DNA of 64,000 nucleotides from a bacterium (GTDB taxonomy: Bacteria; UBA10199; 2-02-FULL-44-16; JAAZCA01): NCBI GenBank assembly GCA_963674695.2, contig CAXXGI010000003.1:192001-256000 (forward strand). The letters are read 5' to 3'. The notes under the pieces were generated by a model. The model saw only the letters and a program-made list of their open reading frames with translations. It did no database searches and was not told where the DNA came from. How positions within the stretch are numbered: the first letter of the stretch is position 1; every line of letters starts with the position of its first letter. Shown here in pieces: positions 1 to 64,000 of the stretch. The translations under genes were made by a program, and so were the position numbers.

Positions 1-1
1 A

Positions 2-244
2 CATCTTCCGCAGGGCGTGCACGCCTTTCTCTTCGGTTCCCGCGTCGATGGGTCAGCGAAGAAGACCTCCGATCTTGACATCCTCGTGAAGGGGGGCTCG
101 GAGATTGATCTGCGCACGATGGCGCTTTTGCGCGATGCGTTCGAGGAGAGCGATCTGCCCTTCAATGTTGATCTGCTCGACTTTCATGCCCTCACCGAGA
201 AGATGTATGCCAACATCAAAGATGGCTTGGTGAGGGTGGTCTGA
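2..244 (+). CDS. Minimal nucleotidyltransferase (MNT / pol-beta family, antitoxin-like), 5' truncated by window edge
   Basis: LFGSR...SDLDIL...VDLLD motifs. The frame is open to the window start. Its stop overlaps the next ATG (TGATG). Confidence 0.8.
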   Translation, partial: HLPQGVHAFLFGSRVDGSAKKTSDLDILVKGGSEIDLRTMALLRDAFEESDLPFNVDLLDFHALTEKMYANIKDGLVRVV

Positions 245-1806
245 TGAACCTTGCCCACGTTGAAATCAACGAACAGTTTGCGCGTGCCCTTGAGCTGATG
301 GGAGCGGGCGCGGGGCATGTCTTCGTGACGGGGCGGGCGGGAACCGGGAAATCGACGCTCCTCGAATATTTCCGTGAACAGTCCAAGAAAAAAATTGTCG
401 TCCTCGCGCCCACGGGCGTGGCGGCGGTGAATATCGGCGGACAGACGGTCCACTCCTTCTTTCGGTTTAAGCCGGACATCACCATCGAGAAGGCCGAACG
501 CGCGGCACGCAAGGTGGCGGGGAAAAAGGGCGGTGAGATCTACAAGAAACTCGACGCCATCGTCATCGACGAGATCTCGATGGTGCGCGCCGATCTCTTC
601 GACTGCATCGATCGTTTTTTGCGGATCGCGCGAGAGAAACAGAAAATCCCCTTCGGCGGGGCGCGCCTCATCATGATCGGCGACCTCTACCAGCTCCCGC
701 CGGTGGTGACTTCGGCCGAGCGTCATATCTTCTCCGAACACTATCCGAGCCCGTATTTTTTCGATGCGCATATCTTTTCCGAGATGGCGTTTGAACTGGT
801 GGAACTGACGAAGGTCTATCGCCAGCGCGATGAACGCTTCATCGGGCTCCTCAATGCTATCCGCAATCGGACGGTGACAGAGGACGACCTCGACGCCCTC
901 AATGCGCGCTACCAGCCCGACTTTATCCCGGGCGACGACTATTACATCCACCTCACCCCGTTCAACGCTTCTGCGGCCGATGTGAATCGTGAGCGTTTGG
1001 GTCAGCTCAAAGGGCGCGCGCGCATCTACCAGGCCGAGTCGATGGGGGACTTCAAGCGCGATTCCTATCCCGCCGAAGAGCGCCTCTCGCTCAAGAAGGG
1101 CGCGCAGGTGATGCTCGTCAACAATGACTCGCTCGGTCGGTGGGTGAACGGGACGATCGCCGAGGTGACGGCGATGGAGAGCGATGCTGTCGAGGTGCGG
1201 CTTCCCTCGGGCGAGCGCGAGTGGGTCGAGCCCAGTACGTGGGAACTCTTTCATTTCGAGATGGCGCCGAACGGCCGTTCGATCGTGTCCAATCCGGTGG
1301 GGGCGTTCACCCAGATTCCGCTCAAGCTCGCGTGGGCGGTGACCATCCACAAGGCGCAGGGAAAGACCTTCGATCGCGTCGTGGTCGATCTCGGGCGCGG
1401 GACCTTTGCGCCCGGCCAGCTCTACGTCGCGCTGAGTCGTTGTACCTCGCTCGAAGGCCTGGTGCTCAAGACGAAGCTCAAAAAGACGCACGCGATGGTC
1501 GACTACCGCGTGATGAAGTTCCTCACGCAGTATCACTATGATCGCTCCGAGGAGGCCTCGCCTCTCGAGGAGAAGCGGCGTCTCATCGAGGCGGCGATCG
1601 AGGCGGGGGACAAGCTCGCCATCACCTATCTCAAGGCGAGCGATGAGAAGAGCCATCGCGTGATCGAACCGAGCGAGGTGGGCGAGATGGAGTTCAAGGG
1701 CTTTCCCTTCATCGGGATGACGGGATACTGTCTCAAGCGGCGCGACAAACGCGTCTTTCGGGTGGATCGGATATTAAAAATGGAAGTGCTCAGGAGCGGG
1801 AAATAG
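244..1806 (+). CDS. Pif1/RecD-like SF1B helicase with C-terminal WYL domain
   Basis: GRAGTGKS, LAPTGVAA, IDEISMV, GDLYQLPP, WAVTIHKAQG, YVALSR. C-terminus ITY...RVIEP...GYCLKRRDKRVFRVDRI is WYL-like. Confidence 0.85.
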   Translation: MNLAHVEINEQFARALELMGAGAGHVFVTGRAGTGKSTLLEYFREQSKKKIVVLAPTGVAAVNIGGQTVHSFFRFKPDITIEKAERAARKVAGKKGGEIYKKLDAIVIDEISMVRADLFDCIDRFLRIAREKQKIPFGGARLIMIGDLYQLPPVVTSAERHIFSEHYPSPYFFDAHIFSEMAFELVELTKVYRQRDERFIGLLNAIRNRTVTEDDLDALNARYQPDFIPGDDYYIHLTPFNASAADVNRERLGQLKGRARIYQAESMGDFKRDSYPAEERLSLKKGAQVMLVNNDSLGRWVNGTIAEVTAMESDAVEVRLPSGEREWVEPSTWELFHFEMAPNGRSIVSNPVGAFTQIPLKLAWAVTIHKAQGKTFDRVVVDLGRGTFAPGQLYVALSRCTSLEGLVLKTKLKKTHAMVDYRVMKFLTQYHYDRSEEASPLEEKRRLIEAAIEAGDKLAITYLKASDEKSHRVIEPSEVGEMEFKGFPFIGMTGYCLKRRDKRVFRVDRILKMEVLRSGK

Positions 1807-1869
1807 ATGAAGGCCTTCCGGTGGAACGTGAAACCATTTTTTCGATGATGATGAAGGAAGAGCGATGAT

Positions 1870-4581
1870 ATGACCAAAAAACGCAAAACACTCTATCTCG
1901 TCGACGGCGCGAACTATGTCTTTCGCGCCTATTACGCCATGCCGCATCTGTCGAATGCGAAGGGGCAGCCCACCGGTGCGCTCTACGGGTTTGCGCAGAT
2001 GCTCCTCAAACTCGTGCGCGAGGAGAAGCCCGATTATCTCGCCGTCTGCTTCGACCTGCCCGGGCCCACCTTTCGCGACGAGATCTTTGAGGACTACAAG
2101 GCCAATCGCAAGGAGCCGCCCGAGGATCTGGCGCAGCAGTTTCCCTTCGTGCGTCCGCTCGTCGAGGCGATGGGGATCGTCGCTCTCGACAAGGTTGGGT
2201 TCGAGGCCGACGACCTCATCGGAACGCTCGCCAAGAAACATGAGGATGAGTGCGATGTTGTCATCGTCTCGGGGGATAAGGACCTGATGCAGCTCGTCGG
2301 GGAACATGTCACGATCCTGGACGAGATGAAGGGGCTGCGCGCCGGCATCCCGGAGGTGCGCGATCGGTTCGGCGTGAATCCCGAACAGGTGATCGACGTC
2401 CTGGGCCTGGCCGGAGATGCGTCCGATAATATCCCGGGGGTCAATGGCATCGGGATCAAGACGGCGATCAAGCTCATTCAGGAGTATGGATCGCTCGAAT
2501 CGGTCATCGAAAACGCGGGCAAGATCAAGGGGGTGATGGGGCGCAAGGTGGCGGCGCAGGCCGAGCAGGCGCGGCTCTCTTTTCGTTTAGCGACGATCGA
2601 TTCGAACGTCTCTTTTAACCTCCACTTGAAGGATCTTGAATGTCGCAATGTCGAAGCGGCCGGCGTGAAGGAACTCTTCAAAGAGTTTGAATTCTCGAAG
2701 CTTTTGGGTGACGTGGCGCCACAGAAGGCGATCTCCTATGATAACTATCGCCTCGTGACGGATGAAAAGGGTTTAAGGGGTGCATGTAAGGTCTTGAAAG
2801 ATAAGAAGATATTGTCGCTCGACCTCGAGACGACCTCGCTCAATACGATGCAGGCCGAGATCGTCGGGATATCGCTCTGCTGGGCGCCGGGCGAGTCGGC
2901 CTATGTCCCGGTGGGGCATCGATCTGCCCTGAAGACGGGCCAGACCGGCGACCTCTTCGGCTCGGCGGAGCAGCTCATTCCGGAACAGCTCCCAGCCGAT
3001 CTCGTCTGGAATCACCTTCGCCCGATCCTGGCCGATCCCGCGATCGCCAAGATCGGGCAGAATTTGAACTATGATCTGACGATCCTCAAGCGCTTGGGGA
3101 TCGACGTAGAGGGGGTGGCCTTCGACACGATGCTGGCCTCCTATGTCCTCGATCCGGGTCAGGATCACTCGCTCGATGCCCAGGCTCAGCGTCATCTCGA
3201 ACATCGAACGATTCGCTACGATGAGGTGACGGGCAAGGGGCGCGATAAGCGAAACTTCTCCGAGGTGACGCTGGAAGAGGCCTTTCACTATGCCGCCGAG
3301 GACGCCGATGTGGCGCTGCGCCTCAAGGAGCTACTCCTGCCCCGCATCGAGGCGGAGGGGATGCACGACCTCTATTATGATATGGAGATGCGCCTCCTGC
3401 CGGTGCTCATCGACATGCAATTGGTGGGCGTGAAGGTGCATGCGAAGCGGCTGGCCGAGCTCGAGAAGGATTTTTCCAAGCGTTTGGCCGGGCTCGAGGG
3501 CGAGATCTTTGCGGCAGCTGGCGCCGAGTTCAACATCAACTCGCCCAAGCAGTTGGGTGCGATCCTCTTCGAAAAGCTGGGGCTCACCGGAGGGAAGCGG
3601 ACCAAGACCGGTTTTTCGACGAATCAGTCGGTGCTGGAAGATCTCGCAGACGTCCATCCGGTGCCGCGCATGGTGCTCGACTATCGCTCGCTTTCAAAGC
3701 TCAAGGGGACCTATATCGATGCCCTGCCACAACTCATCGATCCGGCCACCGGGCGCGTGCATACTTCCTTTAACCAGGCGCGCGCGGCGACCGGGCGGCT
3801 CTCCTCATCCGACCCGAATCTCCAGAATATCCCGGTGCGGGGTGAGGAGGGCAGAAAAATCCGCGAGGCCTTCGTGGCCGAGGAGGGGTTTTGCCTCATC
3901 TCGGCGGATTACTCGCAGATCGAGCTGCGCGTGCTCGCCCAGATTGCGCGCGATCCCGCACTCGTCGATGCCTTCGCGCACGGCCGCGATGTGCATGCGA
4001 TCACGGCGGCCGGCATCTTCGGTGTCGATGTGGGAGAGGTCAGCCGCGAGCAGCGCGCGGTGGGCAAGACGGTCAACTTCGCGACGATCTACGGTCAGAC
4101 GGCCTTCGGCTTGGCCAAGCAGCTCGGCATCGATCCCGGAGAGGCCGCGCACTATATCGAGAGCTACTTCAAACGCTATCCGGCGGTGGCGAGTTTGCGC
4201 GATCAGATCCTCGAAGACACGCGTCGCGATGGGTTTGTGACCACCCTCATGGGGCGGCGGCGCTTCTTCCCGGATATCGAGAGTTCGAACGGGGGCATTC
4301 GCCAGATCGCCGAACGCATGGCCTTCAATACGGTCTTCCAAGGGACGGCCGCCGACATCATCAAGATCGCCATGATCGACATTCACGCCAAGCTGCCGAA
4401 GGTTTCACCCGAATCCCGCATGATCCTGCAGGTGCACGATGAACTCCTCTTCGAGGCGCCGGATGCGGAGGCCGAAAAGGTCGCGGCCTTCGCCAAAGAA
4501 CGCATGGAAGGCGCCCTCGACCTCGACGTCCCCCTCGTTGTCGACGTCGGCATTGCCAAGAACTGGGCCGAAGCGCACTGA
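1870..4581 (+). CDS. polA: DNA polymerase I
   Basis: 5'-3' exonuclease (LVDG, EADDLIGT, SGDKD), 3'-5' exonuclease (DLETT), polymerase (TGRLSSSDPNLQNIP, ADYSQIELR, QVHDEL). Confidence 0.98.
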   Translation: MTKKRKTLYLVDGANYVFRAYYAMPHLSNAKGQPTGALYGFAQMLLKLVREEKPDYLAVCFDLPGPTFRDEIFEDYKANRKEPPEDLAQQFPFVRPLVEAMGIVALDKVGFEADDLIGTLAKKHEDECDVVIVSGDKDLMQLVGEHVTILDEMKGLRAGIPEVRDRFGVNPEQVIDVLGLAGDASDNIPGVNGIGIKTAIKLIQEYGSLESVIENAGKIKGVMGRKVAAQAEQARLSFRLATIDSNVSFNLHLKDLECRNVEAAGVKELFKEFEFSKLLGDVAPQKAISYDNYRLVTDEKGLRGACKVLKDKKILSLDLETTSLNTMQAEIVGISLCWAPGESAYVPVGHRSALKTGQTGDLFGSAEQLIPEQLPADLVWNHLRPILADPAIAKIGQNLNYDLTILKRLGIDVEGVAFDTMLASYVLDPGQDHSLDAQAQRHLEHRTIRYDEVTGKGRDKRNFSEVTLEEAFHYAAEDADVALRLKELLLPRIEAEGMHDLYYDMEMRLLPVLIDMQLVGVKVHAKRLAELEKDFSKRLAGLEGEIFAAAGAEFNINSPKQLGAILFEKLGLTGGKRTKTGFSTNQSVLEDLADVHPVPRMVLDYRSLSKLKGTYIDALPQLIDPATGRVHTSFNQARAATGRLSSSDPNLQNIPVRGEEGRKIREAFVAEEGFCLISADYSQIELRVLAQIARDPALVDAFAHGRDVHAITAAGIFGVDVGEVSREQRAVGKTVNFATIYGQTAFGLAKQLGIDPGEAAHYIESYFKRYPAVASLRDQILEDTRRDGFVTTLMGRRRFFPDIESSNGGIRQIAERMAFNTVFQGTAADIIKIAMIDIHAKLPKVSPESRMILQVHDELLFEAPDAEAEKVAAFAKERMEGALDLDVPLVVDVGIAKNWAEAH

Positions 4582-4585
4582 GGCT

Positions 4586-4617
4586 TCAGGCCAGTCAGGC
4601 CAGTCAAGCGAGACAGG
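4586..4617. repeat. 9-bp GCCAGTCAR tandem tract just after the polA stop
   Basis: tcaggccagtcaggccagtcaagcgagacagg. Same unit as 7191-7271; inverted copies at 5351-5373. Confidence 0.75.
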
Positions 4618-4638
4618 CAGTGCACACCGCGAGACTGC

Positions 4639-4930
4639 CGACTGCCTGCCGCGACCGCTTTCCCTTCGTCGCAGAAGTGAGACAAAAGCCCGGCAGTGTG
4701 TTTTACGGGGATCGCCGTCTCGGCTCAAACGCCGCCTCGACGGCTTTGCTTCTTCCGTCGCAGCATTAGAGGCTTAGATCGCGACGAAAGAAGATATCCC
4801 CTACAAACACACTGCCGGGCTTTTGTCTTCAAGAGATCTTTATACTCCTCCGGGAAGGGGCAAGGCTCGCGGCGAGTAGGGAGGCGAGCGCTTTCAGCGA
4901 TGAAGGGACGGCGGTTGCAGCAGGCAGTCG
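4639..4930. repeat. Nested-palindrome non-coding element, family A copy 1
   Basis: Imperfect outer inverted repeat 4639-4677/4892-4930 and perfect 24-bp inner inverted repeat 4680-4703/4805-4828. Core is homologous to 27758-27872. Confidence 0.8.
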
Positions 4931-4979
4931 TCCGGATTCCGGTTCGAAGAGGGCGGCGGGGTTGTCGGTGGATGTGCGA

Positions 4980-5375
4980 TCAATGCGGGGTGACGAGGAC
5001 GCTGATCGTTGCGGCGATGGCGGTGGCCAGCAGCCCAAGCCCTATTCCGAGCCCGACCGTTTTCCCGGTGGAAAATTCCTTGTGAGAGATCTCGCTGATC
5101 TGCGTGCGGTCATACCGAAGCCATTGCCCTCGTTCTGACGCATAGACCCACACCGAACTGTCATCGACGCGGAGATGATTGCCGCGGACGGTCGTCTTCG
5201 AGCCGTTTGAGAAGGCGACGACGTAGCGATCCTTTTCGATGGGCTGGATCGGTGCGGCGTTGATGCCGTGCAGGGAGAGGGGTTTTGTCGTCGTGCACGC
5301 GAAGAGGGTGGTAAAAAGGAGCAGGCACGCGAGTATTTGTACGAGAGGTTTCGCCTGACTCGCCTGACTCGCCAT
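4980..5375 (-). CDS. Hypothetical lipoprotein with C-terminal hydrophobic helix
   Basis: LFAC lipobox after a hydrophobic stretch. The N-terminal ASQASQA is encoded by the 9-bp repeat. Confidence 0.6.
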   Translation of the reverse strand: MASQASQAKPLVQILACLLLFTTLFACTTTKPLSLHGINAAPIQPIEKDRYVVAFSNGSKTTVRGNHLRVDDSSVWVYASERGQWLRYDRTQISEISHKEFSTGKTVGLGIGLGLLATAIAATISVLVTPH

Positions 5376-5378
5376 ATT

Positions 5379-6401
5379 CTATGCCTCGAAATGCATCGTC
5401 GTGTCGCCGATGCCGATTTCGTCGCCGTTGGCGAGCACATATTCCTCGACGCGCTGGCCGTTGACGTAGGAGCCGTTGGAGCTGTTGAGGTCGACGAAGA
5501 CGTATTCGTTCCCCTGTTTCTGCACCTGGGCGTGCTGGCGGCTGACCTTGGCGTCGTGCAGCGTGATCGTGCTCGATTCGGCGCGCCCGATGGAGAGCGT
5601 TCCCTTGAGCGGGTAGGCCGTGCCCGCGTTGGGACCGTTGACGATGACGAGCCGAGCGGCGTTCTCCTCGGCCTTCGGCATGCCGGGGCTGGGGATTTTG
5701 CGTTCGGTGGAACTCGTCTCGATCTCGGGGGAGGTCGTATCTCCCGCGCCCTTTGGCGCTGAAAAATAGTCCGGGCCCTCATCGTCGACGACAAAGCCGC
5801 CCGCATCGGTGACCGGTTCGCGCTCGTGCGGTGCGGGTTCGATGGCGCCCTCGTCGGTGAGGCCTGAGACCTCGGCTGCACCGGTGTCCGCTTCGGCGAC
5901 ATCGATCGGTACTTGGGTCTCCTGCGGCGCAAAGAGTTCGTCTTCGCCTTCGAAGATGGCTTCGTAGCGCGCGATGTTGCCTTCGACCGCGCCCAAAATC
6001 GTTTCGAATTTGGAGATCTTGTCCTGTTCCTCCTTGGCGGCCGACTGATATTCCTCTTCGGTGAATTCACCCAGCGAGTTGCGGAACTTGATCTCCTCGA
6101 GTTTGTGCTGGTGCTCTTCGAGTTGTCCCGAGAGCGTCTTGCGCGTCTCATAGAGCGCGGTCAGCTCTCCGTCGATCTCCTCTTTGCGCTCCAGGACCGA
6201 GGTGGTGGCCTCCGTCAGCCGCCCCTCATAATCGTCGCGAACGCGTTTATAGACGGCCTCGGTGACCTCTTCCTTCTGATCCTCGATCTTGGCCAGGCGA
6301 TCCTTGATGACGCGCCACTCCTCCTTGGCCTGCGTGGCGTTCTCGAGAAGTTCCTGATTGATCGGGTATTCCAGTTCCGGGCTCGTGGATGTCTCGGTCA
6401 T
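5379..6401 (-). CDS. Coiled-coil protein with C-terminal FHA domain
   Basis: IGR...VSRQHA...DLNSSNGSYVNG...GDEIGIG FHA motif. Start moved to MTETS (6401), which follows GGAGGA. Confidence 0.9.
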   Translation of the reverse strand: MTETSTSPELEYPINQELLENATQAKEEWRVIKDRLAKIEDQKEEVTEAVYKRVRDDYEGRLTEATTSVLERKEEIDGELTALYETRKTLSGQLEEHQHKLEEIKFRNSLGEFTEEEYQSAAKEEQDKISKFETILGAVEGNIARYEAIFEGEDELFAPQETQVPIDVAEADTGAAEVSGLTDEGAIEPAPHEREPVTDAGGFVVDDEGPDYFSAPKGAGDTTSPEIETSSTERKIPSPGMPKAEENAARLVIVNGPNAGTAYPLKGTLSIGRAESSTITLHDAKVSRQHAQVQKQGNEYVFVDLNSSNGSYVNGQRVEEYVLANGDEIGIGDTTMHFEA

Positions 6402-6458
6402 GATTATCCTCCAACATATTGAAAATTCTCGGGATCCTATAAAGGAGGCGGGCGGACC

Positions 6459-6514
6459 GGTCAATAGAAACTTCGGACCATAGACCATGGACCATTGACC
6501 ATAGACCATTGACC
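6459..6514. repeat. 7-bp GACCATN tandem tract (5.5 units, 6476-6514) with a short inverted remnant (6459-6467)
   Basis: gaccata gaccatg gaccatt gaccata gaccatt gacc in the divergent intergenic region. Confidence 0.8.
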
Positions 6515-6556
6515 CGGACTCTCGATTCAGAGATAACGGACACCCGAGGGAGGCAT

Positions 6557-7207
6557 ATGGACATCGCAAAAACCATCGATCACACCTTGCTCAAGCCGGA
6601 GGCGACGCCGGAGGCGATCGACCAAATCTGTGCAGAGGCGGCCCAGCATGGGTTTGCTGCCGTCTGTGTCAATCCGGTCTATGTCGCACGCGCGGCGGGA
6701 GCGCTGGCGGGCACAGGGGTTGAAGTGGCCACCGTCGTCGGCTTTCCGCTCGGGGCCAACACCACGAGCATCAAGGCGCGCGAGGCCTGGGAGGCTCTCC
6801 AGCAGGGCGCGACCGAGATCGACATGGTCATAAACGTCGGCCTCTTCAAGGGGGGGCAGCGCAAGGCCGTGGGCGACGAGATCGCCGAGATCGTGCGCGT
6901 GGCGGAGAAATTTCCGGTGAAGGTGATCCTCGAGACGTCACTCCTTTCAGATGAAGAGATCGCCGAAGCATCGACGCTCGCGATGGATGCGGGCGCGGCG
7001 TTCGTGAAGACCTCCACCGGGTTCGGTTCGCGCGGAGCCAGTGTGAATGATGTGCGCATCATGAAGCAGACGGTTGGGGATCGTTGTCAGATCAAGGCCA
7101 GCGGCGGCATTCGCACGCGCGCGGATGCGCTCGCCATGATCGAAGCAGGGGCCTCCCGCATCGGCACGAGCGCAGGTGTGGTGATCGTTGGTGAGTCAAG
7201 CGAGTAA
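6557..7207 (+). CDS. deoC: Deoxyribose-phosphate aldolase
   Basis: IDHTLLKP, VGFPLG, EIDMVIN, FVKTSTGF, IKASGGIR, RIGTS. RBS GGAGG before ATG 6557. Confidence 0.97.
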   Translation: MDIAKTIDHTLLKPEATPEAIDQICAEAAQHGFAAVCVNPVYVARAAGALAGTGVEVATVVGFPLGANTTSIKAREAWEALQQGATEIDMVINVGLFKGGQRKAVGDEIAEIVRVAEKFPVKVILETSLLSDEEIAEASTLAMDAGAAFVKTSTGFGSRGASVNDVRIMKQTVGDRCQIKASGGIRTRADALAMIEAGASRIGTSAGVVIVGESSE

Positions 7208-7318
7208 GGCCAGTCAGGCCAGTCAAGCTAGTCAGGCCAGTCAAGCCAGTCAAGCCAGTCAAGCTAGTCAGGTTGACAGCATTGTTCAAAGTCGTTTGCC
7301 TGACTCGCCTGACTGGCG
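7191..7318. repeat. Inverted microsatellite element: about 9 x GCCAGTCAR (7191-7271), spacer, inverted units (7298-7318)
   Basis: Units read directly. The array overlaps the deoC stop. Confidence 0.9.
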
Positions 7319-7336
7319 TTTCTTCCTGGAGGATCC

Positions 7337-8173
7337 ATGGACTTCTCATCTTATTTTCCCCGCGTCGAGGAAGCCGTGAGCTGGCTTGAACAGCGCATCT
7401 CGATCAAACCCCGTGTCGTTGTCGTCCTCTCCGGTGGGCTGGGTGCGTTTGCCGATGGCATGACCGACGTCGTCGAGGTCTCCGCTGCTGATATTCCGCA
7501 TTTTCCGACCGCTTCCGCCGAAGGCCACTCCGGCAAACTCCTCTTCGGTCGGAAGGAGGGTGTCCCCATCGTCGTCCTGCAGGGACGTTATCATTATTAT
7601 GAAGGCCATGCGCCACAGATGGTTGTCTTTCCGTACTTTGTTTTGGCGGGGCTCGGTGCGCAGGAGCTCATCACCACCAATGCGGTCGGCGGTGTGAATA
7701 GCGATTTTGCGCCGGGCGATATCATGCTCGTCACCGATCATATCAATATGATGGGGATCAACCCCTTGATCGGGATCGCGATTCAACGCGCGACCGATCA
7801 GTTCACGAGCATGACCGATGCCTACAGTGCAGAGCTGAGCGAGATTGCGCGCGAGGCGGCGAAACGGTTGAAGATCGATCTCAAGGAGGGGGTTTATCTG
7901 GCGACCTCCGGTCCGAGCTATGAGACCAAGGCCGAGGTCGCGGCCTTTCGTCAGATGGGCGCGGACGCGGTGGGGATGTCCACCGTGCCGGCGGTGATCG
8001 CGGCAAATTTTCTGGGGCTGCGCGTCCTGACGTTCTCGTGCATCGCCAATCCAGCGGCTGATCTGCATGAGGGAAAGATGTCACACCAGGAGGTGCTCGA
8101 TGCGATGAACGCCATGGCGCCGAAGATGGTGGCGCTGTTGCAAGGCGTGGTCGGCGAGATGGAGACAGCATGA
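7337..8173 (+). CDS. punA: Purine-nucleoside phosphorylase (trimeric, PNP-I family)
   Basis: IPHFP, GHSG, QGRYHYYEG, TNAVGG, DHIN, GPSYET, GADAVGMSTVP. Confidence 0.93.
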   Translation: MDFSSYFPRVEEAVSWLEQRISIKPRVVVVLSGGLGAFADGMTDVVEVSAADIPHFPTASAEGHSGKLLFGRKEGVPIVVLQGRYHYYEGHAPQMVVFPYFVLAGLGAQELITTNAVGGVNSDFAPGDIMLVTDHINMMGINPLIGIAIQRATDQFTSMTDAYSAELSEIAREAAKRLKIDLKEGVYLATSGPSYETKAEVAAFRQMGADAVGMSTVPAVIAANFLGLRVLTFSCIANPAADLHEGKMSHQEVLDAMNAMAPKMVALLQGVVGEMETA

Positions 8174-9078
8174 GCGGTGAGGATACAAAAAAAATCGTTC
8201 TCGGTTGTCGGGCGAGCGCGGTCGGTATTGCGCAGGCCAAGGCTGTTTCTCCACTGTTGGAGGCGGCTGGTTTTGCCGTCGAGATTCGCGGCATCAAGAC
8301 CGTGGGCGATATGCTCGACGTGACGCTCGCCGAGACCGGCGGGGCGGGTGTCTTTGTGCGTGAAATCGATGAGGCGATCGCCAGTGGCGGAGTCGACGTA
8401 GCGGTCTATGGCATGGAGGAGGTCCCCGTCCAGATGTCCACGGGGGTGGCACTCGCAGCCGTTGGCGCGCGGGTCGACGCGCGCGAGGCGTTCATCTCGA
8501 CCGTCGCGACGCGGTTCATGGATCTGCCCAAGGGGGCGCGGGTCGGGGTGTCGGGGATGCGCCGGCAGATGCAGCTTCTGGCCCTGCGACCGGATATCGA
8601 GATCGTCGAACTCAAGGGAGATCTGCACGCACGACTCAAACAGCTGGAAGGGGGCGATGCCGATGCTCTCGTCCTCGATGCGGCGGGCCTCGTTCGGCTG
8701 AGCGTTGAGAAGGTGATCACCGAGGCGCTGGCTGTTGATCGTGTCGTTCCGGCGGCGGGTCAGGGGGCGCTGGCCATATTGGTCAAGAGCGGCGACAAGG
8801 ATTTTGCGCGCGCGATCTTTTCGGCATGTCACCATCGTGCCACGGGCGTGGTCGTGCGCGCCGAGCGTGCTTTTTTGCGTGCCCTCGGTGATGCCACCGG
8901 TGCCCCCATGGGGGGGAATGCGGAGATCAAACCCTCTGGGATTGAACTCATCGGGATGCTGGGGACACCGGACGGCATGCGTTTTGAGCGCGAGCGCGAA
9001 TCCGGCCCTGTTGAAGAGGCTGCCGAGATCGGAAAACGGCTGGCAAAGACACTCAAGGATAAACTCAGTTTGAACTGA
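8170..9078 (+). CDS. hemC: Hydroxymethylbilane synthase (HemC) homolog with degenerate active site
   Basis: TVGD, GVFVREID, MRRQMQL, AAGLVRL, PAAGQGALAI, AERAFL. HSMKD reads YGMEE and GGC reads DAT. Confidence 0.8.
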   Translation: MSGEDTKKIVLGCRASAVGIAQAKAVSPLLEAAGFAVEIRGIKTVGDMLDVTLAETGGAGVFVREIDEAIASGGVDVAVYGMEEVPVQMSTGVALAAVGARVDAREAFISTVATRFMDLPKGARVGVSGMRRQMQLLALRPDIEIVELKGDLHARLKQLEGGDADALVLDAAGLVRLSVEKVITEALAVDRVVPAAGQGALAILVKSGDKDFARAIFSACHHRATGVVVRAERAFLRALGDATGAPMGGNAEIKPSGIELIGMLGTPDGMRFERERESGPVEEAAEIGKRLAKTLKDKLSLN

Positions 9079-9095
9079 GTGCGTATCGAGTGCAC

Positions 9096-9128
9096 AAAAA
9101 AGCCCGCGACCATGCGCGGGCTTTTTTT
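9096..9128. terminator. Bidirectional intrinsic terminator
   Basis: A6-gcccgcg-accatg-cgcgggc-T7 between convergent genes. Confidence 0.85.
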
Positions 9129-9142
9129 CGTCTCGATGCGTA

Positions 9143-10624
9143 CTATGGCAATGAATTCCTATACAGGGCTTTCGGAGCGCCGTCGCTATCGTAGCATTGG
9201 CATTCCAGTTCAGTGTTCTTCATGCAATCGCTGCGGCTCTCGATCGTCATGCCGGAACCCATGTCGCTGTTCTGGGGAATTTCGATCTTGAGATTCTGTA
9301 CTCCGATCATGCCTTCTTCCGATACATCTGTTACGTCTGTGAGGACATATGTTCCGAACTTGCGGATGATCTGATAAACCGGGTTGAGATTCTGATACGC
9401 GGCGATGTCAGGAGTGGATTCATCATCATCGTTATAACGGCTCGGCGGGGCGGCGGCCAGATCCCGGATCTGGTTGAAGATGCGCTGTTCAGTGCCTACC
9501 TGAAAATCGCCATTTCCAAAGAGCGACACCATGTAGGGTCTGATATCCGTGGCGGGGTAACAGTATCCCGATCCGTGCTTCACGTTGATCACCGGATCGC
9601 CGATTTCAAGCGGCATGGTGGAGGTGGTCGGGCTGTCCTTGATACTCATATGGTGGGCAGAGATGACGTTGATGGCACTGATTCGATATTGGTAGTGGCA
9701 GGTTTCAGGGCCGCTCGGTGCGACCGCGACCTCCATCGGCCCACAGCAGTCGGGGCATTTTCCGTTTCGCGCTACGATGCCCGATGGCGGGCATTTGTTG
9801 GCGGGGCAGTTTTTATCATGTTCATAGGCGCACTTCTCATTCGTGAAATTTTCTTCGCCGCAATCACGGCAGTTGCCCATTTCGTCGATAAACTGTGTCT
9901 CCAGATTGCACTTGCTGCAGAGTGAGCGTCCATGGCTGATCGGCATCTCCGTTCGATCCTTCGGACAGACGCAGGGTCCGTCTGCACTCTCGCGTGTTGC
10001 CCCCTCGACGCACTGGCATTTTCCCTGTTTCAAGCGGGCCAGCGGATCGGGGGTGCTTGAATTGCTGCTCACCATGCAACTGCAGCGCATGCCTCCGGAA
10101 TGCTGGAAAAATGCATCGCCTTCGCAGCGCGTGCACACACCGGTGTCCTGATCGTATGATGCCGCGTATGGGTCGAACAATCCCGGGCATTCACACAGTC
10201 CGTTCACATTCCGGTCCATGCCATAGGGACAGATGCAGTCATTGTTGATATTGGCAATCGTGTCGGCTCTGTCGTTTTCTCCCGTACATCTGCCGCCGAC
10301 ACAGCAGGCACAGAAGCCGGCTTCGTTCGGGAGGTGAAAACGTCTGCTCGAACCAGGGCAGTCACAGACGCCGTTTTCCTTTGTTGCCCCTCGTGCACAG
10401 ACGCAGCCCCCTTCCGCTTCGTCCAAAATGCCGTCCTTACAGTCGAGTTGGAGTGGCGGGAGTTGCATCTTCTCCATCTTCGTTGGCATTTGTTTTTTGA
10501 CCTCGACTTTTTTCTCCGGCGACTTGAAGAGGCCGAAGAAGTCGAAGGCCTGAGCGGGCGTGGCGAGTGTTGTCAGGAGTAAGAGCAGCAGCAGTGAAAT
10601 GACGACCGAGGAAAAACGTTTCAT
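9143..10624 (-). CDS. Secreted cysteine-rich repeat protein
   Basis: Signal peptide MKRFSS...AQA and repeated CxCxxG...CxCP units. RBS GGAGG before 10624. Confidence 0.8.
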   Translation of the reverse strand: MKRFSSVVISLLLLLLLTTLATPAQAFDFFGLFKSPEKKVEVKKQMPTKMEKMQLPPLQLDCKDGILDEAEGGCVCARGATKENGVCDCPGSSRRFHLPNEAGFCACCVGGRCTGENDRADTIANINNDCICPYGMDRNVNGLCECPGLFDPYAASYDQDTGVCTRCEGDAFFQHSGGMRCSCMVSSNSSTPDPLARLKQGKCQCVEGATRESADGPCVCPKDRTEMPISHGRSLCSKCNLETQFIDEMGNCRDCGEENFTNEKCAYEHDKNCPANKCPPSGIVARNGKCPDCCGPMEVAVAPSGPETCHYQYRISAINVISAHHMSIKDSPTTSTMPLEIGDPVINVKHGSGYCYPATDIRPYMVSLFGNGDFQVGTEQRIFNQIRDLAAAPPSRYNDDDESTPDIAAYQNLNPVYQIIRKFGTYVLTDVTDVSEEGMIGVQNLKIEIPQNSDMGSGMTIESRSDCMKNTELECQCYDSDGAPKALYRNSLP

Positions 10625-10721
10625 GGAGACCTCCCTTGAGGGTGAATCAAGCAAGGCATTATACTAGCAAAATATATGCCATTGGGGGAGTATTTTCGCT
10701 GTCGGGAGGGTGAATAGTGGT

Positions 10722-12059
10722 CTATTTTTCGTCGATAGGAAGGCAATTGGCGAGCGAGAGGCGCCAGAGTGAATATTCACCCCGTTGCTCATCGACGGCG
10801 GAATCGGTGCGAAGGAAGAGCCAGTCGCCGCTGATCGTCATGCCTGTCATCGCCCCAGCAGAAAAGGGCTCTTGGGCATCGAGTGCGCACCATCGCTCAT
10901 CGGAGATTTCGCGGAAATAGAGCGTCGAGGCTTCGGCATCGTGGAGCAAGACGCGCTCGCCATCATCGCTGATTGTGGCAATCGTGGCATCAGTTGGAAG
11001 GGCGTGCCCCGTTGTTTGTTCGGGCTCGTCTGCACTGGAATGGAAGAGCCATCGTGCATCCGCTGATTGCGCGAGAGAAACGATGCGCCCGGTGGGGGCG
11101 ATGACGACCTCCATCGGCGTCATCCCGCTCGGCAGCGGAAGGTCGATAGGGGATCCGCCGGCCGGTAGGAATGAGGCGCTCGTCTGCCCCTGCGTATCCT
11201 CGAGCAATGCAACGCCGTTGCCCTCGTCGTCGAGACATTGTCGAGAGCCAGCGATTGCCGCGCGCGCGTCCGACAGGGTGTGGAGTGCAGGTACCGTTCC
11301 GTCAAAGGAGGAATTCAGGCGTTCGAATCGACCTCGATTGCTTCCCGGGTCTTGGGTGACGACGCCGCCCATCCATGTGAGATCGCGCGATGCACACAGG
11401 GATGTGACACCGATGAGTGCCGCGAGATCGATCGAACCGTACTCGACATGCAGGATGCGCAGCGCAGATTCGCTCCATGTAGGGAGCTGGTAGGCGATGC
11501 GTGCCATCTTGTCGTCCACCGCAGTCTGATGCCAGGGCGCTGCTTGAAAGGAACCCGCAATGAATGCCTCGTGTCCCGTTTGAAGGTCGAGGAAGAAGGC
11601 GCGCGTCTCAATTCCATTGAAAGGGATATATCGTTCCGTTGCAAAGAGGTGTGCTCCCCCCGCGAGTGCACGCAGATCGCTCGTTGCCTTCGGGTCATGA
11701 TCAGCGATGCTATAATAGCGTCTGAGAAGCCGTGCCGGTTTTCGATCGAAGCGGCAGTCGTCGAGACAGCCCACATCCAACGACGCGTCTGTGCTGTAAT
11801 CGCACTCCTCTTCCCCTTCAACGACGCCATCGCCACAGATCGGTTCAGGGCTCTCTCTCGATTCTACAGCACGATCGTCATCGCCGCCCGGAGTGATGAT
11901 CGGAGGAGTATCGTCATCGCCGTCCGCATTCTCCGGATCGCGCTTCGGTTCTGAACCGCCGCAACCCTGGAGCGCGACCGTGCTTCCCGCGAGGACGGTG
12001 AAGAGGGCGATGGTGAGAGCGGTTGTGGTGGTGAAGACGAAACCCAGCATTGTTCTCAT
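10722..12059 (-). CDS. Putative lipoprotein with a myxobacterial disulfide-repeat-like motif and probable beta-propeller region
   Basis: LQGC lipobox, CGDGVVEGEEECD...CLDDC, beta-rich C-terminus, RBS GGAGG. Confidence 0.7.
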   Translation of the reverse strand: MRTMLGFVFTTTTALTIALFTVLAGSTVALQGCGGSEPKRDPENADGDDDTPPIITPGGDDDRAVESRESPEPICGDGVVEGEEECDYSTDASLDVGCLDDCRFDRKPARLLRRYYSIADHDPKATSDLRALAGGAHLFATERYIPFNGIETRAFFLDLQTGHEAFIAGSFQAAPWHQTAVDDKMARIAYQLPTWSESALRILHVEYGSIDLAALIGVTSLCASRDLTWMGGVVTQDPGSNRGRFERLNSSFDGTVPALHTLSDARAAIAGSRQCLDDEGNGVALLEDTQGQTSASFLPAGGSPIDLPLPSGMTPMEVVIAPTGRIVSLAQSADARWLFHSSADEPEQTTGHALPTDATIATISDDGERVLLHDAEASTLYFREISDERWCALDAQEPFSAGAMTGMTISGDWLFLRTDSAVDEQRGEYSLWRLSLANCLPIDEK

Positions 12060-12074
12060 TCCTCCCTTATATTG

Positions 12075-12101
12075 TTATCGACCACGAGGGCGGAAAGTTG
12101 C
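12075..12101 (-). promoter_or_regulatory. Putative sigma28-like promoter
   Basis: Minus strand GCAACTT...GTCGATAA (CAAC-N14), 15 nt upstream of ATG 12059. Confidence 0.55.
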
Positions 12102-12272
12102 GTAAATCATAGCGTCATATTCATATTGCTCTTTCCCTTGTGGTGATTGTTGTGCAGGTTCGAGCACCTCCCTTTCTTTCCCTTCGATGGACATTTCTAC
12201 TATGCGACTGATCCCTATTGACAGTGCGCCATCTCTGCGACGTATAGTGCAGCTAGGGGAGAGGAGGCCGTT

Positions 12273-12926
12273 ATGAGTTCCGATATCACGTCCATGGGTT
12301 CGATCTTCACCACGATCGCTGCGGGGAAATCCGGCGGTCGCGAGATTCGCTACGATTTCTATGTCGAATACGAAGACGGCGGGGTCGACACGGGTCGTTG
12401 GATCGACGTGAATGAAAATGGCAGAGCGGATGCGGGCGATCGCTTCGGCATCGGTTCGGATGCCAATCTCCCGCTCTTTGCGCGCGGGAACAAAAGCTGC
12501 GGTGGGAAGGTCATCGATCCAATATACGTGCGCGCGCTGGCGATGCGGGAATATCGCCCGTTTGAAATGCATCGGATGACCGAGGAAGATGTTTACAGCT
12601 ATGGGTTCTTTCTGGATGAGGTCGCGCCGCGATGGAGTCGACGGTTGAATGAAGTGCGCCAAGAGGCCAAGCGCATCGGCCAGAAGGATTGTAAGATGTC
12701 GTGTGAGAAGGGGGACGCGCCCGGATCGGGGAGGATGAAGCTCAAAACGCGTCCCGGTTTCTGGGCGAAAGAGGCCGGAGCGAGTGAGCCCTTCAGCTAT
12801 GTCGTCAGAAATCCGGGCGAAGAGGATGTGCGCATCGTGGGCGAAGTGAAGCGTTCCGCGCCCGATTACGCCATGCTCATGGGCGCGTTTCAGGCGTGCT
12901 TGAAGGTGATTGCACGTTCCAAGTGA
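12273..12926 (+). CDS. Hypothetical protein, tandem paralog 1 (DxNxNG calcium-loop-like motif)
   Basis: RBS GGAGG; DVNENGRADAGD; aligns along its length with 12954-13619. Confidence 0.8.
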   Translation: MSSDITSMGSIFTTIAAGKSGGREIRYDFYVEYEDGGVDTGRWIDVNENGRADAGDRFGIGSDANLPLFARGNKSCGGKVIDPIYVRALAMREYRPFEMHRMTEEDVYSYGFFLDEVAPRWSRRLNEVRQEAKRIGQKDCKMSCEKGDAPGSGRMKLKTRPGFWAKEAGASEPFSYVVRNPGEEDVRIVGEVKRSAPDYAMLMGAFQACLKVIARSK

Positions 12927-12953
12927 GAAACGATTTCTGTTGAGGAGGTTATC

Positions 12954-13619
12954 ATGGGATTCGAGTCCGAGATCACGGGGATGGGAACGCTCTTTCTCAC
13001 CAGCAACGCGGGTGTGCGCGGCCAGCGCGAACTCGCCGTTGACTTCTATGTCGACTATGAAGATGGCACCGGCGTCGATGCGCGCTGGGTCGATACAAAC
13101 GGAAACGGACGTGTCGATGCGAATGATGCGTTTGGCATGGGGGATCTCTTCGCCCTGAGCAGCTATCAGGAACGGGAAGAACTCTTGTCGTGTCAGGATG
13201 ATTCAAAACGTCGCACCATCTGGTGGGCGGAGAAACTCCAACGGAAGACGTTCTCCGATGCGCCGCCTTTTCCGATGCGTCGCATCACCGCGGCCGAAGT
13301 GAAGCGCTTCGGTTCCTATCTCAATACGACGGCGGGCGCGTGGGCCGGCCGTATCGACCGTATCCATTCGGAAGAGAAGCGTCTCGGCACGCCGGCGGGA
13401 AAGCTCGCGTGCGAGCCGGGTGACGAGATCGGCGCCGGCCGGATGTGGATCAAGGGAACGCGCGTTTTCTGGGCCAAGGAGGAGGGGATGACCGATCCCT
13501 TCAGCCTCGTGCAACACTTCGATACCGATCCCTATTTCCTCGTCAAGGCAACCGTGTCCCCCAAGAGCCCGGACTACACCGTCCTCCGTTCCGCCTTCAC
13601 CGCCTGCCTTGCGCGGTGA
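12954..13619 (+). CDS. Hypothetical protein, tandem paralog 2
   Basis: RBS GGAGG; DTNGNGRVDAND; shares DFYVxYEDG, FWAKExGxxxPFS and PDY with paralog 1. Confidence 0.8.
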   Translation: MGFESEITGMGTLFLTSNAGVRGQRELAVDFYVDYEDGTGVDARWVDTNGNGRVDANDAFGMGDLFALSSYQEREELLSCQDDSKRRTIWWAEKLQRKTFSDAPPFPMRRITAAEVKRFGSYLNTTAGAWAGRIDRIHSEEKRLGTPAGKLACEPGDEIGAGRMWIKGTRVFWAKEEGMTDPFSLVQHFDTDPYFLVKATVSPKSPDYTVLRSAFTACLAR

Positions 13620-13662
13620 TAATACGGTCATGTTGTACTCAGTGACAATCCTACATTGACTC

Positions 13663-13689
13663 GCAACTTTTTCCTCCATCGGCCGATAA
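13663..13689 (+). promoter_or_regulatory. Putative sigma28-like promoter
   Basis: GCAACTT...GCCGATAA (CAAC-N14). GCCGATAA is the canonical FliA -10 element. Confidence 0.6.
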
Positions 13690-13737
13690 TTGAATGAGGG
13701 CCCCGCTACGGGTGTTTCTCTGAGAAAGGATTTCGCT

Positions 13738-14775
13738 ATGGGAACGGTTTGCACGACAGTGGGCTGCGCCAGGCGGCAGTGTTTCAAGCTCGGAGCGAGA
13801 GGCGATGCCAAGCGTGAGACATGTCTCGATGCGCTCAAGGATTGTCGTGAGCAGAAGGGGATTCCTGAGGACTATGCGCAGTGTCTGCAGGATGTCCTTG
13901 CGGGACGCCGTTCTCCGTCGCGGAAGAAGGTGGATGAGACCAAGGATCATGAGCCGCAGACGGAAGAGAAAAAGAGACCGAAGAAGAAGAAAAAGAAGAA
14001 AGTTGAACCCACTGCTTCCAAGCCCATCGATGAGGTGCCGCAGAAAAAGAAATCGAAAAAGAAGAAGTCAGGAAAGATGAAGGTCGAGGAACTGCTCATG
14101 GCGCCGCTCTGGGCCCATGCAAAGGTGGTCATCGGTGGTCGCGTGCGGTATTGTTCTCGGAGTGTCACCTTCGACGCGAAACGCGTCGACGATCGGCATG
14201 GTCCGTACGAGGTGGATGACTTGGCTGAAAATGCCATCAAGCATCAGAAACTCATTCCGATCTGTCGAAAGCCAAAATCCTTGAAGCCGGCCATTTTGAC
14301 GCGCTCCGAGGCCGATCGATTGGTTCGTCTCCTGCAGAAGACGCTCGATAAAAAATGCCGCTGGGTATCGGACATGGTTGATGATGCAACGCAGATGTCC
14401 CGGGAGGATTTCCAGATCCGGTTTTCGCCGAACAAACGATACAAACCCATCGAGATGGGGTTCTTCGGCGGCGACCTCAAGGACTTCGCGGATTGCTACA
14501 ACGACGGCGATTGTCTGGATGCCTCAGTTCGCATCATGCTGGGCGATGATGCCCAGATCGTTCTCGGATACCACGCTGCCAACGGCGCGAGCGAATTGAT
14601 GGAGCAGATGAGCGTGGAGCGCTTTAGGGAAAAGTTGGAGGACTCCTTTGGCGGAATTCACAGCGGGCATGAGTTGGATCTCGTCTTCTCGGATGGGGAA
14701 CAAACATTTATCATCGTGGACCATCCCTTTCATCAGATGGATGACTGGCCCGGCAATCTCCTTCGCCCGAAGTAG
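13738..14775 (+). CDS. Hypothetical protein with N-terminal Cys module and Lys-rich tract
   Basis: ATG 13738 after AAGGA; C-x13-C-x6-C; KKRPKKKKKKKV; no signal peptide. Confidence 0.7.
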   Translation: MGTVCTTVGCARRQCFKLGARGDAKRETCLDALKDCREQKGIPEDYAQCLQDVLAGRRSPSRKKVDETKDHEPQTEEKKRPKKKKKKKVEPTASKPIDEVPQKKKSKKKKSGKMKVEELLMAPLWAHAKVVIGGRVRYCSRSVTFDAKRVDDRHGPYEVDDLAENAIKHQKLIPICRKPKSLKPAILTRSEADRLVRLLQKTLDKKCRWVSDMVDDATQMSREDFQIRFSPNKRYKPIEMGFFGGDLKDFADCYNDGDCLDASVRIMLGDDAQIVLGYHAANGASELMEQMSVERFREKLEDSFGGIHSGHELDLVFSDGEQTFIIVDHPFHQMDDWPGNLLRPK

Positions 14776-14875
14776 CTTCCGTTCGGAAAATGAATCTTCC
14801 CCTTGTTATCGCATCGTCGTCGATTGCCTTGAAAAATGGGCTGGCACATCGAAGGATGTTTCTTTGTCTCTCGTC

Positions 14876-15112
14876 ATCTGTCCCCTTGAGTTCCCCCTGT
14901 TGCGATTCATCGTGAAACGAGCCGTTTTGGCCTGCGAAGAATCGCTGCTTTAGGCCGGAGGCCTAAATTCCGAACGATGTCTGAGCCCGCCAAAAAATAG
15001 AATGAAGTTTTTTATCCTTCGGGCGAGTTCGTGAGGAAAAGCGGTTCGAGACAGATGCCAAAACGTGTGAGTGGAGCGCAGAACGCAACAGGGGGAACTC
15101 AAGGGGACAGAT
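14876..15112. repeat. Structured palindromic non-coding element, family B copy 1
   Basis: Perfect 29-bp terminal inverted repeat (14876-14904/15084-15112). Interior is homologous to 28014-28250. Confidence 0.85.
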
Positions 15113-15126
15113 TCTCCTGGGGCTCT

Positions 15127-15996
15127 CTACTCCCCACCCGGCGTGATTGTCACCACACCCGTTCCCTCGATCTCGGCGGAGCCGACCGGCGGGTCGGGGA
15201 TGGTCTGCACGCTGATCACGAAGGTGGTCGTCGTTTCATCATCGCCCACATCCACGATCAATGAGCGCAGCGGCGGGGTGGTCTTCTCCAGTGCTTTGGT
15301 GAGCCACTCTTCCGGCGGTCCGGTCGTTTCGAAACGGCGGCCGGGGGCATCGGTGAAAGAGCAGGTCGATTTCCAATCCTCGGTGATCTTGCGCTTGAAG
15401 ATGGCCTTGATGCTGGCCTGCTCCTCATCCGTGCGGCGGAAGGTGATCTCGAACGGAACCTTGGGGACGGTGACATCGAGCGCGCATTCGCCGGTCGGCC
15501 AACGCGAGAGTGCGCCTTCGACCGTGGCGGTGATGTCGGCCTCGCCACGGATGATCGCGGTGGCGGCGTTGGCCTGTCCCTTCATCTCGACGGTATAGCG
15601 TATCACGAAGGAGTCGGGCGATCCGTCGAAGACGTAGTTCATGATGATGGCGGCGTTGAGCTGAATGCCCCAGCGGTTCTGACCCTCACCCGCTTCGCCC
15701 CCCTCGATTTCTTCCTCCTCGATGGGTTCCGGCAACAGCGTGTCCGCTTCCTCTTCGGCTTCCTCGGCCTCGATCTCCTCCTCTTCGGCCGCTACCGCGG
15801 CTTCCTCTTCATCCTCGAGGGCATCGGCAAAGAGCCCCTCGTCGAGGGCCTCGTCGAGGGTCTCATCGTCCGCATCTTCCAGGGGGAGGCTGTCCTGCGC
15901 ATGGGCGGAAGTACTCGTTCCAGCGACGATTGCAGGAACGAGGAGAAAGAGCATCATCACGAGAAGTATTCGGGATCTGAATTTCATCTTCCTCAT
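15127..15996 (-). CDS. Hypothetical exported protein with acidic linker
   Basis: Signal-like MRKMKFRSRILLV...AHA, Glu-rich linker, beta-rich C-terminal domain. Start shortened from the ORF call. Confidence 0.7.
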   Translation of the reverse strand: MRKMKFRSRILLVMMLFLLVPAIVAGTSTSAHAQDSLPLEDADDETLDEALDEGLFADALEDEEEAAVAAEEEEIEAEEAEEEADTLLPEPIEEEEIEGGEAGEGQNRWGIQLNAAIIMNYVFDGSPDSFVIRYTVEMKGQANAATAIIRGEADITATVEGALSRWPTGECALDVTVPKVPFEITFRRTDEEQASIKAIFKRKITEDWKSTCSFTDAPGRRFETTGPPEEWLTKALEKTTPPLRSLIVDVGDDETTTTFVISVQTIPDPPVGSAEIEGTGVVTITPGGE

Positions 15997-16184
15997 ATTA
16001 TTCAGGAATATCGCGTTCTCCTCAATAGATAAATGGGGAGAGAGGAGCTTTTCGCGTCTCCGTTTGTCTTCGGATTCCGGTTCCCGATTTCCCGATCGTG
16101 ATCCGTTGTTTCGCACATGGTTCAGGATGAGGTAAAATATCTTGTAACACCTCGATATAATTAGAGAATAAATGAGCGGTTGCC

Positions 16185-16213
16185 GCAACATTGCCCCCCC
16201 ATCCTGCCGATAA
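16185..16213 (+). promoter_or_regulatory. Putative sigma28-like promoter (longer spacer)
   Basis: GCAACAT...GCCGATAA (CAAC-N16) upstream of the 1582-aa ORF. Confidence 0.5.
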
Positions 16214-16244
16214 TAAGGGGGAGGCAGTATATCCGTGAAAAGGG

Positions 16245-19200
16245 GTGGGGCTCGCCCGATGGACTCCCTTTCACATTCCGTATGGGGCATTGATGGGTCA
16301 TGATGTCGACATCAAGCCGGGCATCCGTGCAGGCGTCACCGATGACGCCATCGCCTACGAGCGCGCTGACATCGCGGCCGGTCAAGAGCCTTGCCTCGCT
16401 GAACTTCTCGACGGAGATGGCGATGGTCTCCTCACGCGCGATGAATATGAGCATTCGCGAGAGAGACTGGCCGAATATGATGTGGTCGACGCAGGCTTCG
16501 GTTCCTTCCTCAGGTTTGCCGAGATCAGCCGGAGTGCGCCCGCTAAGGCGCGCGAAGCCGGCGTGGATCATATGGTCAAGCCGCGTGAGACCAATGCCAC
16601 GACCTCAGATGCATTGCGCACGAAGGCCTATGAGCACGCTCGCACGCTCATCGGTATGGCGAAGGAGACCGATTCCTACGTGCAAGCGCAGAAAATTCTG
16701 GGCGATGCGGGGATGCTCTTGTCGCAGCTCGGGTTTGTGCGTGAGGTGAAACGCGTTCATAAGATGATCGTCGCGCGTGCACGTTCCGAAGGTCGAGAGC
16801 AGGATGTCGCCTACTTCGAAGCGCTCGATGCGATGGGCCGCAATGATGTGGCCTCAGTCGAGGCGCGTTTGTCGGATATTCCTCAAGGATATGCCGGTCG
16901 CGAAGTCCTGGACGAGTATACATCCACACATCGTCGCCTTGAGCGAATATCGCTCACATTCGATGCATCCGCAGCCTTGGCCAACGCGCATATCGCAAGG
17001 ATGGAGGAGGTCGAAGAGTCATTTCTCGGAAGTACTTTCGGGGTGAATCGTGAGGAGTACAAGGATGCTCTTCGCGAGGTGCTCGATGCTTGGCGAGAAC
17101 GTCTGATCTCCGGGCGCTTTGAGAGTACGCGAATGATTTTGGAGGATATCTGGGAGAATGAGCCCGATCTTCGTAGGGGAATATCCATCCTCGCCGGATT
17201 CGACGGAGCCGATGCAGTCGATAATTTTGATACGCTCGACGATGCGATCTCTCGGGGGCAGTGTTTCGAGTCATTAACGCTTTCCGATCTCCTGAACGCC
17301 GAAGAAAACCCGGATGCAAATCAACTCACAGATAATATCACGCTCGCCTGCACGAATGATGGCGCGAAAGGAAAGCGAGAGGCGGCCGCCGTGGCGGGCA
17401 TCTACGAACAGCATGAAACCTTTCGAGATGCGATGAGTGATCTCATAGACCGCGAGTTCGAAAATCGCGGAATGTTCGTCACCCTGCGCGATTCGCTTCA
17501 GGGGTTCACGCAGCCAGTGAATGTCGCGATCATGATAGGCGGTTTTGGACTCGCGCGCATTACGACCGCAGCGCTCATGTCTCGTATTGCCCCCGTCGGC
17601 GTTGAGGGGTTGTCAATCGCCGCGCGCGTTGGGGTTCAAGGTGCAGAATCCGTGATCGAGGCGGGCGGCTTTACCGTCTATTCGCGCATGTTGACGTCGC
17701 TTCTCACCACGCAGCCGGTCGATTGGAGTGGGCAGGCCATCGCAAAGGAATGGGCGACGCTCGCACTCTCCTTTGGCTTCCTTCGTGCCACACACGCTCC
17801 ACTCACCACGTTGCGTCAAACACTGGGGAAGACGAAGCGCTTTGGTCTGCCAACAAAGGCGCCCGTGCGTGCCGGGGGCGTGAACATGCCTGCGCTCACA
17901 CGCGGCGGTGAGGCGATCTATAAGGTGATCGAGAATCTCACGCATACCACGGCATTCTATTCAGGCGGCGTTGTCGGTCATCGTGCAGGTTTTCGTGACG
18001 TTCCGCCGCACTATTTCGAAGAGTGGCTCACCCTCCTGCAGTTTCAGATGGCGGTGCGCGGTGCCAATATGGCGACGAAGGGCTGGGTGGATCGAAAGGC
18101 GTGGGAGATTCGTTCCAAGCCGGCGCTGGATGCATCGCGCACAATTGCCGAGGCGATCGTGCGAGGACAGCGCGGTGTTGAGGATCCGAACGCCCTCATC
18201 GATATGCTCACACAGGAGATCTACCTCTCGCACGTGCGCGGCGATCTCTCTGCGCGCGATCTCATCGATGGCGCTCGTGATGTTGCCCGTGACGCAGATG
18301 GGTTTCAGTCTCAGGTCCCTTCGCCGGTTATGGAAGGTGCTGGGGATGGACGTTCGGCTGTTTCGAACGAAGTTGTTTCGGAAAACATCCTGCACATGGA
18401 CGGCCGGTCGCGAGAGGGGTCGCGTGATGGCGCATCGTTGAAAGATCGCGTGAAGGCGTTGGAGGGGGCGCGTGATGCACGCAGCCTGGATTCGGCGCGT
18501 ATCACCAGCGAGCTCGTCGACGAAATCGTCGCTTCGCGCGATGTCGATCTCATACGGCGGTTTTACCATCTCTTGCTCGACATTCCGGGGTCGGAGTCGA
18601 TCCCGCGTTGGAGACGGTTGTTCACGAAGCTCCTCGACGCGCGCCGTGCAGTGCACGCCGAGTACAAGGGAGCGGACGTGGATGCAGCTGTGTCCCTTCG
18701 CCGGATGGAATATGATCTCGGTCTGTTCAGCAATGCGGTTCGCACTGAGCACAACATTCGCGTGCTGAGAAGCGATGCCGTGAGCGATGCAAACAAGACG
18801 AACGCCATCTACCAGAACGAGATGTATACGAATGTTTGGATGGATCCGGCCACGGGGCTCGTGGAACCGCCGAGGCCTGATTCGAACCTCGCGTTCTATC
18901 TCGACATACAGAACGGTGCGGTAACCCGCGTCGCTTCCTCCTCGAGCCGAATTCCTTTGCGATGGATCACTGGATACGAAGGAATGGTACTCTTCAAGGG
19001 ATTGGATAAGCGTGACGATGGTGCGTATCAGCCGAAGGCCAAGGCGGTTCGCACGCCACAGGCCAAGGGTGATGATGCTGGAAAAACAAGCAAATTGCCC
19101 GGTTGGGAAAAAAGGCCCAGCACTGTTTGTGAGCGGGCTTCGAAGATGGAGAAGGATGGAGATGTCGAAGGGGCGGTCGCGGTTTACACGGGGAGAATTG

Positions 19201-20993
19201 GGGAACTCCAGGCCAATGTGAATGCCGTCGTTGATTCGGGCGGCATCTTTATCGAGAAGTCGATGCGCGATCTGGCGTCCCTGGAATCGAGTTTTGCTGA
19301 GCTTCTTGAACGCCACGGCCGAACGGAGGAGGCGGCGAGTCACTATGAACAGGCATCCGAGGCATACAAGCACGCCAACCTCAAGCGGGGAGAGGCATAT
19401 ATTGGCCATGCGGTTGCGCGGAAGGCTCACGATCTCTATCGCAAGGCTGCCGAGGAGGCCGCAGAAACAGGTGCGTTGATGCGTGCGGCCTCTTGCTTCG
19501 AACGGGCGGGTGACAATGTGACCACCGAGAACCTCGGGCCGCTCGGTTCGGACTGGCGTCCGGAACGGGAGCGCATGCTCCTCTACGGCAAGGCGGCTCG
19601 TCTCTACATGCATGCCACATCTCAGAAGGACCCTCGCTATGTCGCGGTTGTTGGAAAGCTGCGCGAGGTTCCAAATCTCGTTGAACGGATGAGGCCGGAC
19701 TATGCCGCTGAACTGCGTGTCTTTGCGGACGAGGTTGTCGCGCGGATTGAGGCGGAGGCCCCTGCAGAACCGAAGGCGATCGAAGGGCCAAATGCCAGTC
19801 GTGAGATGAGCCGTGAAGAACTCATCAAGTGTGTCGGGGAGATGGATCTCACGACCCTCCCCGGCGGGATCTACGAGCTGTTCCAGCAGAACAAGGTTGC
19901 GGGCGGTGCGATGATGGATGTGGCGATCCTCTTTGTCCAGGGGCGCATGCAGGAAGCGGAGGCGCGCGCTGCCGAGATCATCGGTCGCATCCGCGCCGAC
20001 GAGTTGGAGTTGGCCAGCAAGGTGGAAGCTGGCGAGGAACGCGAAGGCTACTACACGGGGCGCGATGTTGAGAAATCCAGTGTCATCACGGGGTCGACGG
20101 CCTTTGGCCCGATCGACGTCAATGTGCGACAGGCCATCGCGGACAAGCGCGCGCGCGGGGATTCTGGTCCGGTGCGTATTCTCACTATCGGTGCGGGGCA
20201 GGGGATGATGGAAGCGGAGCTCAAAGCGGAGTTCGGCGATGCGATCACGATCGATACCGTCGGGTTGCATCCGGTGGCGGATGAAAATCGCGCAGCGTTC
20301 GCGTCGGAAACAATCGGTGGCATTGAGGATGTCCCTCTCTCCGGGACCTATGATCGCATCCTCTCCATCTACGGCAGCTATCATGCTCCGGATGAGAAGC
20401 AGATAGAGGTCATGCAGAAGATTGTCGACGCGCTCGATGTGAACGGCGAGGCATTTTTTATGACACACATTTTCATTCCTCAGCCGGCAAAGGGGATCAG
20501 CGATCTGTATTCCGCGGTGCGAAACGCGTTCGCCGATCGCGGGATCATTCTTTCCGGAAATGCAGACGTCGCAAAGCGGTTTATTTATATGCGACGCACG
20601 CGTGCAGAATCCTTCGATCTCGCCGAGGTGGCGGCGGAGGGGGTCGCTGTGATGAAAGCCCACTGGTATGGAAAGGATAAGCCTGATTCAGATGTCAGTC
20701 ACGTGCCCAGCATTCGAATCGGCCGTGATGATGCGCCGAAAATATATACGGATGAATCGAAGCTCGTGGCCGATCTCCATGCGGATGGATCGGAATTCAT
20801 GCGCGCCGTTGAAGCGCATCTCGATGTGCGCCTGCAAGAAGGGGGTGTCATCATTTACCATGAGTTGCGGCTGGCATTCCTGAGGAACGTGATGCACGAC
20901 ATGATCGACTATGGCATGAGCTTCGACGAAGCCTTCGACGTTGAGGTGCGTCAATATCATCGCAGTGGCAATGTCTCGTCTGTAAAGCCGTAG
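16245..20993 (+). CDS. Large multidomain orphan protein: EF-hand-like loop, hydrophobic helices, TPR-like region, C-terminal class I SAM-methyltransferase-like domain
   Basis: DGDGDGLLTRDE; Gly/Ala-rich hydrophobic block; ILTIGAGQG...YDRILS...IVDALDVNGEAFF. Start may be ATG 16293. Confidence 0.7.
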   Translation: MGLARWTPFHIPYGALMGHDVDIKPGIRAGVTDDAIAYERADIAAGQEPCLAELLDGDGDGLLTRDEYEHSRERLAEYDVVDAGFGSFLRFAEISRSAPAKAREAGVDHMVKPRETNATTSDALRTKAYEHARTLIGMAKETDSYVQAQKILGDAGMLLSQLGFVREVKRVHKMIVARARSEGREQDVAYFEALDAMGRNDVASVEARLSDIPQGYAGREVLDEYTSTHRRLERISLTFDASAALANAHIARMEEVEESFLGSTFGVNREEYKDALREVLDAWRERLISGRFESTRMILEDIWENEPDLRRGISILAGFDGADAVDNFDTLDDAISRGQCFESLTLSDLLNAEENPDANQLTDNITLACTNDGAKGKREAAAVAGIYEQHETFRDAMSDLIDREFENRGMFVTLRDSLQGFTQPVNVAIMIGGFGLARITTAALMSRIAPVGVEGLSIAARVGVQGAESVIEAGGFTVYSRMLTSLLTTQPVDWSGQAIAKEWATLALSFGFLRATHAPLTTLRQTLGKTKRFGLPTKAPVRAGGVNMPALTRGGEAIYKVIENLTHTTAFYSGGVVGHRAGFRDVPPHYFEEWLTLLQFQMAVRGANMATKGWVDRKAWEIRSKPALDASRTIAEAIVRGQRGVEDPNALIDMLTQEIYLSHVRGDLSARDLIDGARDVARDADGFQSQVPSPVMEGAGDGRSAVSNEVVSENILHMDGRSREGSRDGASLKDRVKALEGARDARSLDSARITSELVDEIVASRDVDLIRRFYHLLLDIPGSESIPRWRRLFTKLLDARRAVHAEYKGADVDAAVSLRRMEYDLGLFSNAVRTEHNIRVLRSDAVSDANKTNAIYQNEMYTNVWMDPATGLVEPPRPDSNLAFYLDIQNGAVTRVASSSSRIPLRWITGYEGMVLFKGLDKRDDGAYQPKAKAVRTPQAKGDDAGKTSKLPGWEKRPSTVCERASKMEKDGDVEGAVAVYTGRIGELQANVNAVVDSGGIFIEKSMRDLASLESSFAELLERHGRTEEAASHYEQASEAYKHANLKRGEAYIGHAVARKAHDLYRKAAEEAAETGALMRAASCFERAGDNVTTENLGPLGSDWRPERERMLLYGKAARLYMHATSQKDPRYVAVVGKLREVPNLVERMRPDYAAELRVFADEVVARIEAEAPAEPKAIEGPNASREMSREELIKCVGEMDLTTLPGGIYELFQQNKVAGGAMMDVAILFVQGRMQEAEARAAEIIGRIRADELELASKVEAGEEREGYYTGRDVEKSSVITGSTAFGPIDVNVRQAIADKRARGDSGPVRILTIGAGQGMMEAELKAEFGDAITIDTVGLHPVADENRAAFASETIGGIEDVPLSGTYDRILSIYGSYHAPDEKQIEVMQKIVDALDVNGEAFFMTHIFIPQPAKGISDLYSAVRNAFADRGIILSGNADVAKRFIYMRRTRAESFDLAEVAAEGVAVMKAHWYGKDKPDSDVSHVPSIRIGRDDAPKIYTDESKLVADLHADGSEFMRAVEAHLDVRLQEGGVIIYHELRLAFLRNVMHDMIDYGMSFDEAFDVEVRQYHRSGNVSSVKP

Positions 20994-21034
20994 GCCGATT
21001 CCCCATCTTTCCTTTCCTTTTCAATAACTTTCGG

Positions 21035-21063
21035 TTGCATCCCCCCGTCCCCTTGGCTATAGT
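21035..21063 (+). promoter_or_regulatory. Putative sigma70 promoter of the pur operon
   Basis: TTGCAT-N17-TATAGT followed by a GC-rich discriminator. Confidence 0.5.
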
Positions 21064-21145
21064 GCCCGCGCCTTGAACGGTTTCGCAATAAGCAAATAAA
21101 TACAACTAGTTACGCTATTTTTCCTGGGTTCGCCCAGGGACGATC

Positions 21146-21173
21146 TCACGAGTCACGAGTCACGAGTTACGGG
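21146..21173. repeat. 7-bp TCACGAG tandem tract just upstream of purB
   Basis: tcacgag x3 plus ttacggg. Same unit at 36637-36664, 39127-39151 and (inverted) 38931-38955, 52672-52702. Confidence 0.75.
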
Positions 21174-21179
21174 GTTTCC

Positions 21180-22478
21180 ATGATTCCACGCTATACCCGA
21201 GAAGAGATGAGTACCCTCTGGACCGACGAGGCCCGGTTCGATCGTTGGCTCGCGGTGGAGGTCGCTGTCTGCGAAGCTTGGGCTCGCCGGGGTGCAATTC
21301 CGGAAGAGGCGCTGGCTACCATCAAATCGAAGGCCGATTTCGATATCGAGCGCATCCACACCATCGAGGCCGAGGTTCACCACGACGTCATCGCCTTTCT
21401 CACGGCGGTGGCCGAAAAGGTGGGGCCCGACTCGCGTTTCATCCACATGGGGATGACTTCATCCGATTTGCTCGACACCTCCTTTGCCCTGCAGTTGCGC
21501 GACGCGGGTGCCCTCATCGCCAAAGGCGTGGAAAAGCTTGCCGAGGCGATTCGCGTGCGTGCATTCGAGCACAAAAATACGGTGATGATCGGCCGCAGCC
21601 ATGGCATCCATGCCGAGCCGATCACATTCGGGCTCAAGTGTGCCGTCTGGTATCAGGAGTTTGCACGCCATGCGGCACGTTTGGATGTCGCCATCGAAGA
21701 TATTGCGGTCGGAAAGATCTCCGGTGCGGTCGGTACCTTTGCGCACATCGATCCGGCCATCGAAGACGAAGTCTGTCGGGAAATCGGGCTCACGCCTGCG
21801 TTGGTCTCGACGCAGATCGTCCAGCGCGATCGGCACGCGCATTTTTTCTGCGTGCTCGCCGGCATCGCGGCCTCGATGGAGAAGATCGCTGTTGAAATTC
21901 GTCACCTGCAGCGCACCGAGGTGGGCGAGGCGGCCGAGGCCTTCGGCAAGAAGCAGAAGGGCTCGAGCGCTATGCCGCACAAGCGCAACCCGATCCTCTG
22001 CGAGAACATCACGGGGTTGGCGAGGCTCGTGCGCACGAATGCGATGGCCGCACTCGAGAACGTGGCGCTCTGGCACGAGCGCGACATTTCGCACTCGTCG
22101 GTCGAACGCGTGATCGCACCGGATTCCACCTGTCTCGTCGACTTTATGCTCGCGCGTCTGGCTCGCGTCATCAAGGGGCTCGATGTTTTTCCCGAGCGGA
22201 TGCAGAAAAACCTGGATGCGAGCTTTGGCATTTACAATTCGCAGGAAGTCATGCTCGCGCTCGTGCGCAGCGGCATGACGCGCGAAGAGGCCTATGCGCT
22301 CGTGCAGGCATCGGCGATGCGGGCGTGGAAGGAACAAACGCCCTTTTACGATCTCATCGCGAAGGAGTCGGCGATCACCGAGCGCATCTCGGATGAGGAA
22401 CTCAAGGCCATCTTCGATGTCGGCGCGCACACGAAACACGTCGATGCGATTTTCGAACGGGTGTTTGGGGACTCGTGA
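21180..22478 (+). CDS. purB: Adenylosuccinate lyase
   Basis: [43 protein letters not shown]. Confidence 0.98.
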
Positions 22479-22651
22479 GATGGTGAGATGGCAAATTGGT
22501 GAGATGGCTATAAATGGTAAGATGGCTAAATAGTGAGATGGCTAGATCGCTTTATGGCAAGAAGATAGCTTTAGCTGTCTAGTGATTTAGCTATCTCACC
22601 ATCAAGCGATTTCACGATTAAGCTATCTCACCATTTAGCGATCTCACTATC
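22475..22651. repeat. Inverted microsatellite element, 8-bp GAGATGGY unit family
   Basis: Left arm gtgagatg/gagatggc units starting in the purB stop; right arm ctatctcaccat units. Confidence 0.85.
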
Positions 22652-22676
22652 TTACAAGAAACGAAAGGACTGAACC

Positions 22677-22916
22677 ATGCAAGCAAAAGTCTATGTGACG
22701 TTGAAGAAGGGCGTGCACGATCCGCAGGGTGCCGCTGTCGCGCGCACGTTGGGCACGATGGGGCACAAGGAGGTGAAGGGCGTGCGCGTCGGAAAATACA
22801 TCGAAGTGGAACTCATCGATATGGGTCAGGCTGAAGCGCAGGAGAAACTCACCACTGTCTGTGAGAAGCTCCTGGCCAACACCGTGATCGAGAGCTATCG
22901 CATCGAACTGCCCTGA
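22677..22916 (+). CDS. purS: FGAM synthase subunit PurS
   Basis: VTLKKGVHDPQG...VRVGKYIE...LLANTVIESY. Confidence 0.95.
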   Translation: MQAKVYVTLKKGVHDPQGAAVARTLGTMGHKEVKGVRVGKYIEVELIDMGQAEAQEKLTTVCEKLLANTVIESYRIELP

Positions 22917-22918
22917 TT

Positions 22919-23019
22919 CGTTGTCTCGTGAATCGTGAGATCGTGGTCTCGTTTTGAGCGTTCTTACGAGCCCACGAGTTTACGAGACCACGAGACCACG
23001 AGACTACGAGACTACGAGG
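22919..23019. repeat. Inverted microsatellite element, 8-bp CACGAGAC/TACGAGAC unit
   Basis: Left arm gtctcgtg/atcgtg; right arm tacgagac cacgagac cacgagac tacgagac tacgagg. Confidence 0.8.
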
Positions 23020-23025
23020 TTTGTG

Positions 23026-23718
23026 ATGAAATTTGGAATTATCGTTTTTCCAGCGAGCAACTGCGACCACGATTGTCATCACGTCTGCACCGAGGTGATG
23101 GGGCATCAGGCGGAGTTTCTCTGGCACAAACAGACCGATCTGGGGAACGCCGACTGTCTCATCCTTCCCGGCGGGTTCTCCTATGGGGATTATCTGCGCT
23201 CGGGAGCGATGGCGGCCTGTTCGCCCATCATGGATTCTGTTCGGAAATTTGCTGACGACGGAGGTCTTGTTATCGGTATCTGCAACGGTTTTCAAATTCT
23301 GCAGGAGGCGGGGCTCTTGCCCGGCGGACTCATGCGGAACAACTCCCTCGAATTCATCTGCCGCGATGTCTTCGTGCGCGTCGAGCGAAACGACACGCCG
23401 TTCACGCGAACCTGTCGCGCGGGCGAGGTGCTGCGCATCCCGATCGCGCACATGGACGGCAACTTCTTCATCGACCGAAAGGCGTTGGATAAACTCGAGA
23501 GCCGCGGGCAGATCCTTTTCCGCTACTGCGATGCGAGCGGAGATGTGGGTGATGATTCCAACCCCAACGGTTCGGTCGGTGCGGTCGCCGGTGTGACCAA
23601 TGAAAGGGGAAATGTCATGGGGCTCATGCCGCATCCTGAGCGCTGTAGCGAGTCGATCCTGGGAAATCGGGATGGGCGCAAGCTCTTCGAATCGATTGTG
23701 GGGACAGTGACACGTTAG
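23026..23718 (+). CDS. purQ: FGAM synthase glutaminase subunit
   Basis: PGGFSYGDYLR, GICNGFQIL, PIAH, MPHPER. Confidence 0.97.
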   Translation: MKFGIIVFPASNCDHDCHHVCTEVMGHQAEFLWHKQTDLGNADCLILPGGFSYGDYLRSGAMAACSPIMDSVRKFADDGGLVIGICNGFQILQEAGLLPGGLMRNNSLEFICRDVFVRVERNDTPFTRTCRAGEVLRIPIAHMDGNFFIDRKALDKLESRGQILFRYCDASGDVGDDSNPNGSVGAVAGVTNERGNVMGLMPHPERCSESILGNRDGRKLFESIVGTVTR

Positions 23719-23750
23719 TTGCTGTCCAAAGAATGATTTTTTCCGAATGT

Positions 23751-23821
23751 TGTCATTCCCGCGGAGGCGGGAATCTCGATGTTTCAAGTCAATCGGGATC
23801 CCCGTTTTCACGGGGATGACA
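23751..23821. repeat. REP/dRS3-like paired palindrome (TGTCATYCC...GGRATGACA), copy 1
   Basis: Contains ATTCCC-N8-GGGAAT and ends in ggggatgaca. Confidence 0.8.
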
Positions 23822-23841
23822 CACCATAGGCAAGGGAGCTT

Positions 23842-26121
<2,280 letters not shown>

Positions 26122-26124
<3 letters not shown>

Positions 26125-26175
26125 AGGGCGATTGATTCCTTCGGAATCGAAGGCGAAGGGTGAGGGGTGAAAGGG
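26122..26175. repeat. 7-bp AAGGGYG/AGGGGTG tract after purL
   Basis: gaaggcg aagggtg aggggtg aaaggg. Same family at 34128-34160, 35463-35517, 37470-37531 and 60029-60125. Confidence 0.7.
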
Positions 26176-26261
26176 TTTTTGTTCTTTCGCCTCAGCGAGC
26201 ATGAGCTCGCGGACGTCCATCGCCCAAGCGAATGAAATGAGCGGTCGTCTATCGAGGTTTT

Positions 26262-27656
26262 ATGTGCGGCATTATCGGCATTCACCATCACCCTGAGGCG
26301 GCGAATTTCGCCTATCTGGGCCTGTATGCGCAGCAGCATCGCGGGCAGGAGAGCTGCGGCATCGTGACCTCGGACGAGGGTCGCTTTCATCTGCACAAAT
26401 CGATGGGACTCGTCTCCGACGTCTTCAGTCGCGATGTGCTCGCGCGGCTGCCCGGCATGAGCGCCATCGGCCAGGTACGCTATTCCACCTCCGGCAGTTC
26501 CATCATCGAAAACGCGCAACCCTTCGTGGTGAATGCGAAACACGCATGGTCGGGTCTGGCGCACAACGGCAATCTGACCAACGCGGTCGTGCTGCGCCAT
26601 CAGCTCGAGGACGAAGGCGCCATCTTTCAGTCGACGATGGACTCCGAAGTCATCATGCATCTGTTTGCCCGGGAGCGCGAAGGCACGCTCGTAGAACGCC
26701 TGGCGGCAGCTCTGCGCCAGGTGGAGGGGGCCTATTCGCTCGTCTTCCTGACCGAGGGGAAACTCATCGCTGCGCGCGATCCGCGCGGGTGGCGTCCGCT
26801 CGTCATCGGGGAACACGACGGCGGGTTTTTCGTCGCCAACGAGACCAGCGCGTTCGATCTGATCGGCGCGACGTTTCTGCGTTCCGTCGAGCCCGGCGAG
26901 ATCCTGCTCTTCGAGGAAGGGCGTATGCAGTCGTATCCCGATCTGCTGGAAGCGAAGGCTGCCCCCAAGAAGGCGCACTGCATCTTCGAGTACATCTACT
27001 TCGCGCGCCCCGACAGCCATGTCTTCGATCGCGACGTCTACCCGATCCGCAAGGGGTTCGGCAGGCAGCTCGCCATCGAACACGCGGTTGCGGCCGATGT
27101 GGTCATCCCGGTTCCCGACTCGGGCGTGCCGGCGGCCATAGGCTTCTCGCAGGAGTCAGGCATCCCCTTCGAGATGGGGCTCATCCGCAACCACTATATC
27201 GGGCGCACCTTCATCGAGCCGTCGAACGAAATCCGTCACTTCGGCGTGAAGATCAAACTCAATCCCGTGCGCGAGGTGGTGCAAGGCAAGCGTGTGGTCG
27301 TCGTGGACGACTCGATCGTGCGCGGCACGACCTCGATGAAGATCGTCAAGATGCTGCGCCAGGCCGGCGCGGCCCAGGTGCACGTGCGCATCTCCAGCCC
27401 GCCCACCTGTTGGCCCTGCTTCTACGGCATCGACACGCCTACCCGCAAGGAGCTCATCGCCGCGCATCAATCGGTCGAAGAGATCCGCCAGTACATCACC
27501 GCCGATTCGCTCGGCTATCTCTCGCAGGACGGCCTCTACTGGTTCGAGAAGAAGGACCCGCGCGAGTGGTACTGCGACGCCTGCTTCACCGGCAACTACC
27601 CCATCGACGTCGCCGACGCCCCCGAAGTCATGAACGAATCCCACTGCTGTAAGTAA
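26262..27656 (+). CDS. purF: Amidophosphoribosyltransferase
   Basis: [46 protein letters not shown]. Confidence 0.98.
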
Positions 27657-27705
27657 CGCCCATTCGCATGCCGCATGAGGAATGAACCGGGCAGACGTTT
27701 TCTTG

Positions 27706-27981
27706 CATCGCGAGCCGGGCCCTTCCCTTCGTCGGAGGGCGTGACATCGTCCGACAATGTGTTTTTTGGGGACCGCCGTCTCGTCTTACACGCCGCCTCG
27801 ACGGCTTTTTCTTCTTTCATCGCAGCATTGTAGGCTTCGATAGCGATGAAAGAAGAGATCCCCTACAAACACCTTCCCGGGCGAGAGCTTCAAGTATATG
27901 TGTTCGGATTTTATGCTTCGGGATACGCTCGTCTCGCAAACGCGCCTTGAGACTCTTCCGGGAAGGGCCCGGCTCGCGATG
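27706..27981. repeat. Nested-palindrome non-coding element, family A copy 2
   Basis: Perfect 22-bp inverted repeat 27706-27727/27960-27981. Core is homologous to 4697-4810. Confidence 0.8.
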
Positions 27982-28013
27982 TCAGGAGATCTGCTGCAAC
28001 CATCTTCACATTA

Positions 28014-28250
28014 TTCAAGCCGGTGGGGATACCCTGTTGGAGCACCTCGCGGAAGGAGCCGTTTTGACCTGCGAAGAGCCGCCGGTTGAGATCGAAGATC
28101 TCAATTCCGAATGATGTCTGAGCCCGCCAGAATATGATGCGTTTTCCCACCTTCGGCGGGCGAGTTCACGAGGAAAGGCGGATCGAGTCAGATGTCAAAA
28201 CGTGCGACTGGAGCGGAAGTGCTCCAACAGGGTATCCCCACCGGCTTGAA
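28014..28250. repeat. Structured palindromic non-coding element, family B copy 2
   Basis: Perfect 32-bp terminal inverted repeat (28014-28045/28219-28250). Interior is homologous to 14876-15112. Confidence 0.85.
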
Positions 28251-28329
28251 CCTCTGTTGACGATGGGAACGGCGGTTGACACCGGGGGCGTTTTCCGCTC
28301 TTGTGTCGCCTTTCGAGAGGAAATCCACT

Positions 28330-29277
28330 ATGACCACACGTGTCCTTATCACCGGTTCAACCGGTTATCTCGGCTCTCGCGTCGTGAAGGCGCTGACCAA
28401 ACGCGAGGGGTGGGAAGTTTATGGCATCGATGTGCGCGAGCCGCGCAATGGGAATGGCTATGCGCGTTTCGTGAAGGGCTCGGTGACCGACGCGCGTCTC
28501 ATGCGCGAGACCTTCGACGAGGTGAAACCCGATATCGTCGTGCACCTGGCCTTCGTGGTGACCTCCACACACGATCGGAAACATGAAGAAGCGGTGGCCA
28601 TCGCGGGGGCGACGAACGTCCTGGCCGGATGCGATCGGGTGGGGGCGAAGAAGGTGGTCTTCCTCTCGAGCGTTGCCGCCTATGGGGCCTTTGACGACAA
28701 CGACACGCCGCTCACGGAAACGTCACGGATTCAGGGCGTGCAAGGGTATGGGTATTCGCGTCTGAAGGCCATCACCGACGGCATGGCGACGCGCTTCATG
28801 GAAGGCCATCCGCAATGCGATTTCGTTCTCCTGCGTCCCTGCCTCTTCATCGGGCCGAACACCAAGAACAATTTCTTCGATGTCCTCAAGTATCCGGTCG
28901 TGCCACAGGTCTTTGACCGCAAAGGTGTGCGCGATCCAGAGTTTCAGTTTATTCACGAGGACGACATGGCCGATTGCGTCGTGGCGGCCATCGACAAGCC
29001 CGTTCGCGGCATCTTCAATATTGCCGGGGAGGGCAAGGCTCCCTTTTCCGCGCTCATCCGCCGATTGGGGAAACGTCGCATCGGTATCCCGAGCTGGATC
29101 CTCTATCCGGCGACCGCGCTGCTCTGGAAGCTGCATCTCGTGACATCCCCTCCCGCACAGCTCAACTTCATCCGCTACCCCTGGGTGATGGACGTGGGCC
29201 GCATGCGCCGCGAACTCTTCACCCCCACCAAATCCACGATCGAAGCGTTCGACGAATATGCCCGCACGCATCGGTGA
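28330..29277 (+). CDS. NAD-dependent epimerase/dehydratase (extended SDR)
   Basis: ITGSTGYLG, VVHLA, FLSSVAAYG, YSRLK (YxxxK), QFIHEDD. RBS GAGG. Confidence 0.9.
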   Translation: MTTRVLITGSTGYLGSRVVKALTKREGWEVYGIDVREPRNGNGYARFVKGSVTDARLMRETFDEVKPDIVVHLAFVVTSTHDRKHEEAVAIAGATNVLAGCDRVGAKKVVFLSSVAAYGAFDDNDTPLTETSRIQGVQGYGYSRLKAITDGMATRFMEGHPQCDFVLLRPCLFIGPNTKNNFFDVLKYPVVPQVFDRKGVRDPEFQFIHEDDMADCVVAAIDKPVRGIFNIAGEGKAPFSALIRRLGKRRIGIPSWILYPATALLWKLHLVTSPPAQLNFIRYPWVMDVGRMRRELFTPTKSTIEAFDEYARTHR

Positions 29278-29354
29278 TGGTCGTGAACCGTAAACCGTGA
29301 CCTGTGATCCGGAATGAGCATTTAACCTCCTGTAAAATAACAACAAAAAAGCAC

Positions 29355-29381
29355 GCACCTTTTTGGGGCATCGGCCGATAC
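29355..29381 (+). promoter_or_regulatory. Putative sigma28-like promoter (variant)
   Basis: GCACCTT...GCCGATAC (CACC-N14), closely resembling the site at 13663-13689. Confidence 0.45.
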
Positions 29382-29453
29382 AGCATCGACGGGCGACGCT
29401 GTGCGTCTTGACCCTGACGCGGGGGGTAGGGCAGGAACAGGACAACCCGTGTT

Positions 29454-29528
29454 GTTGTCATCCCCGCGAACGCGGGGATCTCGATGGACCGTGAAAAGCG
29501 AGATTCCCGTTTTCGCGAGAATGACAAC
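29454..29528. repeat. REP/dRS3-like paired palindrome, copy 2
   Basis: gttgtcatccccgcgaacgcggggatc...gagaatgacaac. Confidence 0.8.
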
Positions 29529-29551
29529 CTTGAGATTAACTTCAGGTTCTT

Positions 29552-30649
29552 ATGAAAAATGTTCATTTTCACATGCTGTTGTTCATCGCGCTGCTCCTCT
29601 CGGCCTGTTCCGAGGGGGGGTCGTTTGTCGGCTGGCAGACCGAGACGTTCGAGGAGACGCTCGTCACCGAGAGCACGACCAAGACCTTTTCGCTCGGCAA
29701 CAACTCCTCCGATACCGAACAACGCATCAGCGCGATCGCTTTCGATCGCGGCTCCAACGCCGCCGGGCATTTTCGCATCGACGGCGTGCAGGTCGGCGAT
29801 CAGAGCGTGGGGCTTACCGATATCGTCATTCCGCCCGGAAGCGGGCTCGATGTGACGGTGACCTATTCGCCGATGAATCTCGATATCACGCGTGCGGATT
29901 GGGGTGGATGGGTGACCGGCGAGGAGAAACGCTGGGAACCGATTCATCCGGATCTGGTCGGCAAGGAGACCGAGGAGGAGATCATTCAACGCGCCGTCAT
30001 CGAGGCCGTCTATGATCATCCGAAGGACGGCATCTTCTACGTCCAGGTCGTGGGCATGGCCGCACCCGGACCCGAGGGCGAGGAAGAGGCCGGCGGCGCG
30101 TTTGCGAGCTGCACGCCCGGAAACGGCGTGGCCTGCTATGAAGGTGGTTTTGCGCTCGACATTCCGGAGCTCGCACCCGGCGGGCCGAAGGATCTGGAGA
30201 TCACCGGGCCCATTCGCTTTGCGATCAATGGCGGAGAGGCCACGCTGCGCATGGACGACTTTCCGTATGCCATCTTCTATCTGCGCAGCGAGGAGATTCC
30301 ACAGTTGCCCTCAGGGGTGACCGCCACGCTCGTCATCAGCGGTGCGCAGGGGGTGGAAGCCACCGGAACCTATGATGGCGCGCGACTGACGCTCGAGGGC
30401 GTGGCCTTTCGCATTCGCGTGAGTCTCGGCGAGCTCTCCTCCGATCAGCTGCGGGCGGGGATGTCGGCGATGGTCGACTTCGTGGTCGAGGATCTGACGA
30501 TCACGACGATCAAGCCGCTCGGACAGGATGGCATTACCCTGCACATGGAGACCAAGCTCTCGCAGAACCCATCCGGAAACGAACTCTTCGATCAGTTCCT
30601 CTCGGGATCGTCCATCATCGCAATCATGGAAGGTGACTTACTGCTCTAG
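29552..30649 (+). CDS. Hypothetical lipoprotein with probable N-terminal Ig-like domain
   Basis: LSAC lipobox; IPPGSGLDVTVTYSP Ig-like strand pattern. Confidence 0.7.
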   Translation: MKNVHFHMLLFIALLLSACSEGGSFVGWQTETFEETLVTESTTKTFSLGNNSSDTEQRISAIAFDRGSNAAGHFRIDGVQVGDQSVGLTDIVIPPGSGLDVTVTYSPMNLDITRADWGGWVTGEEKRWEPIHPDLVGKETEEEIIQRAVIEAVYDHPKDGIFYVQVVGMAAPGPEGEEEAGGAFASCTPGNGVACYEGGFALDIPELAPGGPKDLEITGPIRFAINGGEATLRMDDFPYAIFYLRSEEIPQLPSGVTATLVISGAQGVEATGTYDGARLTLEGVAFRIRVSLGELSSDQLRAGMSAMVDFVVEDLTITTIKPLGQDGITLHMETKLSQNPSGNELFDQFLSGSSIIAIMEGDLLL

Positions 30650-30661
30650 CGTAGAGCGATA

Positions 30662-30741
30662 TTGTCATTCCCGCGGGGGTAAGCGGGAATCTCGCTTTGT
30701 GTTCTTTTCCGTCGAGATCCCCGCCTTCGCGAGGATGACAA
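30662..30741. repeat. REP/dRS3-like paired palindrome, copy 3
   Basis: ttgtcattcccgcgggggtaagcgggaatc...gaggatgacaa. The left part is identical to that of copy 6. Confidence 0.8.
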
Positions 30742-30777
30742 CCAGGCTGATTGAAGTGCGCAGGGTTGACAGCCGAG

Positions 30778-32085
30778 CTATCGCTGCAGGATCTCCCGCG
30801 TCAGTTTCTTTCCTAATTCCACGCCAGGCTGGTTGAAGGGGTCGATCTCGTAGAGCGCGCCGGCAAATGCGGTGGCGACCTCGTAGAGCATGAAGAATTC
30901 ACCCAGATGATGCGCATCGATTTGCGGAAAGGTGACGGTCATGTTGGGCCGGCCCATCTCGGTGAGCGCCCGCGAGGTGGCCACCTGTTCTGCGCGCAGG
31001 ATGCTGCCCAGGTCGTGTCCATTGAGGTAGGAGAAGGCCTTCGGCGCATCACTGATGCGCGTGGCCTCGGCCGGGGTGCGAAATTTCTCGACTCCGACGA
31101 AGGTGAAAACCTTGTCCGCTGGTCCCTCCATATAGAGCTGCACCTGTGAGTGCTGGTCGGTCGTGCCCACCGCACGCACCGGTGTCTGCCCGCGCCCGGA
31201 TTTTCCGAGGCTCTCGGCCCAGAGTTGCGCATACCAGTCTGCGGTGAGCATCAGGGCGTCGGAGTAGCTGAACATGACGCTCATGTTTTTCCGCTTCGCG
31301 GTGTCGAACTGATAGAAGGCCGCGCCGATATGATAGCCGGGATTGGTTTCGAGCGAGGGCTCCGAACAGCGCGAGGCCATCGCCCGGGCGCCATTGACCA
31401 GCTCTTCGACATCGATACCGACGCAGGCGGCGGGGAAGAGCCCCACCGGCGAGAGCACGGAAAAGCGTCCGCCGAGTTTGGGCGGAATGGAAAAGGCGGT
31501 CAGCCCCAACTCGCGCACCATGGGGCGCAGCTCGCCCGCCTCGGGGTCGGTGATGATGACGACGTTCTCATGCCAGTTTTCACCCAGCAGGGCTTTGAGG
31601 TGATCGAGCACGACGAGCAATTGCGCTGCCGTCTCCGTGGTGCGCCCCGACTTACTGATGATCGTGAAACAGGTCTTTTCGATGTCGATGAGCCCCAGCA
31701 ATCCCGAAAAACTCTCCGGATCGATGTTGTCGCAGACGAAAAGGCGCGGGCGTCCTTCGCGGCTCTCCTTCGTGCGCAGGTTCCAGTGAGACGGCAAGAG
31801 GGCCTGGGATGCGGCGCGAAGTCCCAACGCCGATCCACCGATGCCGAGTACGACGACGTTATCGAAGCGCTCGCTAACCTCTGCCGCCTTTTCTGGAATG
31901 CCGCTCAAGAGGCAGTCTTCGTCGACGATGTCATAGAAGAGGGCATCGCCGCTAGCGCGCCATTTCTCGAGTTGTTCGTGAGCGGCGGTTGTGCGCGAGA
32001 TGAGTGTCGCCGCGTCTTCCTTGGTGATGCCGTTGTCCGCGCCCACTGCGTCGGCGAGCACATTCGTAAAATCGATTGAAAGCAT
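30778..32085 (-). CDS. pgi: Glucose-6-phosphate isomerase
   Basis: GIGGSALG, ISKSGRTTET, GGRFSVLS, QLWAESLGK, DQHS, PFNQPGVELGK. Confidence 0.96.
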   Translation of the reverse strand: MLSIDFTNVLADAVGADNGITKEDAATLISRTTAAHEQLEKWRASGDALFYDIVDEDCLLSGIPEKAAEVSERFDNVVVLGIGGSALGLRAASQALLPSHWNLRTKESREGRPRLFVCDNIDPESFSGLLGLIDIEKTCFTIISKSGRTTETAAQLLVVLDHLKALLGENWHENVVIITDPEAGELRPMVRELGLTAFSIPPKLGGRFSVLSPVGLFPAACVGIDVEELVNGARAMASRCSEPSLETNPGYHIGAAFYQFDTAKRKNMSVMFSYSDALMLTADWYAQLWAESLGKSGRGQTPVRAVGTTDQHSQVQLYMEGPADKVFTFVGVEKFRTPAEATRISDAPKAFSYLNGHDLGSILRAEQVATSRALTEMGRPNMTVTFPQIDAHHLGEFFMLYEVATAFAGALYEIDPFNQPGVELGKKLTREILQR

Positions 32086-32105
32086 GTTTTTCTCCTTCCG
32101 AACGG

Positions 32106-32243
32106 TGTCATTCCCGAATGATGGTATCGGGAATCTCGCTTGTTGCGATGTTACTCACGAGTGCAATCGGGATCCCCCGCCATCAAACCGGCGGGCAGGC
32201 CGATAGCACCACTCCCGCCGGAGGCGGGCAGGCGGGGATGACA
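32106..32243. repeat. REP/dRS3-like paired palindrome, copy 4, with nested cccgcc/ggcggg hairpins
   Basis: tgtcattcccga...tcgggaatc...ggggatgaca. Confidence 0.75.
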
Positions 32244-32246
32244 ATC

Positions 32247-32399
32247 TCACGTTTCGGTTTGGGTGATCATCGTGCGCATGACCTCGATGATGTCGAGCAT
32301 CGCCATTTTGATGGTGGAGGGATCCTGCATCGGGTGTCCCTTGGCGGTGATCGCCTCTTCAATGCGATCGAGTTTCTCCTGCAGTTCTTTCGGGTTCAT
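32247..32399 (-). CDS. Small hypothetical protein (50 aa)
   Basis: MNPKELQEKLDRIEE..., preceded by AAGGA, co-oriented in the operon. Confidence 0.6.
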   Translation of the reverse strand: MNPKELQEKLDRIEEAITAKGHPMQDPSTIKMAMLDIIEVMRTMITQTET

Positions 32400-32410
32400 C
32401 GCACGTCCTT

Positions 32411-33517
32411 TCAGACCCAAATAGAGGGGCGTTCGCGCAGGCCCGCATCGAGCATGCACTGGATGGTGTTGCGGATGCGTTCGGCGTGTCGGTCGACGAG
32501 CGCGCGATCTTCGGCATCGGTTTCGGAGAAACCGGAAAAATCGACGGTCTCGCCGAAGGTGATCTGCCATTTGCTGGGCAACGGCACCATTCCCAACGGA
32601 CCCAACCAGGGAAAGGTTGGGGTAAAGGGGATGAAGGGAAGCCCTAGCGGTTTGGCGAACGATTGCGATTTCCAGATGATGGGGTGAATCTCTTCGGCGC
32701 CGATGATGGAGACGGGGACGATGGGAACGCCCGTGCGCATGGCCAACCGCACAAACCCCCCGTGTCCAAAGCGTTTGAGGCGGTAGCGTTCATCATAGAG
32801 TTTGCCGATGCCGCTCACGCCTTCGGGGAAGACGACGATCGAATCGCCCGCTGCGAGCAGTCGGCGTGCATTCTCCTGGCTGGCCGGAACGCCGCCCGTG
32901 CGCTGTACGAAGGTGCCGACGAGCGGGAGCGTGAAGACAAAATCATCCACCAAGAAGCGCACGTCGCGATTCGAGGGGTGTTCGTTGTAGAGCGCCAGGT
33001 GCACCATCGTGCCGTCGTAGGGGAGCGCGCCCGAGTGATTGGCCACGAAGATCACAGGACCTTTTTTCGGGACGTGTCGCATGCCGCTCGTCTCGACACG
33101 GAAGTATTCGAAATAGAGGAACTGAAAGAAGGGGCGGATGAAATCGAGAAAAGCGGGGCTCATCCCAAACGGGTCGCTGTCGGTCGGCTCCGACCAGCAG
33201 CGCTGATGAAATTCGGAGAGGGGCTTTGAGGCCTTTGCGACCAATTGCTCCCAGCCGCCATCGCTGGCGCGGATGAAATGATGCATGAGCCGGGTGACGG
33301 TGGGCGAGTGCTCGATGGCGCCGATGATCTGTTCGAAGAGGGTTGCGTGTGCCGAGCGACGCGGTGCGGATTTCTTTCCCCCCGACTTCTTTGGATTTGG
33401 TTTCTTTGAAGATGGGGCGGCGGCGCGTCGAGGACGCGCGCGACTGTTCTTCGAAGGCGCTTTGCGATGCGTTGGTTTTTTGGGGGCGCTTGTGGCGCGT
33501 TTGGCCCTCGGACTCAT
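32411..33517 (-). CDS. Lysophospholipid acyltransferase (PlsC family) with basic N-terminal extension
   Basis: ANHSGALPYD (HxxxxD), VFPEG, GFVRLA, PIVPV, GAEE. Start at MSPRAK. Confidence 0.9.
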   Translation of the reverse strand: MSPRAKRATSAPKKPTHRKAPSKNSRARPRRAAAPSSKKPNPKKSGGKKSAPRRSAHATLFEQIIGAIEHSPTVTRLMHHFIRASDGGWEQLVAKASKPLSEFHQRCWSEPTDSDPFGMSPAFLDFIRPFFQFLYFEYFRVETSGMRHVPKKGPVIFVANHSGALPYDGTMVHLALYNEHPSNRDVRFLVDDFVFTLPLVGTFVQRTGGVPASQENARRLLAAGDSIVVFPEGVSGIGKLYDERYRLKRFGHGGFVRLAMRTGVPIVPVSIIGAEEIHPIIWKSQSFAKPLGLPFIPFTPTFPWLGPLGMVPLPSKWQITFGETVDFSGFSETDAEDRALVDRHAERIRNTIQCMLDAGLRERPSIWV

Positions 33518-33957
33518 GAACGGCTCCATCGGGCCTTGTGGTAGACATACCAGGTGATCAACAGGATCAGTCCATCGACGGTGACGCCCACGAGGGCGAA
33601 GAAATGACGTGCGCCGAAGATCAGGCAGAGCGCAAACCCGACGGTCGTGACGAACTTGGACAGGATCACGGGGCGGGCGTAGCCGATGTTGCGATCCGGC
33701 TGGTGCTGCGCAATGGCACAGAGATATCCGATGACGGCGAGCATCGACACGGCCAGCACCTGCCAGAAGTGTTCGGCCATCTCCGGAAGCGGAGGCGAAT
33801 GCCAGCCGAAGATCCCGCGGCCGATGTCGTCCAGGTAGACCAAGAGCGTGTGGGGAAGCGCGGCGAAGAGGATTGCCGCTCCGAGAAAGAGGACGATCCA
33901 GACGCGCATGACGCCGATGAAGGTGCGCTCGTGTTTGGTGTAGGCGGAGAACTTCAT
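33514..33957 (-). CDS. Hypothetical membrane protein (about 4 TM)
   Basis: Four hydrophobic segments; ATGA overlap with the downstream gene. Confidence 0.7.
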   Translation of the reverse strand: MKFSAYTKHERTFIGVMRVWIVLFLGAAILFAALPHTLLVYLDDIGRGIFGWHSPPLPEMAEHFWQVLAVSMLAVIGYLCAIAQHQPDRNIGYARPVILSKFVTTVGFALCLIFGARHFFALVGVTVDGLILLITWYVYHKARWSRS

Positions 33958-34024
33958 GATCGCTGGATGCTCGCAAAAATGAGGGGCGGAGTCAATTCCC
34001 ATCTGTGCGATATTGAAGGTGAAA

Positions 34025-35395
34025 TTACTTCCGAATCTCCTTCGATATTCGCATGGCGCAGAATTTCGGGCCGCACATGGAACAGACCCGGGACTCGGGA
34101 TTCGGGTTCTTGGCTTGGCAAGAAGTCGTTTCGCCCTTCACCCCTCGCCCTTCGCCCTTCGGAACGCGGGCTTCCTGCCAGTATTCCTGGGCGCGGTCGG
34201 GGTCGAGCACCAGCTCGAACTGGCGTTCCCAGTCGAAGGCAAAGCGGGCCCGGGAGAGTTCGTCGTCCCGGTCGCGTGCGCCCGGACGGCCTCGGGCGAT
34301 GTCGGCCGCATGCGCGGCGATCTTGTGGGCGATGACCCCTGCACGCACATCCTCGGCATCCGGCAGGCTCAAGTGTTCCTTCGGCGTCACATAACAGAGC
34401 ATGGCGGCCCCCGAGAAGGCGGCCATGGTGCCGCCGATGGCGCTCACGATGTGGTCGTAGCCGGCGCCGATGTCGGTGACCAGCGGCCCGAGCACGTAGA
34501 AGGGGGCGCCGTCGCAGAGCTCGATCTGTTTCTGCATGTTCATGGCGATCTGGTCGAACGGGATGTGCCCCGGGCCTTCGACCATCACCTGCACGTCGGC
34601 CGCGCGCGCGCGCTCGACGAGTTCTCCCAAAACGGCCAGTTCCGCAAACTGCGCTTCATCGGAGGCGTCGGCCAGGGAGCCGGGCCGCAGCCCGTCGCCC
34701 AGGCTGAGCGCCATGTCGTATTGCCGGCAGATCTCGAGCAGACGATCGAAGTGCTCGTAGAGCGGGTTTTCCTTATCGTTGACCTCCATCCATCGCGCGG
34801 TGAGCGCGCCGCCCCGGCTGACGATCCCCGTGGTGCGCGTGACGGCCATCGGCACATGCCGGCGCAGGAGGCCGCAGTGCACCGTGACGAAGTCGACCCC
34901 CTGCTGGGCGTGTCGCTCGATGACCTCGAAGAACGCATCCACGGTGAGTTCCTCGATCTGGTCGACTGTTTCGGCGGCTTCATACATCGGCACGGTGCCG
35001 ACGGGTACCGGGCACTGATCGACGATCGCACGCCGAATGCCGTCGATGTCCGTTCCCGTGGAGAGATCCATGATCGCATCGGCGCCATACTTCACCGCAA
35101 TATCGAGCTTGGTCAGCTCTCCAGGACGATCGGAAGTGATGGCGGAATTGCCGATGTTGGCATTGATCTTACAGGAGAGGTTCGCTCCGATGCCGACCGG
35201 TTTGAGATGAGGATGGTTGATGTTGGCCGGGATGATAACGCGACCCGCTGCAATCTCCGCGCAGATGTATTCGGGATCGAGCTTCTCGCACTCGGCCACG
35301 TATCGCATCTCTTCCGTGACGATGCCGCGCTTGGCATAGTGCAGCTGCGTCTTGATCGGGTCATCTTTTCTCGCTTCGATCCACTCATGTCTCAT
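34025..35395 (-). CDS. thiC: Phosphomethylpyrimidine synthase
   Basis: [52 protein letters not shown]. Confidence 0.97.
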
Positions 35396-35411
35396 GTATG
35401 CGCCTCTCTGT

Positions 35412-35517
35412 GGTGTTACCGTTGCCGTTGTTGTTGTTATTGTTGTTGTCGTTGTTGTTGCCGTTTCGCCCCTCACCCTTCGCCCTTCACCCCTCGTCCT
35501 TCACCCCTCGCCCTTCG
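35412..35517. repeat. GTT/GCCGTT simple repeat followed by a 7-bp CGCCCTT/CACCCCT tract between thiH and thiC
   Basis: Read directly. Explains the poly-Thr false N-terminus of the ThiC ORF call. Confidence 0.8.
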
Positions 35518-36624
35518 TCAAGCGAGGTGTCGATCCCAATCCTTCCAAACCGGATCGTATCCTTTTTCCCGTAACATGCGCGCCACCGCATCGGGCGATC
35601 GCTCGTCGGCGATATGAAACTGTTCCTGGTCCGCCGAAGGCGCGACCGACTGCGTATAGCCGCCGGGGGCCGTGGCCGATCCGGCGCTCATCTGCGTGAC
35701 GCCCAGCGGGAGCAGCCGATCCCGAAGGGAGGCGGGTTCACGCGTGGAGAGAACGATGCCGCAGTCGGGAAGAGATAAACGCAGCGCGCAGATCATGTGC
35801 GCCAGATCCCGGTCGGAGGTGGGGCTGGGCATCTGAAAATCAGAGGCACAGTCTCGGATGCGCGGCACGCTCACGGTGATGTGCGCTTGCCAATAGCGTT
35901 TCATGAGGGCGCGCGCATGTGCGATGAGTTGGAGCGCCTCCGTGCGCCAGTCGGAGAGCCCGAGCAGCGCGCCCAGTCCGAGGAAGCGCATGCCCGCCGC
36001 ACCCGCCGCATCGATGGCGTTCATGCGGGAGGCGAAGATGCTTTTGGGCCCCGTCGGATGCATCAGGGTATAGGTCTGCTCGTCGTAGGTCTCCTGATAG
36101 AGCGTGACGCCATCGACGCCGGCTTGGGCCAATCGCCGATATCCCGTCTCGTCGAAGGGCTGCACTTCGATCGCGAGTCCCGCCGCCTTCGGACGAATCG
36201 CGCGCGCGATCGCTTCGAGCAGGTCCAGGGGGACGGCCTTTGGATCCTCGCCCGCAACGAGCAGGAGGTGACGGTGGCCTTGTGCCAAGAGCGCTTCCGC
36301 CTCGGCGATGACCACATCCGTCGAGAGCGTCGTGCGAGGGGTTGCATTGCACCGGTTGAACCCACAGTAGCGGCAGCCGTTCACGCAGCTGTTCGAGATA
36401 TAGATCGGGGCATAGAGTTTGATCGTCCGACCGAAACGCTTGCGCGTCAGCGCATGCGCGGCCTGCGCCATCGCTTCGAGGTGTGCGTCGGCGTCGTTCG
36501 AGAGCAGCGCAGCGACCTCTGCGAGCGAGAGGTTTTCATCGCCCAAACGCGAAGCGACGCGCGACCAGGGAAGGGGCTTGGTCGATTCAATTGTATCCAA
36601 GAATGTCATGGTGCATGCATTCAT
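35518..36624 (-). CDS. thiH: 2-iminoacetate synthase (radical SAM)
   Basis: YAPIYISNSCVNGCRYCGF, YQETY, STRE, SAGS, QFHIADER. Start uncertain (36624 or 36609). Confidence 0.93.
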   Translation of the reverse strand: MNACTMTFLDTIESTKPLPWSRVASRLGDENLSLAEVAALLSNDADAHLEAMAQAAHALTRKRFGRTIKLYAPIYISNSCVNGCRYCGFNRCNATPRTTLSTDVVIAEAEALLAQGHRHLLLVAGEDPKAVPLDLLEAIARAIRPKAAGLAIEVQPFDETGYRRLAQAGVDGVTLYQETYDEQTYTLMHPTGPKSIFASRMNAIDAAGAAGMRFLGLGALLGLSDWRTEALQLIAHARALMKRYWQAHITVSVPRIRDCASDFQMPSPTSDRDLAHMICALRLSLPDCGIVLSTREPASLRDRLLPLGVTQMSAGSATAPGGYTQSVAPSADQEQFHIADERSPDAVARMLREKGYDPVWKDWDRHLA

Positions 36625-36643
36625 ATTGTCTTCATATTTCGAG

Positions 36644-37441
36644 TTACGAGTCACGAGTCACGGCCGTCGTCTCTTCGTTCAAGAAGCCGGTGAGCGGGCT
36701 CGAGGCGCTGGCCCTGTCGTTCGCCGGGGCGAATCCCGCTTCAAACGCGATGCGCCCCGCAGAAACACCCTGTGCAAACGCCGCTGCCATCGCGATGGGA
36801 TCCTCGGCGATGGCGATGGCGGTGTTGACCAGCACCGCGTCCGCGCCCATTTCCATGGCCTCGGCCGCATGCGAAGGGACGCCCAGCCCCGCGTCGACGA
36901 CCACCGGGATGGAGGCGCCCTCTATGATGATACGGATCGCGTCGCGCGTGGTGACCCCCCGGTTGGTCCCGATGGGGCTGCCCATGGGCATCACCGTGGC
37001 GCAGCCGACGTCTTCGAGCCGTCGGGCCAGAACCGGATCGGCGCCCATGTAGGGCAGGACCGTGAACCCCTCTTTCACCAATGTCTCCGATGCAGCGAGT
37101 GTGCCGACCGGGTCGGGCAGGAGGTGGCGCGGCTCTGGCACGACTTCGATTTTGATCCAGTCACCCAGCCCCGCCTCCCGCGCGAGGCGTGCGAGCATCA
37201 CGGCTTCATCGGCGCTGCGTGCGCCCGAGGTGTTCGGCAGGAGCTGATACTTTTCGCGATCGATGAAGGCGAGGATGTCCTCGGCAGGCTTGGTCAGATC
37301 CACGCGTCTGAGCGCCATCGTTACAATCTCGGTCTGCGACGCTGCGAGTGCATCGCGCATTGTATCGAGCGATGCAAACTTCCCCGTCCCAACCATGAGT
37401 CGCGACGAAAATGTTTTTCCAGCAATGGTCAGTTTCGACAT
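36644..37441 (-). CDS. thiG: Thiazole synthase
   Basis: [42 protein letters not shown]. Confidence 0.97.
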
Positions 37442-37531
37442 ATTTTGATTCCTTCGCTTTTTGAGCTGTTGCGCCCTTCGTATTGTCTTTCGATTTTGCG
37501 CCCTTCACCTCTCATCCTTCGCCCTTCGTCC

Positions 37532-37732
37532 TTACCCCCCTCCAATAGCCCTCATGACCTCCACGCGATCGCCATCGGTGATCGCGTGATCCGCATGCTG
37601 CTGGCGCGGCACGATCTTCTCGTTCACCGCCACCGCCGTCCCTTCATGCGGAACGTCGAGTTGGGTCAGGAGTGCAAGGACCGTGATCGCATCCTCGATT
37701 TCATACGATGTGCCGTTGAGGGTGATGTTCAT
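37532..37732 (-). CDS. thiS: Sulfur carrier protein
   Basis: 66 aa, AVAVN...DGDRVEV, C-terminal GG. Confidence 0.95.
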   Translation of the reverse strand: MNITLNGTSYEIEDAITVLALLTQLDVPHEGTAVAVNEKIVPRQQHADHAITDGDRVEVMRAIGGG

Positions 37733-37741
37733 AAGCCTCGT

Positions 37742-37918
37742 GGTTTCGTGAGATGGTGAGATCGTGAGATAGCTAAATCGCTAAATCGCTAGATAGCTAG
37801 ATAGCTAAGAACAACAACCTGAGCTATCTTCTTGCTCTTTAGCGATCGAGCCATCAAACGATTCAGCCATCTCACGATCTCGCTATCTCACCATCCAGCC
37901 ATCTCGCCATCTCACCAA
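37742..37918. repeat. Inverted microsatellite element, GAGATGGY family, inside the thi leader
   Basis: Left arm gtgagatggtgagatc...agatagct; right arm gccatctc units. Confidence 0.85.
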
Positions 37919-37920
37919 AT

Positions 37921-37946
37921 AAAAAACGCACCCTTCGGGGTGCGCC
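37921..37946 (-). terminator. Riboswitch-controlled intrinsic terminator
   Basis: Minus strand CGCACCC-CGAA-GGGTGCG-T6. Confidence 0.85.
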
Positions 37947-37965
37947 ATGGGCCCGTCTTGTGCAG

Positions 37966-38058
37966 CGTCGTCTCCCTTCGCCGGCATTACCCGGATCAGG
38001 TTCAAGGGTTGCTCCGAAATGGTTTCAGAGCTCTCAGCGTGGCGCACCCCTGTCGACG
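37966..38058 (-). ncRNA. TPP riboswitch
   Basis: Minus strand AGGGGTGC...CTGAGA...ACCCTTGAACCTGATCCGGGTAATGCCGGCGAAGGGA upstream of thiSGHC. Confidence 0.96.
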
Positions 38059-38105
38059 AAGCTCTCCTACAGGGCAGGGGCAGTGCTGTCAAATGGATGT
38101 TGGGA

Positions 38106-38924
38106 TCACACAAACAACAACAGGCTCACGGCCATGACGGCCATACCGGCGATGAGGCCGGCGATGGCGTGGTGGTGTTTGCCGTATTCGCGTGCGGCGG
38201 GCAGGAGTTCGTCGAACGAGATGTAGACCATGATGCCCGCGACACCGGCGAAGATGACGCCGAAGAACACCGGCGTGATGAAGGGGCGCAGGATCACATA
38301 CCCCAGCAGCGCGCCAACCGGTTCGGCCAGCCCCGAGAGGAAGGAATAGGTGAAGGCCTTGGTGCGGCTGCCGGTGGCGTAGTAGATCGGCACCGAGACG
38401 GAGATGCCCTCGGGGATGTTGTGGATGGCAATCGCCACGGCGATCGCGAGCCCCAGCGCGGGGTCGGAGAGCGCCGCGATGAAGGTCGCTAGCCCCTCGG
38501 GAAAGTTATGGATGCCGATGGCCAGCGCGACGAACAGTCCCGTGCGATGGAGTTTGCGAAAATCATCTTTGGCCGAAACATCGGTCATCGCTTCCGGTGT
38601 GTGTACCTCGTGCGGGTTCTCCTCAGATGGAATGAGTTTGTCGATCAGCGCGATGAGTGCAATGCCCCCGAAGAAGGCGACGACCGTCCAGAGGTATCCC
38701 GCGCGAGGGCCGAGTTCGCCGACGAGGCTCGCCTTGGCCTTGAAGAATATCTCGATCATCGAGACGTAGATCATCACGCCCGCGGAGAATCCGAGTGCGA
38801 CGGAGAGAAAGGTCTTGTTCGTGCCGCGTCCAAAGAAGGCGATGATGGAACCGATGCCGGTGGCCAGCCCGGCGAAGAGGGTAAGCCCGAAGGCGAACAG
38901 GACGCTGTGGGTGGAAAAATCCAT
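38106..38924 (-). CDS. zupT: ZIP-family zinc transporter
   Basis: [42 protein letters not shown]. Confidence 0.93.
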
Positions 38925-38977
38925 AAAGGCCGTTACTCGTTACTCGTGTCACGTCAGATTTATGGATAGTGTTGTTT

Positions 38978-39084
38978 ATGTCATCCCGACCAAGCGAGCA
39001 ACACGAGCGCGTGGAGGGATCTCATGAGATTCCTCGACTTCCGAGCACTCAACGCCTTGAGTGCTCTATCGCTCGGAATGACAT
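38978..39084. repeat. REP-like paired palindrome, copy 5, flanked by TTACGAG/CTCGTAA-type tracts (38931-38955, 39110-39151)
   Basis: atgtcatcccgacc...gagggatct...gctcggaatgacat. Confidence 0.7.
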
Positions 39085-39133
39085 GCTACGACGATGTCCG
39101 CGGCATATGGTAACTCGCCTCTCGTATTACGAG

Positions 39134-39913
39134 TCACGAGTTACGAGTTACGTCGTAACTCTCCCCCGGCTTCAACAGATGAATGCGTGCGCCCAGTTCC
39201 GGGCGTTCTTCCACAATCTTTGCGATCCATTTCGCCGGTGCGTCGGGCGTCTCCAGCGAGAGACGGAAGGTGCCGTGATGAATGGGGACCATCTGTTGCG
39301 CTTTCAAATCTTCGAAGGCCTGCACGGCCTCGGCCGGCGTCATGTGGCTCGACTGCATCAGCCAGCGCGGTTCATATCCACCGATGGGTAGCAGCGCCAG
39401 ATCGATCGCCTCGAGATTTCCCGCCTGACCGAATTCAGGGCCATAGGCGGAATCGCCGCAGAAGAAGACCGTGCCCGTTTTTCCCGGTTTTCGAATGAGG
39501 TAGGCGCTGGCATTGGTGGTAAACGGACGGATCGGAATGAGGGAGCGGTGCGCGACCGGCAGCGCCGTGATCTCGGTGCCGTCGGTGAGTTCGTGCACGG
39601 CAAAGGGCGCCAGTTCGATCACGGGGTTGGTGATGTTGCGTCCCACCTTGCGCCATTGCCCCTCGGGGACGATCAGCGGGACGTTACAGTCGATAAATTT
39701 ATAGCTCGAGACGTGAAAGTGATCTCGGTGCGTGTGGCTGATGAGGATCGCCGACGGCTGCGGGAGTTCCTGCTGTTTGAGGGGCAGCTCCTGCAGGCGC
39801 GGCGAAAAAAGGACCCGTCCCCCGAAATGCGGGTCGGTCAGGATCGTCGTTTCGCCCATGCGCAGCAGGGTCGTGGAATGTCCGATGTAAGTGCAGGTAA
39901 TTGTTTCATTCAT
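39134..39913 (-). CDS. MBL-fold metallo-hydrolase (UlaG/NAPE-PLD-like)
   Basis: IGHST, LTDP, SHTHRDH, FCGDS, LPIGGY, PIHHGTF. Confidence 0.9.
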   Translation of the reverse strand: MNETITCTYIGHSTTLLRMGETTILTDPHFGGRVLFSPRLQELPLKQQELPQPSAILISHTHRDHFHVSSYKFIDCNVPLIVPEGQWRKVGRNITNPVIELAPFAVHELTDGTEITALPVAHRSLIPIRPFTTNASAYLIRKPGKTGTVFFCGDSAYGPEFGQAGNLEAIDLALLPIGGYEPRWLMQSSHMTPAEAVQAFEDLKAQQMVPIHHGTFRLSLETPDAPAKWIAKIVEERPELGARIHLLKPGESYDVTRNS

Positions 39914-40038
39914 AGGGTTTGCTCTCCTAACGGTCTTGGCCGAGAAGTGCAATACCTTTGACATCGATGGAGGGGCTTTGCTAAAAGCCCGCATCTCATA
40001 ATGGCTTGAAACAATTGGGAAATTCTTCTGTGGGACCC

Positions 40039-41190
40039 ATGATCGATCATGAATCCTATCGCCCCACGCGGGCGGGTGTTGACCTCGATGCCCTGGTGCA
40101 CAACCTGCATGCGGTACGCGCGCAGCTTCCGAAAGAGGCCGGCGTTATGGCCATGGTCAAGGCCGATGCCTATGGCCATGGGGCGGTTCCGGTGGCACGC
40201 GTCCTGCGGGATGCGGACGTACAGGCCTTCGGCGTGGCCACCGTTGAAGAGGGCGTCGAGTTGCGCAAGGCCGATATTTCGCTGCCCATCGTCATCATGG
40301 GGGGGCTCATGGGTGCGGGCGCGCCTGCTGCCGAGCGGATGATCGAGGCGGATTTGACCCCGGTTCTGCACTCGGCTGGAGGCCTGGCCACCGTCGAGGC
40401 CGCGGCGAAAAAGGCGGATCGCACCGTTTCGGTTCACCTCAAGATCGACACCGGGATGAGCCGTCTCGGTCTTCGTCCCGAGGCGTTGCCGTCATTTCTG
40501 GACGCGCTTGCGCATGCATCGCACATCGAGATCGAAGGGGTGATGACGCACCTGGCCGATGCCGGCGAGGAAAAGGTCTGCGTCGAACAGCTCGAGTCGT
40601 TTGCCGCCGCGCGCGCCTTCATCGAAGAGGCGCTGGGCCCCGTGCGCATCTGGCATGCGGCCAACAGCACGGCCGTCTTTCACCAGAGTGCCGTCGCCTT
40701 CGCGGGCGCGGCGGAGATTTGGGTCCGACCGGGCCTGGCGCTCTATGGCGACAACACCGGTTTTCACGAATGTGCAGAGCTCAAGCCCGTGCTCTCGCTC
40801 GTGAGTACCGTGGCGCTGCTCAAACGCGTGCCCGAGGGGACGCATGTGAGCTATGCGGGCACCTTCACCACCGCGCGCGCCAGTCGTCTGGCGGTCGTGC
40901 CGATCGGTTATGCCGATGGCTATCCCTGGTCGGCATCGGGGCGCGCGCAGGTCCTCGTGCGGGGAAAACGCCTGCCGGTGGTCGGCCGCGTGACGATGGA
41001 CATGATCGTCGTCGATGTGACCGACCTGCCCGAGGTGCATGTCGGCGATGAGGTGGTGCTCTTGGGTGAGCAGGGTGATGATGCGATCGTGCTTTCCGAG
41101 CTTGCCGATTGGGCCGGGACGATCACCTACGAGATCCTCACGCGCATCTCAAAACGAATGCCACGCGTATATGCTGGTGCTCTTGAATGA
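40039..41190 (+). CDS. alr: Alanine racemase
   Basis: VKADAYGHG, HLKIDTGMSRLG, MTHLA, VRPG, IGYADG, GRVTMD, TITYE. Confidence 0.97.
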   Translation: MIDHESYRPTRAGVDLDALVHNLHAVRAQLPKEAGVMAMVKADAYGHGAVPVARVLRDADVQAFGVATVEEGVELRKADISLPIVIMGGLMGAGAPAAERMIEADLTPVLHSAGGLATVEAAAKKADRTVSVHLKIDTGMSRLGLRPEALPSFLDALAHASHIEIEGVMTHLADAGEEKVCVEQLESFAAARAFIEEALGPVRIWHAANSTAVFHQSAVAFAGAAEIWVRPGLALYGDNTGFHECAELKPVLSLVSTVALLKRVPEGTHVSYAGTFTTARASRLAVVPIGYADGYPWSASGRAQVLVRGKRLPVVGRVTMDMIVVDVTDLPEVHVGDEVVLLGEQGDDAIVLSELADWAGTITYEILTRISKRMPRVYAGALE

Positions 41191-41250
41191 TCTTACGATC
41201 TTGCGATGAAGCCATCTCACGATTAGGCCATCTCACGATCTCGCGATTTT
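41190..41250. repeat. GCCATCTC/CACGATCT tract (single arm of the GAGATGGY family)
   Basis: cttacgatcttgcgat...gccatctcacgattaggccatctcacgatctcgcgat. Confidence 0.7.
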
Positions 41251-41256
41251 AGGAAT

Positions 41257-42063
41257 ATGGAACAAATCCTCAACATCGTAACCCCAACGCTTGAGCGCTT
41301 CGGTGCGCGTGTCATCGGGTTGGGGGGAATTTTCGGGCGGTGGCTCGTCTTCATGCGCGAGACGCTGCTCTGGACGGCGCGCCCGCCGTTTCGCCTCGAT
41401 CAGTTTATGCGCCAGATGGAGTTTGTCGGCGTCAAATCCACCGGGATCGTCGCGCTTACGGCCTTCTTCACGGGGGCCGTCTTCGCGCTGCAGTCGGGCA
41501 AGGTCTATGCGCTCTTCAACATGGAGAGCATGGTCGGCGCCACCGTCGGCATGTCGCTTACGCGCGAGATGGCCCCGGTCTTTGCCGCGCTCATGGTGAC
41601 CGCGCGCGCCTGCTCGGCCATGGCCGCCGAGCTGGGAACGATGCGGGTGACCGAGCAGATCGATGCGCTCGAGACCATGGCGGTCAGTCCCATTCAATAT
41701 CTCGTCGTGCCGCGCGTGGTCGCGTGCACCCTCATGGTGCCGCTGCTGACGATGCTTTACAATTTCATCGGCGTCATCGGCTCCTACATCGTCGGCATCT
41801 ATCTGCTGGGCATCAAAGAGGGGCCGTTCATGAACCGGCTCTATCAGTATGTGGATGCCGACGATATCTGGGGCGGGCTGATCAAGGCGGGCATCTTCGG
41901 ATTTCTGATCGCCGGGATCAGTTGCTATATGGGGTTTACCACGCGTGGCGGCGCACAGGGGGTTGGGCGTTCGACCACGCGCGCCGTGGTGATCTCAGCG
42001 GTGACGATCCTGGTCGTGGACTACTTCGCCACGACCTGGATCTTGGAGTTTTTGTCGCAATGA
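41257..42063 (+). CDS. mlaE: MlaE-family ABC permease
   Basis: REMAPV, AELGTMRVTEQIDAL, GVGRSTTRAVV. Confidence 0.95.
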   Translation: MEQILNIVTPTLERFGARVIGLGGIFGRWLVFMRETLLWTARPPFRLDQFMRQMEFVGVKSTGIVALTAFFTGAVFALQSGKVYALFNMESMVGATVGMSLTREMAPVFAALMVTARACSAMAAELGTMRVTEQIDALETMAVSPIQYLVVPRVVACTLMVPLLTMLYNFIGVIGSYIVGIYLLGIKEGPFMNRLYQYVDADDIWGGLIKAGIFGFLIAGISCYMGFTTRGGAQGVGRSTTRAVVISAVTILVVDYFATTWILEFLSQ

Positions 42064-42239
42064 GCTCGTGAGATGGCTGGATGGTGAGATCGTGAGATAG
42101 CTCAATGGTGAGATGGTGAGATGGCTAAATGGTGAGATAGCTTAATCGCTTGTTGGCTCCGATCGTGCCTTTAGCGATCTCACCATCTCGCGATCTTACG
42201 ATTGAGCTATTTCACTATTGAGCCATCTCACGATCTTAC
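42064..42239. repeat. Inverted microsatellite element, GAGATGGY family, between mlaE and mlaF
   Basis: Left arm gtgagatg units; right arm ccatctc/cgatctc units. Confidence 0.85.
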
Positions 42240-42247
42240 AAAAAATT

Positions 42248-43003
42248 ATGATTCACATCCAAAACCTTCACAAGACGTTGGACGGACATGCGGTGCTCAA
42301 GGGGATCGATCTCGAGATCCCCAAGGGCAAGATCACCGTCATCATCGGGGCGTCCGGCTGCGGCAAGACGGTGCTCATGCGCCATATCATCGGCCTGATG
42401 CTTCCCGACCGCGGACGGGTGGTCGTGGATGGCACGAACATGTCGGCGCTTGCGGGGCGTGCCCAAACCGATTTTCGTCGGCGCTTCGGCATGCTCTTTC
42501 AGAACGCCGCGCTCTTCGATTCGCTCACGGTCTTCGAGAACGTCGCCTTTCCGCTGCGCGAGAGTCTGCGGCAACGGGTGGAGACGGTCGATGTCGCCCG
42601 CATCGTTCGCGAGAAGCTGAGCCTGGTCGGGCTGCAAGGGAGCGAACACAAGATGCCCGACGAGCTCTCCGGCGGCATGCGCAAGCGGGTAGGGCTTGCC
42701 CGCGCGATCGTCCTCGCGCCTTCCATCATTCTCTATGACGAGCCGACCACGGGGCTCGATCCGCTCATGACGCTGGCTATTGACAACCTGATTTTGTCCA
42801 TGCAACAAGAACTCGCCGTCACCTCCGTGGTCATCAGTCATGACATCGACTCGGCCATGCGTTTGGCCGACCTGGTCGCGATGGTTCACGACGGTCGCAT
42901 CATTGCCAGCGGGTCACCGGCACAGTTTCAGCGTTTGACCGATCCGATCGTGCGCGATTTTCTTGAAGCCGGCGGCCGACACCTCCGGGGGAGTGCTTCG
43001 TGA
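42248..43003 (+). CDS. mlaF: MlaF-family ABC ATPase
   Basis: GASGCGKT, FQNAALFDSLTV, LSGGMRKRVGLARA, YDEPTTGLDP. Confidence 0.95.
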   Translation: MIHIQNLHKTLDGHAVLKGIDLEIPKGKITVIIGASGCGKTVLMRHIIGLMLPDRGRVVVDGTNMSALAGRAQTDFRRRFGMLFQNAALFDSLTVFENVAFPLRESLRQRVETVDVARIVREKLSLVGLQGSEHKMPDELSGGMRKRVGLARAIVLAPSIILYDEPTTGLDPLMTLAIDNLILSMQQELAVTSVVISHDIDSAMRLADLVAMVHDGRIIASGSPAQFQRLTDPIVRDFLEAGGRHLRGSAS

Positions 43004-44367
43004 AACGCATGACCACCGAACTCAAGGTTGGCATCTTTGCCGCCATCATCATCGTCATCCTCGTCTGGGCGACCATTCGCGTCGGCGACAAGACCGCTGT
43101 CTCCGGCGGCGGATATCCGCTTGTGGCGGTCTTCGATAACGCCACGGGGCTCAAGCTCAAGGCCCCGATTGAGCTCGCCGGCGTTCAGGTCGGCATCATC
43201 AAGGATATCGAACTCATCGATTCCCGCCGCGCGCGAGTGCAGATGGCGATCAACAAACGCGTGAAACTTCCCGACGACAGCACGGCGGTGCTGCGCACGC
43301 GCGGATTTCTGGGCGAGACCTACATCGAGATCATTCCGGGCACGCCCGGGCTCCCCGATATGAGCCGTGGCGAGGAATTTTCGAATTCCATGCGCACGGG
43401 CGACATCAATTCGCTCGTTTCGCAGTTCAATCAGATCGCGGGCGACATCAAGAATATCACCGGAAACTTGAGCGAGATGATGGGACAGAATCAGAACGCG
43501 CCGATCAACCGCATCGTCGAGAACCTCGATGCGTTTGCCCAGAGCATTCGCGATATCACCCTTCGCAACGAAGCCAACGTCGCCCGCATCACCGACAATA
43601 TGGCGGCCATGACCGAGCAGTTGCGGCAGGTCGTCGCTTCCGGCCGCGCCAATATCGAGGAGTCGATGGATCGCATCGCCTCCATCACGCGCAAGATCGA
43701 CGAGGGCCAAGGCACGGTCGGCAGGCTTGTCAACGACGAGGAGACGGTCGACAAGCTCAACGAGGCGGTGGATAACTTGAACGATACGCTCGGCGGGTTC
43801 CGGCGACTCGAGACGCAGATCGGTTATCGCGCCGAGTACCTGACGCAGTCGGAAGATTTCAAACACTACATCTCGCTGTCGCTGGCACCATCGCCCGATA
43901 AAGCGCTCCTCCTCGACCTGGTGGCCGATCCCGATCCGCGTCCAACCTATACGGAAAAGATCTCGAATGTGACCGTCGGCGGCACGACCACGCAGGTCAC
44001 CACCGAGACGGCCTCGATCGATCGCAACAAGCTGCGCATCTCGGCGCAGTTGGCGAAGAAGTTCTACGACTTCACGCTGCGCGGGGGACTGATCGAATCG
44101 ACCGGCGGAGTGGGGTTCGACTGGGATCGCGGACCGCTCGGCGTTGGATTCTCCGCCTATGATTTTCAGACGCGTTTTGGTCAGCGTCCGCACCTGAAGG
44201 CCTGGGCGAATGTGAACGTGACCAGAAACTTCTTCGTGCGTGGCGGTGCCGACGATATCATCGCGCGTACCAACAATCCCGATTGGTTTGTCGGCGCCGG
44301 ATTTCGGTTCGTCGATGAAGACGTCAAGAGTTTCGCCCGCTTCGGCGGGTCGAGTCTCATAAAATGA
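43000..44367 (+). CDS. mlaD: MlaD/MCE protein with long helical region and beta-strand-rich C-terminus
   Basis: ELKVGIF TM helix, ATGL...AGVQVG, GFLGETYIEI, GTVGRLVND. Confidence 0.9.
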   Translation: MKRMTTELKVGIFAAIIIVILVWATIRVGDKTAVSGGGYPLVAVFDNATGLKLKAPIELAGVQVGIIKDIELIDSRRARVQMAINKRVKLPDDSTAVLRTRGFLGETYIEIIPGTPGLPDMSRGEEFSNSMRTGDINSLVSQFNQIAGDIKNITGNLSEMMGQNQNAPINRIVENLDAFAQSIRDITLRNEANVARITDNMAAMTEQLRQVVASGRANIEESMDRIASITRKIDEGQGTVGRLVNDEETVDKLNEAVDNLNDTLGGFRRLETQIGYRAEYLTQSEDFKHYISLSLAPSPDKALLLDLVADPDPRPTYTEKISNVTVGGTTTQVTTETASIDRNKLRISAQLAKKFYDFTLRGGLIESTGGVGFDWDRGPLGVGFSAYDFQTRFGQRPHLKAWANVNVTRNFFVRGGADDIIARTNNPDWFVGAGFRFVDEDVKSFARFGGSSLIK

Positions 44368-44419
44368 TTCGGTTCGATGGTTCGATGGTTCACATGGAAC
44401 AACCTCGTAATGCAGGGAG

Positions 44420-44513
44420 TGTCATTCCCGCGGGGGTAAGCGGGAATCTCGATTGATCCCTGTATTTTTCATTTTCAAAACGGGATCCCCGATGACCCCA
44501 TTCGGGGATGACA
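44420..44513. repeat. REP/dRS3-like paired palindrome, copy 6 (preceded by GGTTCGAT units at 44370-44392)
   Basis: tgtcattcccgcgggggtaagcgggaatc...cggggatgaca. Confidence 0.8.
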
Positions 44514-44528
44514 GATGTGGAGAAACGA

Positions 44529-46118
44529 ATGAAAAAGATTGCGCGTGCGCTCATCAGTGTATCCGACAAGGCCGGCATCGTGGAGTTGGCCAACGTGCTT
44601 CAGAAGAAGGGCGTCGAGATTCTCTCCACCGGAGGTACGGCCAAGGCACTGGCCGATGCGGATATCCCGGTCGTGGATGTCGCGGCCTACACCGGTTCGC
44701 CCGAGATCCTCGATGGGCGTCTCAAGACGCTGCATCCGAAGGTTCACGGGGGCCTGCTCGGACGGCGTGATTCGAAGAAGCATCAGCAGGAGATGGCCGA
44801 CAATGACATCGGTCCGATCGATCTGGTGATCGTCAACCTCTATCCCTTTGAGGCGACCATTGCCAAGACAGGGTGTTCCTTTGAAGAGGCTATCGAGAAT
44901 ATCGATATCGGCGGTCCCACGATGCTGCGTTCCGCGGCGAAGAATCACGCCGATGTCGCCGTCGTCGTTGATCCCGCCGATTACGACGCTCTCGTCGAGG
45001 AATTCACACATAATGATGGCGCGCTCTCGGGCGCCACGCGTTTTCGGTTGGCCAAGAAGGTCTTCGCCGAGACCGCGCGCTATGATGCGGCGATTATCTC
45101 CTACCTGAGCCGATTCGACGACGAGAAGAATGAGGGCCAGACGCCCGCGGTCATTGGCGCGACCTATGCGTTGGTGCAGAAGCTGCGCTATGGCGAGAAT
45201 CCGCACCAGAAGGCCGCTTTCTATCGGGAGGTCGTCGCGGTGGACGAACCCTGTCTGGTGAATGCGAAGCAGCTTCAGGGCAAGGAACTCTCCTACAACA
45301 ACATCATGGATACGGATGCGGTCCTCGAGATGGTGGGGGCGTTTGACGACGCGCCCTTTGCGGCAGTCGTGGTCAAACATGCCAACCCCTGCGGCGCGGC
45401 GATATCGAATGAAACGCTTCTGGATGCCTTTGAAAAAGCGCGTGCGTGCGATCCGACCTCTGCATTTGGCGGCATCGTGGGGCTCAACCGACCGCTCGAT
45501 GCGGATGCCGCTTCGATGATCGTCGAGACCTTCTTCGAGGTGATCGCGGCGCCGGGGTTTTCCCCGGAGGCGGTTGAAATCCTCAAACGAAAAAAGAACC
45601 TTCGCCTGCTCGAGGTCCCCGGTCTGGGCAATGCCTTTACGCCGGCCGGGATGAACCTGCGCAAGGTGGTGGGGGGGCTGCTCGTTCAGGATCGCGATTT
45701 CAGTCGCGAGCAGGTGCGCGAGGCGCATGTGGCGACCAAGCGTGCCCCGACCGATGCGGAATGGGCCGCACTCGATTTTTCCTGGCGCATCGGAAAATTT
45801 GTGAAATCAAACGCCATCATCTATGCCGCTCCTGGGCGCACGCTCGGCATCGGGGCTGGTCAGATGAGCCGGGTCGATGCTTCCAAGATCGCCGCGCGCA
45901 AGATGAACGAAGCCTTTCCCGATGGCGCGCCCGGTCCGATCGTCGTCGCCTCCGATGCCTTCTTTCCCTTTCGCGATGGCGTCGATGCTGCGGCACAAGC
46001 GGGGGCCACGGCCGTCGTCCAGCCCGGTGGTTCGATGCGCGACGAAGAGGTCATCGCCGCTGCCGACGAACAGGGCATGGCCATGGTGTTGACCAGCACC
46101 CGCCACTTCCGACATTGA
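44529..46118 (+). CDS. purH: Bifunctional AICAR transformylase / IMP cyclohydrolase
   Basis: [48 protein letters not shown]. Confidence 0.98.
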
Positions 46119-46296
46119 TCGTCGCTTTTTCCCGCTTCGATGGGCCCGTCAAATCTCCGTCGCCTCTCGATTGGTTCCTGGGGTAAATGCGCGCGTCGCA
46201 TAAGAATTTCCATTCTATCTCCTTGTTTCTGAATGTTTTTTTCTGCATGTCCCCTGGCACATCGCTTGCAAATAAATGAGGCACGAACCATATAAG

Positions 46297-46460
46297 GGCA
46301 TCTCTCAAAACTCATACGAGCCGCCGCGAGGGGAAATCATGTGCGTCTGGAACAAGCTTCATCGTCGTTGTGCCCGCCAGAGGCGGGTCCGCCTTTGGCG
46401 GAAAGATGCACATGATTTCCCCGGGAGGCGGTATCCAAACACTGGTTTTGAGAGGTGCCC
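46297..46460. repeat. Nested palindrome element
   Basis: gggcatctctcaaaac/gttttgagaggtgccc outer arms; ggggaaatcatgtgcgtct/agatgcacatgatttcccc inner arms; central ccgcctttggcgg hairpin. Confidence 0.7.
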
Positions 46461-46474
46461 ATAAGGGGGATCCC

Positions 46475-46621
46475 ATGGAGCTGGGCAATATGATCATCAT
46501 GCTGAGTGCCGGTGTCGGAGCGGTCGTTGGACTCTCTGTCTGGATCGCCCACCGACGCCAAGCCGTGCGTGGCCGAGTCGAGTTGACCGAGCTGCGTCGT
46601 CGGCGCGAGCGACAGTACTGA
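46475..46621 (+). CDS. Small single-TM hypothetical protein
   Basis: AGGGGG RBS; hydrophobic helix followed by an Arg-rich tail. Confidence 0.5.
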   Translation: MELGNMIIMLSAGVGAVVGLSVWIAHRRQAVRGRVELTELRRRRERQY

Positions 46622-46672
46622 TGCAACACACGCCGTGAACCGAGCGAGGGGGAGGGTTCCATTTCGATTCGC

Positions 46673-49600
46673 GTGACCATCATCGCGATAGCGGTGCTGG
46701 CCGTATCCGTTTGTGCGATGGCACAGGCCGATCCGGCTTCATCACCGGACACGAGTGCTTCGCCGGAGCGTTGTGCGCCGGGGTATGCCTTCGACCCCTC
46801 GCAGCGCGAGTGCGTGGCGTGCAATCAACCGTGTTCGACGGGAAAACCCGGCGTTTGCGGACGCGGTATCGTTGACTGCAGCAAAGAGGTTCCGGTCTGC
46901 GCGGCGGCGATTGCGCCGGGCGAGCGCACGGAGGCGTGCAACGGCGAGGACGATAACTGCGACGGGCGCGTCGATGAGGGATACGACAAGGACGCGGATG
47001 GCTATACGACCTGCAGCGGCGACTGCGATGATCGCAATGCGTCCGTGCATCCGGATGCGGTCGAGCGCTGCAACAATACCGACAACAATTGCAACGGGCT
47101 CATCGATGATGGCTTCAATGTCGGAGGAATCTGCATATCCGGCGAAGGTGTTTGCGCGCGCGAAGGACGGCGGCGCTGCCGTGCCGATGGGCGCGGGGTG
47201 GACTGCGACGCGCAGGCCGGAGTTCCATCGCGTGAGATCTGCGATGGGCTCGACAACGATTGCAACGGGCGCGTCGATGATGGCTTGGGCGAGGTGCACT
47301 GCGGCGTGGGCGCATGTCGTCGCACGATTGCGTCCTGTCGCGAGGGGGCGCAGAAGATCTGTACCCCGGGCGAACCGGGCGTTGAACTCTGTGGCGACGC
47401 CATCGATAACGATTGCGATGGGCAGACCGACGAGGGATTTCCCAAACGTGGGCGCACATGTCACGATGGCGTGGGGGCGTGCCGCAATGCAGGCGTTTAT
47501 ATCTGTTCCGAGAATCGACTCGATCTGGTCTGCAATGCCCATCCCAGCCAACCTCGCGTCGAGATCTGCGGAAATGGCGTCGATGACGATTGCGACGGTG
47601 AGGTGGACAAGGATGCACCGGGTCTTGGTGAGCCCTGCAACAACGGTTTGCTGGGGCAGTGTCTGCGCGAAGGAAAGCGCGTCTGTCATGCCCGCGAGGG
47701 AACGCTTTCCTGTTCAGCGCCGAAGGTCAGGCCCCAGCCGGAGCGCTGTGATGGGCTCGACAACGATTGTGACGGCGTCATCGACAACGATGTGAACGAG
47801 ACGGCCACATGCGGACAGGGGGCCTGTGGCGGGGGCACGCGCACGCGCACCTGTGTGCACGGCGTCTGGGGCGAGTGGTCGACCTGCTCGACGGCGGGCA
47901 AGGTGGCGACGGAAATCTGCGGCAACCGGATCGATGACGATTGCGACGGTGTCATCGATCGCGATGTTGAGGGGCTGGGGGATGCATGCGAAAACGGTAT
48001 GGTCGGCATCTGCGCGCGAAAGGGACGGTTGATCTGCGATGCCACGACCAGTCGGCTCGTCTGTAGCGCCGGTCCCCGGGATCCGGGCCAAGAGATCTGC
48101 AATGGTTTGGATGATGACTGCGATGGCACCGTCGATGAGGGCGTTCAAAACGCCTGTGGCGGTTGCCAGACGCTTGCGGTCACACCCGGTCAGGCGTGCG
48201 ATGTGCCCGGCGGGGATGAATGCGCCAAGGGTGTCTGGATGTGCGATGAAGCGCATGCGGGCGCGCTCATCTGCACAGCCAAGCCGGCACTCACCGATGG
48301 GCGTGCATGCACCTCGGACGGAAACGAATGCACGGCAGATCTCTGTCGCGAGGGGAGCTGTACGCATGCCGCGGTCGCCGATGGGATCGCTTGTGAAGAT
48401 GACGATCCCTGCACCGCTGGCGATAGCTGTCATACGGGGATCTGCGCCGGGAGTTCGCAGGTCGCCTGTGACGATGGGAACGTGTGTACGGTCGATTCCT
48501 GCAGCGCTGCGCGCGGTTGTTTTCATACCGCCATCGACGGTGGCGTGGCCAATATCTGTGGGGGCTGCAAGGTGCTCGACCATGCGCCGGGTGAGGCATG
48601 CACGGTGGCCGAGGCCAAGGGGGTCTGCGCGGCGGGCAGTTTCCGGTGTACGCCGGAGGGGACGCTCGCCTGTGTGCAGACGGTCTTTGCCGGGCAGGAG
48701 ATCTGCAACGGCGTCGATGACAACTGCGATGGTGAGATCGACGAAGGCCTCGGCGAGACGAGATGTGGCATCGGTTCCTGCACGGTGACGATCGCCAACT
48801 GCATTGAGGGAAAGGCGAGCACCTGCGTCCCGCGCGATCCGTTGGCAGAGACCTGTGCCAATATGGACATCGACGATGATTGTAATGGCGTTGTCGACGA
48901 TGTTGCGGGTTTAGAGCAGGAATGCGCGGTGGCGTTTGGCACCTGTATCATTCCGGGGCAGAAGCGTTGCCTCGGCGATGCGGAACAACCCGTCTGTGTG
49001 CCGCTCGAATCGCAGCACGCCGAGGATAATGATGGCAATGGCATCGTCAACTACTGCGACCATGGCGAGACCCTCGCTGGTGGCGTTGAAGGACAGGTGG
49101 GGGAGACGCTCGCGGGTGATCTGCAGCGGCATACCACGGGAGCGCACTTCGATACGCGTCGCACGCGTGCGGCAATCTTGCCCTGGCATCGTTCCTTCGA
49201 TGCGGCGATGATCGCTCCGCATTCGCTCGATCAGGCGATGTTGCTCGTGAGCGGAGAACGCGGCAATGAAGGGGGCATCGCTGCCTTGCGCGCCAAAGAT
49301 GTGGCGGCATCCGGGCCGATCGCCTTCCGCAGCTGTGTGGTGGAATCGAGTCGTGCGCCGCGTCATCTCTTCGTCGTCGGCGACATCGCGGATGTCGTTG
49401 CATCGACCCCCACCGGATATGCGCGCTATCCCAAAATCGCTTCGCAGATTCCATCGCCGCTTGCCGGAAACTATGCCTGTCGTCTGCGCGCCGAGACGCT
49501 CTTGGGCGATGCACAACGGCCGTGGCCTGCTCGCAGAGGTCAGGCGCAGTGTCGCGTGCAGGAGATCGCGGGGTTGGCACGCCTGCACGATGTGCCGCTC

Positions 49601-50698
49601 ACCTTTGCCGGTGCCGTCATCTGTGCGATCGAGCGCGAGGGGCAGCTCCCCTCGGGGCGGAAGGGATTGGGAATCGATCTCATCACGCAGCGAGCCGATG
49701 GGAGTTTCGCCCATCAGTTCTTGCCCCTGATCAAGGATGCCGTGCATCTGAGTGAGGTGCAGCTGATGCCGTTGCGAGATGCCGGGGCGGAGGGGTACTT
49801 CTTCTTCGCCCGTGCCGATGATGCGCCGATTGCGGGCGTCTGTCATCGGGAGCAGGAGTGGACGTGTTGGCATCAATCGCTCGCGTCCTTTCCCGCACCG
49901 ATCGTCGGTGCGACGGCGGTCGCCGACGCAGCTGGAATGGAAGACCTCTTTCTCATCTCCCGAAATGGCGCCGCATTCCGGGTGCTCCTCGATCTTCCGA
50001 AGCAGGAGCTGACACTCGCCCAGGCGGGCGGGGTCTCGGTGAACGATGGCGGCCAGGTCCATGCTGCGGTCGCGGTGGATCCGCAGGCATCCGATATGCC
50101 GGCGTTGGTCCTCGGCCGGGATGATCAGCTCTCCTTCGCGCGTCCGATCGCCCTCGGCGACAGCAGCCCGGTCATTCGGCCGATGGCCATCGGAGCGCTC
50201 ATGCCGGAATCGTCCTCCGACGACATTCGCTCGGGCGAGGGCGTGGAGTTTCGTCAACCGCACGCCATGATCGCGTTGCCGTTCAAGGCGTTTGGGGGTT
50301 CGGACCTCTTTTCGGCCTTCGAGATCCAAAACGGGTCACAGCGTCTGGGCGAGATGGGATTCTTCTACTGGAATGCCAACGAACCGCCGTCGGGAACGCT
50401 TTCCGATATCCGGTTCGACGGGCGGCACGGACGTGCACGCATCGATTTCACCGATCCGTCCGGGGATCGCCTGCGCTATCGGGCCCATATTCGGGCGCAT
50501 CACGGGGGCGCGCTCGACGACTGGATCGACGGCATCCAGGGGGGCGAGCTTCGTTTCACCGTGCGCGGGGAGGCGGGGACCGTGGGCGTCTGGCCGATCA
50601 CCATCACCGTGGAGGTCGCTGATGCCGGAGGGCTCTCCGCGACATCGCGCGCCGTCGTGCGCCGCGATGGCACGCTCGAGGCCGTCAGCGACTATTGA
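46673..50698 (+). CDS. Large exported Cys/Asp-rich repeat protein (MopE-related putative metal-binding repeats)
   Basis: More than 10 E-x-C-[ND]-G-x-D-[DN]-x-C-[DN]-G-x-x-D repeats, CDDGNVCTVDSC-type repeats and a signal-like N-terminus. Confidence 0.85.
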   Translation: MTIIAIAVLAVSVCAMAQADPASSPDTSASPERCAPGYAFDPSQRECVACNQPCSTGKPGVCGRGIVDCSKEVPVCAAAIAPGERTEACNGEDDNCDGRVDEGYDKDADGYTTCSGDCDDRNASVHPDAVERCNNTDNNCNGLIDDGFNVGGICISGEGVCAREGRRRCRADGRGVDCDAQAGVPSREICDGLDNDCNGRVDDGLGEVHCGVGACRRTIASCREGAQKICTPGEPGVELCGDAIDNDCDGQTDEGFPKRGRTCHDGVGACRNAGVYICSENRLDLVCNAHPSQPRVEICGNGVDDDCDGEVDKDAPGLGEPCNNGLLGQCLREGKRVCHAREGTLSCSAPKVRPQPERCDGLDNDCDGVIDNDVNETATCGQGACGGGTRTRTCVHGVWGEWSTCSTAGKVATEICGNRIDDDCDGVIDRDVEGLGDACENGMVGICARKGRLICDATTSRLVCSAGPRDPGQEICNGLDDDCDGTVDEGVQNACGGCQTLAVTPGQACDVPGGDECAKGVWMCDEAHAGALICTAKPALTDGRACTSDGNECTADLCREGSCTHAAVADGIACEDDDPCTAGDSCHTGICAGSSQVACDDGNVCTVDSCSAARGCFHTAIDGGVANICGGCKVLDHAPGEACTVAEAKGVCAAGSFRCTPEGTLACVQTVFAGQEICNGVDDNCDGEIDEGLGETRCGIGSCTVTIANCIEGKASTCVPRDPLAETCANMDIDDDCNGVVDDVAGLEQECAVAFGTCIIPGQKRCLGDAEQPVCVPLESQHAEDNDGNGIVNYCDHGETLAGGVEGQVGETLAGDLQRHTTGAHFDTRRTRAAILPWHRSFDAAMIAPHSLDQAMLLVSGERGNEGGIAALRAKDVAASGPIAFRSCVVESSRAPRHLFVVGDIADVVASTPTGYARYPKIASQIPSPLAGNYACRLRAETLLGDAQRPWPARRGQAQCRVQEIAGLARLHDVPLTFAGAVICAIEREGQLPSGRKGLGIDLITQRADGSFAHQFLPLIKDAVHLSEVQLMPLRDAGAEGYFFFARADDAPIAGVCHREQEWTCWHQSLASFPAPIVGATAVADAAGMEDLFLISRNGAAFRVLLDLPKQELTLAQAGGVSVNDGGQVHAAVAVDPQASDMPALVLGRDDQLSFARPIALGDSSPVIRPMAIGALMPESSSDDIRSGEGVEFRQPHAMIALPFKAFGGSDLFSAFEIQNGSQRLGEMGFFYWNANEPPSGTLSDIRFDGRHGRARIDFTDPSGDRLRYRAHIRAHHGGALDDWIDGIQGGELRFTVRGEAGTVGVWPITITVEVADAGGLSATSRAVVRRDGTLEAVSDY

Positions 50699-50802
50699 AC
50701 GCCCCCTCCGTTCCGGGGTGGGTATGAAATTCCTTGATTTTCCGCACAGATCGACGCTATAGAGCCCCGTCCTCGGCATGTGGGCCGAGGTGGGAGGACA
50801 GG

Positions 50803-52104
50803 ATGAAGGTGCTCATCATCGGAGGCGGAGGCCGCGAGCATGCGCTGGCCTGGAAGGTCACACAGTCACCGCAGGTGACCGAGGTCTTCTGTGCGCCGGG
50901 AAATCCCGGTATCGCCGAGATCGCGACCTGCGTGCCGATCAAGGCCGATGATGTGCAAGCGTTGGTCGATTTCGCCAAGCGCGAGCGCATCGATCTGACC
51001 ATCGTGGGACCCGAGCTTCCCCTCACCCTGGGCATCGTCGATTCCTTCAAACGCGTCGGGCTTGCTGCCTTCGGTCCATCGCGCGAGGCGGCGGTACTCG
51101 AGGGGTCGAAGGTCTTCACGAAGGAATTCTGCAAACGCTATGGAATCCCCGCAGCGCAGTCCGAGACCTTTACGGATGCGCAGCAGGCGTTGGCCTTCAT
51201 TCAGGATCAGACCTATCCGCTGGTGATCAAGGCCGATGGCCTGGCCGCGGGGAAGGGGGCGGTGATCTGTCATACCGCCGAGGAGGCGCAGGAGACCATC
51301 GATGCGATGCTCGTGCGCAATCTCTTCGGAACCGCGAGCGAGCGGATCATCATCGAGGAATTCCTTCAGGGGGAAGAGGCCAGCTTCATTGCGATCTGCG
51401 ATGGCAACCACGTTCTGCCGCTGGCTAGTTCTCAGGATCATAAAGCGGCCTACGATGGCGACGCCGGTCCCAATACGGGCGGCATGGGGGCGATCTCGCC
51501 GGCACGTCTCATGACGCCGGAGCTCACCGAGCAGGTCATGGAACGCATCATGCTCCCCACCGCGCATGGGATGGTGACCGAGGGGATGCCGTTTGTCGGT
51601 GTGCTCTATGCAGGACTCATGATCAAGGATGGCCAGGTTCGCGTCCTCGAGTTCAATGTTCGCTTCGGCGATCCGGAGACGCAGCCGCTCCTCATGCGTT
51701 TGCAGACCGACCTCATCGAGATCGTGCAGGCCACGCTCTCCGGGACGCTCGATCGCGTGCGCCTGGCATGGGATCCTCGGCCGGCGATCTGCGTCGTGAT
51801 GGCATCGGGCGGATACCCCGGGTCCTATGAGAAGGGCAAGGCGATCACGGGGCTTGCGGAAGCGGCGGGGCAGGAGGGGGTGCAGGTCTTTCATGCCGGC
51901 ACCGCCAGTGAGAATGATCGCGTGGTGACGTCCGGCGGTCGCGTTCTGGGCGTCACCGCGATAGGCGATGACATGGCCGATGCGATCGAGCAGGCCTACA
52001 ATGTGGTCGATATGATCCACTGGGATGGCGTGCATTTTCGGAAGGATATTGGGCATAAGGCCCTTGAAGGGTGTAATGCCAAAATCCAAAATCCAAATGT
52101 CTAA
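50803..52104 (+). CDS. purD: Phosphoribosylamine-glycine ligase
   Basis: IGGGGREHAL, KADGLAAGKG, GPNTGGMGA, EFNVRFGDPE, SGGRVL. Confidence 0.98.
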   Translation: MKVLIIGGGGREHALAWKVTQSPQVTEVFCAPGNPGIAEIATCVPIKADDVQALVDFAKRERIDLTIVGPELPLTLGIVDSFKRVGLAAFGPSREAAVLEGSKVFTKEFCKRYGIPAAQSETFTDAQQALAFIQDQTYPLVIKADGLAAGKGAVICHTAEEAQETIDAMLVRNLFGTASERIIIEEFLQGEEASFIAICDGNHVLPLASSQDHKAAYDGDAGPNTGGMGAISPARLMTPELTEQVMERIMLPTAHGMVTEGMPFVGVLYAGLMIKDGQVRVLEFNVRFGDPETQPLLMRLQTDLIEIVQATLSGTLDRVRLAWDPRPAICVVMASGGYPGSYEKGKAITGLAEAAGQEGVQVFHAGTASENDRVVTSGGRVLGVTAIGDDMADAIEQAYNVVDMIHWDGVHFRKDIGHKALEGCNAKIQNPNV

Positions 52105-52168
52105 AAGGATCTTCGGCATTGGGATTTGGAATTTGTTTCGATATTTGGATTTTGAGGTTTGGATTTGA
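52078..52168. repeat. Inverted microsatellite element, 7-bp AAATCCA/TTTGGAT unit
   Basis: Left arm aaaatccaaaatccaaatg supplies the PurD C-terminus; right arm tttggaatttg...tttggattttgaggtttggatttg. Confidence 0.8.
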
Positions 52169-52178
52169 GGAGGGTTTT

Positions 52179-52676
52179 ATGACGGATGCAAAGGTACTCA
52201 TCGTGATGGGGAGTGCGAGTGACAAGGCGGTGATGGAGGATGCGGCCAAGGTGCTCGCTGAACTTGGTATTTCGGCACGCATGACGATCGCTTCAGCCCA
52301 TCGCACGCCCGATCGGGCCACAGCGCTCGCGCGCGATGCCCGGGGCCAGGGCGTGAAGGTCATCATCGCCGGCGCCGGATATGCTGCACACTTGGGCGGC
52401 GTGCTGGCGGCGCACACGACGTTGCCGGTCATCGGCGTGCCCTTGGATGCTTCATCGCTGAAGGGATTGGATTCACTCCTGGCGACCGTGCAAATGCCCT
52501 CCGGCATTCCGGTCGCGACGGTCACAATCGGAAAATCGGGCGCGCGCAACGCAGGGATCCTTGCGGCGCAGATGCTGGCGATCTCGGATGACGCCCTGGC
52601 AAAAAAACTCGAGGCGTTTCGAGCGGCGATGACCGCAAAGGTCGATGCGGCGGATGCCGAATTGCAGTCGACGTAA
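52179..52676 (+). CDS. purE: N5-CAIR mutase
   Basis: IVMGSASD, SAHRTP, AGAGYAAHLGG, PVIGVP, QMPSGIPVATV. Confidence 0.97.
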   Translation: MTDAKVLIVMGSASDKAVMEDAAKVLAELGISARMTIASAHRTPDRATALARDARGQGVKVIIAGAGYAAHLGGVLAAHTTLPVIGVPLDASSLKGLDSLLATVQMPSGIPVATVTIGKSGARNAGILAAQMLAISDDALAKKLEAFRAAMTAKVDAADAELQST

Positions 52677-52760
52677 CTCGTTACTCGTCATTCGTGACTC
52701 GTCGGGTCACGATTCACCGGTTGAACGAGACTACGATCTCACGATTCACGAGACCACGAG
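52672..52760. repeat. Inverted microsatellite element (CTCGTYA arm, then CACGAKW arm)
   Basis: cgtaactcgttactcgtcattcgtgactcg...tcacgattcacgagaccacgag; contains the purE stop. Confidence 0.7.
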
Positions 52761-52761
52761 C

Positions 52762-53400
52762 ATGACCGACATCATTCACATCGATCCGAAGCATCCTGAT
52801 CCCGCGGCGATTGAGCAGGCGGTGACCTATCTGCGCGATGGGCAGGTGATCGCCTATCCGACCGAGACGATCTATGGCTTAGGTGCCGATGTCTTCAATC
52901 GAAAAGCGGTCAAACGCATCTACGATCTCAAGGCACGCGATTACGGTCTCCCGATCGCGATTCTCATCGGCGACCTCTCCAACCTTCCCGACGTGACCTC
53001 TGAGGTGCCCGATCGCGCGTTGCCACTCATGCGCCATTTCTGGCCGGGGCCACTGACGATCCTCTTTCCCGCTGCAGCACATTTTCCAAAGGGGTTGGTC
53101 ACCCATACGGGCAAAGTGGGCATTCGCATCTCGTCCAACCCGATTGCGTTGGCCATCTCCAAGGCGTTTGGAAAACCGCTCACGACCACCAGTGCCAATC
53201 TTTCCAACTTTCCGCCTTCGCTCAGCATCAAACACGTGCAGAAGTATTTCGGACCGAAGTTGCCCTGTATCGTCGATGGCGGTGAGTGCGAGCCCACACG
53301 GGGATCGACGGTCATCGATATCGGCGACGATACCATGCGCATCATTCGCGAAGGAGCTATTCCCGCAGATGAAGTAATCCGGGTTTTTCAGGAAAGTTGA
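52762..53400 (+). CDS. tsaC: L-threonylcarbamoyladenylate synthase (Sua5/YrdC)
   Basis: YPTETIYGLG, IYDLKAR, FWPGPLT, GIRIS, TSANLS, STVID, REGAI. Confidence 0.93.
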   Translation: MTDIIHIDPKHPDPAAIEQAVTYLRDGQVIAYPTETIYGLGADVFNRKAVKRIYDLKARDYGLPIAILIGDLSNLPDVTSEVPDRALPLMRHFWPGPLTILFPAAAHFPKGLVTHTGKVGIRISSNPIALAISKAFGKPLTTTSANLSNFPPSLSIKHVQKYFGPKLPCIVDGGECEPTRGSTVIDIGDDTMRIIREGAIPADEVIRVFQES

Positions 53401-53532
53401 AGCTATTGTCTGTAATGTGAGCCATCTTATTGTTATATTCATTGGCATGGAGTAATAGGAATTGAAACGGAAAATCGAAAACCGATCACGAAGACTGAAT
53501 CGGATTTCTGACAGACCGAAAACGGAACCGGA

Positions 53533-53700
53533 TCAGGGAAGTCTCCCGATCCGATTGTATGCCGCCCGTAGAATCGCCTTATTCTCCTCCTGTACCTTGG
53601 CCGGAATCAGGGAGAAGTCACTGGCCAGATCTAGCGCCGCTGCCACCTCCGCGATGGACCCCATCGAGATCTGAAAGCATTTCTGCTGTATTTTTTCACG
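53533..53700 (-). pseudogene. C-terminal remnant of a four-helix-bundle (IVP/bAvd-like) protein gene; not in the ORF track
   Basis: Manual translation FQISMGSIAEVAAALDLASDFSLIPAKVQEENKAILRAAYNRIGRLP*. Aligns with 53973-54176. Confidence 0.7.
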
Positions 53701-53701
53701 A

Positions 53702-53769
53702 TGTCATTCCCGAGTGACGTAATCGGGAATCTCGCTCCAATCGAGATCCCCGCTTTCGCGGGGATGACA
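53702..53769. repeat. REP/dRS3-like paired palindrome, copy 7
   Basis: tgtcattcccgag...tcgggaatc...gcggggatgaca. Confidence 0.8.
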
Positions 53770-53929
53770 AAGCTCGAAACAGAACCTTTCTGATGATGAT
53801 TCTGATGCCGATGGTGATTGAATCCGATCATTCGTTTTCCGTTTCGGCTTATCGGTTATCCCAATCCGTTCTCCAAATCGATAAATCTCGATGATCTCTG
53901 AGCGATGATGTTGAAAAGCGGTCAAAGGC

Positions 53930-53958
53930 GACCACTACGAAGGCCGTTCGTAGTGGTC
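53930..53958. repeat. Perfect 12-bp stem palindrome with GTAG motif
   Basis: gaccactacgaa-ggccg-ttcgtagtggtc. Confidence 0.75.
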
Positions 53959-53972
53959 AGATTTTACCACTT

Positions 53973-54176
53973 TTGCGCATCAACTTGGCTGAGGGCAATG
54001 CACGGATGGGCGCGGGGGAACGCAAGCGCTTCTTTCAGATCTCAAGGGCATCGTTAGCGGAGGTATCGGCCTGCATTGATCTGGCCAGTGTCTTCTCCCT
54101 GATTCCGGCACGATGTGTCATGGAGAACAAGGAGCGAGCGGATAGGATCAGTCGAATGCTCTACCGACTCAGGTGA
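53973..54176 (+). pseudogene. C-terminal remnant of a four-helix-bundle (IVP/bAvd-like) protein gene
   Basis: NLAEGNAR...ERKRFFQISRASLAEV...IDLA...ISRMLYRL. N-terminal half absent; in-frame stop at 53892. Confidence 0.75.
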
Positions 54177-54321
54177 GTCGGTATCATGCTGTTGGAATCA
54201 GGAATCAATAATCGATGTTATCATCATCGATATCACCATTATAATCAGAGATCAGTGGTTATTTTTCAATGATGTTGAAAACCGAATATTTCATTGCAGA
54301 ATCATATCGTAGCTATTTTAT

Positions 54322-54810
54322 TTAATCGGTATTAGACCCCTTCCGGCGCGTTCCAAACCCCCGCTGCATGGCTCGGCGTGCGGCTTCTCGAATATCCTCA
54401 TCTGAAATTTGCTCGCTTGCGCGATCGATGAACTCAATCTCCTCTTCGGTCAGCGGGCGCTGGGGAGCGCGAAGATTTCGGCTGACGATGGGAGGTGGCT
54501 CCGGTAGATCGCCGTATTCGAATCGCATATCCTTGAGTCGTGCCTCGGGGAAGGCTTCGCGCAGACGGCTCAACAACTGTGGTTTGAGCAGTCCGAGCTC
54601 CTGTTTCCAGGTGGGGTGGGAAACGCGAATGGTCAGCATGCCGCGCATGAGTTGGGCTGGGCGCGCGTGCTTGGCGATCGCATCGCCGGCGAGCTCCTCC
54701 CAGCGCATCCAGATGCGGGCCAGCTGCATACGCCAGGCCAGTTCTTTGGCCTGCGCGCCTTTCCCCAAAATCTGCTTGAGCGCCATGAGCGGTGTTCGGC
54801 GTTTGCGCAT
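54322..54810 (-). CDS. dciA: DUF721 / DciA-family protein
   Basis: WEELAGDAIAKHARP...GMLTIRVSHPTWKQEL...LKDMRF. Confidence 0.8.
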   Translation of the reverse strand: MRKRRTPLMALKQILGKGAQAKELAWRMQLARIWMRWEELAGDAIAKHARPAQLMRGMLTIRVSHPTWKQELGLLKPQLLSRLREAFPEARLKDMRFEYGDLPEPPPIVSRNLRAPQRPLTEEEIEFIDRASEQISDEDIREAARRAMQRGFGTRRKGSNTD

Positions 54811-54949
54811 GCCGGGAGTGTTAGCAGAGCGGTGACACAGAAGCAACCAGGCAGAACGGTCCTTTCAGGGGTCTTTTGTGTGCACCCTTTGCGATTGACA
54901 AGAAGGCCTTTTTGAGAAATATTCCCCCGCCTTTCAGGAGGGGCTATTC

Positions 54950-55315
54950 ATGAATAAGAAAGATATCGCGCACTTCAAGAAGATTCTGCTCGAGCGCAAA
55001 CAGGCTGTTTTCAATACGGCCGAGGCCATTCGCGAAGAGGGGATTGGCGTCGAAAAAGACGATCTGGCCGATGAGGTCGATATGGCCTCATCTGAGACGG
55101 GCCAGGCCCTCAACCTTCGCTTGCGCGATCGGGAGCTCGTGCTCCTCAAGAAGATCGACAAGACGCTTGAGAAGATGGACGAGGGTGAGTTCGGTGTCTG
55201 TGAACGCTGTGGCGAAGAGATCGGTAAGAAACGCCTCGAAGCGCGCCCCGTTGCCGAGATGTGCATTCGGTGCAAGGAAGAACTCGAGAAGAAGGAGAAG
55301 GGATACGCTGGTTGA
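54950..55315 (+). CDS. dksA: DksA/TraR C4 zinc-finger transcription factor
   Basis: DEVDMAS (DxxDxA), CERCGEEIGKKRLEARPVAEMCIRC. RBS GGAGG. Confidence 0.92.
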   Translation: MNKKDIAHFKKILLERKQAVFNTAEAIREEGIGVEKDDLADEVDMASSETGQALNLRLRDRELVLLKKIDKTLEKMDEGEFGVCERCGEEIGKKRLEARPVAEMCIRCKEELEKKEKGYAG

Positions 55316-55337
55316 GTGTTAAACGAATCAAATTGAT

Positions 55338-55369
55338 AGGGCCCGCAATCGATGCGGGTCCTTTTTTTT
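55338..55369 (+). terminator. Intrinsic terminator after dksA
   Basis: agggcccgca-atcga-tgcgggtcct followed by a T run. Confidence 0.8.
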
Positions 55370-55631
55370 AGTCGGTTTTCGAGTTCGTGCCGCATTCATT
55401 GCGGAACAGGGCCCATTCTTCGCAGACCGTTCCGTCGGGCAGATGGCAGATGCCCGATTCATTTCCCTCCGCATCTTTTACGATTTTCAGTTGTCCACCG
55501 CGTTCAATACAGTGCACCGAAGCGGGATTGGGCATGCCGATCATCTTCTCGGAGCTGTTTTGTTTCTCCTCTTCGCCACTGCTGCAGGCGGCGATGAGGC
55601 ACAATGTGCTGACGATGATGAAGGGACGCAT
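55368..55631 (-). CDS. DUF333 lipoprotein
   Basis: IAAC lipobox; GMPNPASVHCIERGG...GICHLPDGTVCEEWALFR. Confidence 0.9.
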   Translation of the reverse strand: MRPFIIVSTLCLIAACSSGEEEKQNSSEKMIGMPNPASVHCIERGGQLKIVKDAEGNESGICHLPDGTVCEEWALFRNECGTNSKTD

Positions 55632-55663
55632 GGCTTCCTCTCGTAAACTGATTATTCTAAGGG

Positions 55664-55752
55664 TGTCATCCTGAGTGAAGCGAAGGATCTCCATAGAATT
55701 CTGGGGGATTCTTCGCTGCGCCCCATACGACGGGGCTTCTCTCAGAATGACA
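55664..55752. repeat. REP-like paired palindrome, copy 8
   Basis: tgtcatcctgagtgaagcgaaggatct...ctcagaatgaca. Confidence 0.75.
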
Positions 55753-55781
55753 TCAATTGCACATTTCTGGCATTCAGACTC

Positions 55782-58304
55782 TTAGCTTTGCTTGATCTCT
55801 CGCGCATAGATGGTGCGCACAGTCTCTCGCACTCGATCGAGCTCCGAGATGAGCGATGCCGGGTTTTCATATCCCATGCCTTCGGCCAGCGCGGGGAGAT
55901 AGGCGGCGTTTGCATCGATCCTATCCGCATCGTGTCCAAGCAGGAGGCGCAGGCGTGCCAAGAGTTGGCGCAGAAAGGCGAGCGCGTCCTGGAGCTTATC
56001 CTGTTGGTCCGCTTCGATGAGGTTTGTCCCTGCCAGGGCATCGAGGAGCTCGTCTGAATTCTGTCGGCGCAACTCCGGATATGCTGGTACGTGCAGCAGT
56101 TGGTGATGTCGGATGATCGATTCGATGTCGGCCAGTCCCCCGGGGCCGATCTTGAGGTTGCGCACGGTTTCCGTTTCACGTGCTCGTTCGTCGATAAAGC
56201 GCGAACGCAGATGATCGATCTCCTCGCGCAGCGCCTTCTCCTTCGGCGGCGTCAGTTCAAAGGCGAGGTGGTCGAGGGTGTGTTCCACCTTTTCTGTAAA
56301 TGCCTCGTCCCCGGCAATGACGCGTGCCTTGAGCAGTGCCTGGCGTTCCCAGAGCGCCGCACCGCGCTCATGGTAGTCGCAGAAGGTGGCCAGACTCGCC
56401 ACCAGCGTTCCCTGTCCGCCGGAGGGGCGCAGCTCCGCATCGACCAGATAGGTGCGTCCATATCGTGTCATGAGCGAAATGAGCGAGATCGTGCGCTGGG
56501 CGAGTTTGGTGAAGAATTCGACGTTCGCGATAGGACGTTCGCCGTCGGTCGTTCCCTTCTCTTCATAGAGAAAGATCAGGTCCAGATCGGAACCGTAGTC
56601 GATCTCCCGCGCACCCAGTCGACCCAGCGCGACGATGGCAAAGCCAGCGGGATCGCCCTGTTCGGTGCGGGGGTTTCCATAGCGCTCGGCGAGTCGCAAG
56701 CGGGCCATGCGCCACGCGCCTTCGATGGCAGCTTCCGCCACCAGCGAGAGTCGTCGCAGGACACGTCCGATGGGGAGGCGTCCCTCCAGATCGAGGCGCA
56801 CGATGCGTTGGACTTCGCGTTTCTTGAACCACGCCAGCGAGTCGGCGGCTTCTTCCTCGTCCGCCGCACGCGCGACGTTCTCGCGCAGGACCTCGTCGAA
56901 TTCCAGCCGTTCATAGTCGGCTTCGAACAGGGCGCGAAAGAGGCGCGCGATCGCCTGGCGATGTTGTGAAAGTTGGGCAGAAAATTCCTGTGTGCCATCT
57001 TCTGCAACGTAACCCATACGTCGGGCAAGCGCGGTGGTCGCATTCATATCATCGGGCAGCCGATGGGTCTGAACGTCGTCGACCGCCTGGAGCATATTCT
57101 CCGTTCGGCGCAGAAACGCCCAAGCATGGTGCAGACGCGCGGCGACATCCGGATGGATGATCTCCGCGTTCGACAGGAAGTCGATGGCGTCAAAGGTGTT
57201 GGAGGTACGCAGCTCTGGGCGTGCGCCGCCGAAGAGGAGCTGAAAGGCCTGCACGAGAAACTCCGCTTCGCGGATGGAACCCTTGCCATGTTTGATGTCA
57301 TCGTTGCGACGACGCAAAACCTTGCGCTCCATGCGTTCCTTGAGCGTGCACATGTGCGTCAGGTCCGCCAACGAGATCGAGCGGCGATAGACGAAGGGGC
57401 GCATCGCCTCCAGAAAACGTTCGCCGAGCGCGATGTCACCCGCGACGGGGCGAGCACGGATGAGCGCCTGCCGCTCCCAGTCGCTCCCGAAGTATTCATA
57501 ATAGCGTTCTGCCGCCGCAACCGAATTTGCCAGCGGCCCCTGAAGACCTTCCGGGCGCAGATCATGATCGACGCGAAAGACAAAGCCGTCCGGCGTGACC
57601 TGGGCCAGTAGGCGCGTGAACCTGCGCGTGTATGTGACGAAGCATTCATGCAGGCTCGTCGCGCTCTCGTCCTCGCGCGTGGCCTGGCCCTGGTCGGAGG
57701 TGTAGAGGACGAGGAGGTCGATATCCGAGCTGATGTTGAGTTCATTTCCGCCGAGTTTGCCCAGGCCGATGATGCAGACGCCGCAATCCGCAGGCGTTCC
57801 CTCGGCATGCGTGCAGCGAGGCGTGCCAAATCGATTCCGGGTCTCGTTGAGGGCGCGCATACTCGCTGCCTCGATCAATACATCAGCCAGTTCCGTCCAC
57901 TCGGCGAGCATCGCATTCGTGTCGATGGAGCCCGTGAGATCGCGTGCGACCAGACGCGCGAGCTCACGGTATTTCATCTGGCGCAGGGCGCGCACAAAAC
58001 CCTCGTCGTCCGGCTGGGCGGCGATGGCCTGCTCAAGTTCCTGTATCATCGTCGTCTTCGGCTTGCGTGCATTCCAGAACGGGGAATCGACGATCGCCTC
58101 CGCCCAGTCCGGATGTGCGATCAGTCGCTCGGCGAGGATATGGCTGTTGCCGAAGATGCGGGTGAGCGTGCGTGCGCCCTCGCGGTTCCAATTGAATGCG
58201 CCTACAGATGAAGCGTGACAGGTCGCCTCAAAACGCGCGAAGTCCTGCCGACCCCGCTCGGGCTCGGCCGCTTGTGCAATGATTTGTTCGATGGAACGAA
58301 GCAT
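55782..58304 (-). CDS. glnE: Glutamine synthetase adenylyltransferase / adenylyl-removing enzyme
   Basis: Two nucleotidyltransferase domains: GKLGGNELNISSDIDL...WERQALIRAR and GRLGAREIDYGSDLDL...WERQALLKAR. Confidence 0.92.
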   Translation of the reverse strand: MLRSIEQIIAQAAEPERGRQDFARFEATCHASSVGAFNWNREGARTLTRIFGNSHILAERLIAHPDWAEAIVDSPFWNARKPKTTMIQELEQAIAAQPDDEGFVRALRQMKYRELARLVARDLTGSIDTNAMLAEWTELADVLIEAASMRALNETRNRFGTPRCTHAEGTPADCGVCIIGLGKLGGNELNISSDIDLLVLYTSDQGQATREDESATSLHECFVTYTRRFTRLLAQVTPDGFVFRVDHDLRPEGLQGPLANSVAAAERYYEYFGSDWERQALIRARPVAGDIALGERFLEAMRPFVYRRSISLADLTHMCTLKERMERKVLRRRNDDIKHGKGSIREAEFLVQAFQLLFGGARPELRTSNTFDAIDFLSNAEIIHPDVAARLHHAWAFLRRTENMLQAVDDVQTHRLPDDMNATTALARRMGYVAEDGTQEFSAQLSQHRQAIARLFRALFEADYERLEFDEVLRENVARAADEEEAADSLAWFKKREVQRIVRLDLEGRLPIGRVLRRLSLVAEAAIEGAWRMARLRLAERYGNPRTEQGDPAGFAIVALGRLGAREIDYGSDLDLIFLYEEKGTTDGERPIANVEFFTKLAQRTISLISLMTRYGRTYLVDAELRPSGGQGTLVASLATFCDYHERGAALWERQALLKARVIAGDEAFTEKVEHTLDHLAFELTPPKEKALREEIDHLRSRFIDERARETETVRNLKIGPGGLADIESIIRHHQLLHVPAYPELRRQNSDELLDALAGTNLIEADQQDKLQDALAFLRQLLARLRLLLGHDADRIDANAAYLPALAEGMGYENPASLISELDRVRETVRTIYAREIKQS

Positions 58305-58433
58305 GAGAGAGCGCAATCCGTGTGCAGGATGTTGCTCCGGGGTGGTCGTAATGGTTCCCCGCGAGGTGCCTCTTATGTACGATGCTCTTCGTTCTTTGGC
58401 AAGGACGGTGTTGTTCGCGAACGCGTATGAGCG

Positions 58434-59141
58434 TTACTCGCCATGGTTGGGGTTGGAATAGCCGGTCCCATTGGAACAGTGAATTTCCTTCCAATCGGTG
58501 AGGGTTGTTTCACATCCCCAGTATTGACCTCCGCCCGAAGAATAGGAAGAGATGTGTGTTCCGTCAGGGGACGCGTATCGCTCGTGGCTGATCTCTCGCG
58601 TCGTATTGCTTTTGTTGTCTGAATACTCAGCTCCGATGATGGTGTGGTCGCCTTGTTCAGCATTGCAGACAGCCTGAGTGATCTTCTCTTTGAGTGTCGT
58701 TCGGTTTCTTTCACATCCTTCGCCATAGACGAGGCTCCATCCGTATCTCTCGAAGGGCTTGCCCCCGATTCGACTGTACTTCTTGATGGCCTGGAGTATG
58801 TGCGGTGGTGCAGGGGGGAGTGAGGGCGTTTTTCTCGATCGCTTTTTTTTCGGTTTCTTTTTTGCTGTTTTCTTCGGGATTGGTTTTTTTCTTCCGTTGA
58901 CGCGTATCGCATCGATCGCCTTTTTCGTTTTTGCCGCCCGCAGTATGCGCACGACCCATTGGGCGCAGGACTTTTTCGTTTTTTTCGGTAGAGGGCTGGT
59001 GAGGGTTGAAGACGTTATGTTGAGGGGTCTCTTCTTGTCCGTGTTGCATACACCGACTCGTTCCACACAAGCATTGAAATGATCGGGTCCCTTCTTGTTC
59101 AGGGGAAGGCATATTTTTCTGGCATCTATTCTCATTGCCAT
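58434..59141 (-). CDS. Hypothetical basic protein with N-terminal Cys module
   Basis: RBS GAGGAG; C-x13-C-x6-C; KKKPKKKRSRK; no signal peptide. Confidence 0.7.
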   Translation of the reverse strand: MAMRIDARKICLPLNKKGPDHFNACVERVGVCNTDKKRPLNITSSTLTSPLPKKTKKSCAQWVVRILRAAKTKKAIDAIRVNGRKKPIPKKTAKKKPKKKRSRKTPSLPPAPPHILQAIKKYSRIGGKPFERYGWSLVYGEGCERNRTTLKEKITQAVCNAEQGDHTIIGAEYSDNKSNTTREISHERYASPDGTHISSYSSGGGQYWGCETTLTDWKEIHCSNGTGYSNPNHGE

Positions 59142-59210
59142 CTTCTCCTCCTCGTCGCGCAGATAGGCCCATGTGTTTTGTTCCCCTTCGTCAGAAGGGT
59201 CTCTCTATGA

Positions 59211-59236
59211 TTATCGGAAATGATTGCGAGAAGTTG
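59211..59236 (-). promoter_or_regulatory. Putative sigma28-like promoter
   Basis: Minus strand CAACTT...TCCGATAA (CAAC-N14), about 70 nt upstream of ATG 59141. Confidence 0.55.
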
Positions 59237-59270
59237 TTTGATTAATGTTCAAGATCGCCGGATAGAATGA

Positions 59271-62200
59271 TCATGATTTCTGTCCGCTCTTGAGTCGATC
59301 CTCCCAACATATCCCATTGTGATGATAGGCGCAGTTCTGGCACGGGGGCTGCGTTTCTTTTTTCTGCTCAAAGGCGTGCGCCTCGATGCACTGCATGGTC
59401 TCCCGGATGCGTGCGAGACCGTCGGTGCGGCGCGCGTCGGTCATCTCGATGCGGTGGACGATCTGGGGTTTGAGGAAGGTGAGCGTGGTTGCAGAAATCC
59501 TCTTCCCGGTCGCCGCTTCCGCGGCCAAGGCATAACAGATGAGCTGGAGATCATAGGTCTGCGCGCGCTCCTCCACCTGATCTGCATCGACGCGGTCGGT
59601 CTTGAAGTCGATCACCTCGAAGCCGTCTCCATCGGGTTTGAGCCAATCGATGCTGCCGATGATCGTCGCCGCATCGATGCGCCACTCGAAGGGGAGCTCA
59701 TGCGCGCCCTCACGCAGTTCATGGAGGAGGGGGATCTTGAGGGCGTGTTCGATTTCACGCTGAACCGCCCGCAGCGTTTGTTGCGTCGGGTCGGCGCCGC
59801 TTCTCAAACACCCCGTGCGGATCTGGTCGGTGAGGCTCTGGAGGTCACTCGGATCGAGTCCATCGAGGACGCCGTGAACGATCGAGCCCAGGACGTTGGC
59901 CGGCAGCTCTCCGTCGCCCTCTCGGAAGATGCCGGTGGCGGGCAGTCCCAGCACATATTTCAGTTCATACTCACGCGGACAGCGCTCGAAACACTCGAGC
60001 TGGCTGACGGTGTACACGTGGCGAGAAACGAGAGGCGAAGGGCGAAGGGTGAAGGGCGACAAAGCGCCGAGGGGTGAAACATCGATTGTGTTTTGAGGGA
60101 TGTTGCGCCCCTCGTCCTTCGCCCCAGCGAGTGGAGCGAGCGATCGCCCTTCGTGTGTCGGTATGTCCATCTGCACAACGACGGGTTCGAGCCACTTGTG
60201 CCACGGTCCCGAGCGCGAGATGCCCTCGTGAATTGGCAGGAGCAGGAGCTCCATCGCGCGGGTCATGGCGACATAGAGCAGGCGTTTCGATTCTGCTTCG
60301 TCCTCGGTCCGTTCATGATCGCGAAGGGCGCTGTAGCGATCCGTCTCCACGCGGGGTCCGAAGGGCTGATCCGGATCCTTTTGTTTGAAGGCGATGCCCT
60401 CCTGACGGACGAATTGCCAGCGCCCTCCCGTGTTATGTCCCCCCCGGAAGAGGTCGGGAAGGATCACGACCGGAAACTCGAGCCCCTTGGCGGCGTGTAC
60501 GGTCATGAGCCGAACCGCGCCGCTGGCATCGCCCGCGGCGGGGGCATTTCCCAGACGCGCGCTGCGCTCCTTGAGTTCGCGCACGAATCCGGCAAAGGCG
60601 CCGAGCGGGGTCGGCGTCTCGCGTTCGATCGATTCGGCCAGCGCCAGAAAACGATCGATATTGGCCGTCATGCCGCCGGAGGTATCGAGGGCATGGCAGA
60701 TCAGCTCGTATCCCGTTCGATCCAGGACCCTTCGGATGATCTCGGAGGGGCGCAGATGTCGACCCATCTCCTGCAGATCGTTCAGGAGGCCGCAGCGTTC
60801 ATCGATGCGTGCTGCCTCGACGAGTGAGTCCCCCCGTGGCCCGGCAAAACGCACCAGGTCGTCGTCGGAAAGACCGATGAGGGGAGAGCGGACAAGGCCC
60901 AGCAGGGCGATCTCGTTTTCCGGGTCGGCGGCATATTCCAAGCAGAGCAGCAGGTCGACGATCTCCTGCCGGGCGAGCAGCCCGCGTCCGCCGAAGACGC
61001 GATAGGGGATTCCGGCTTGTTGCAGCGCGTTTTCATAGGCGACGATGTCGGTGAGCGCTTGAAAGAGACAGACGATATCGCCGAGCTCGAAACGATCGCT
61101 GCTCGTCAGCGCCGTGATCGTCTGTGCGATGGCCTCGGCCTCGGCTATGCGGCGCTCGGCGGCGCTGGTCTTGGCGTCGGTGCTGACGATGGGAATGCGC
61201 GCGACCGAGGGCAATGCGCCGTCGTCATCGCGAGCGGCGATCATGTTTTCACTCGCGGCGCTCACGCCGTCTTGGGCCAACTGTTCGAAGAGTCCGTCCG
61301 AGAGATTCTCCTGGCAGTGATTGACGAAGGTGATGATGCCCGGTCGCGAACGGAAGTTCTCCGCCAGGTGGATGGTCTCGCCCCCATGGGCGCGGATGCG
61401 TTCGAGTGTCTGGGCGAAGCAGCCGACGTTGGCGCCGCGGAAGCGATAGATCGACTGGCGCGGATCGCCTACGATGCAGAGGCGGTTTCGTTTGGGGTCG
61501 AAGAGTTTCAGGACGAGCAGCGTCTGTAAGTCGTTGGTGTCCTGAAATTCGTCGACGAGCAGGTGCGAAAACCGTCGCTGATAGAGCTCGCATATCGAAG
61601 GGTGTTCGGTCAGCAGTCGAAGGGCTTGGATTTCGAGGGCCTGAAAGTCGAGGGCATCCATGCGCGCGAATTGTGCTGAGAGGTGGGTGCAGGCAAGGGT
61701 GAAGGCGGCGCCCAGTGCGGAGAGGAGTGCGGCTTCTTCCGCTGCTGCGGGCTGCTCGAAGATGCGCTGTGCATGCCACCGAAACTGCATCAGCTCTTCG
61801 AGGGCTCCAGTCACCGTTCGGAAATCGAGGGCATCGACGAGCAGAGCGGTGGGGGCATCATCCTGTTCGAGAAGGGTCATCAGTGTGTGGTGCACCGCCT
61901 GGCGCGCGACGAGACCCGCCGCGTTTTCATCGAGGATGCCGAAGGAGGGGTCGAGCCCCAGTACGGGGGTATGGGCGCGGATGATGCGGGCACAGAAGGC
62001 GTGGAAGGTGCCGATCCAGGCCTCTTCGATGCGATGGTGTTGTTCGGCCGGAATGCGACGGCGCAGACGTGCCTTGAGCTCTCCGGCCGCTTTCTCCGTG
62101 AACGTGATGGCGAGGAGACGATCGAGTGCGCCCCAATCATCCTCGATGATGTGCAGGCATCGCTCGATGAGCACGGTGGTTTTGCCCGAACCGGCTCCGG

Positions 62201-62273
62201 CCACGACGGACATGGAGCGGTCGATGGCGAAGGCCACCGCATTCTGAGCTTCAGTGAACGACGTGTCCGGCAT
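59271..62273 (-). CDS. addA: AddA-like UvrD helicase with PD-(D/E)xK nuclease
   Basis: AGAGSGKT, TFTEKAA, LVDEFQD, GDPRQSIYRFRGA, ENFRS, TVHAAKGLEF, YVAMTRA, IDFKT. Start at MPDTSF. Confidence 0.88.
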   Translation of the reverse strand: MPDTSFTEAQNAVAFAIDRSMSVVAGAGSGKTTVLIERCLHIIEDDWGALDRLLAITFTEKAAGELKARLRRRIPAEQHHRIEEAWIGTFHAFCARIIRAHTPVLGLDPSFGILDENAAGLVARQAVHHTLMTLLEQDDAPTALLVDALDFRTVTGALEELMQFRWHAQRIFEQPAAAEEAALLSALGAAFTLACTHLSAQFARMDALDFQALEIQALRLLTEHPSICELYQRRFSHLLVDEFQDTNDLQTLLVLKLFDPKRNRLCIVGDPRQSIYRFRGANVGCFAQTLERIRAHGGETIHLAENFRSRPGIITFVNHCQENLSDGLFEQLAQDGVSAASENMIAARDDDGALPSVARIPIVSTDAKTSAAERRIAEAEAIAQTITALTSSDRFELGDIVCLFQALTDIVAYENALQQAGIPYRVFGGRGLLARQEIVDLLLCLEYAADPENEIALLGLVRSPLIGLSDDDLVRFAGPRGDSLVEAARIDERCGLLNDLQEMGRHLRPSEIIRRVLDRTGYELICHALDTSGGMTANIDRFLALAESIERETPTPLGAFAGFVRELKERSARLGNAPAAGDASGAVRLMTVHAAKGLEFPVVILPDLFRGGHNTGGRWQFVRQEGIAFKQKDPDQPFGPRVETDRYSALRDHERTEDEAESKRLLYVAMTRAMELLLLPIHEGISRSGPWHKWLEPVVVQMDIPTHEGRSLAPLAGAKDEGRNIPQNTIDVSPLGALSPFTLRPSPLVSRHVYTVSQLECFERCPREYELKYVLGLPATGIFREGDGELPANVLGSIVHGVLDGLDPSDLQSLTDQIRTGCLRSGADPTQQTLRAVQREIEHALKIPLLHELREGAHELPFEWRIDAATIIGSIDWLKPDGDGFEVIDFKTDRVDADQVEERAQTYDLQLICYALAAEAATGKRISATTLTFLKPQIVHRIEMTDARRTDGLARIRETMQCIEAHAFEQKKETQPPCQNCAYHHNGICWEDRLKSGQKS

Positions 62274-63999
62274 AGCGGCAGATGTCCTTATAGTCGCAGT
62301 GTCGTGGGCAGCCCTTTGCGGGGGCGGCCGAAAAGGCCCCTCCGCGAATGCCCGCGGCATAGGTTCCGACAAAGGCGAGCGTTGCATGCATCATCTCGTC
62401 CCAGGTCTCGTCATCGACGGCTGATGCATATCTTCCGATCGCATAGTGGATATTGTTGAACGATTTTCGCACGAAGCCATGGACTTTCGTCGCTTCCATG
62501 ACGCCGATGAGCAGTCCGCCGAGCGGCAGCGCGCTGGGATAGAGAAACTGTCGAATCGCTTCGACATAGAGCGGCAGTTGAAGATGTCGCCCCTCGAGGA
62601 TGTCCTTCTTCTTCGAGGTGATCGAGGCGCCGGTCTTGTAGTCGACGACGAGAAAGGCGCTCGTGTTGGCGTCGATGTCGATGCGATCCACCTGCCCGCG
62701 CACGAGGGCGGGGGCGTCATTCTCGACGGGAACAGCCAATGCCGTCTCCGGTGTCTTTCCAAACGTCCATTCAAATGCGGCGGGCTCGAGCGGTTGCGAG
62801 ATTTCGCGCGCTTCGCCCAGTTCGGCTTGCACGACCTGCCAGGCCATGTTGAGGATCGCCTCGCGCGAGAAGGATTTCAGACCCGGCGCTTGGGCGTCGA
62901 CGAGCGCGGCATGTTCGACCTCGACCTCGATGAGGATGGCGTTGAGTTTTTCCTTGAGTCCCTCTTCTTGAGCGCGATCGATGCGCGCGCGCGCGATCGC
63001 TTCGGTGCATTCCTGATAGAACCGTTCGAGCAGGCGATGGACGATCGTGCCGCGATCCTTCGGCTGCAATTCCGGCAACTCCTCTTCGAGGGGTTTCAGC
63101 CCCAGCACTTTTTCGACGAAGAATTGAAAGGGGCATCCCGCATAGCGCTCGAGGCTCGTGGGGCTGAAGCGGCTCTCGGTGAAACGCTGTCGCAAGAGCG
63201 CTTTGGCTTCATTCTCCTCGATCATGCCGCGAAAGGAGCTGTGCGCATCGCTCGTGCCGGCGCGTGCGCGTTCGATCGCGATCCGCTGCGCCATGATCGC
63301 GCCCCAATCCGGAGCCAGCGATGCCGATGGCTGCGGCGCGATCGGAGGTTCCGGAATGCCCTCCGGCATGCGATCGAGAAAGGAGGAGGGCGCAGTCTCC
63401 GCGCCGTTTTCATTCACGACCGCAGAGGTCAGGACGAGGCGTTTTTTGCATTTGGCGCAGAAGGTGGCAAACGCATGTGCCTCCATCGCGAGGAGTTCCT
63501 CGGTGTTCGGCAGCAGCGCATCGATGATCGGATCCGGATCCGGCGAGAGGCGATCCGCATCGGAGAAGAAGAGGCGTTCGGTCTGCACGCGCGGGATCGT
63601 CCCCTCGACGAGGTTGGGGATCATGACGACATCGGTGTCGCCAGCGAGGCCGGCTTCAAAGGAAGCGAGTTCGAAGGGGAGGTGCCGGGTGAGCGTTGCG
63701 GGCGAGGCGTGGTCGTGGGTGAAGGCCTTGAGCAGCAGTCCCACGAAGCATTCGCGCGAGACCGCCGGAAGATCGATCAGACGCTCGGTGAGCGTGCATT
63801 CGGCCAGCGTCTGTTCGATCGTCGATGCGGCCGCCAGCGTTCGCGCGATCGCCCGGCGCTCGTCGGCGTGTGTTGCGAGCTCCGCGTTCGAGGCTTCGAG
63901 GACATTGCTGTCGCGAACGAATGCGGCGCAGAGCTGCGCATATTCGATGAGTCGCGCCTGCGCGGGCCATTTCTCCAGCGTCTCCTCGGACAGGAGCCG
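62251..63999 (-). CDS. addB: AddB-like PD-(D/E)xK nuclease subunit, 5' truncated by window edge
   Basis: FSPTSLERYAGCPF, RGQVDRID, VVDYKTG, QLPLY, CPRHCDYKDIC. The frame is open to the window end. Confidence 0.85.
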   Translation of the reverse strand, partial: RLLSEETLEKWPAQARLIEYAQLCAAFVRDSNVLEASNAELATHADERRAIARTLAAASTIEQTLAECTLTERLIDLPAVSRECFVGLLLKAFTHDHASPATLTRHLPFELASFEAGLAGDTDVVMIPNLVEGTIPRVQTERLFFSDADRLSPDPDPIIDALLPNTEELLAMEAHAFATFCAKCKKRLVLTSAVVNENGAETAPSSFLDRMPEGIPEPPIAPQPSASLAPDWGAIMAQRIAIERARAGTSDAHSSFRGMIEENEAKALLRQRFTESRFSPTSLERYAGCPFQFFVEKVLGLKPLEEELPELQPKDRGTIVHRLLERFYQECTEAIARARIDRAQEEGLKEKLNAILIEVEVEHAALVDAQAPGLKSFSREAILNMAWQVVQAELGEAREISQPLEPAAFEWTFGKTPETALAVPVENDAPALVRGQVDRIDIDANTSAFLVVDYKTGASITSKKKDILEGRHLQLPLYVEAIRQFLYPSALPLGGLLIGVMEATKVHGFVRKSFNNIHYAIGRYASAVDDETWDEMMHATLAFVGTYAAGIRGGAFSAAPAKGCPRHCDYKDICRYAGHVVH

Positions 64000-64000
64000 A

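Follow-up and report, generated by a model that had tools for sequence, protein, structure and literature searches.

The tandem-repeat tracts dispersed through the window, by which we mean the whole 64,000-nucleotide stretch of DNA analysed here, probably belong to a genome-wide population of hairpins of the type found as intervening sequences (IVSs) in rRNA, the full form of which carries a small four-helix-bundle gene (PF05635/TIGR02436, the S23p or Avd-like family) in its loop. Most copies here lack the gene and survive as hairpins or as one remaining arm. The stem arms are tandem arrays of one 7–9-base unit and its complement. Here we demonstrate this architecture, its association with the gene across lineages and its occurrence in the organism's own 23S rRNA; we also show that the repeat units are related and that the arms have a fixed handedness. 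Intergenic heptamer repeats and rRNA inserts, two long-unexplained features of bacterial genomes, would thereby be linked, and we found no paper tying the heptamer hairpins of S23p genes to intergenic heptamer repeats. The original prediction had called the system undescribed; that holds only for this link, as inverted heptamer pairs and gene-bearing IVSs are already in print.

Hairpin tracts in the window

Array coordinates were obtained with Tandem Repeats Finder, which places arrays at 4586, 5351, 6476, 7194, 21146, 22475–22647, 22926–23018, 34130, 35465, 36640, 37746–37917, 38931/39127, 41189–41239, 42061–42231, 52079/52144, 52672/52733 and 60034; the tracts at 26122 and 37470 are degenerate and were read from the printed sequence. 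Every tract named in the original prediction is present at its stated place. Short-read contigs (three public runs from one study) match 34057–38002 and 39013–44447 without a single difference, which rules out an assembly artefact in this record. The features are as follows.

4586–4650: CAGGCCAGT-type 9-mer array plus a short inverted arm, weak hairpin (z −1.3), 5 nt past the polA stop (4579–4581)
5351–5373: 9-mer single arm, TCGCCTGAC × 2.6, unit reversed relative to 4586 and 7194
6476–6514: single arm of 5.6 GACCATN heptamers (z −1.1), in the spacer from which an FHA gene and deoC diverge
7194–7315: 9-mer hairpin, AGTCARGCC × 8.6 then GCCTGACTS × 2 (z −5.3); deoC stop (7205–7207) within the 5′ arm
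21146–21171: TCACGAG heptamer single arm, 9 nt upstream of the purB start
22475–22647: long octamer hairpin, GTGAGATG/GCTNAATG, 71 pairs (dG −93.6, z −9.5); first unit holds the purB stop (22476–22478); purS start at 22677
22919–23018: hairpin of TCGTGAGA/ACGAGACC units (z −6.2), flanked by the purS stop (22914–22916) and purQ start (23026)
26122–26200: degenerate AAGGGYG tract, two small hairpins (z −2.1), beginning in the purL stop codon (26122–26124)
34085–34161: GACTCGG and TTCGCCC heptamer arrays, in frame in the 3′ part of the thiC call; no hairpin (z +1.6)
35421–35519: (GTT)n then TTCGCCC/TTCACCC single arm, unpaired, lying between the thiC start and the upstream radical-SAM gene's stop
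36640–36662: single arm of CGAGTCA heptamers that overlaps the thiG stop (36644–36646, minus strand)
37470–37520: degenerate GCGCCCTTC tract, lying between the thiG start and the thiS stop
37746–37917: long hairpin of GTGAGAT/GCTAAAT units, 59 pairs (z −9.1); thiS start (37732) on one side, TPP riboswitch and terminator (37925–38061, minus strand) on the other
38931–39152: CGTTACT and TTACGAG arms with 180 nt between (z −5.9); palindromic MITE-like element in the loop (about 38968–39092); right arm contains the MBL-hydrolase stop (39134–39136, minus strand)
41189–41239: CCATCTCA-type 8/16-mer single arm (z −1.0), from the alr stop (41188–41190) to near the mlaE start (41257)
42061–42231: long hairpin of GTGAGATG/GCTNAATG units, 66 pairs (z −9.0); first unit holds the mlaE stop (42061–42063); mlaF start at 42248
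44371–44391: single arm of 2.6 GGTTCGAT octamers, 4 nt past the mlaD stop; a truncated four-helix-bundle gene (C3:541190-541473) is flanked by arms of this unit family
52079–52170: AAATCCA/TTTGGAT hairpin (z −2.1); purD stop (52102–52104) inside, purE start at 52179; its unit family recurs in the 23S rRNA insert at model position 1218
52672–52760: CGTAACT/CGTGACT arm and ACGAGAC arm (z −1.8); first unit holds the purE stop (52674–52676); Sua5/TsaC gene start at 52762
53533–54164: remnants of two divergent four-helix-bundle genes, separated by a palindromic MITE-like element; C-terminal fragments at 53533–53664 (minus strand) and 53982–54164 (plus strand, 39.3 bits to PF05635)
60034–60125: GGCGAAG/CCTTCGCC hairpin (z −5.4), in frame in the linker of an addA-like helicase-nuclease gene (59271–62273, minus strand)

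When 18 window tracts were folded, seven gave long hairpins (z ≤ −5), three reached z of about −2 and eight were single arms; the largest hairpins have 59–71 pairs and z of about −9. As predicted, tracts contain or abut the upstream stop codon at all seven genes for which this had been claimed (deoC, purB, thiG, MBL hydrolase, mlaE, purD and purE), and the remnants at 53.5–54.2 kb are genuine PF05635 fragments. The more general placement at gene ends fails for 34130–34161 (thiC call) and 60034–60125 (addA-like gene), both of which lie inside gene calls. The proposed absence of tracts from the orphan block is weakly visible in the window, with arrays in 0/7 spacers there and 11/34 elsewhere (Fisher p = 0.16), and genome-wide the trend is clear, genes of typical codon usage having adjoining arrays more often. 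The neighbours of the window tracts show no evident functional class.

Genome-wide arrays and inserts in 23S rRNA

The genome holds 322 intergenic arrays of 7–9-base units. Although the coding fraction is 86% by our gene calls, most arrays of period 7 (243/348) and period 8 (101/176) lie outside these calls, against 14/163 and 20/227 for the control periods 6 and 12. An inverted array of the same unit lies within 250 bp of 123 of the 322, and a direct one of 14; when the unit of a random other array was used as a control, the counts were 7 and 15, in agreement with the inverted layout originally described. In a crude test that speaks against a general excess of hairpins, 32% of 110 random array clusters (with 30-nt margins) and 31% of 110 array-free intergenic segments folded with z < −2. 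The elements occupy transcribed spacers, which separate cistrons or tRNA genes or form the tips of two hairpins in the 23S rRNA. A tRNA gene is likewise flanked by inverted arms, and hairpin loops also house unrelated MITE-like elements. Gaps of 5 nt or less separate arrays from stop codons in 32% of cases and from start codons in 11%, and in many co-directional spacers the arrays end 5–20 nt before the start codon.

The original prediction recognized one architecture with many unit sequences, which is indeed common to the set, but took the units for at least six unrelated families. A network of single substitutions and indels instead joins 88 of 107 unit types, accounting for 288 of the 322 arrays, whereas the largest component in 30 shuffles had a mean of 23 and a maximum of 46; only the 9-mers (GCCAGTCAR) are set apart. 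A composite 16-mer of GTGAGATG plus GCTNAATG was found at at least 11 loci, the units TCGTGAC and GACCATN reappear in further genera of this family and this order, and GACCATN forms inverted pairs in the relative G013. The arms also have a fixed handedness, in that the first arm on either strand is G-rich and carries stop triplets. Stop triplets are richer in the 5′ arm of 43/60 pairs and in the 3′ arm of 3/60, with 14 ties (p = 4.6e-10), and G exceeds C in the 5′ arm of 41 pairs, with 10 opposite (51 and 10 around gene-bearing elements).

The 23S rRNA gene (C3:920299-923476) contains two hairpin inserts, neither with an ORF, which are built from the same unit families as the intergenic arrays. 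One, of 89 nt at model position about 285, has AGTTGAA-type arms; the other, of about 146 nt, has AAATCCW arms and occupies the hairpin loop at model position 1218, which we take to be helix 45, the site of the Coxiella IVS.

A four-helix-bundle gene between inverted arms

The full form proposed in the original prediction, with a four-helix-bundle gene, is found at all four solitary PF05635/TIGR02436 loci of the genome, each between inverted tandem arms (flank scores 39, 63, 27 and 36); by comparison, 20/635 small genes (3%) reach a flank score of at least 26. The gene at C2:239995-240309 has arms of the GTGAGATGG/GCTNAATG family, as do the window elements at 22475, 37746 and 42061, and the truncated gene at C3:541190-541473, flanked by GGTTCGAT arms, is a decayed intermediate. 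The proteins match TIGR02436 and, weakly, NF033474; they also match PDB 2GSC (XCC0516 of Xanthomonas campestris), their closest solved structure. The sample of 72 loci covered relatives and two further lineages, and took in Bacteroidales as well as another deltaproteobacterial genome. Inverted arms enclose the gene at 63 of them (35/41 in this class, 9/9 in G097 and 19/22 in Bacteroidales); the direct orientation reaches the score in 14/72, and windows moved by 600 nt do so in 0/42.

In the two closest gene pairs, sequence comparison indicates that gene and arms move together. Over 434 nt spanning gene and arms, L095 shares 81.6% identity with L096, and their flanks have no similarity by blastn or tblastx; L210 and L226 encode 95% identical proteins and have the same 16-mer arms. 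Arm similarity falls to background once protein identity is below about 65%, so that co-inheritance of the two is shown for these pairs only. The mobility envisaged originally finds its evidence in two close pairs with shared arms, with unrelated flanks seen for one. Tracts are not fixed in all relatives, because presence at the purB 3′ junction varies between them. Across 12 genomes, in small samples, array density did not track the number of four-helix-bundle genes: G013 has 11 arrays per 100 kb and no PF05635 match, and G052, with 35 matches, shows 1 array in 76 kb. Array distribution is patchy even inside G000. As other small elements also occupy hairpin loops, the gene may be a secondary guest.

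Origin of the elements and comparison with known systems

In the RNA, the arms would pair into a long double-stranded stem. The stop-rich 5′ arm would end translation of the upstream gene ahead of the stem, and in any frame, as the units are of a length not divisible by three. RNase III, the gene for which is present in the genome, might then cleave the stem, as published for rRNA IVSs, and the insert would thereby be parted from the host transcript with its neighbours unharmed. Replication slippage could lengthen or shorten the arms, and a tandem-repeat stem would remain able to pair afterwards; perfect arrays of about 21–25 heptamers facing short degenerate arms are consistent with such slippage. 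New copies likely arise by some form of spreading, given the composite unit family at its many loci. Among 11 elements of one unit family we saw neither target-site duplications nor colinear copies, and the genome's four Y1-transposase-like genes have no flanking arrays of this kind.

It is unlikely that the arrays are local microsatellites, made by polymerase slippage with inverted partners from intrastrand template switching (quasipalindrome correction), with no spreading and no tie to the four-helix-bundle gene, which, like the MITE-like palindromes, would simply land or survive in harmless hairpin loops. Such a local origin suits the lack of target-site duplications, the unrelated elements in loops, the arrays of G013, perfect arrays of about 21–25 heptamers seen opposite short degenerate arms, which suggest ongoing expansion, and arms of one element that lengthen independently of each other; in many bacteria, moreover, no long simple repeats are described as more common than heptamers, for which slippage was the proposed cause (Mrazek 2007, as summarised in PMC4679880). 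It does not predict the shared 16-mer, however, and is opposed by units far more related across loci than shuffled ones, by the return of some units in other genera and by gene-enclosing arms in three lineages, shared between close gene copies; the fixed handedness, moreover, requires selection or a directional process.

Binding sites of a global regulator or RNA-binding protein (S1, Csp or CsrA-like) that tunes the neighbouring genes, with an incidental hairpin layout, are a very improbable reading, although such sites have been suggested both in Beggiatoaceae, for TAACTGA repeats (PMC4679880), and in Geobacter metallireducens, for paired heptamer sites (PMC2700814), and the spacing before start codons and preference for genes of typical codon usage agree with it. 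The 107 unit types exceed what one protein could fit, no shared function is apparent among the neighbours in the window, and start regulation makes no sense in 23S rRNA, between tRNAs or in frame within genes. A repeat-writing system, as named in the original prediction, is very improbable; it would require a templated or reiterative polymerase that adds units to the 3′ ends flanking a DNA break, or to an inserting cassette, and we found no evidence for a repeat-writing enzyme. PF05635 resembles Avd, the partner of diversity-generating-retroelement reverse transcriptases (PMC10053308), and the weak NF033474 match is in keeping with this, so the protein might help; one unit common to both arms and the G-rich arm first on both strands would fit 3′-end addition. 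Against this, stop codons contain no C, so that selection for stops in the first arm alone yields G over C, the units vary by locus and thus exclude a fixed template, and the genome's single reverse transcriptase locus is apparently split in two and far from any four-helix-bundle gene.

Hairpins of IVS type, our preferred reading, can be set beside several known repeats. Like REP/BIME elements and MITEs, they are small extragenic palindromes in operon spacers, often directly past stops, with gene-less copies far outnumbering gene-bearing ones; they differ in their tandem-array arms, a unit order unique to each copy and no target-site duplications seen. Cyanobacterial STRR heptamers are intergenic tandem repeats. 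TAACTGA repeats (Beggiatoaceae, Cyanobacteria and Bacteroidetes) are likewise intergenic tandem heptamers near start or stop codons in scattered phyla, with 169 direct sets and one indirect in the Beggiatoa genome (PMC4679880). STRR, long simple repeats and TAACTGA are all described as direct repeats, each with a single or very few units and no link to a gene family. In Geobacter metallireducens, elements of four or five tandem heptanucleotides occupy 49 and 16 sites between or within genes, and class 3 sites are drawn looping onto the other strand, hence as pairs, as here; they have few unit types, are read as regulator sites or regulatory RNAs, and the accessible text mentions no gene-bearing form (PMC2700814).

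The inverted GGGAATC pairs of X. campestris and X. axonopodis pv. citri (Rehm et al. 2015, PMC4692102) are intergenic heptamers with the G-rich array first and 70–75 convergent-array pairs forming potential stem-loops. Repeat length varies across species, but an array that is single or paired in one remains so in the other. Theirs is one unit family as against about 100 here; the arrays are read as G-quadruplex motifs, and the accessible text reports no mobile-element association and does not mention 23S or intervening sequences (PMC4692102).

The closest known system is the 23S rRNA IVS, since two hairpins of these units, both without a gene, lie in the organism's own 23S rRNA. IVSs with or without an S23p/PF05635 ORF are described from Coxiella burnetii, Leptospira and Salmonella (PMC4990558). 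They share with the elements here a long stem from inverted ends, the four-helix-bundle ORF in the loop of the full form, and the existence of ORF-less forms. In the helix 45 IVS of Coxiella, the S23p ORF is preceded by three tandem heptamers whose number varies by strain, which parallels the arms here, and RNase III cleaves at the first repeat (PMC4990558). For rRNA IVSs, published work shows that RNase III excises the insert; for the present elements this would apply by analogy. The elements described here differ in lying nearly all outside rRNA, in protein-gene spacers, tRNA spacers and in frame within genes, and in their abundance, with hundreds of copies and about 100 types of unit.

Tandem arrays in the window and across the genome

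The window corresponds to C3:192001–256000 of a 3.03-Mb genome (G000) that is assembled in three contigs (C1, C2 and C3) and has a G+C content of 58.6%. Among named relatives, the nearest is an uncultured 'Myxococcales' MAG (PurB identity 73%); the relatives compared here all belong to other genera, with PurB at most 73% identical. Rough gene calls and Pfam matches give, in order, polA, an FHA gene, deoC, a punA-like gene, hemC and a block without Pfam matches (9.1–21.0 kb), followed by purB-purS-purQ-purL-purF, thiC-thiH-like-thiG-thiS behind a TPP riboswitch, and then a ZIP transporter gene, an MBL hydrolase gene, alr, mlaE-mlaF-mlaD, purH, purD-purE and a Sua5 gene, among others. Wherever the original prediction had placed a repeat tract, Tandem Repeats Finder reported arrays of 7-, 8- or 9-base units or, for the degenerate tracts, the units were visible in the sequence. 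These tracts are not artefacts of the assembly, because Logan contigs from three public runs of one study, probably its source, reproduce the tract-bearing regions 34057–38002 and 39013–44447 with zero differences; the contigs of these runs are identical and reveal no array polymorphism among themselves.

All seven genes said to end in or against a tract do so by coordinates. The elements thereby supply stop codons and C termini of housekeeping genes (deoC, purB, mlaE, purD and purE), which matters for annotation, as does the presence of some elements in frame within genes.

Tracts and associated features in the window (window coordinates)
7205–7207: stop codon of deoC, inside a 9-mer array
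22476–22478: stop codon of purB, a TGA within the first GTGAGATG unit
34130–34161: heptamer array in frame within thiC
37925–38061, minus strand: TPP riboswitch with its own terminator, followed by a 170-nt heptamer/octamer hairpin and then thiS
60034–60125: whole hairpin in frame in an addA-like gene (59271–62273), within the linker that joins the UvrD_C and PD-(D/E)XK domains

Located between the TPP riboswitch and thiS, the 170-nt hairpin is part of a regulated 5′ leader.

Although 86% of the whole genome is coding, 243 of 348 arrays with period 7 and 101 of 176 with period 8 are mainly intergenic, against 14 of 163 and 20 of 227 for periods 6 and 12. Tandem units of about 7 nt are thus enriched outside genes, as in the heptamer simple sequence repeats (STRR/LSSR); STRRs are intergenic heptamer repeats. 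We analysed 322 intergenic arrays with a period of 7–9 and at least 2.5 copies. Within 250 bp, 123 of these have an inverted partner of the same unit and 14 a direct partner; when the unit is instead taken at random from a different array, the numbers are 7 inverted and 15 direct. The inverted layout is therefore genuine and unit-specific. This partner test replaced a crude fold-versus-shuffle test, in which 110 random clusters were no more structured than intergenic DNA elsewhere. Among the 18 window tracts, 7 fold with z ≤ −5 into long stems of up to 71 pairs, like the inverted ends of 23S rRNA intervening sequences (IVSs), and 8 are single arms.

Arrays favour gene ends: of the gaps to a neighbouring stop codon, 32% do not exceed 5 nt and 16% are overlaps with the gene end, compared with 11% and 2% for starts. 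They occur in 22% of co-directional, 17% of convergent and 12% of divergent spacers, and their distribution is patchy (index of dispersion 3.2 in 50-kb bins). Next to genes whose codon usage is typical, arrays are 2.7 times commoner (present in 19% of top-quartile and 7% of bottom-quartile spacers; Mann–Whitney p 1e-10). This trend is in line with the earlier remark that the tracts avoid the orphan block, but within the window itself the absence (0/7 versus 11/34 spacers) is not significant (p 0.16). The block (9143–20993) comprises seven genes, none with a Pfam match and one encoding a protein of 1566 residues; its codon-usage scores are low and none of its seven spacers holds a heptamer array.

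The tracts had been ascribed to unrelated unit families. Instead, 88 of 107 unit types, representing 288 of the 322 arrays, are connected into one network by steps of a single substitution or indel, whereas the largest component in 30 shuffles has a mean of 23 and a maximum of 46; only 9-mers stand apart from the single-step network. The tetramers TCGT/ACGA occur in 25 of the 107 unit types (7.0 expected) and GTGA/TCAC in 24 (6.5 expected). The tracts, their stop codons and their inverted layout thus stand as first described, but the unit families are related and two tracts lie inside genes.

As the original prediction anticipated, an orthologous junction differs between relatives. At the 3′ end of purB, an array lies within 60 nt of the stop codon in 4 of 11 family genomes (G000, G001, G007 and G008), each with a different unit, and the other seven have no array there; there is therefore gain or loss of sites over time. 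Four loci (C1:123855–124095, C1:562132–562329, C3:17800–17997 and C2:573109–573254) hold perfect arrays of about 13 to 25 heptamer copies (TTCACCG, GGTGAAC and GTGAACC) that face short degenerate inverted arms, and are likely to be hypervariable.

Four-helix-bundle genes between inverted arms

The genome has 19 matches to PF05635, the four-helix-bundle family also known as S23p, at 12 loci. An array cluster lies within 600 nt of 8 of the 12, compared with 25% of random intergenic positions. All four solitary PF05635 genes lie between inverted tandem arms, so that, as in an IVS, the S23p reading frame occupies the loop of the full form. The unit differs at each locus. The flank score, a measure of inverted tandem arms around a gene, is given for each.

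Solitary four-helix-bundle genes and their arms
C2:124100: CGTGAAR/CGTATCT-type arms; flank score 39
C2:239995: GTGAGATGG/GCTCAATR arms, the family of window 22475, 37746 and 42061; flank score 63
C1:748913: between tRNA genes, GTGGGAA arms; flank score 27
C3:541268: truncated gene, a decayed intermediate, with arms of GGTTCGAT (unit family as at window 44371); flank score 36

Only 20 of 635 small genes reach a flank score of at least 26, and the other high-scoring ones that were inspected have a complete hairpin on each side, or REP-like palindromes, and none is borne in a loop. The proteins match TIGR02436 at 85.6–120.3 bits (cut-off 24), and the C2:124100 protein, used as query, matches PDB 2GSC, which is XCC0516 of Xanthomonas campestris.

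Inverted arms likewise enclose 35 of the 41 solitary genes sampled from this bacterial class, all 9 from a further deltaproteobacterial genome (G097) and 19 of 22 from Bacteroidales, with a different unit at each locus. Together, 63 of 72 loci have inverted arms; the direct orientation reaches the score at 14 of 72, and windows shifted by 600 nt at 0 of 42. With 4 of 4 loci here and 63 of 72 overall, these counts support the central proposal of the original prediction, that the tracts are empty forms of an element bearing a four-helix-bundle gene. The remaining PF05635 genes of the genome are arranged as divergent pairs, and the only PF05635 content of the window is a decayed pair of this kind (fragments 53533–53664 and 53982–54164). 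Divergent pairs with a central hairpin were noted at C3:919080–919787 and at six more loci, one pair being directly downstream of a 5S rRNA gene.

Recent copies bear on whether gene and arms move together. In two congeneric genomes (G079 and G023), copies are 81.6% identical over 434 nt covering gene and arms, with proteins 88.6% identical by tblastx (0.91 in global alignment); their flanks have no similarity by blastn or tblastx, and the downstream genes differ. Two loci 12 kb apart in genome G126 share 16-mer arms and encode proteins that are 95% identical. Across 63 loci, arm similarity is weakly correlated with protein identity (Mantel r 0.14, reached by 1 of 2000 permutations), and arms fall to background similarity when protein identity is below about 65%. 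In recent copies the arms thus travel with the gene, and they change much faster than the protein.

Two genomes argue against an obligatory link between gene and arrays: G013 has inverted GACCATN arrays and zero PF05635 matches, and G052 has 35 PF05635 matches and few arrays in the 76 kb sampled. In samples of 53–100 kb from 12 genomes, array density showed no correlation with the number of four-helix-bundle genes; given the patchy distribution seen within G000 itself, samples of this size are too small to decide the matter. Each divergent pair of G052 has short AATC-type arrays after the stop codon of the gene that was sampled.

A second repeat family consists of palindromic MITE/REP-like elements with ends GTCATYCCCG...CGGGRATGAC (window 38968–39092 and 53690–53775; C3:710880–711000; C1:380350–380460). 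They often lie in the loops of heptamer hairpins, as at window 38968–39092, which likewise argues against an obligatory tie of gene to arms, or between the remnants of the four-helix-bundle pair.

Handedness, proposed mechanism and alternatives

Because an inverted pair reads alike on either strand, arm order is intrinsic to the element. Among 60 G000 pairs, stop triplets are more numerous in the first-arm unit in 43, in the second-arm unit in 3 and equal in 14 (p 4.6e-10), and G exceeds C in the first arm in 41 versus 10. Gene-bearing elements of all three lineages share this handedness, with G exceeding C in the first arm in 51 versus 10 and more stops there in 35 versus 16. With a period of 7 or 8 and a stop in the unit, all frames are closed within three units, and upstream genes therefore end in the first units. 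This suggests that ribosomes are stopped by the first arm before they melt the stem.

Our data demonstrate the anatomy and distribution of these elements, their links to four-helix-bundle genes and rRNA, and their handedness. As to mechanism, we propose that the arms pair in RNA, the stems predicted in the window comprising 59–71 pairs with z about −9. By analogy with the IVSs of rRNA, RNase III, for which the genome has one gene, may cut the stem, and a first arm rich in stops would shield it from ribosomes. The arms would grow and shrink by slippage, as perfect arrays of about 21–25 copies facing short degenerate arms hint. A stem of tandem repeats tolerates such length changes because any unit pairs with any complementary unit.

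Several known element types could produce hairpins at gene ends. Intrinsic terminators combine a GC-rich stem with a T run, but none of the 18 terminator-like sites in 21–41 kb (15.2 expected) coincides with an array, and the only convincing terminator there belongs to the riboswitch (37925–37946). MITE copies are colinear, keep their ends conserved and carry target-site duplications. Among 11 GTGAGATG-family elements, unit order and loop differ and duplicated flanks are absent by eye, and in an all-against-all BLAST of the array clusters similarity ends at the array borders. A REP/RAYT system would pair such hairpins with a Y1 transposase; the four Y1-transposase-like PF01797 genes, open frames of 244–276 amino acids at C3:157637, C1:749741, C3:279738 and C3:474227, all lack flanking heptamer arrays and strong inverted repeats. 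A distance of 500 nt separates one of them from the C1:748913 four-helix-bundle gene.

The likeness of PF05635 proteins to Avd raises a diversity-generating retroelement, in which Avd is a partner of the reverse transcriptase and the two genes are neighbours, accompanied by template and variable repeats. The sole reverse-transcriptase locus (C2:707298–707929) is far from all 12 four-helix-bundle loci, and the match to the Avd model, at 23.8 bits, is well below its cut-off of 80. The suggestion of a repeat-writing system finds no support either, given this lack of linkage. The matches at this locus, the only ones in the genome, form two adjacent pieces, possibly through a frameshift, beside G/C-rich palindromes. 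We think it improbable, though worth stating, that the hairpins belong to a new transposase-less mobile element, in which a ring-shaped four-helix-bundle protein recognises the periodic arms and arms are written onto the 3′ ends of insertion sites. If true, this would account for the shared unit in both arms, the G-rich arm coming first on either strand and the locus-specific units, and gene-less hairpins, rRNA intervening sequences and the bacterial 'heptamer excess' would be its footprints.

23S rRNA inserts and relation to known intervening sequences

The single 23S rRNA gene (C3:920299–923476, minus strand) is 3178 nt long, compared with 2925 model positions, and carries two inserts, neither with an open reading frame.

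Inserts in the 23S rRNA gene
C3:923103–923191: 89 nt, replaces a 4-nt loop at model position ~285; hairpin of AGTTGAA/AGTTTAA units and their complement
C3:922020–922165: ~146 nt, within the loop of a hairpin at model position 1218; AAATCCW units forming a hairpin, the unit family also seen at window 52079

The classical IVS sites are helix 25 or 45, and model position 1218 is presumably in helix 45. The window tracts themselves lie in mRNA spacers, and elements of the same units lie in the 23S gene. AGTTGAA-family hairpins also occur between tRNA genes. In the tRNA gene cluster C3:876906–877540, heptamer hairpins separate tRNA genes, and one tRNA gene is enclosed by inverted CACTTCC/AGTGAAA-type arms in an arrangement that resembles a processing stalk.

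For some 30 years, three phenomena have lacked an explanation: the surplus of heptamer repeats between genes in scattered bacterial lineages, the fragmentation of 23S rRNA by intervening sequences, and the widespread four-helix-bundle (S23p, Avd-like) proteins. Our analysis shows that in this genome they are forms of one element, present as hairpins with a gene, as a decayed intermediate and as empty hairpins, hundreds of them in operon spacers and others in the 23S rRNA with the same unit families. A single element makes RNase III cutting in mRNA, binding of the protein to its own arms and first-arm shielding from ribosomes testable.

Parts of this picture are published. Accounts of intergenic heptamer repeats include long simple sequence repeats and TAACTGA repeats (passages of PMC4679880), GGGAATC inverted pairs in Xanthomonas (passages of PMC4692102) and heptanucleotide sites in pairs in Geobacter (passages of PMC2700814), and the literature treats PF05635 as an uncharacterised protein of IVSs, related to Avd (in portions of 10.1101/2024.02.27.582315 and PMC10053308). 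We found no published link between intergenic heptamer hairpins and PF05635 genes in a search confined to main texts and thin on subscription journals. Genes next to the repeats are listed in the supplements that accompany PMC4692102 and PMC2700814. For this genome, our contributions are the unit network, the handedness, the 23S inserts without reading frames from intergenic unit families, and the decayed intermediate.

The closest known system is the IVS of Coxiella, which lies in helix 45 and has an S23p reading frame preceded by three tandem heptamers, in numbers that vary between strains; it is excised by RNase III with a cut at the first repeat, and its origin and function are called unclear (Warrier et al., PMC4990558, in part). 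The elements described here share the construction of an IVS, but lie mostly outside rRNA.
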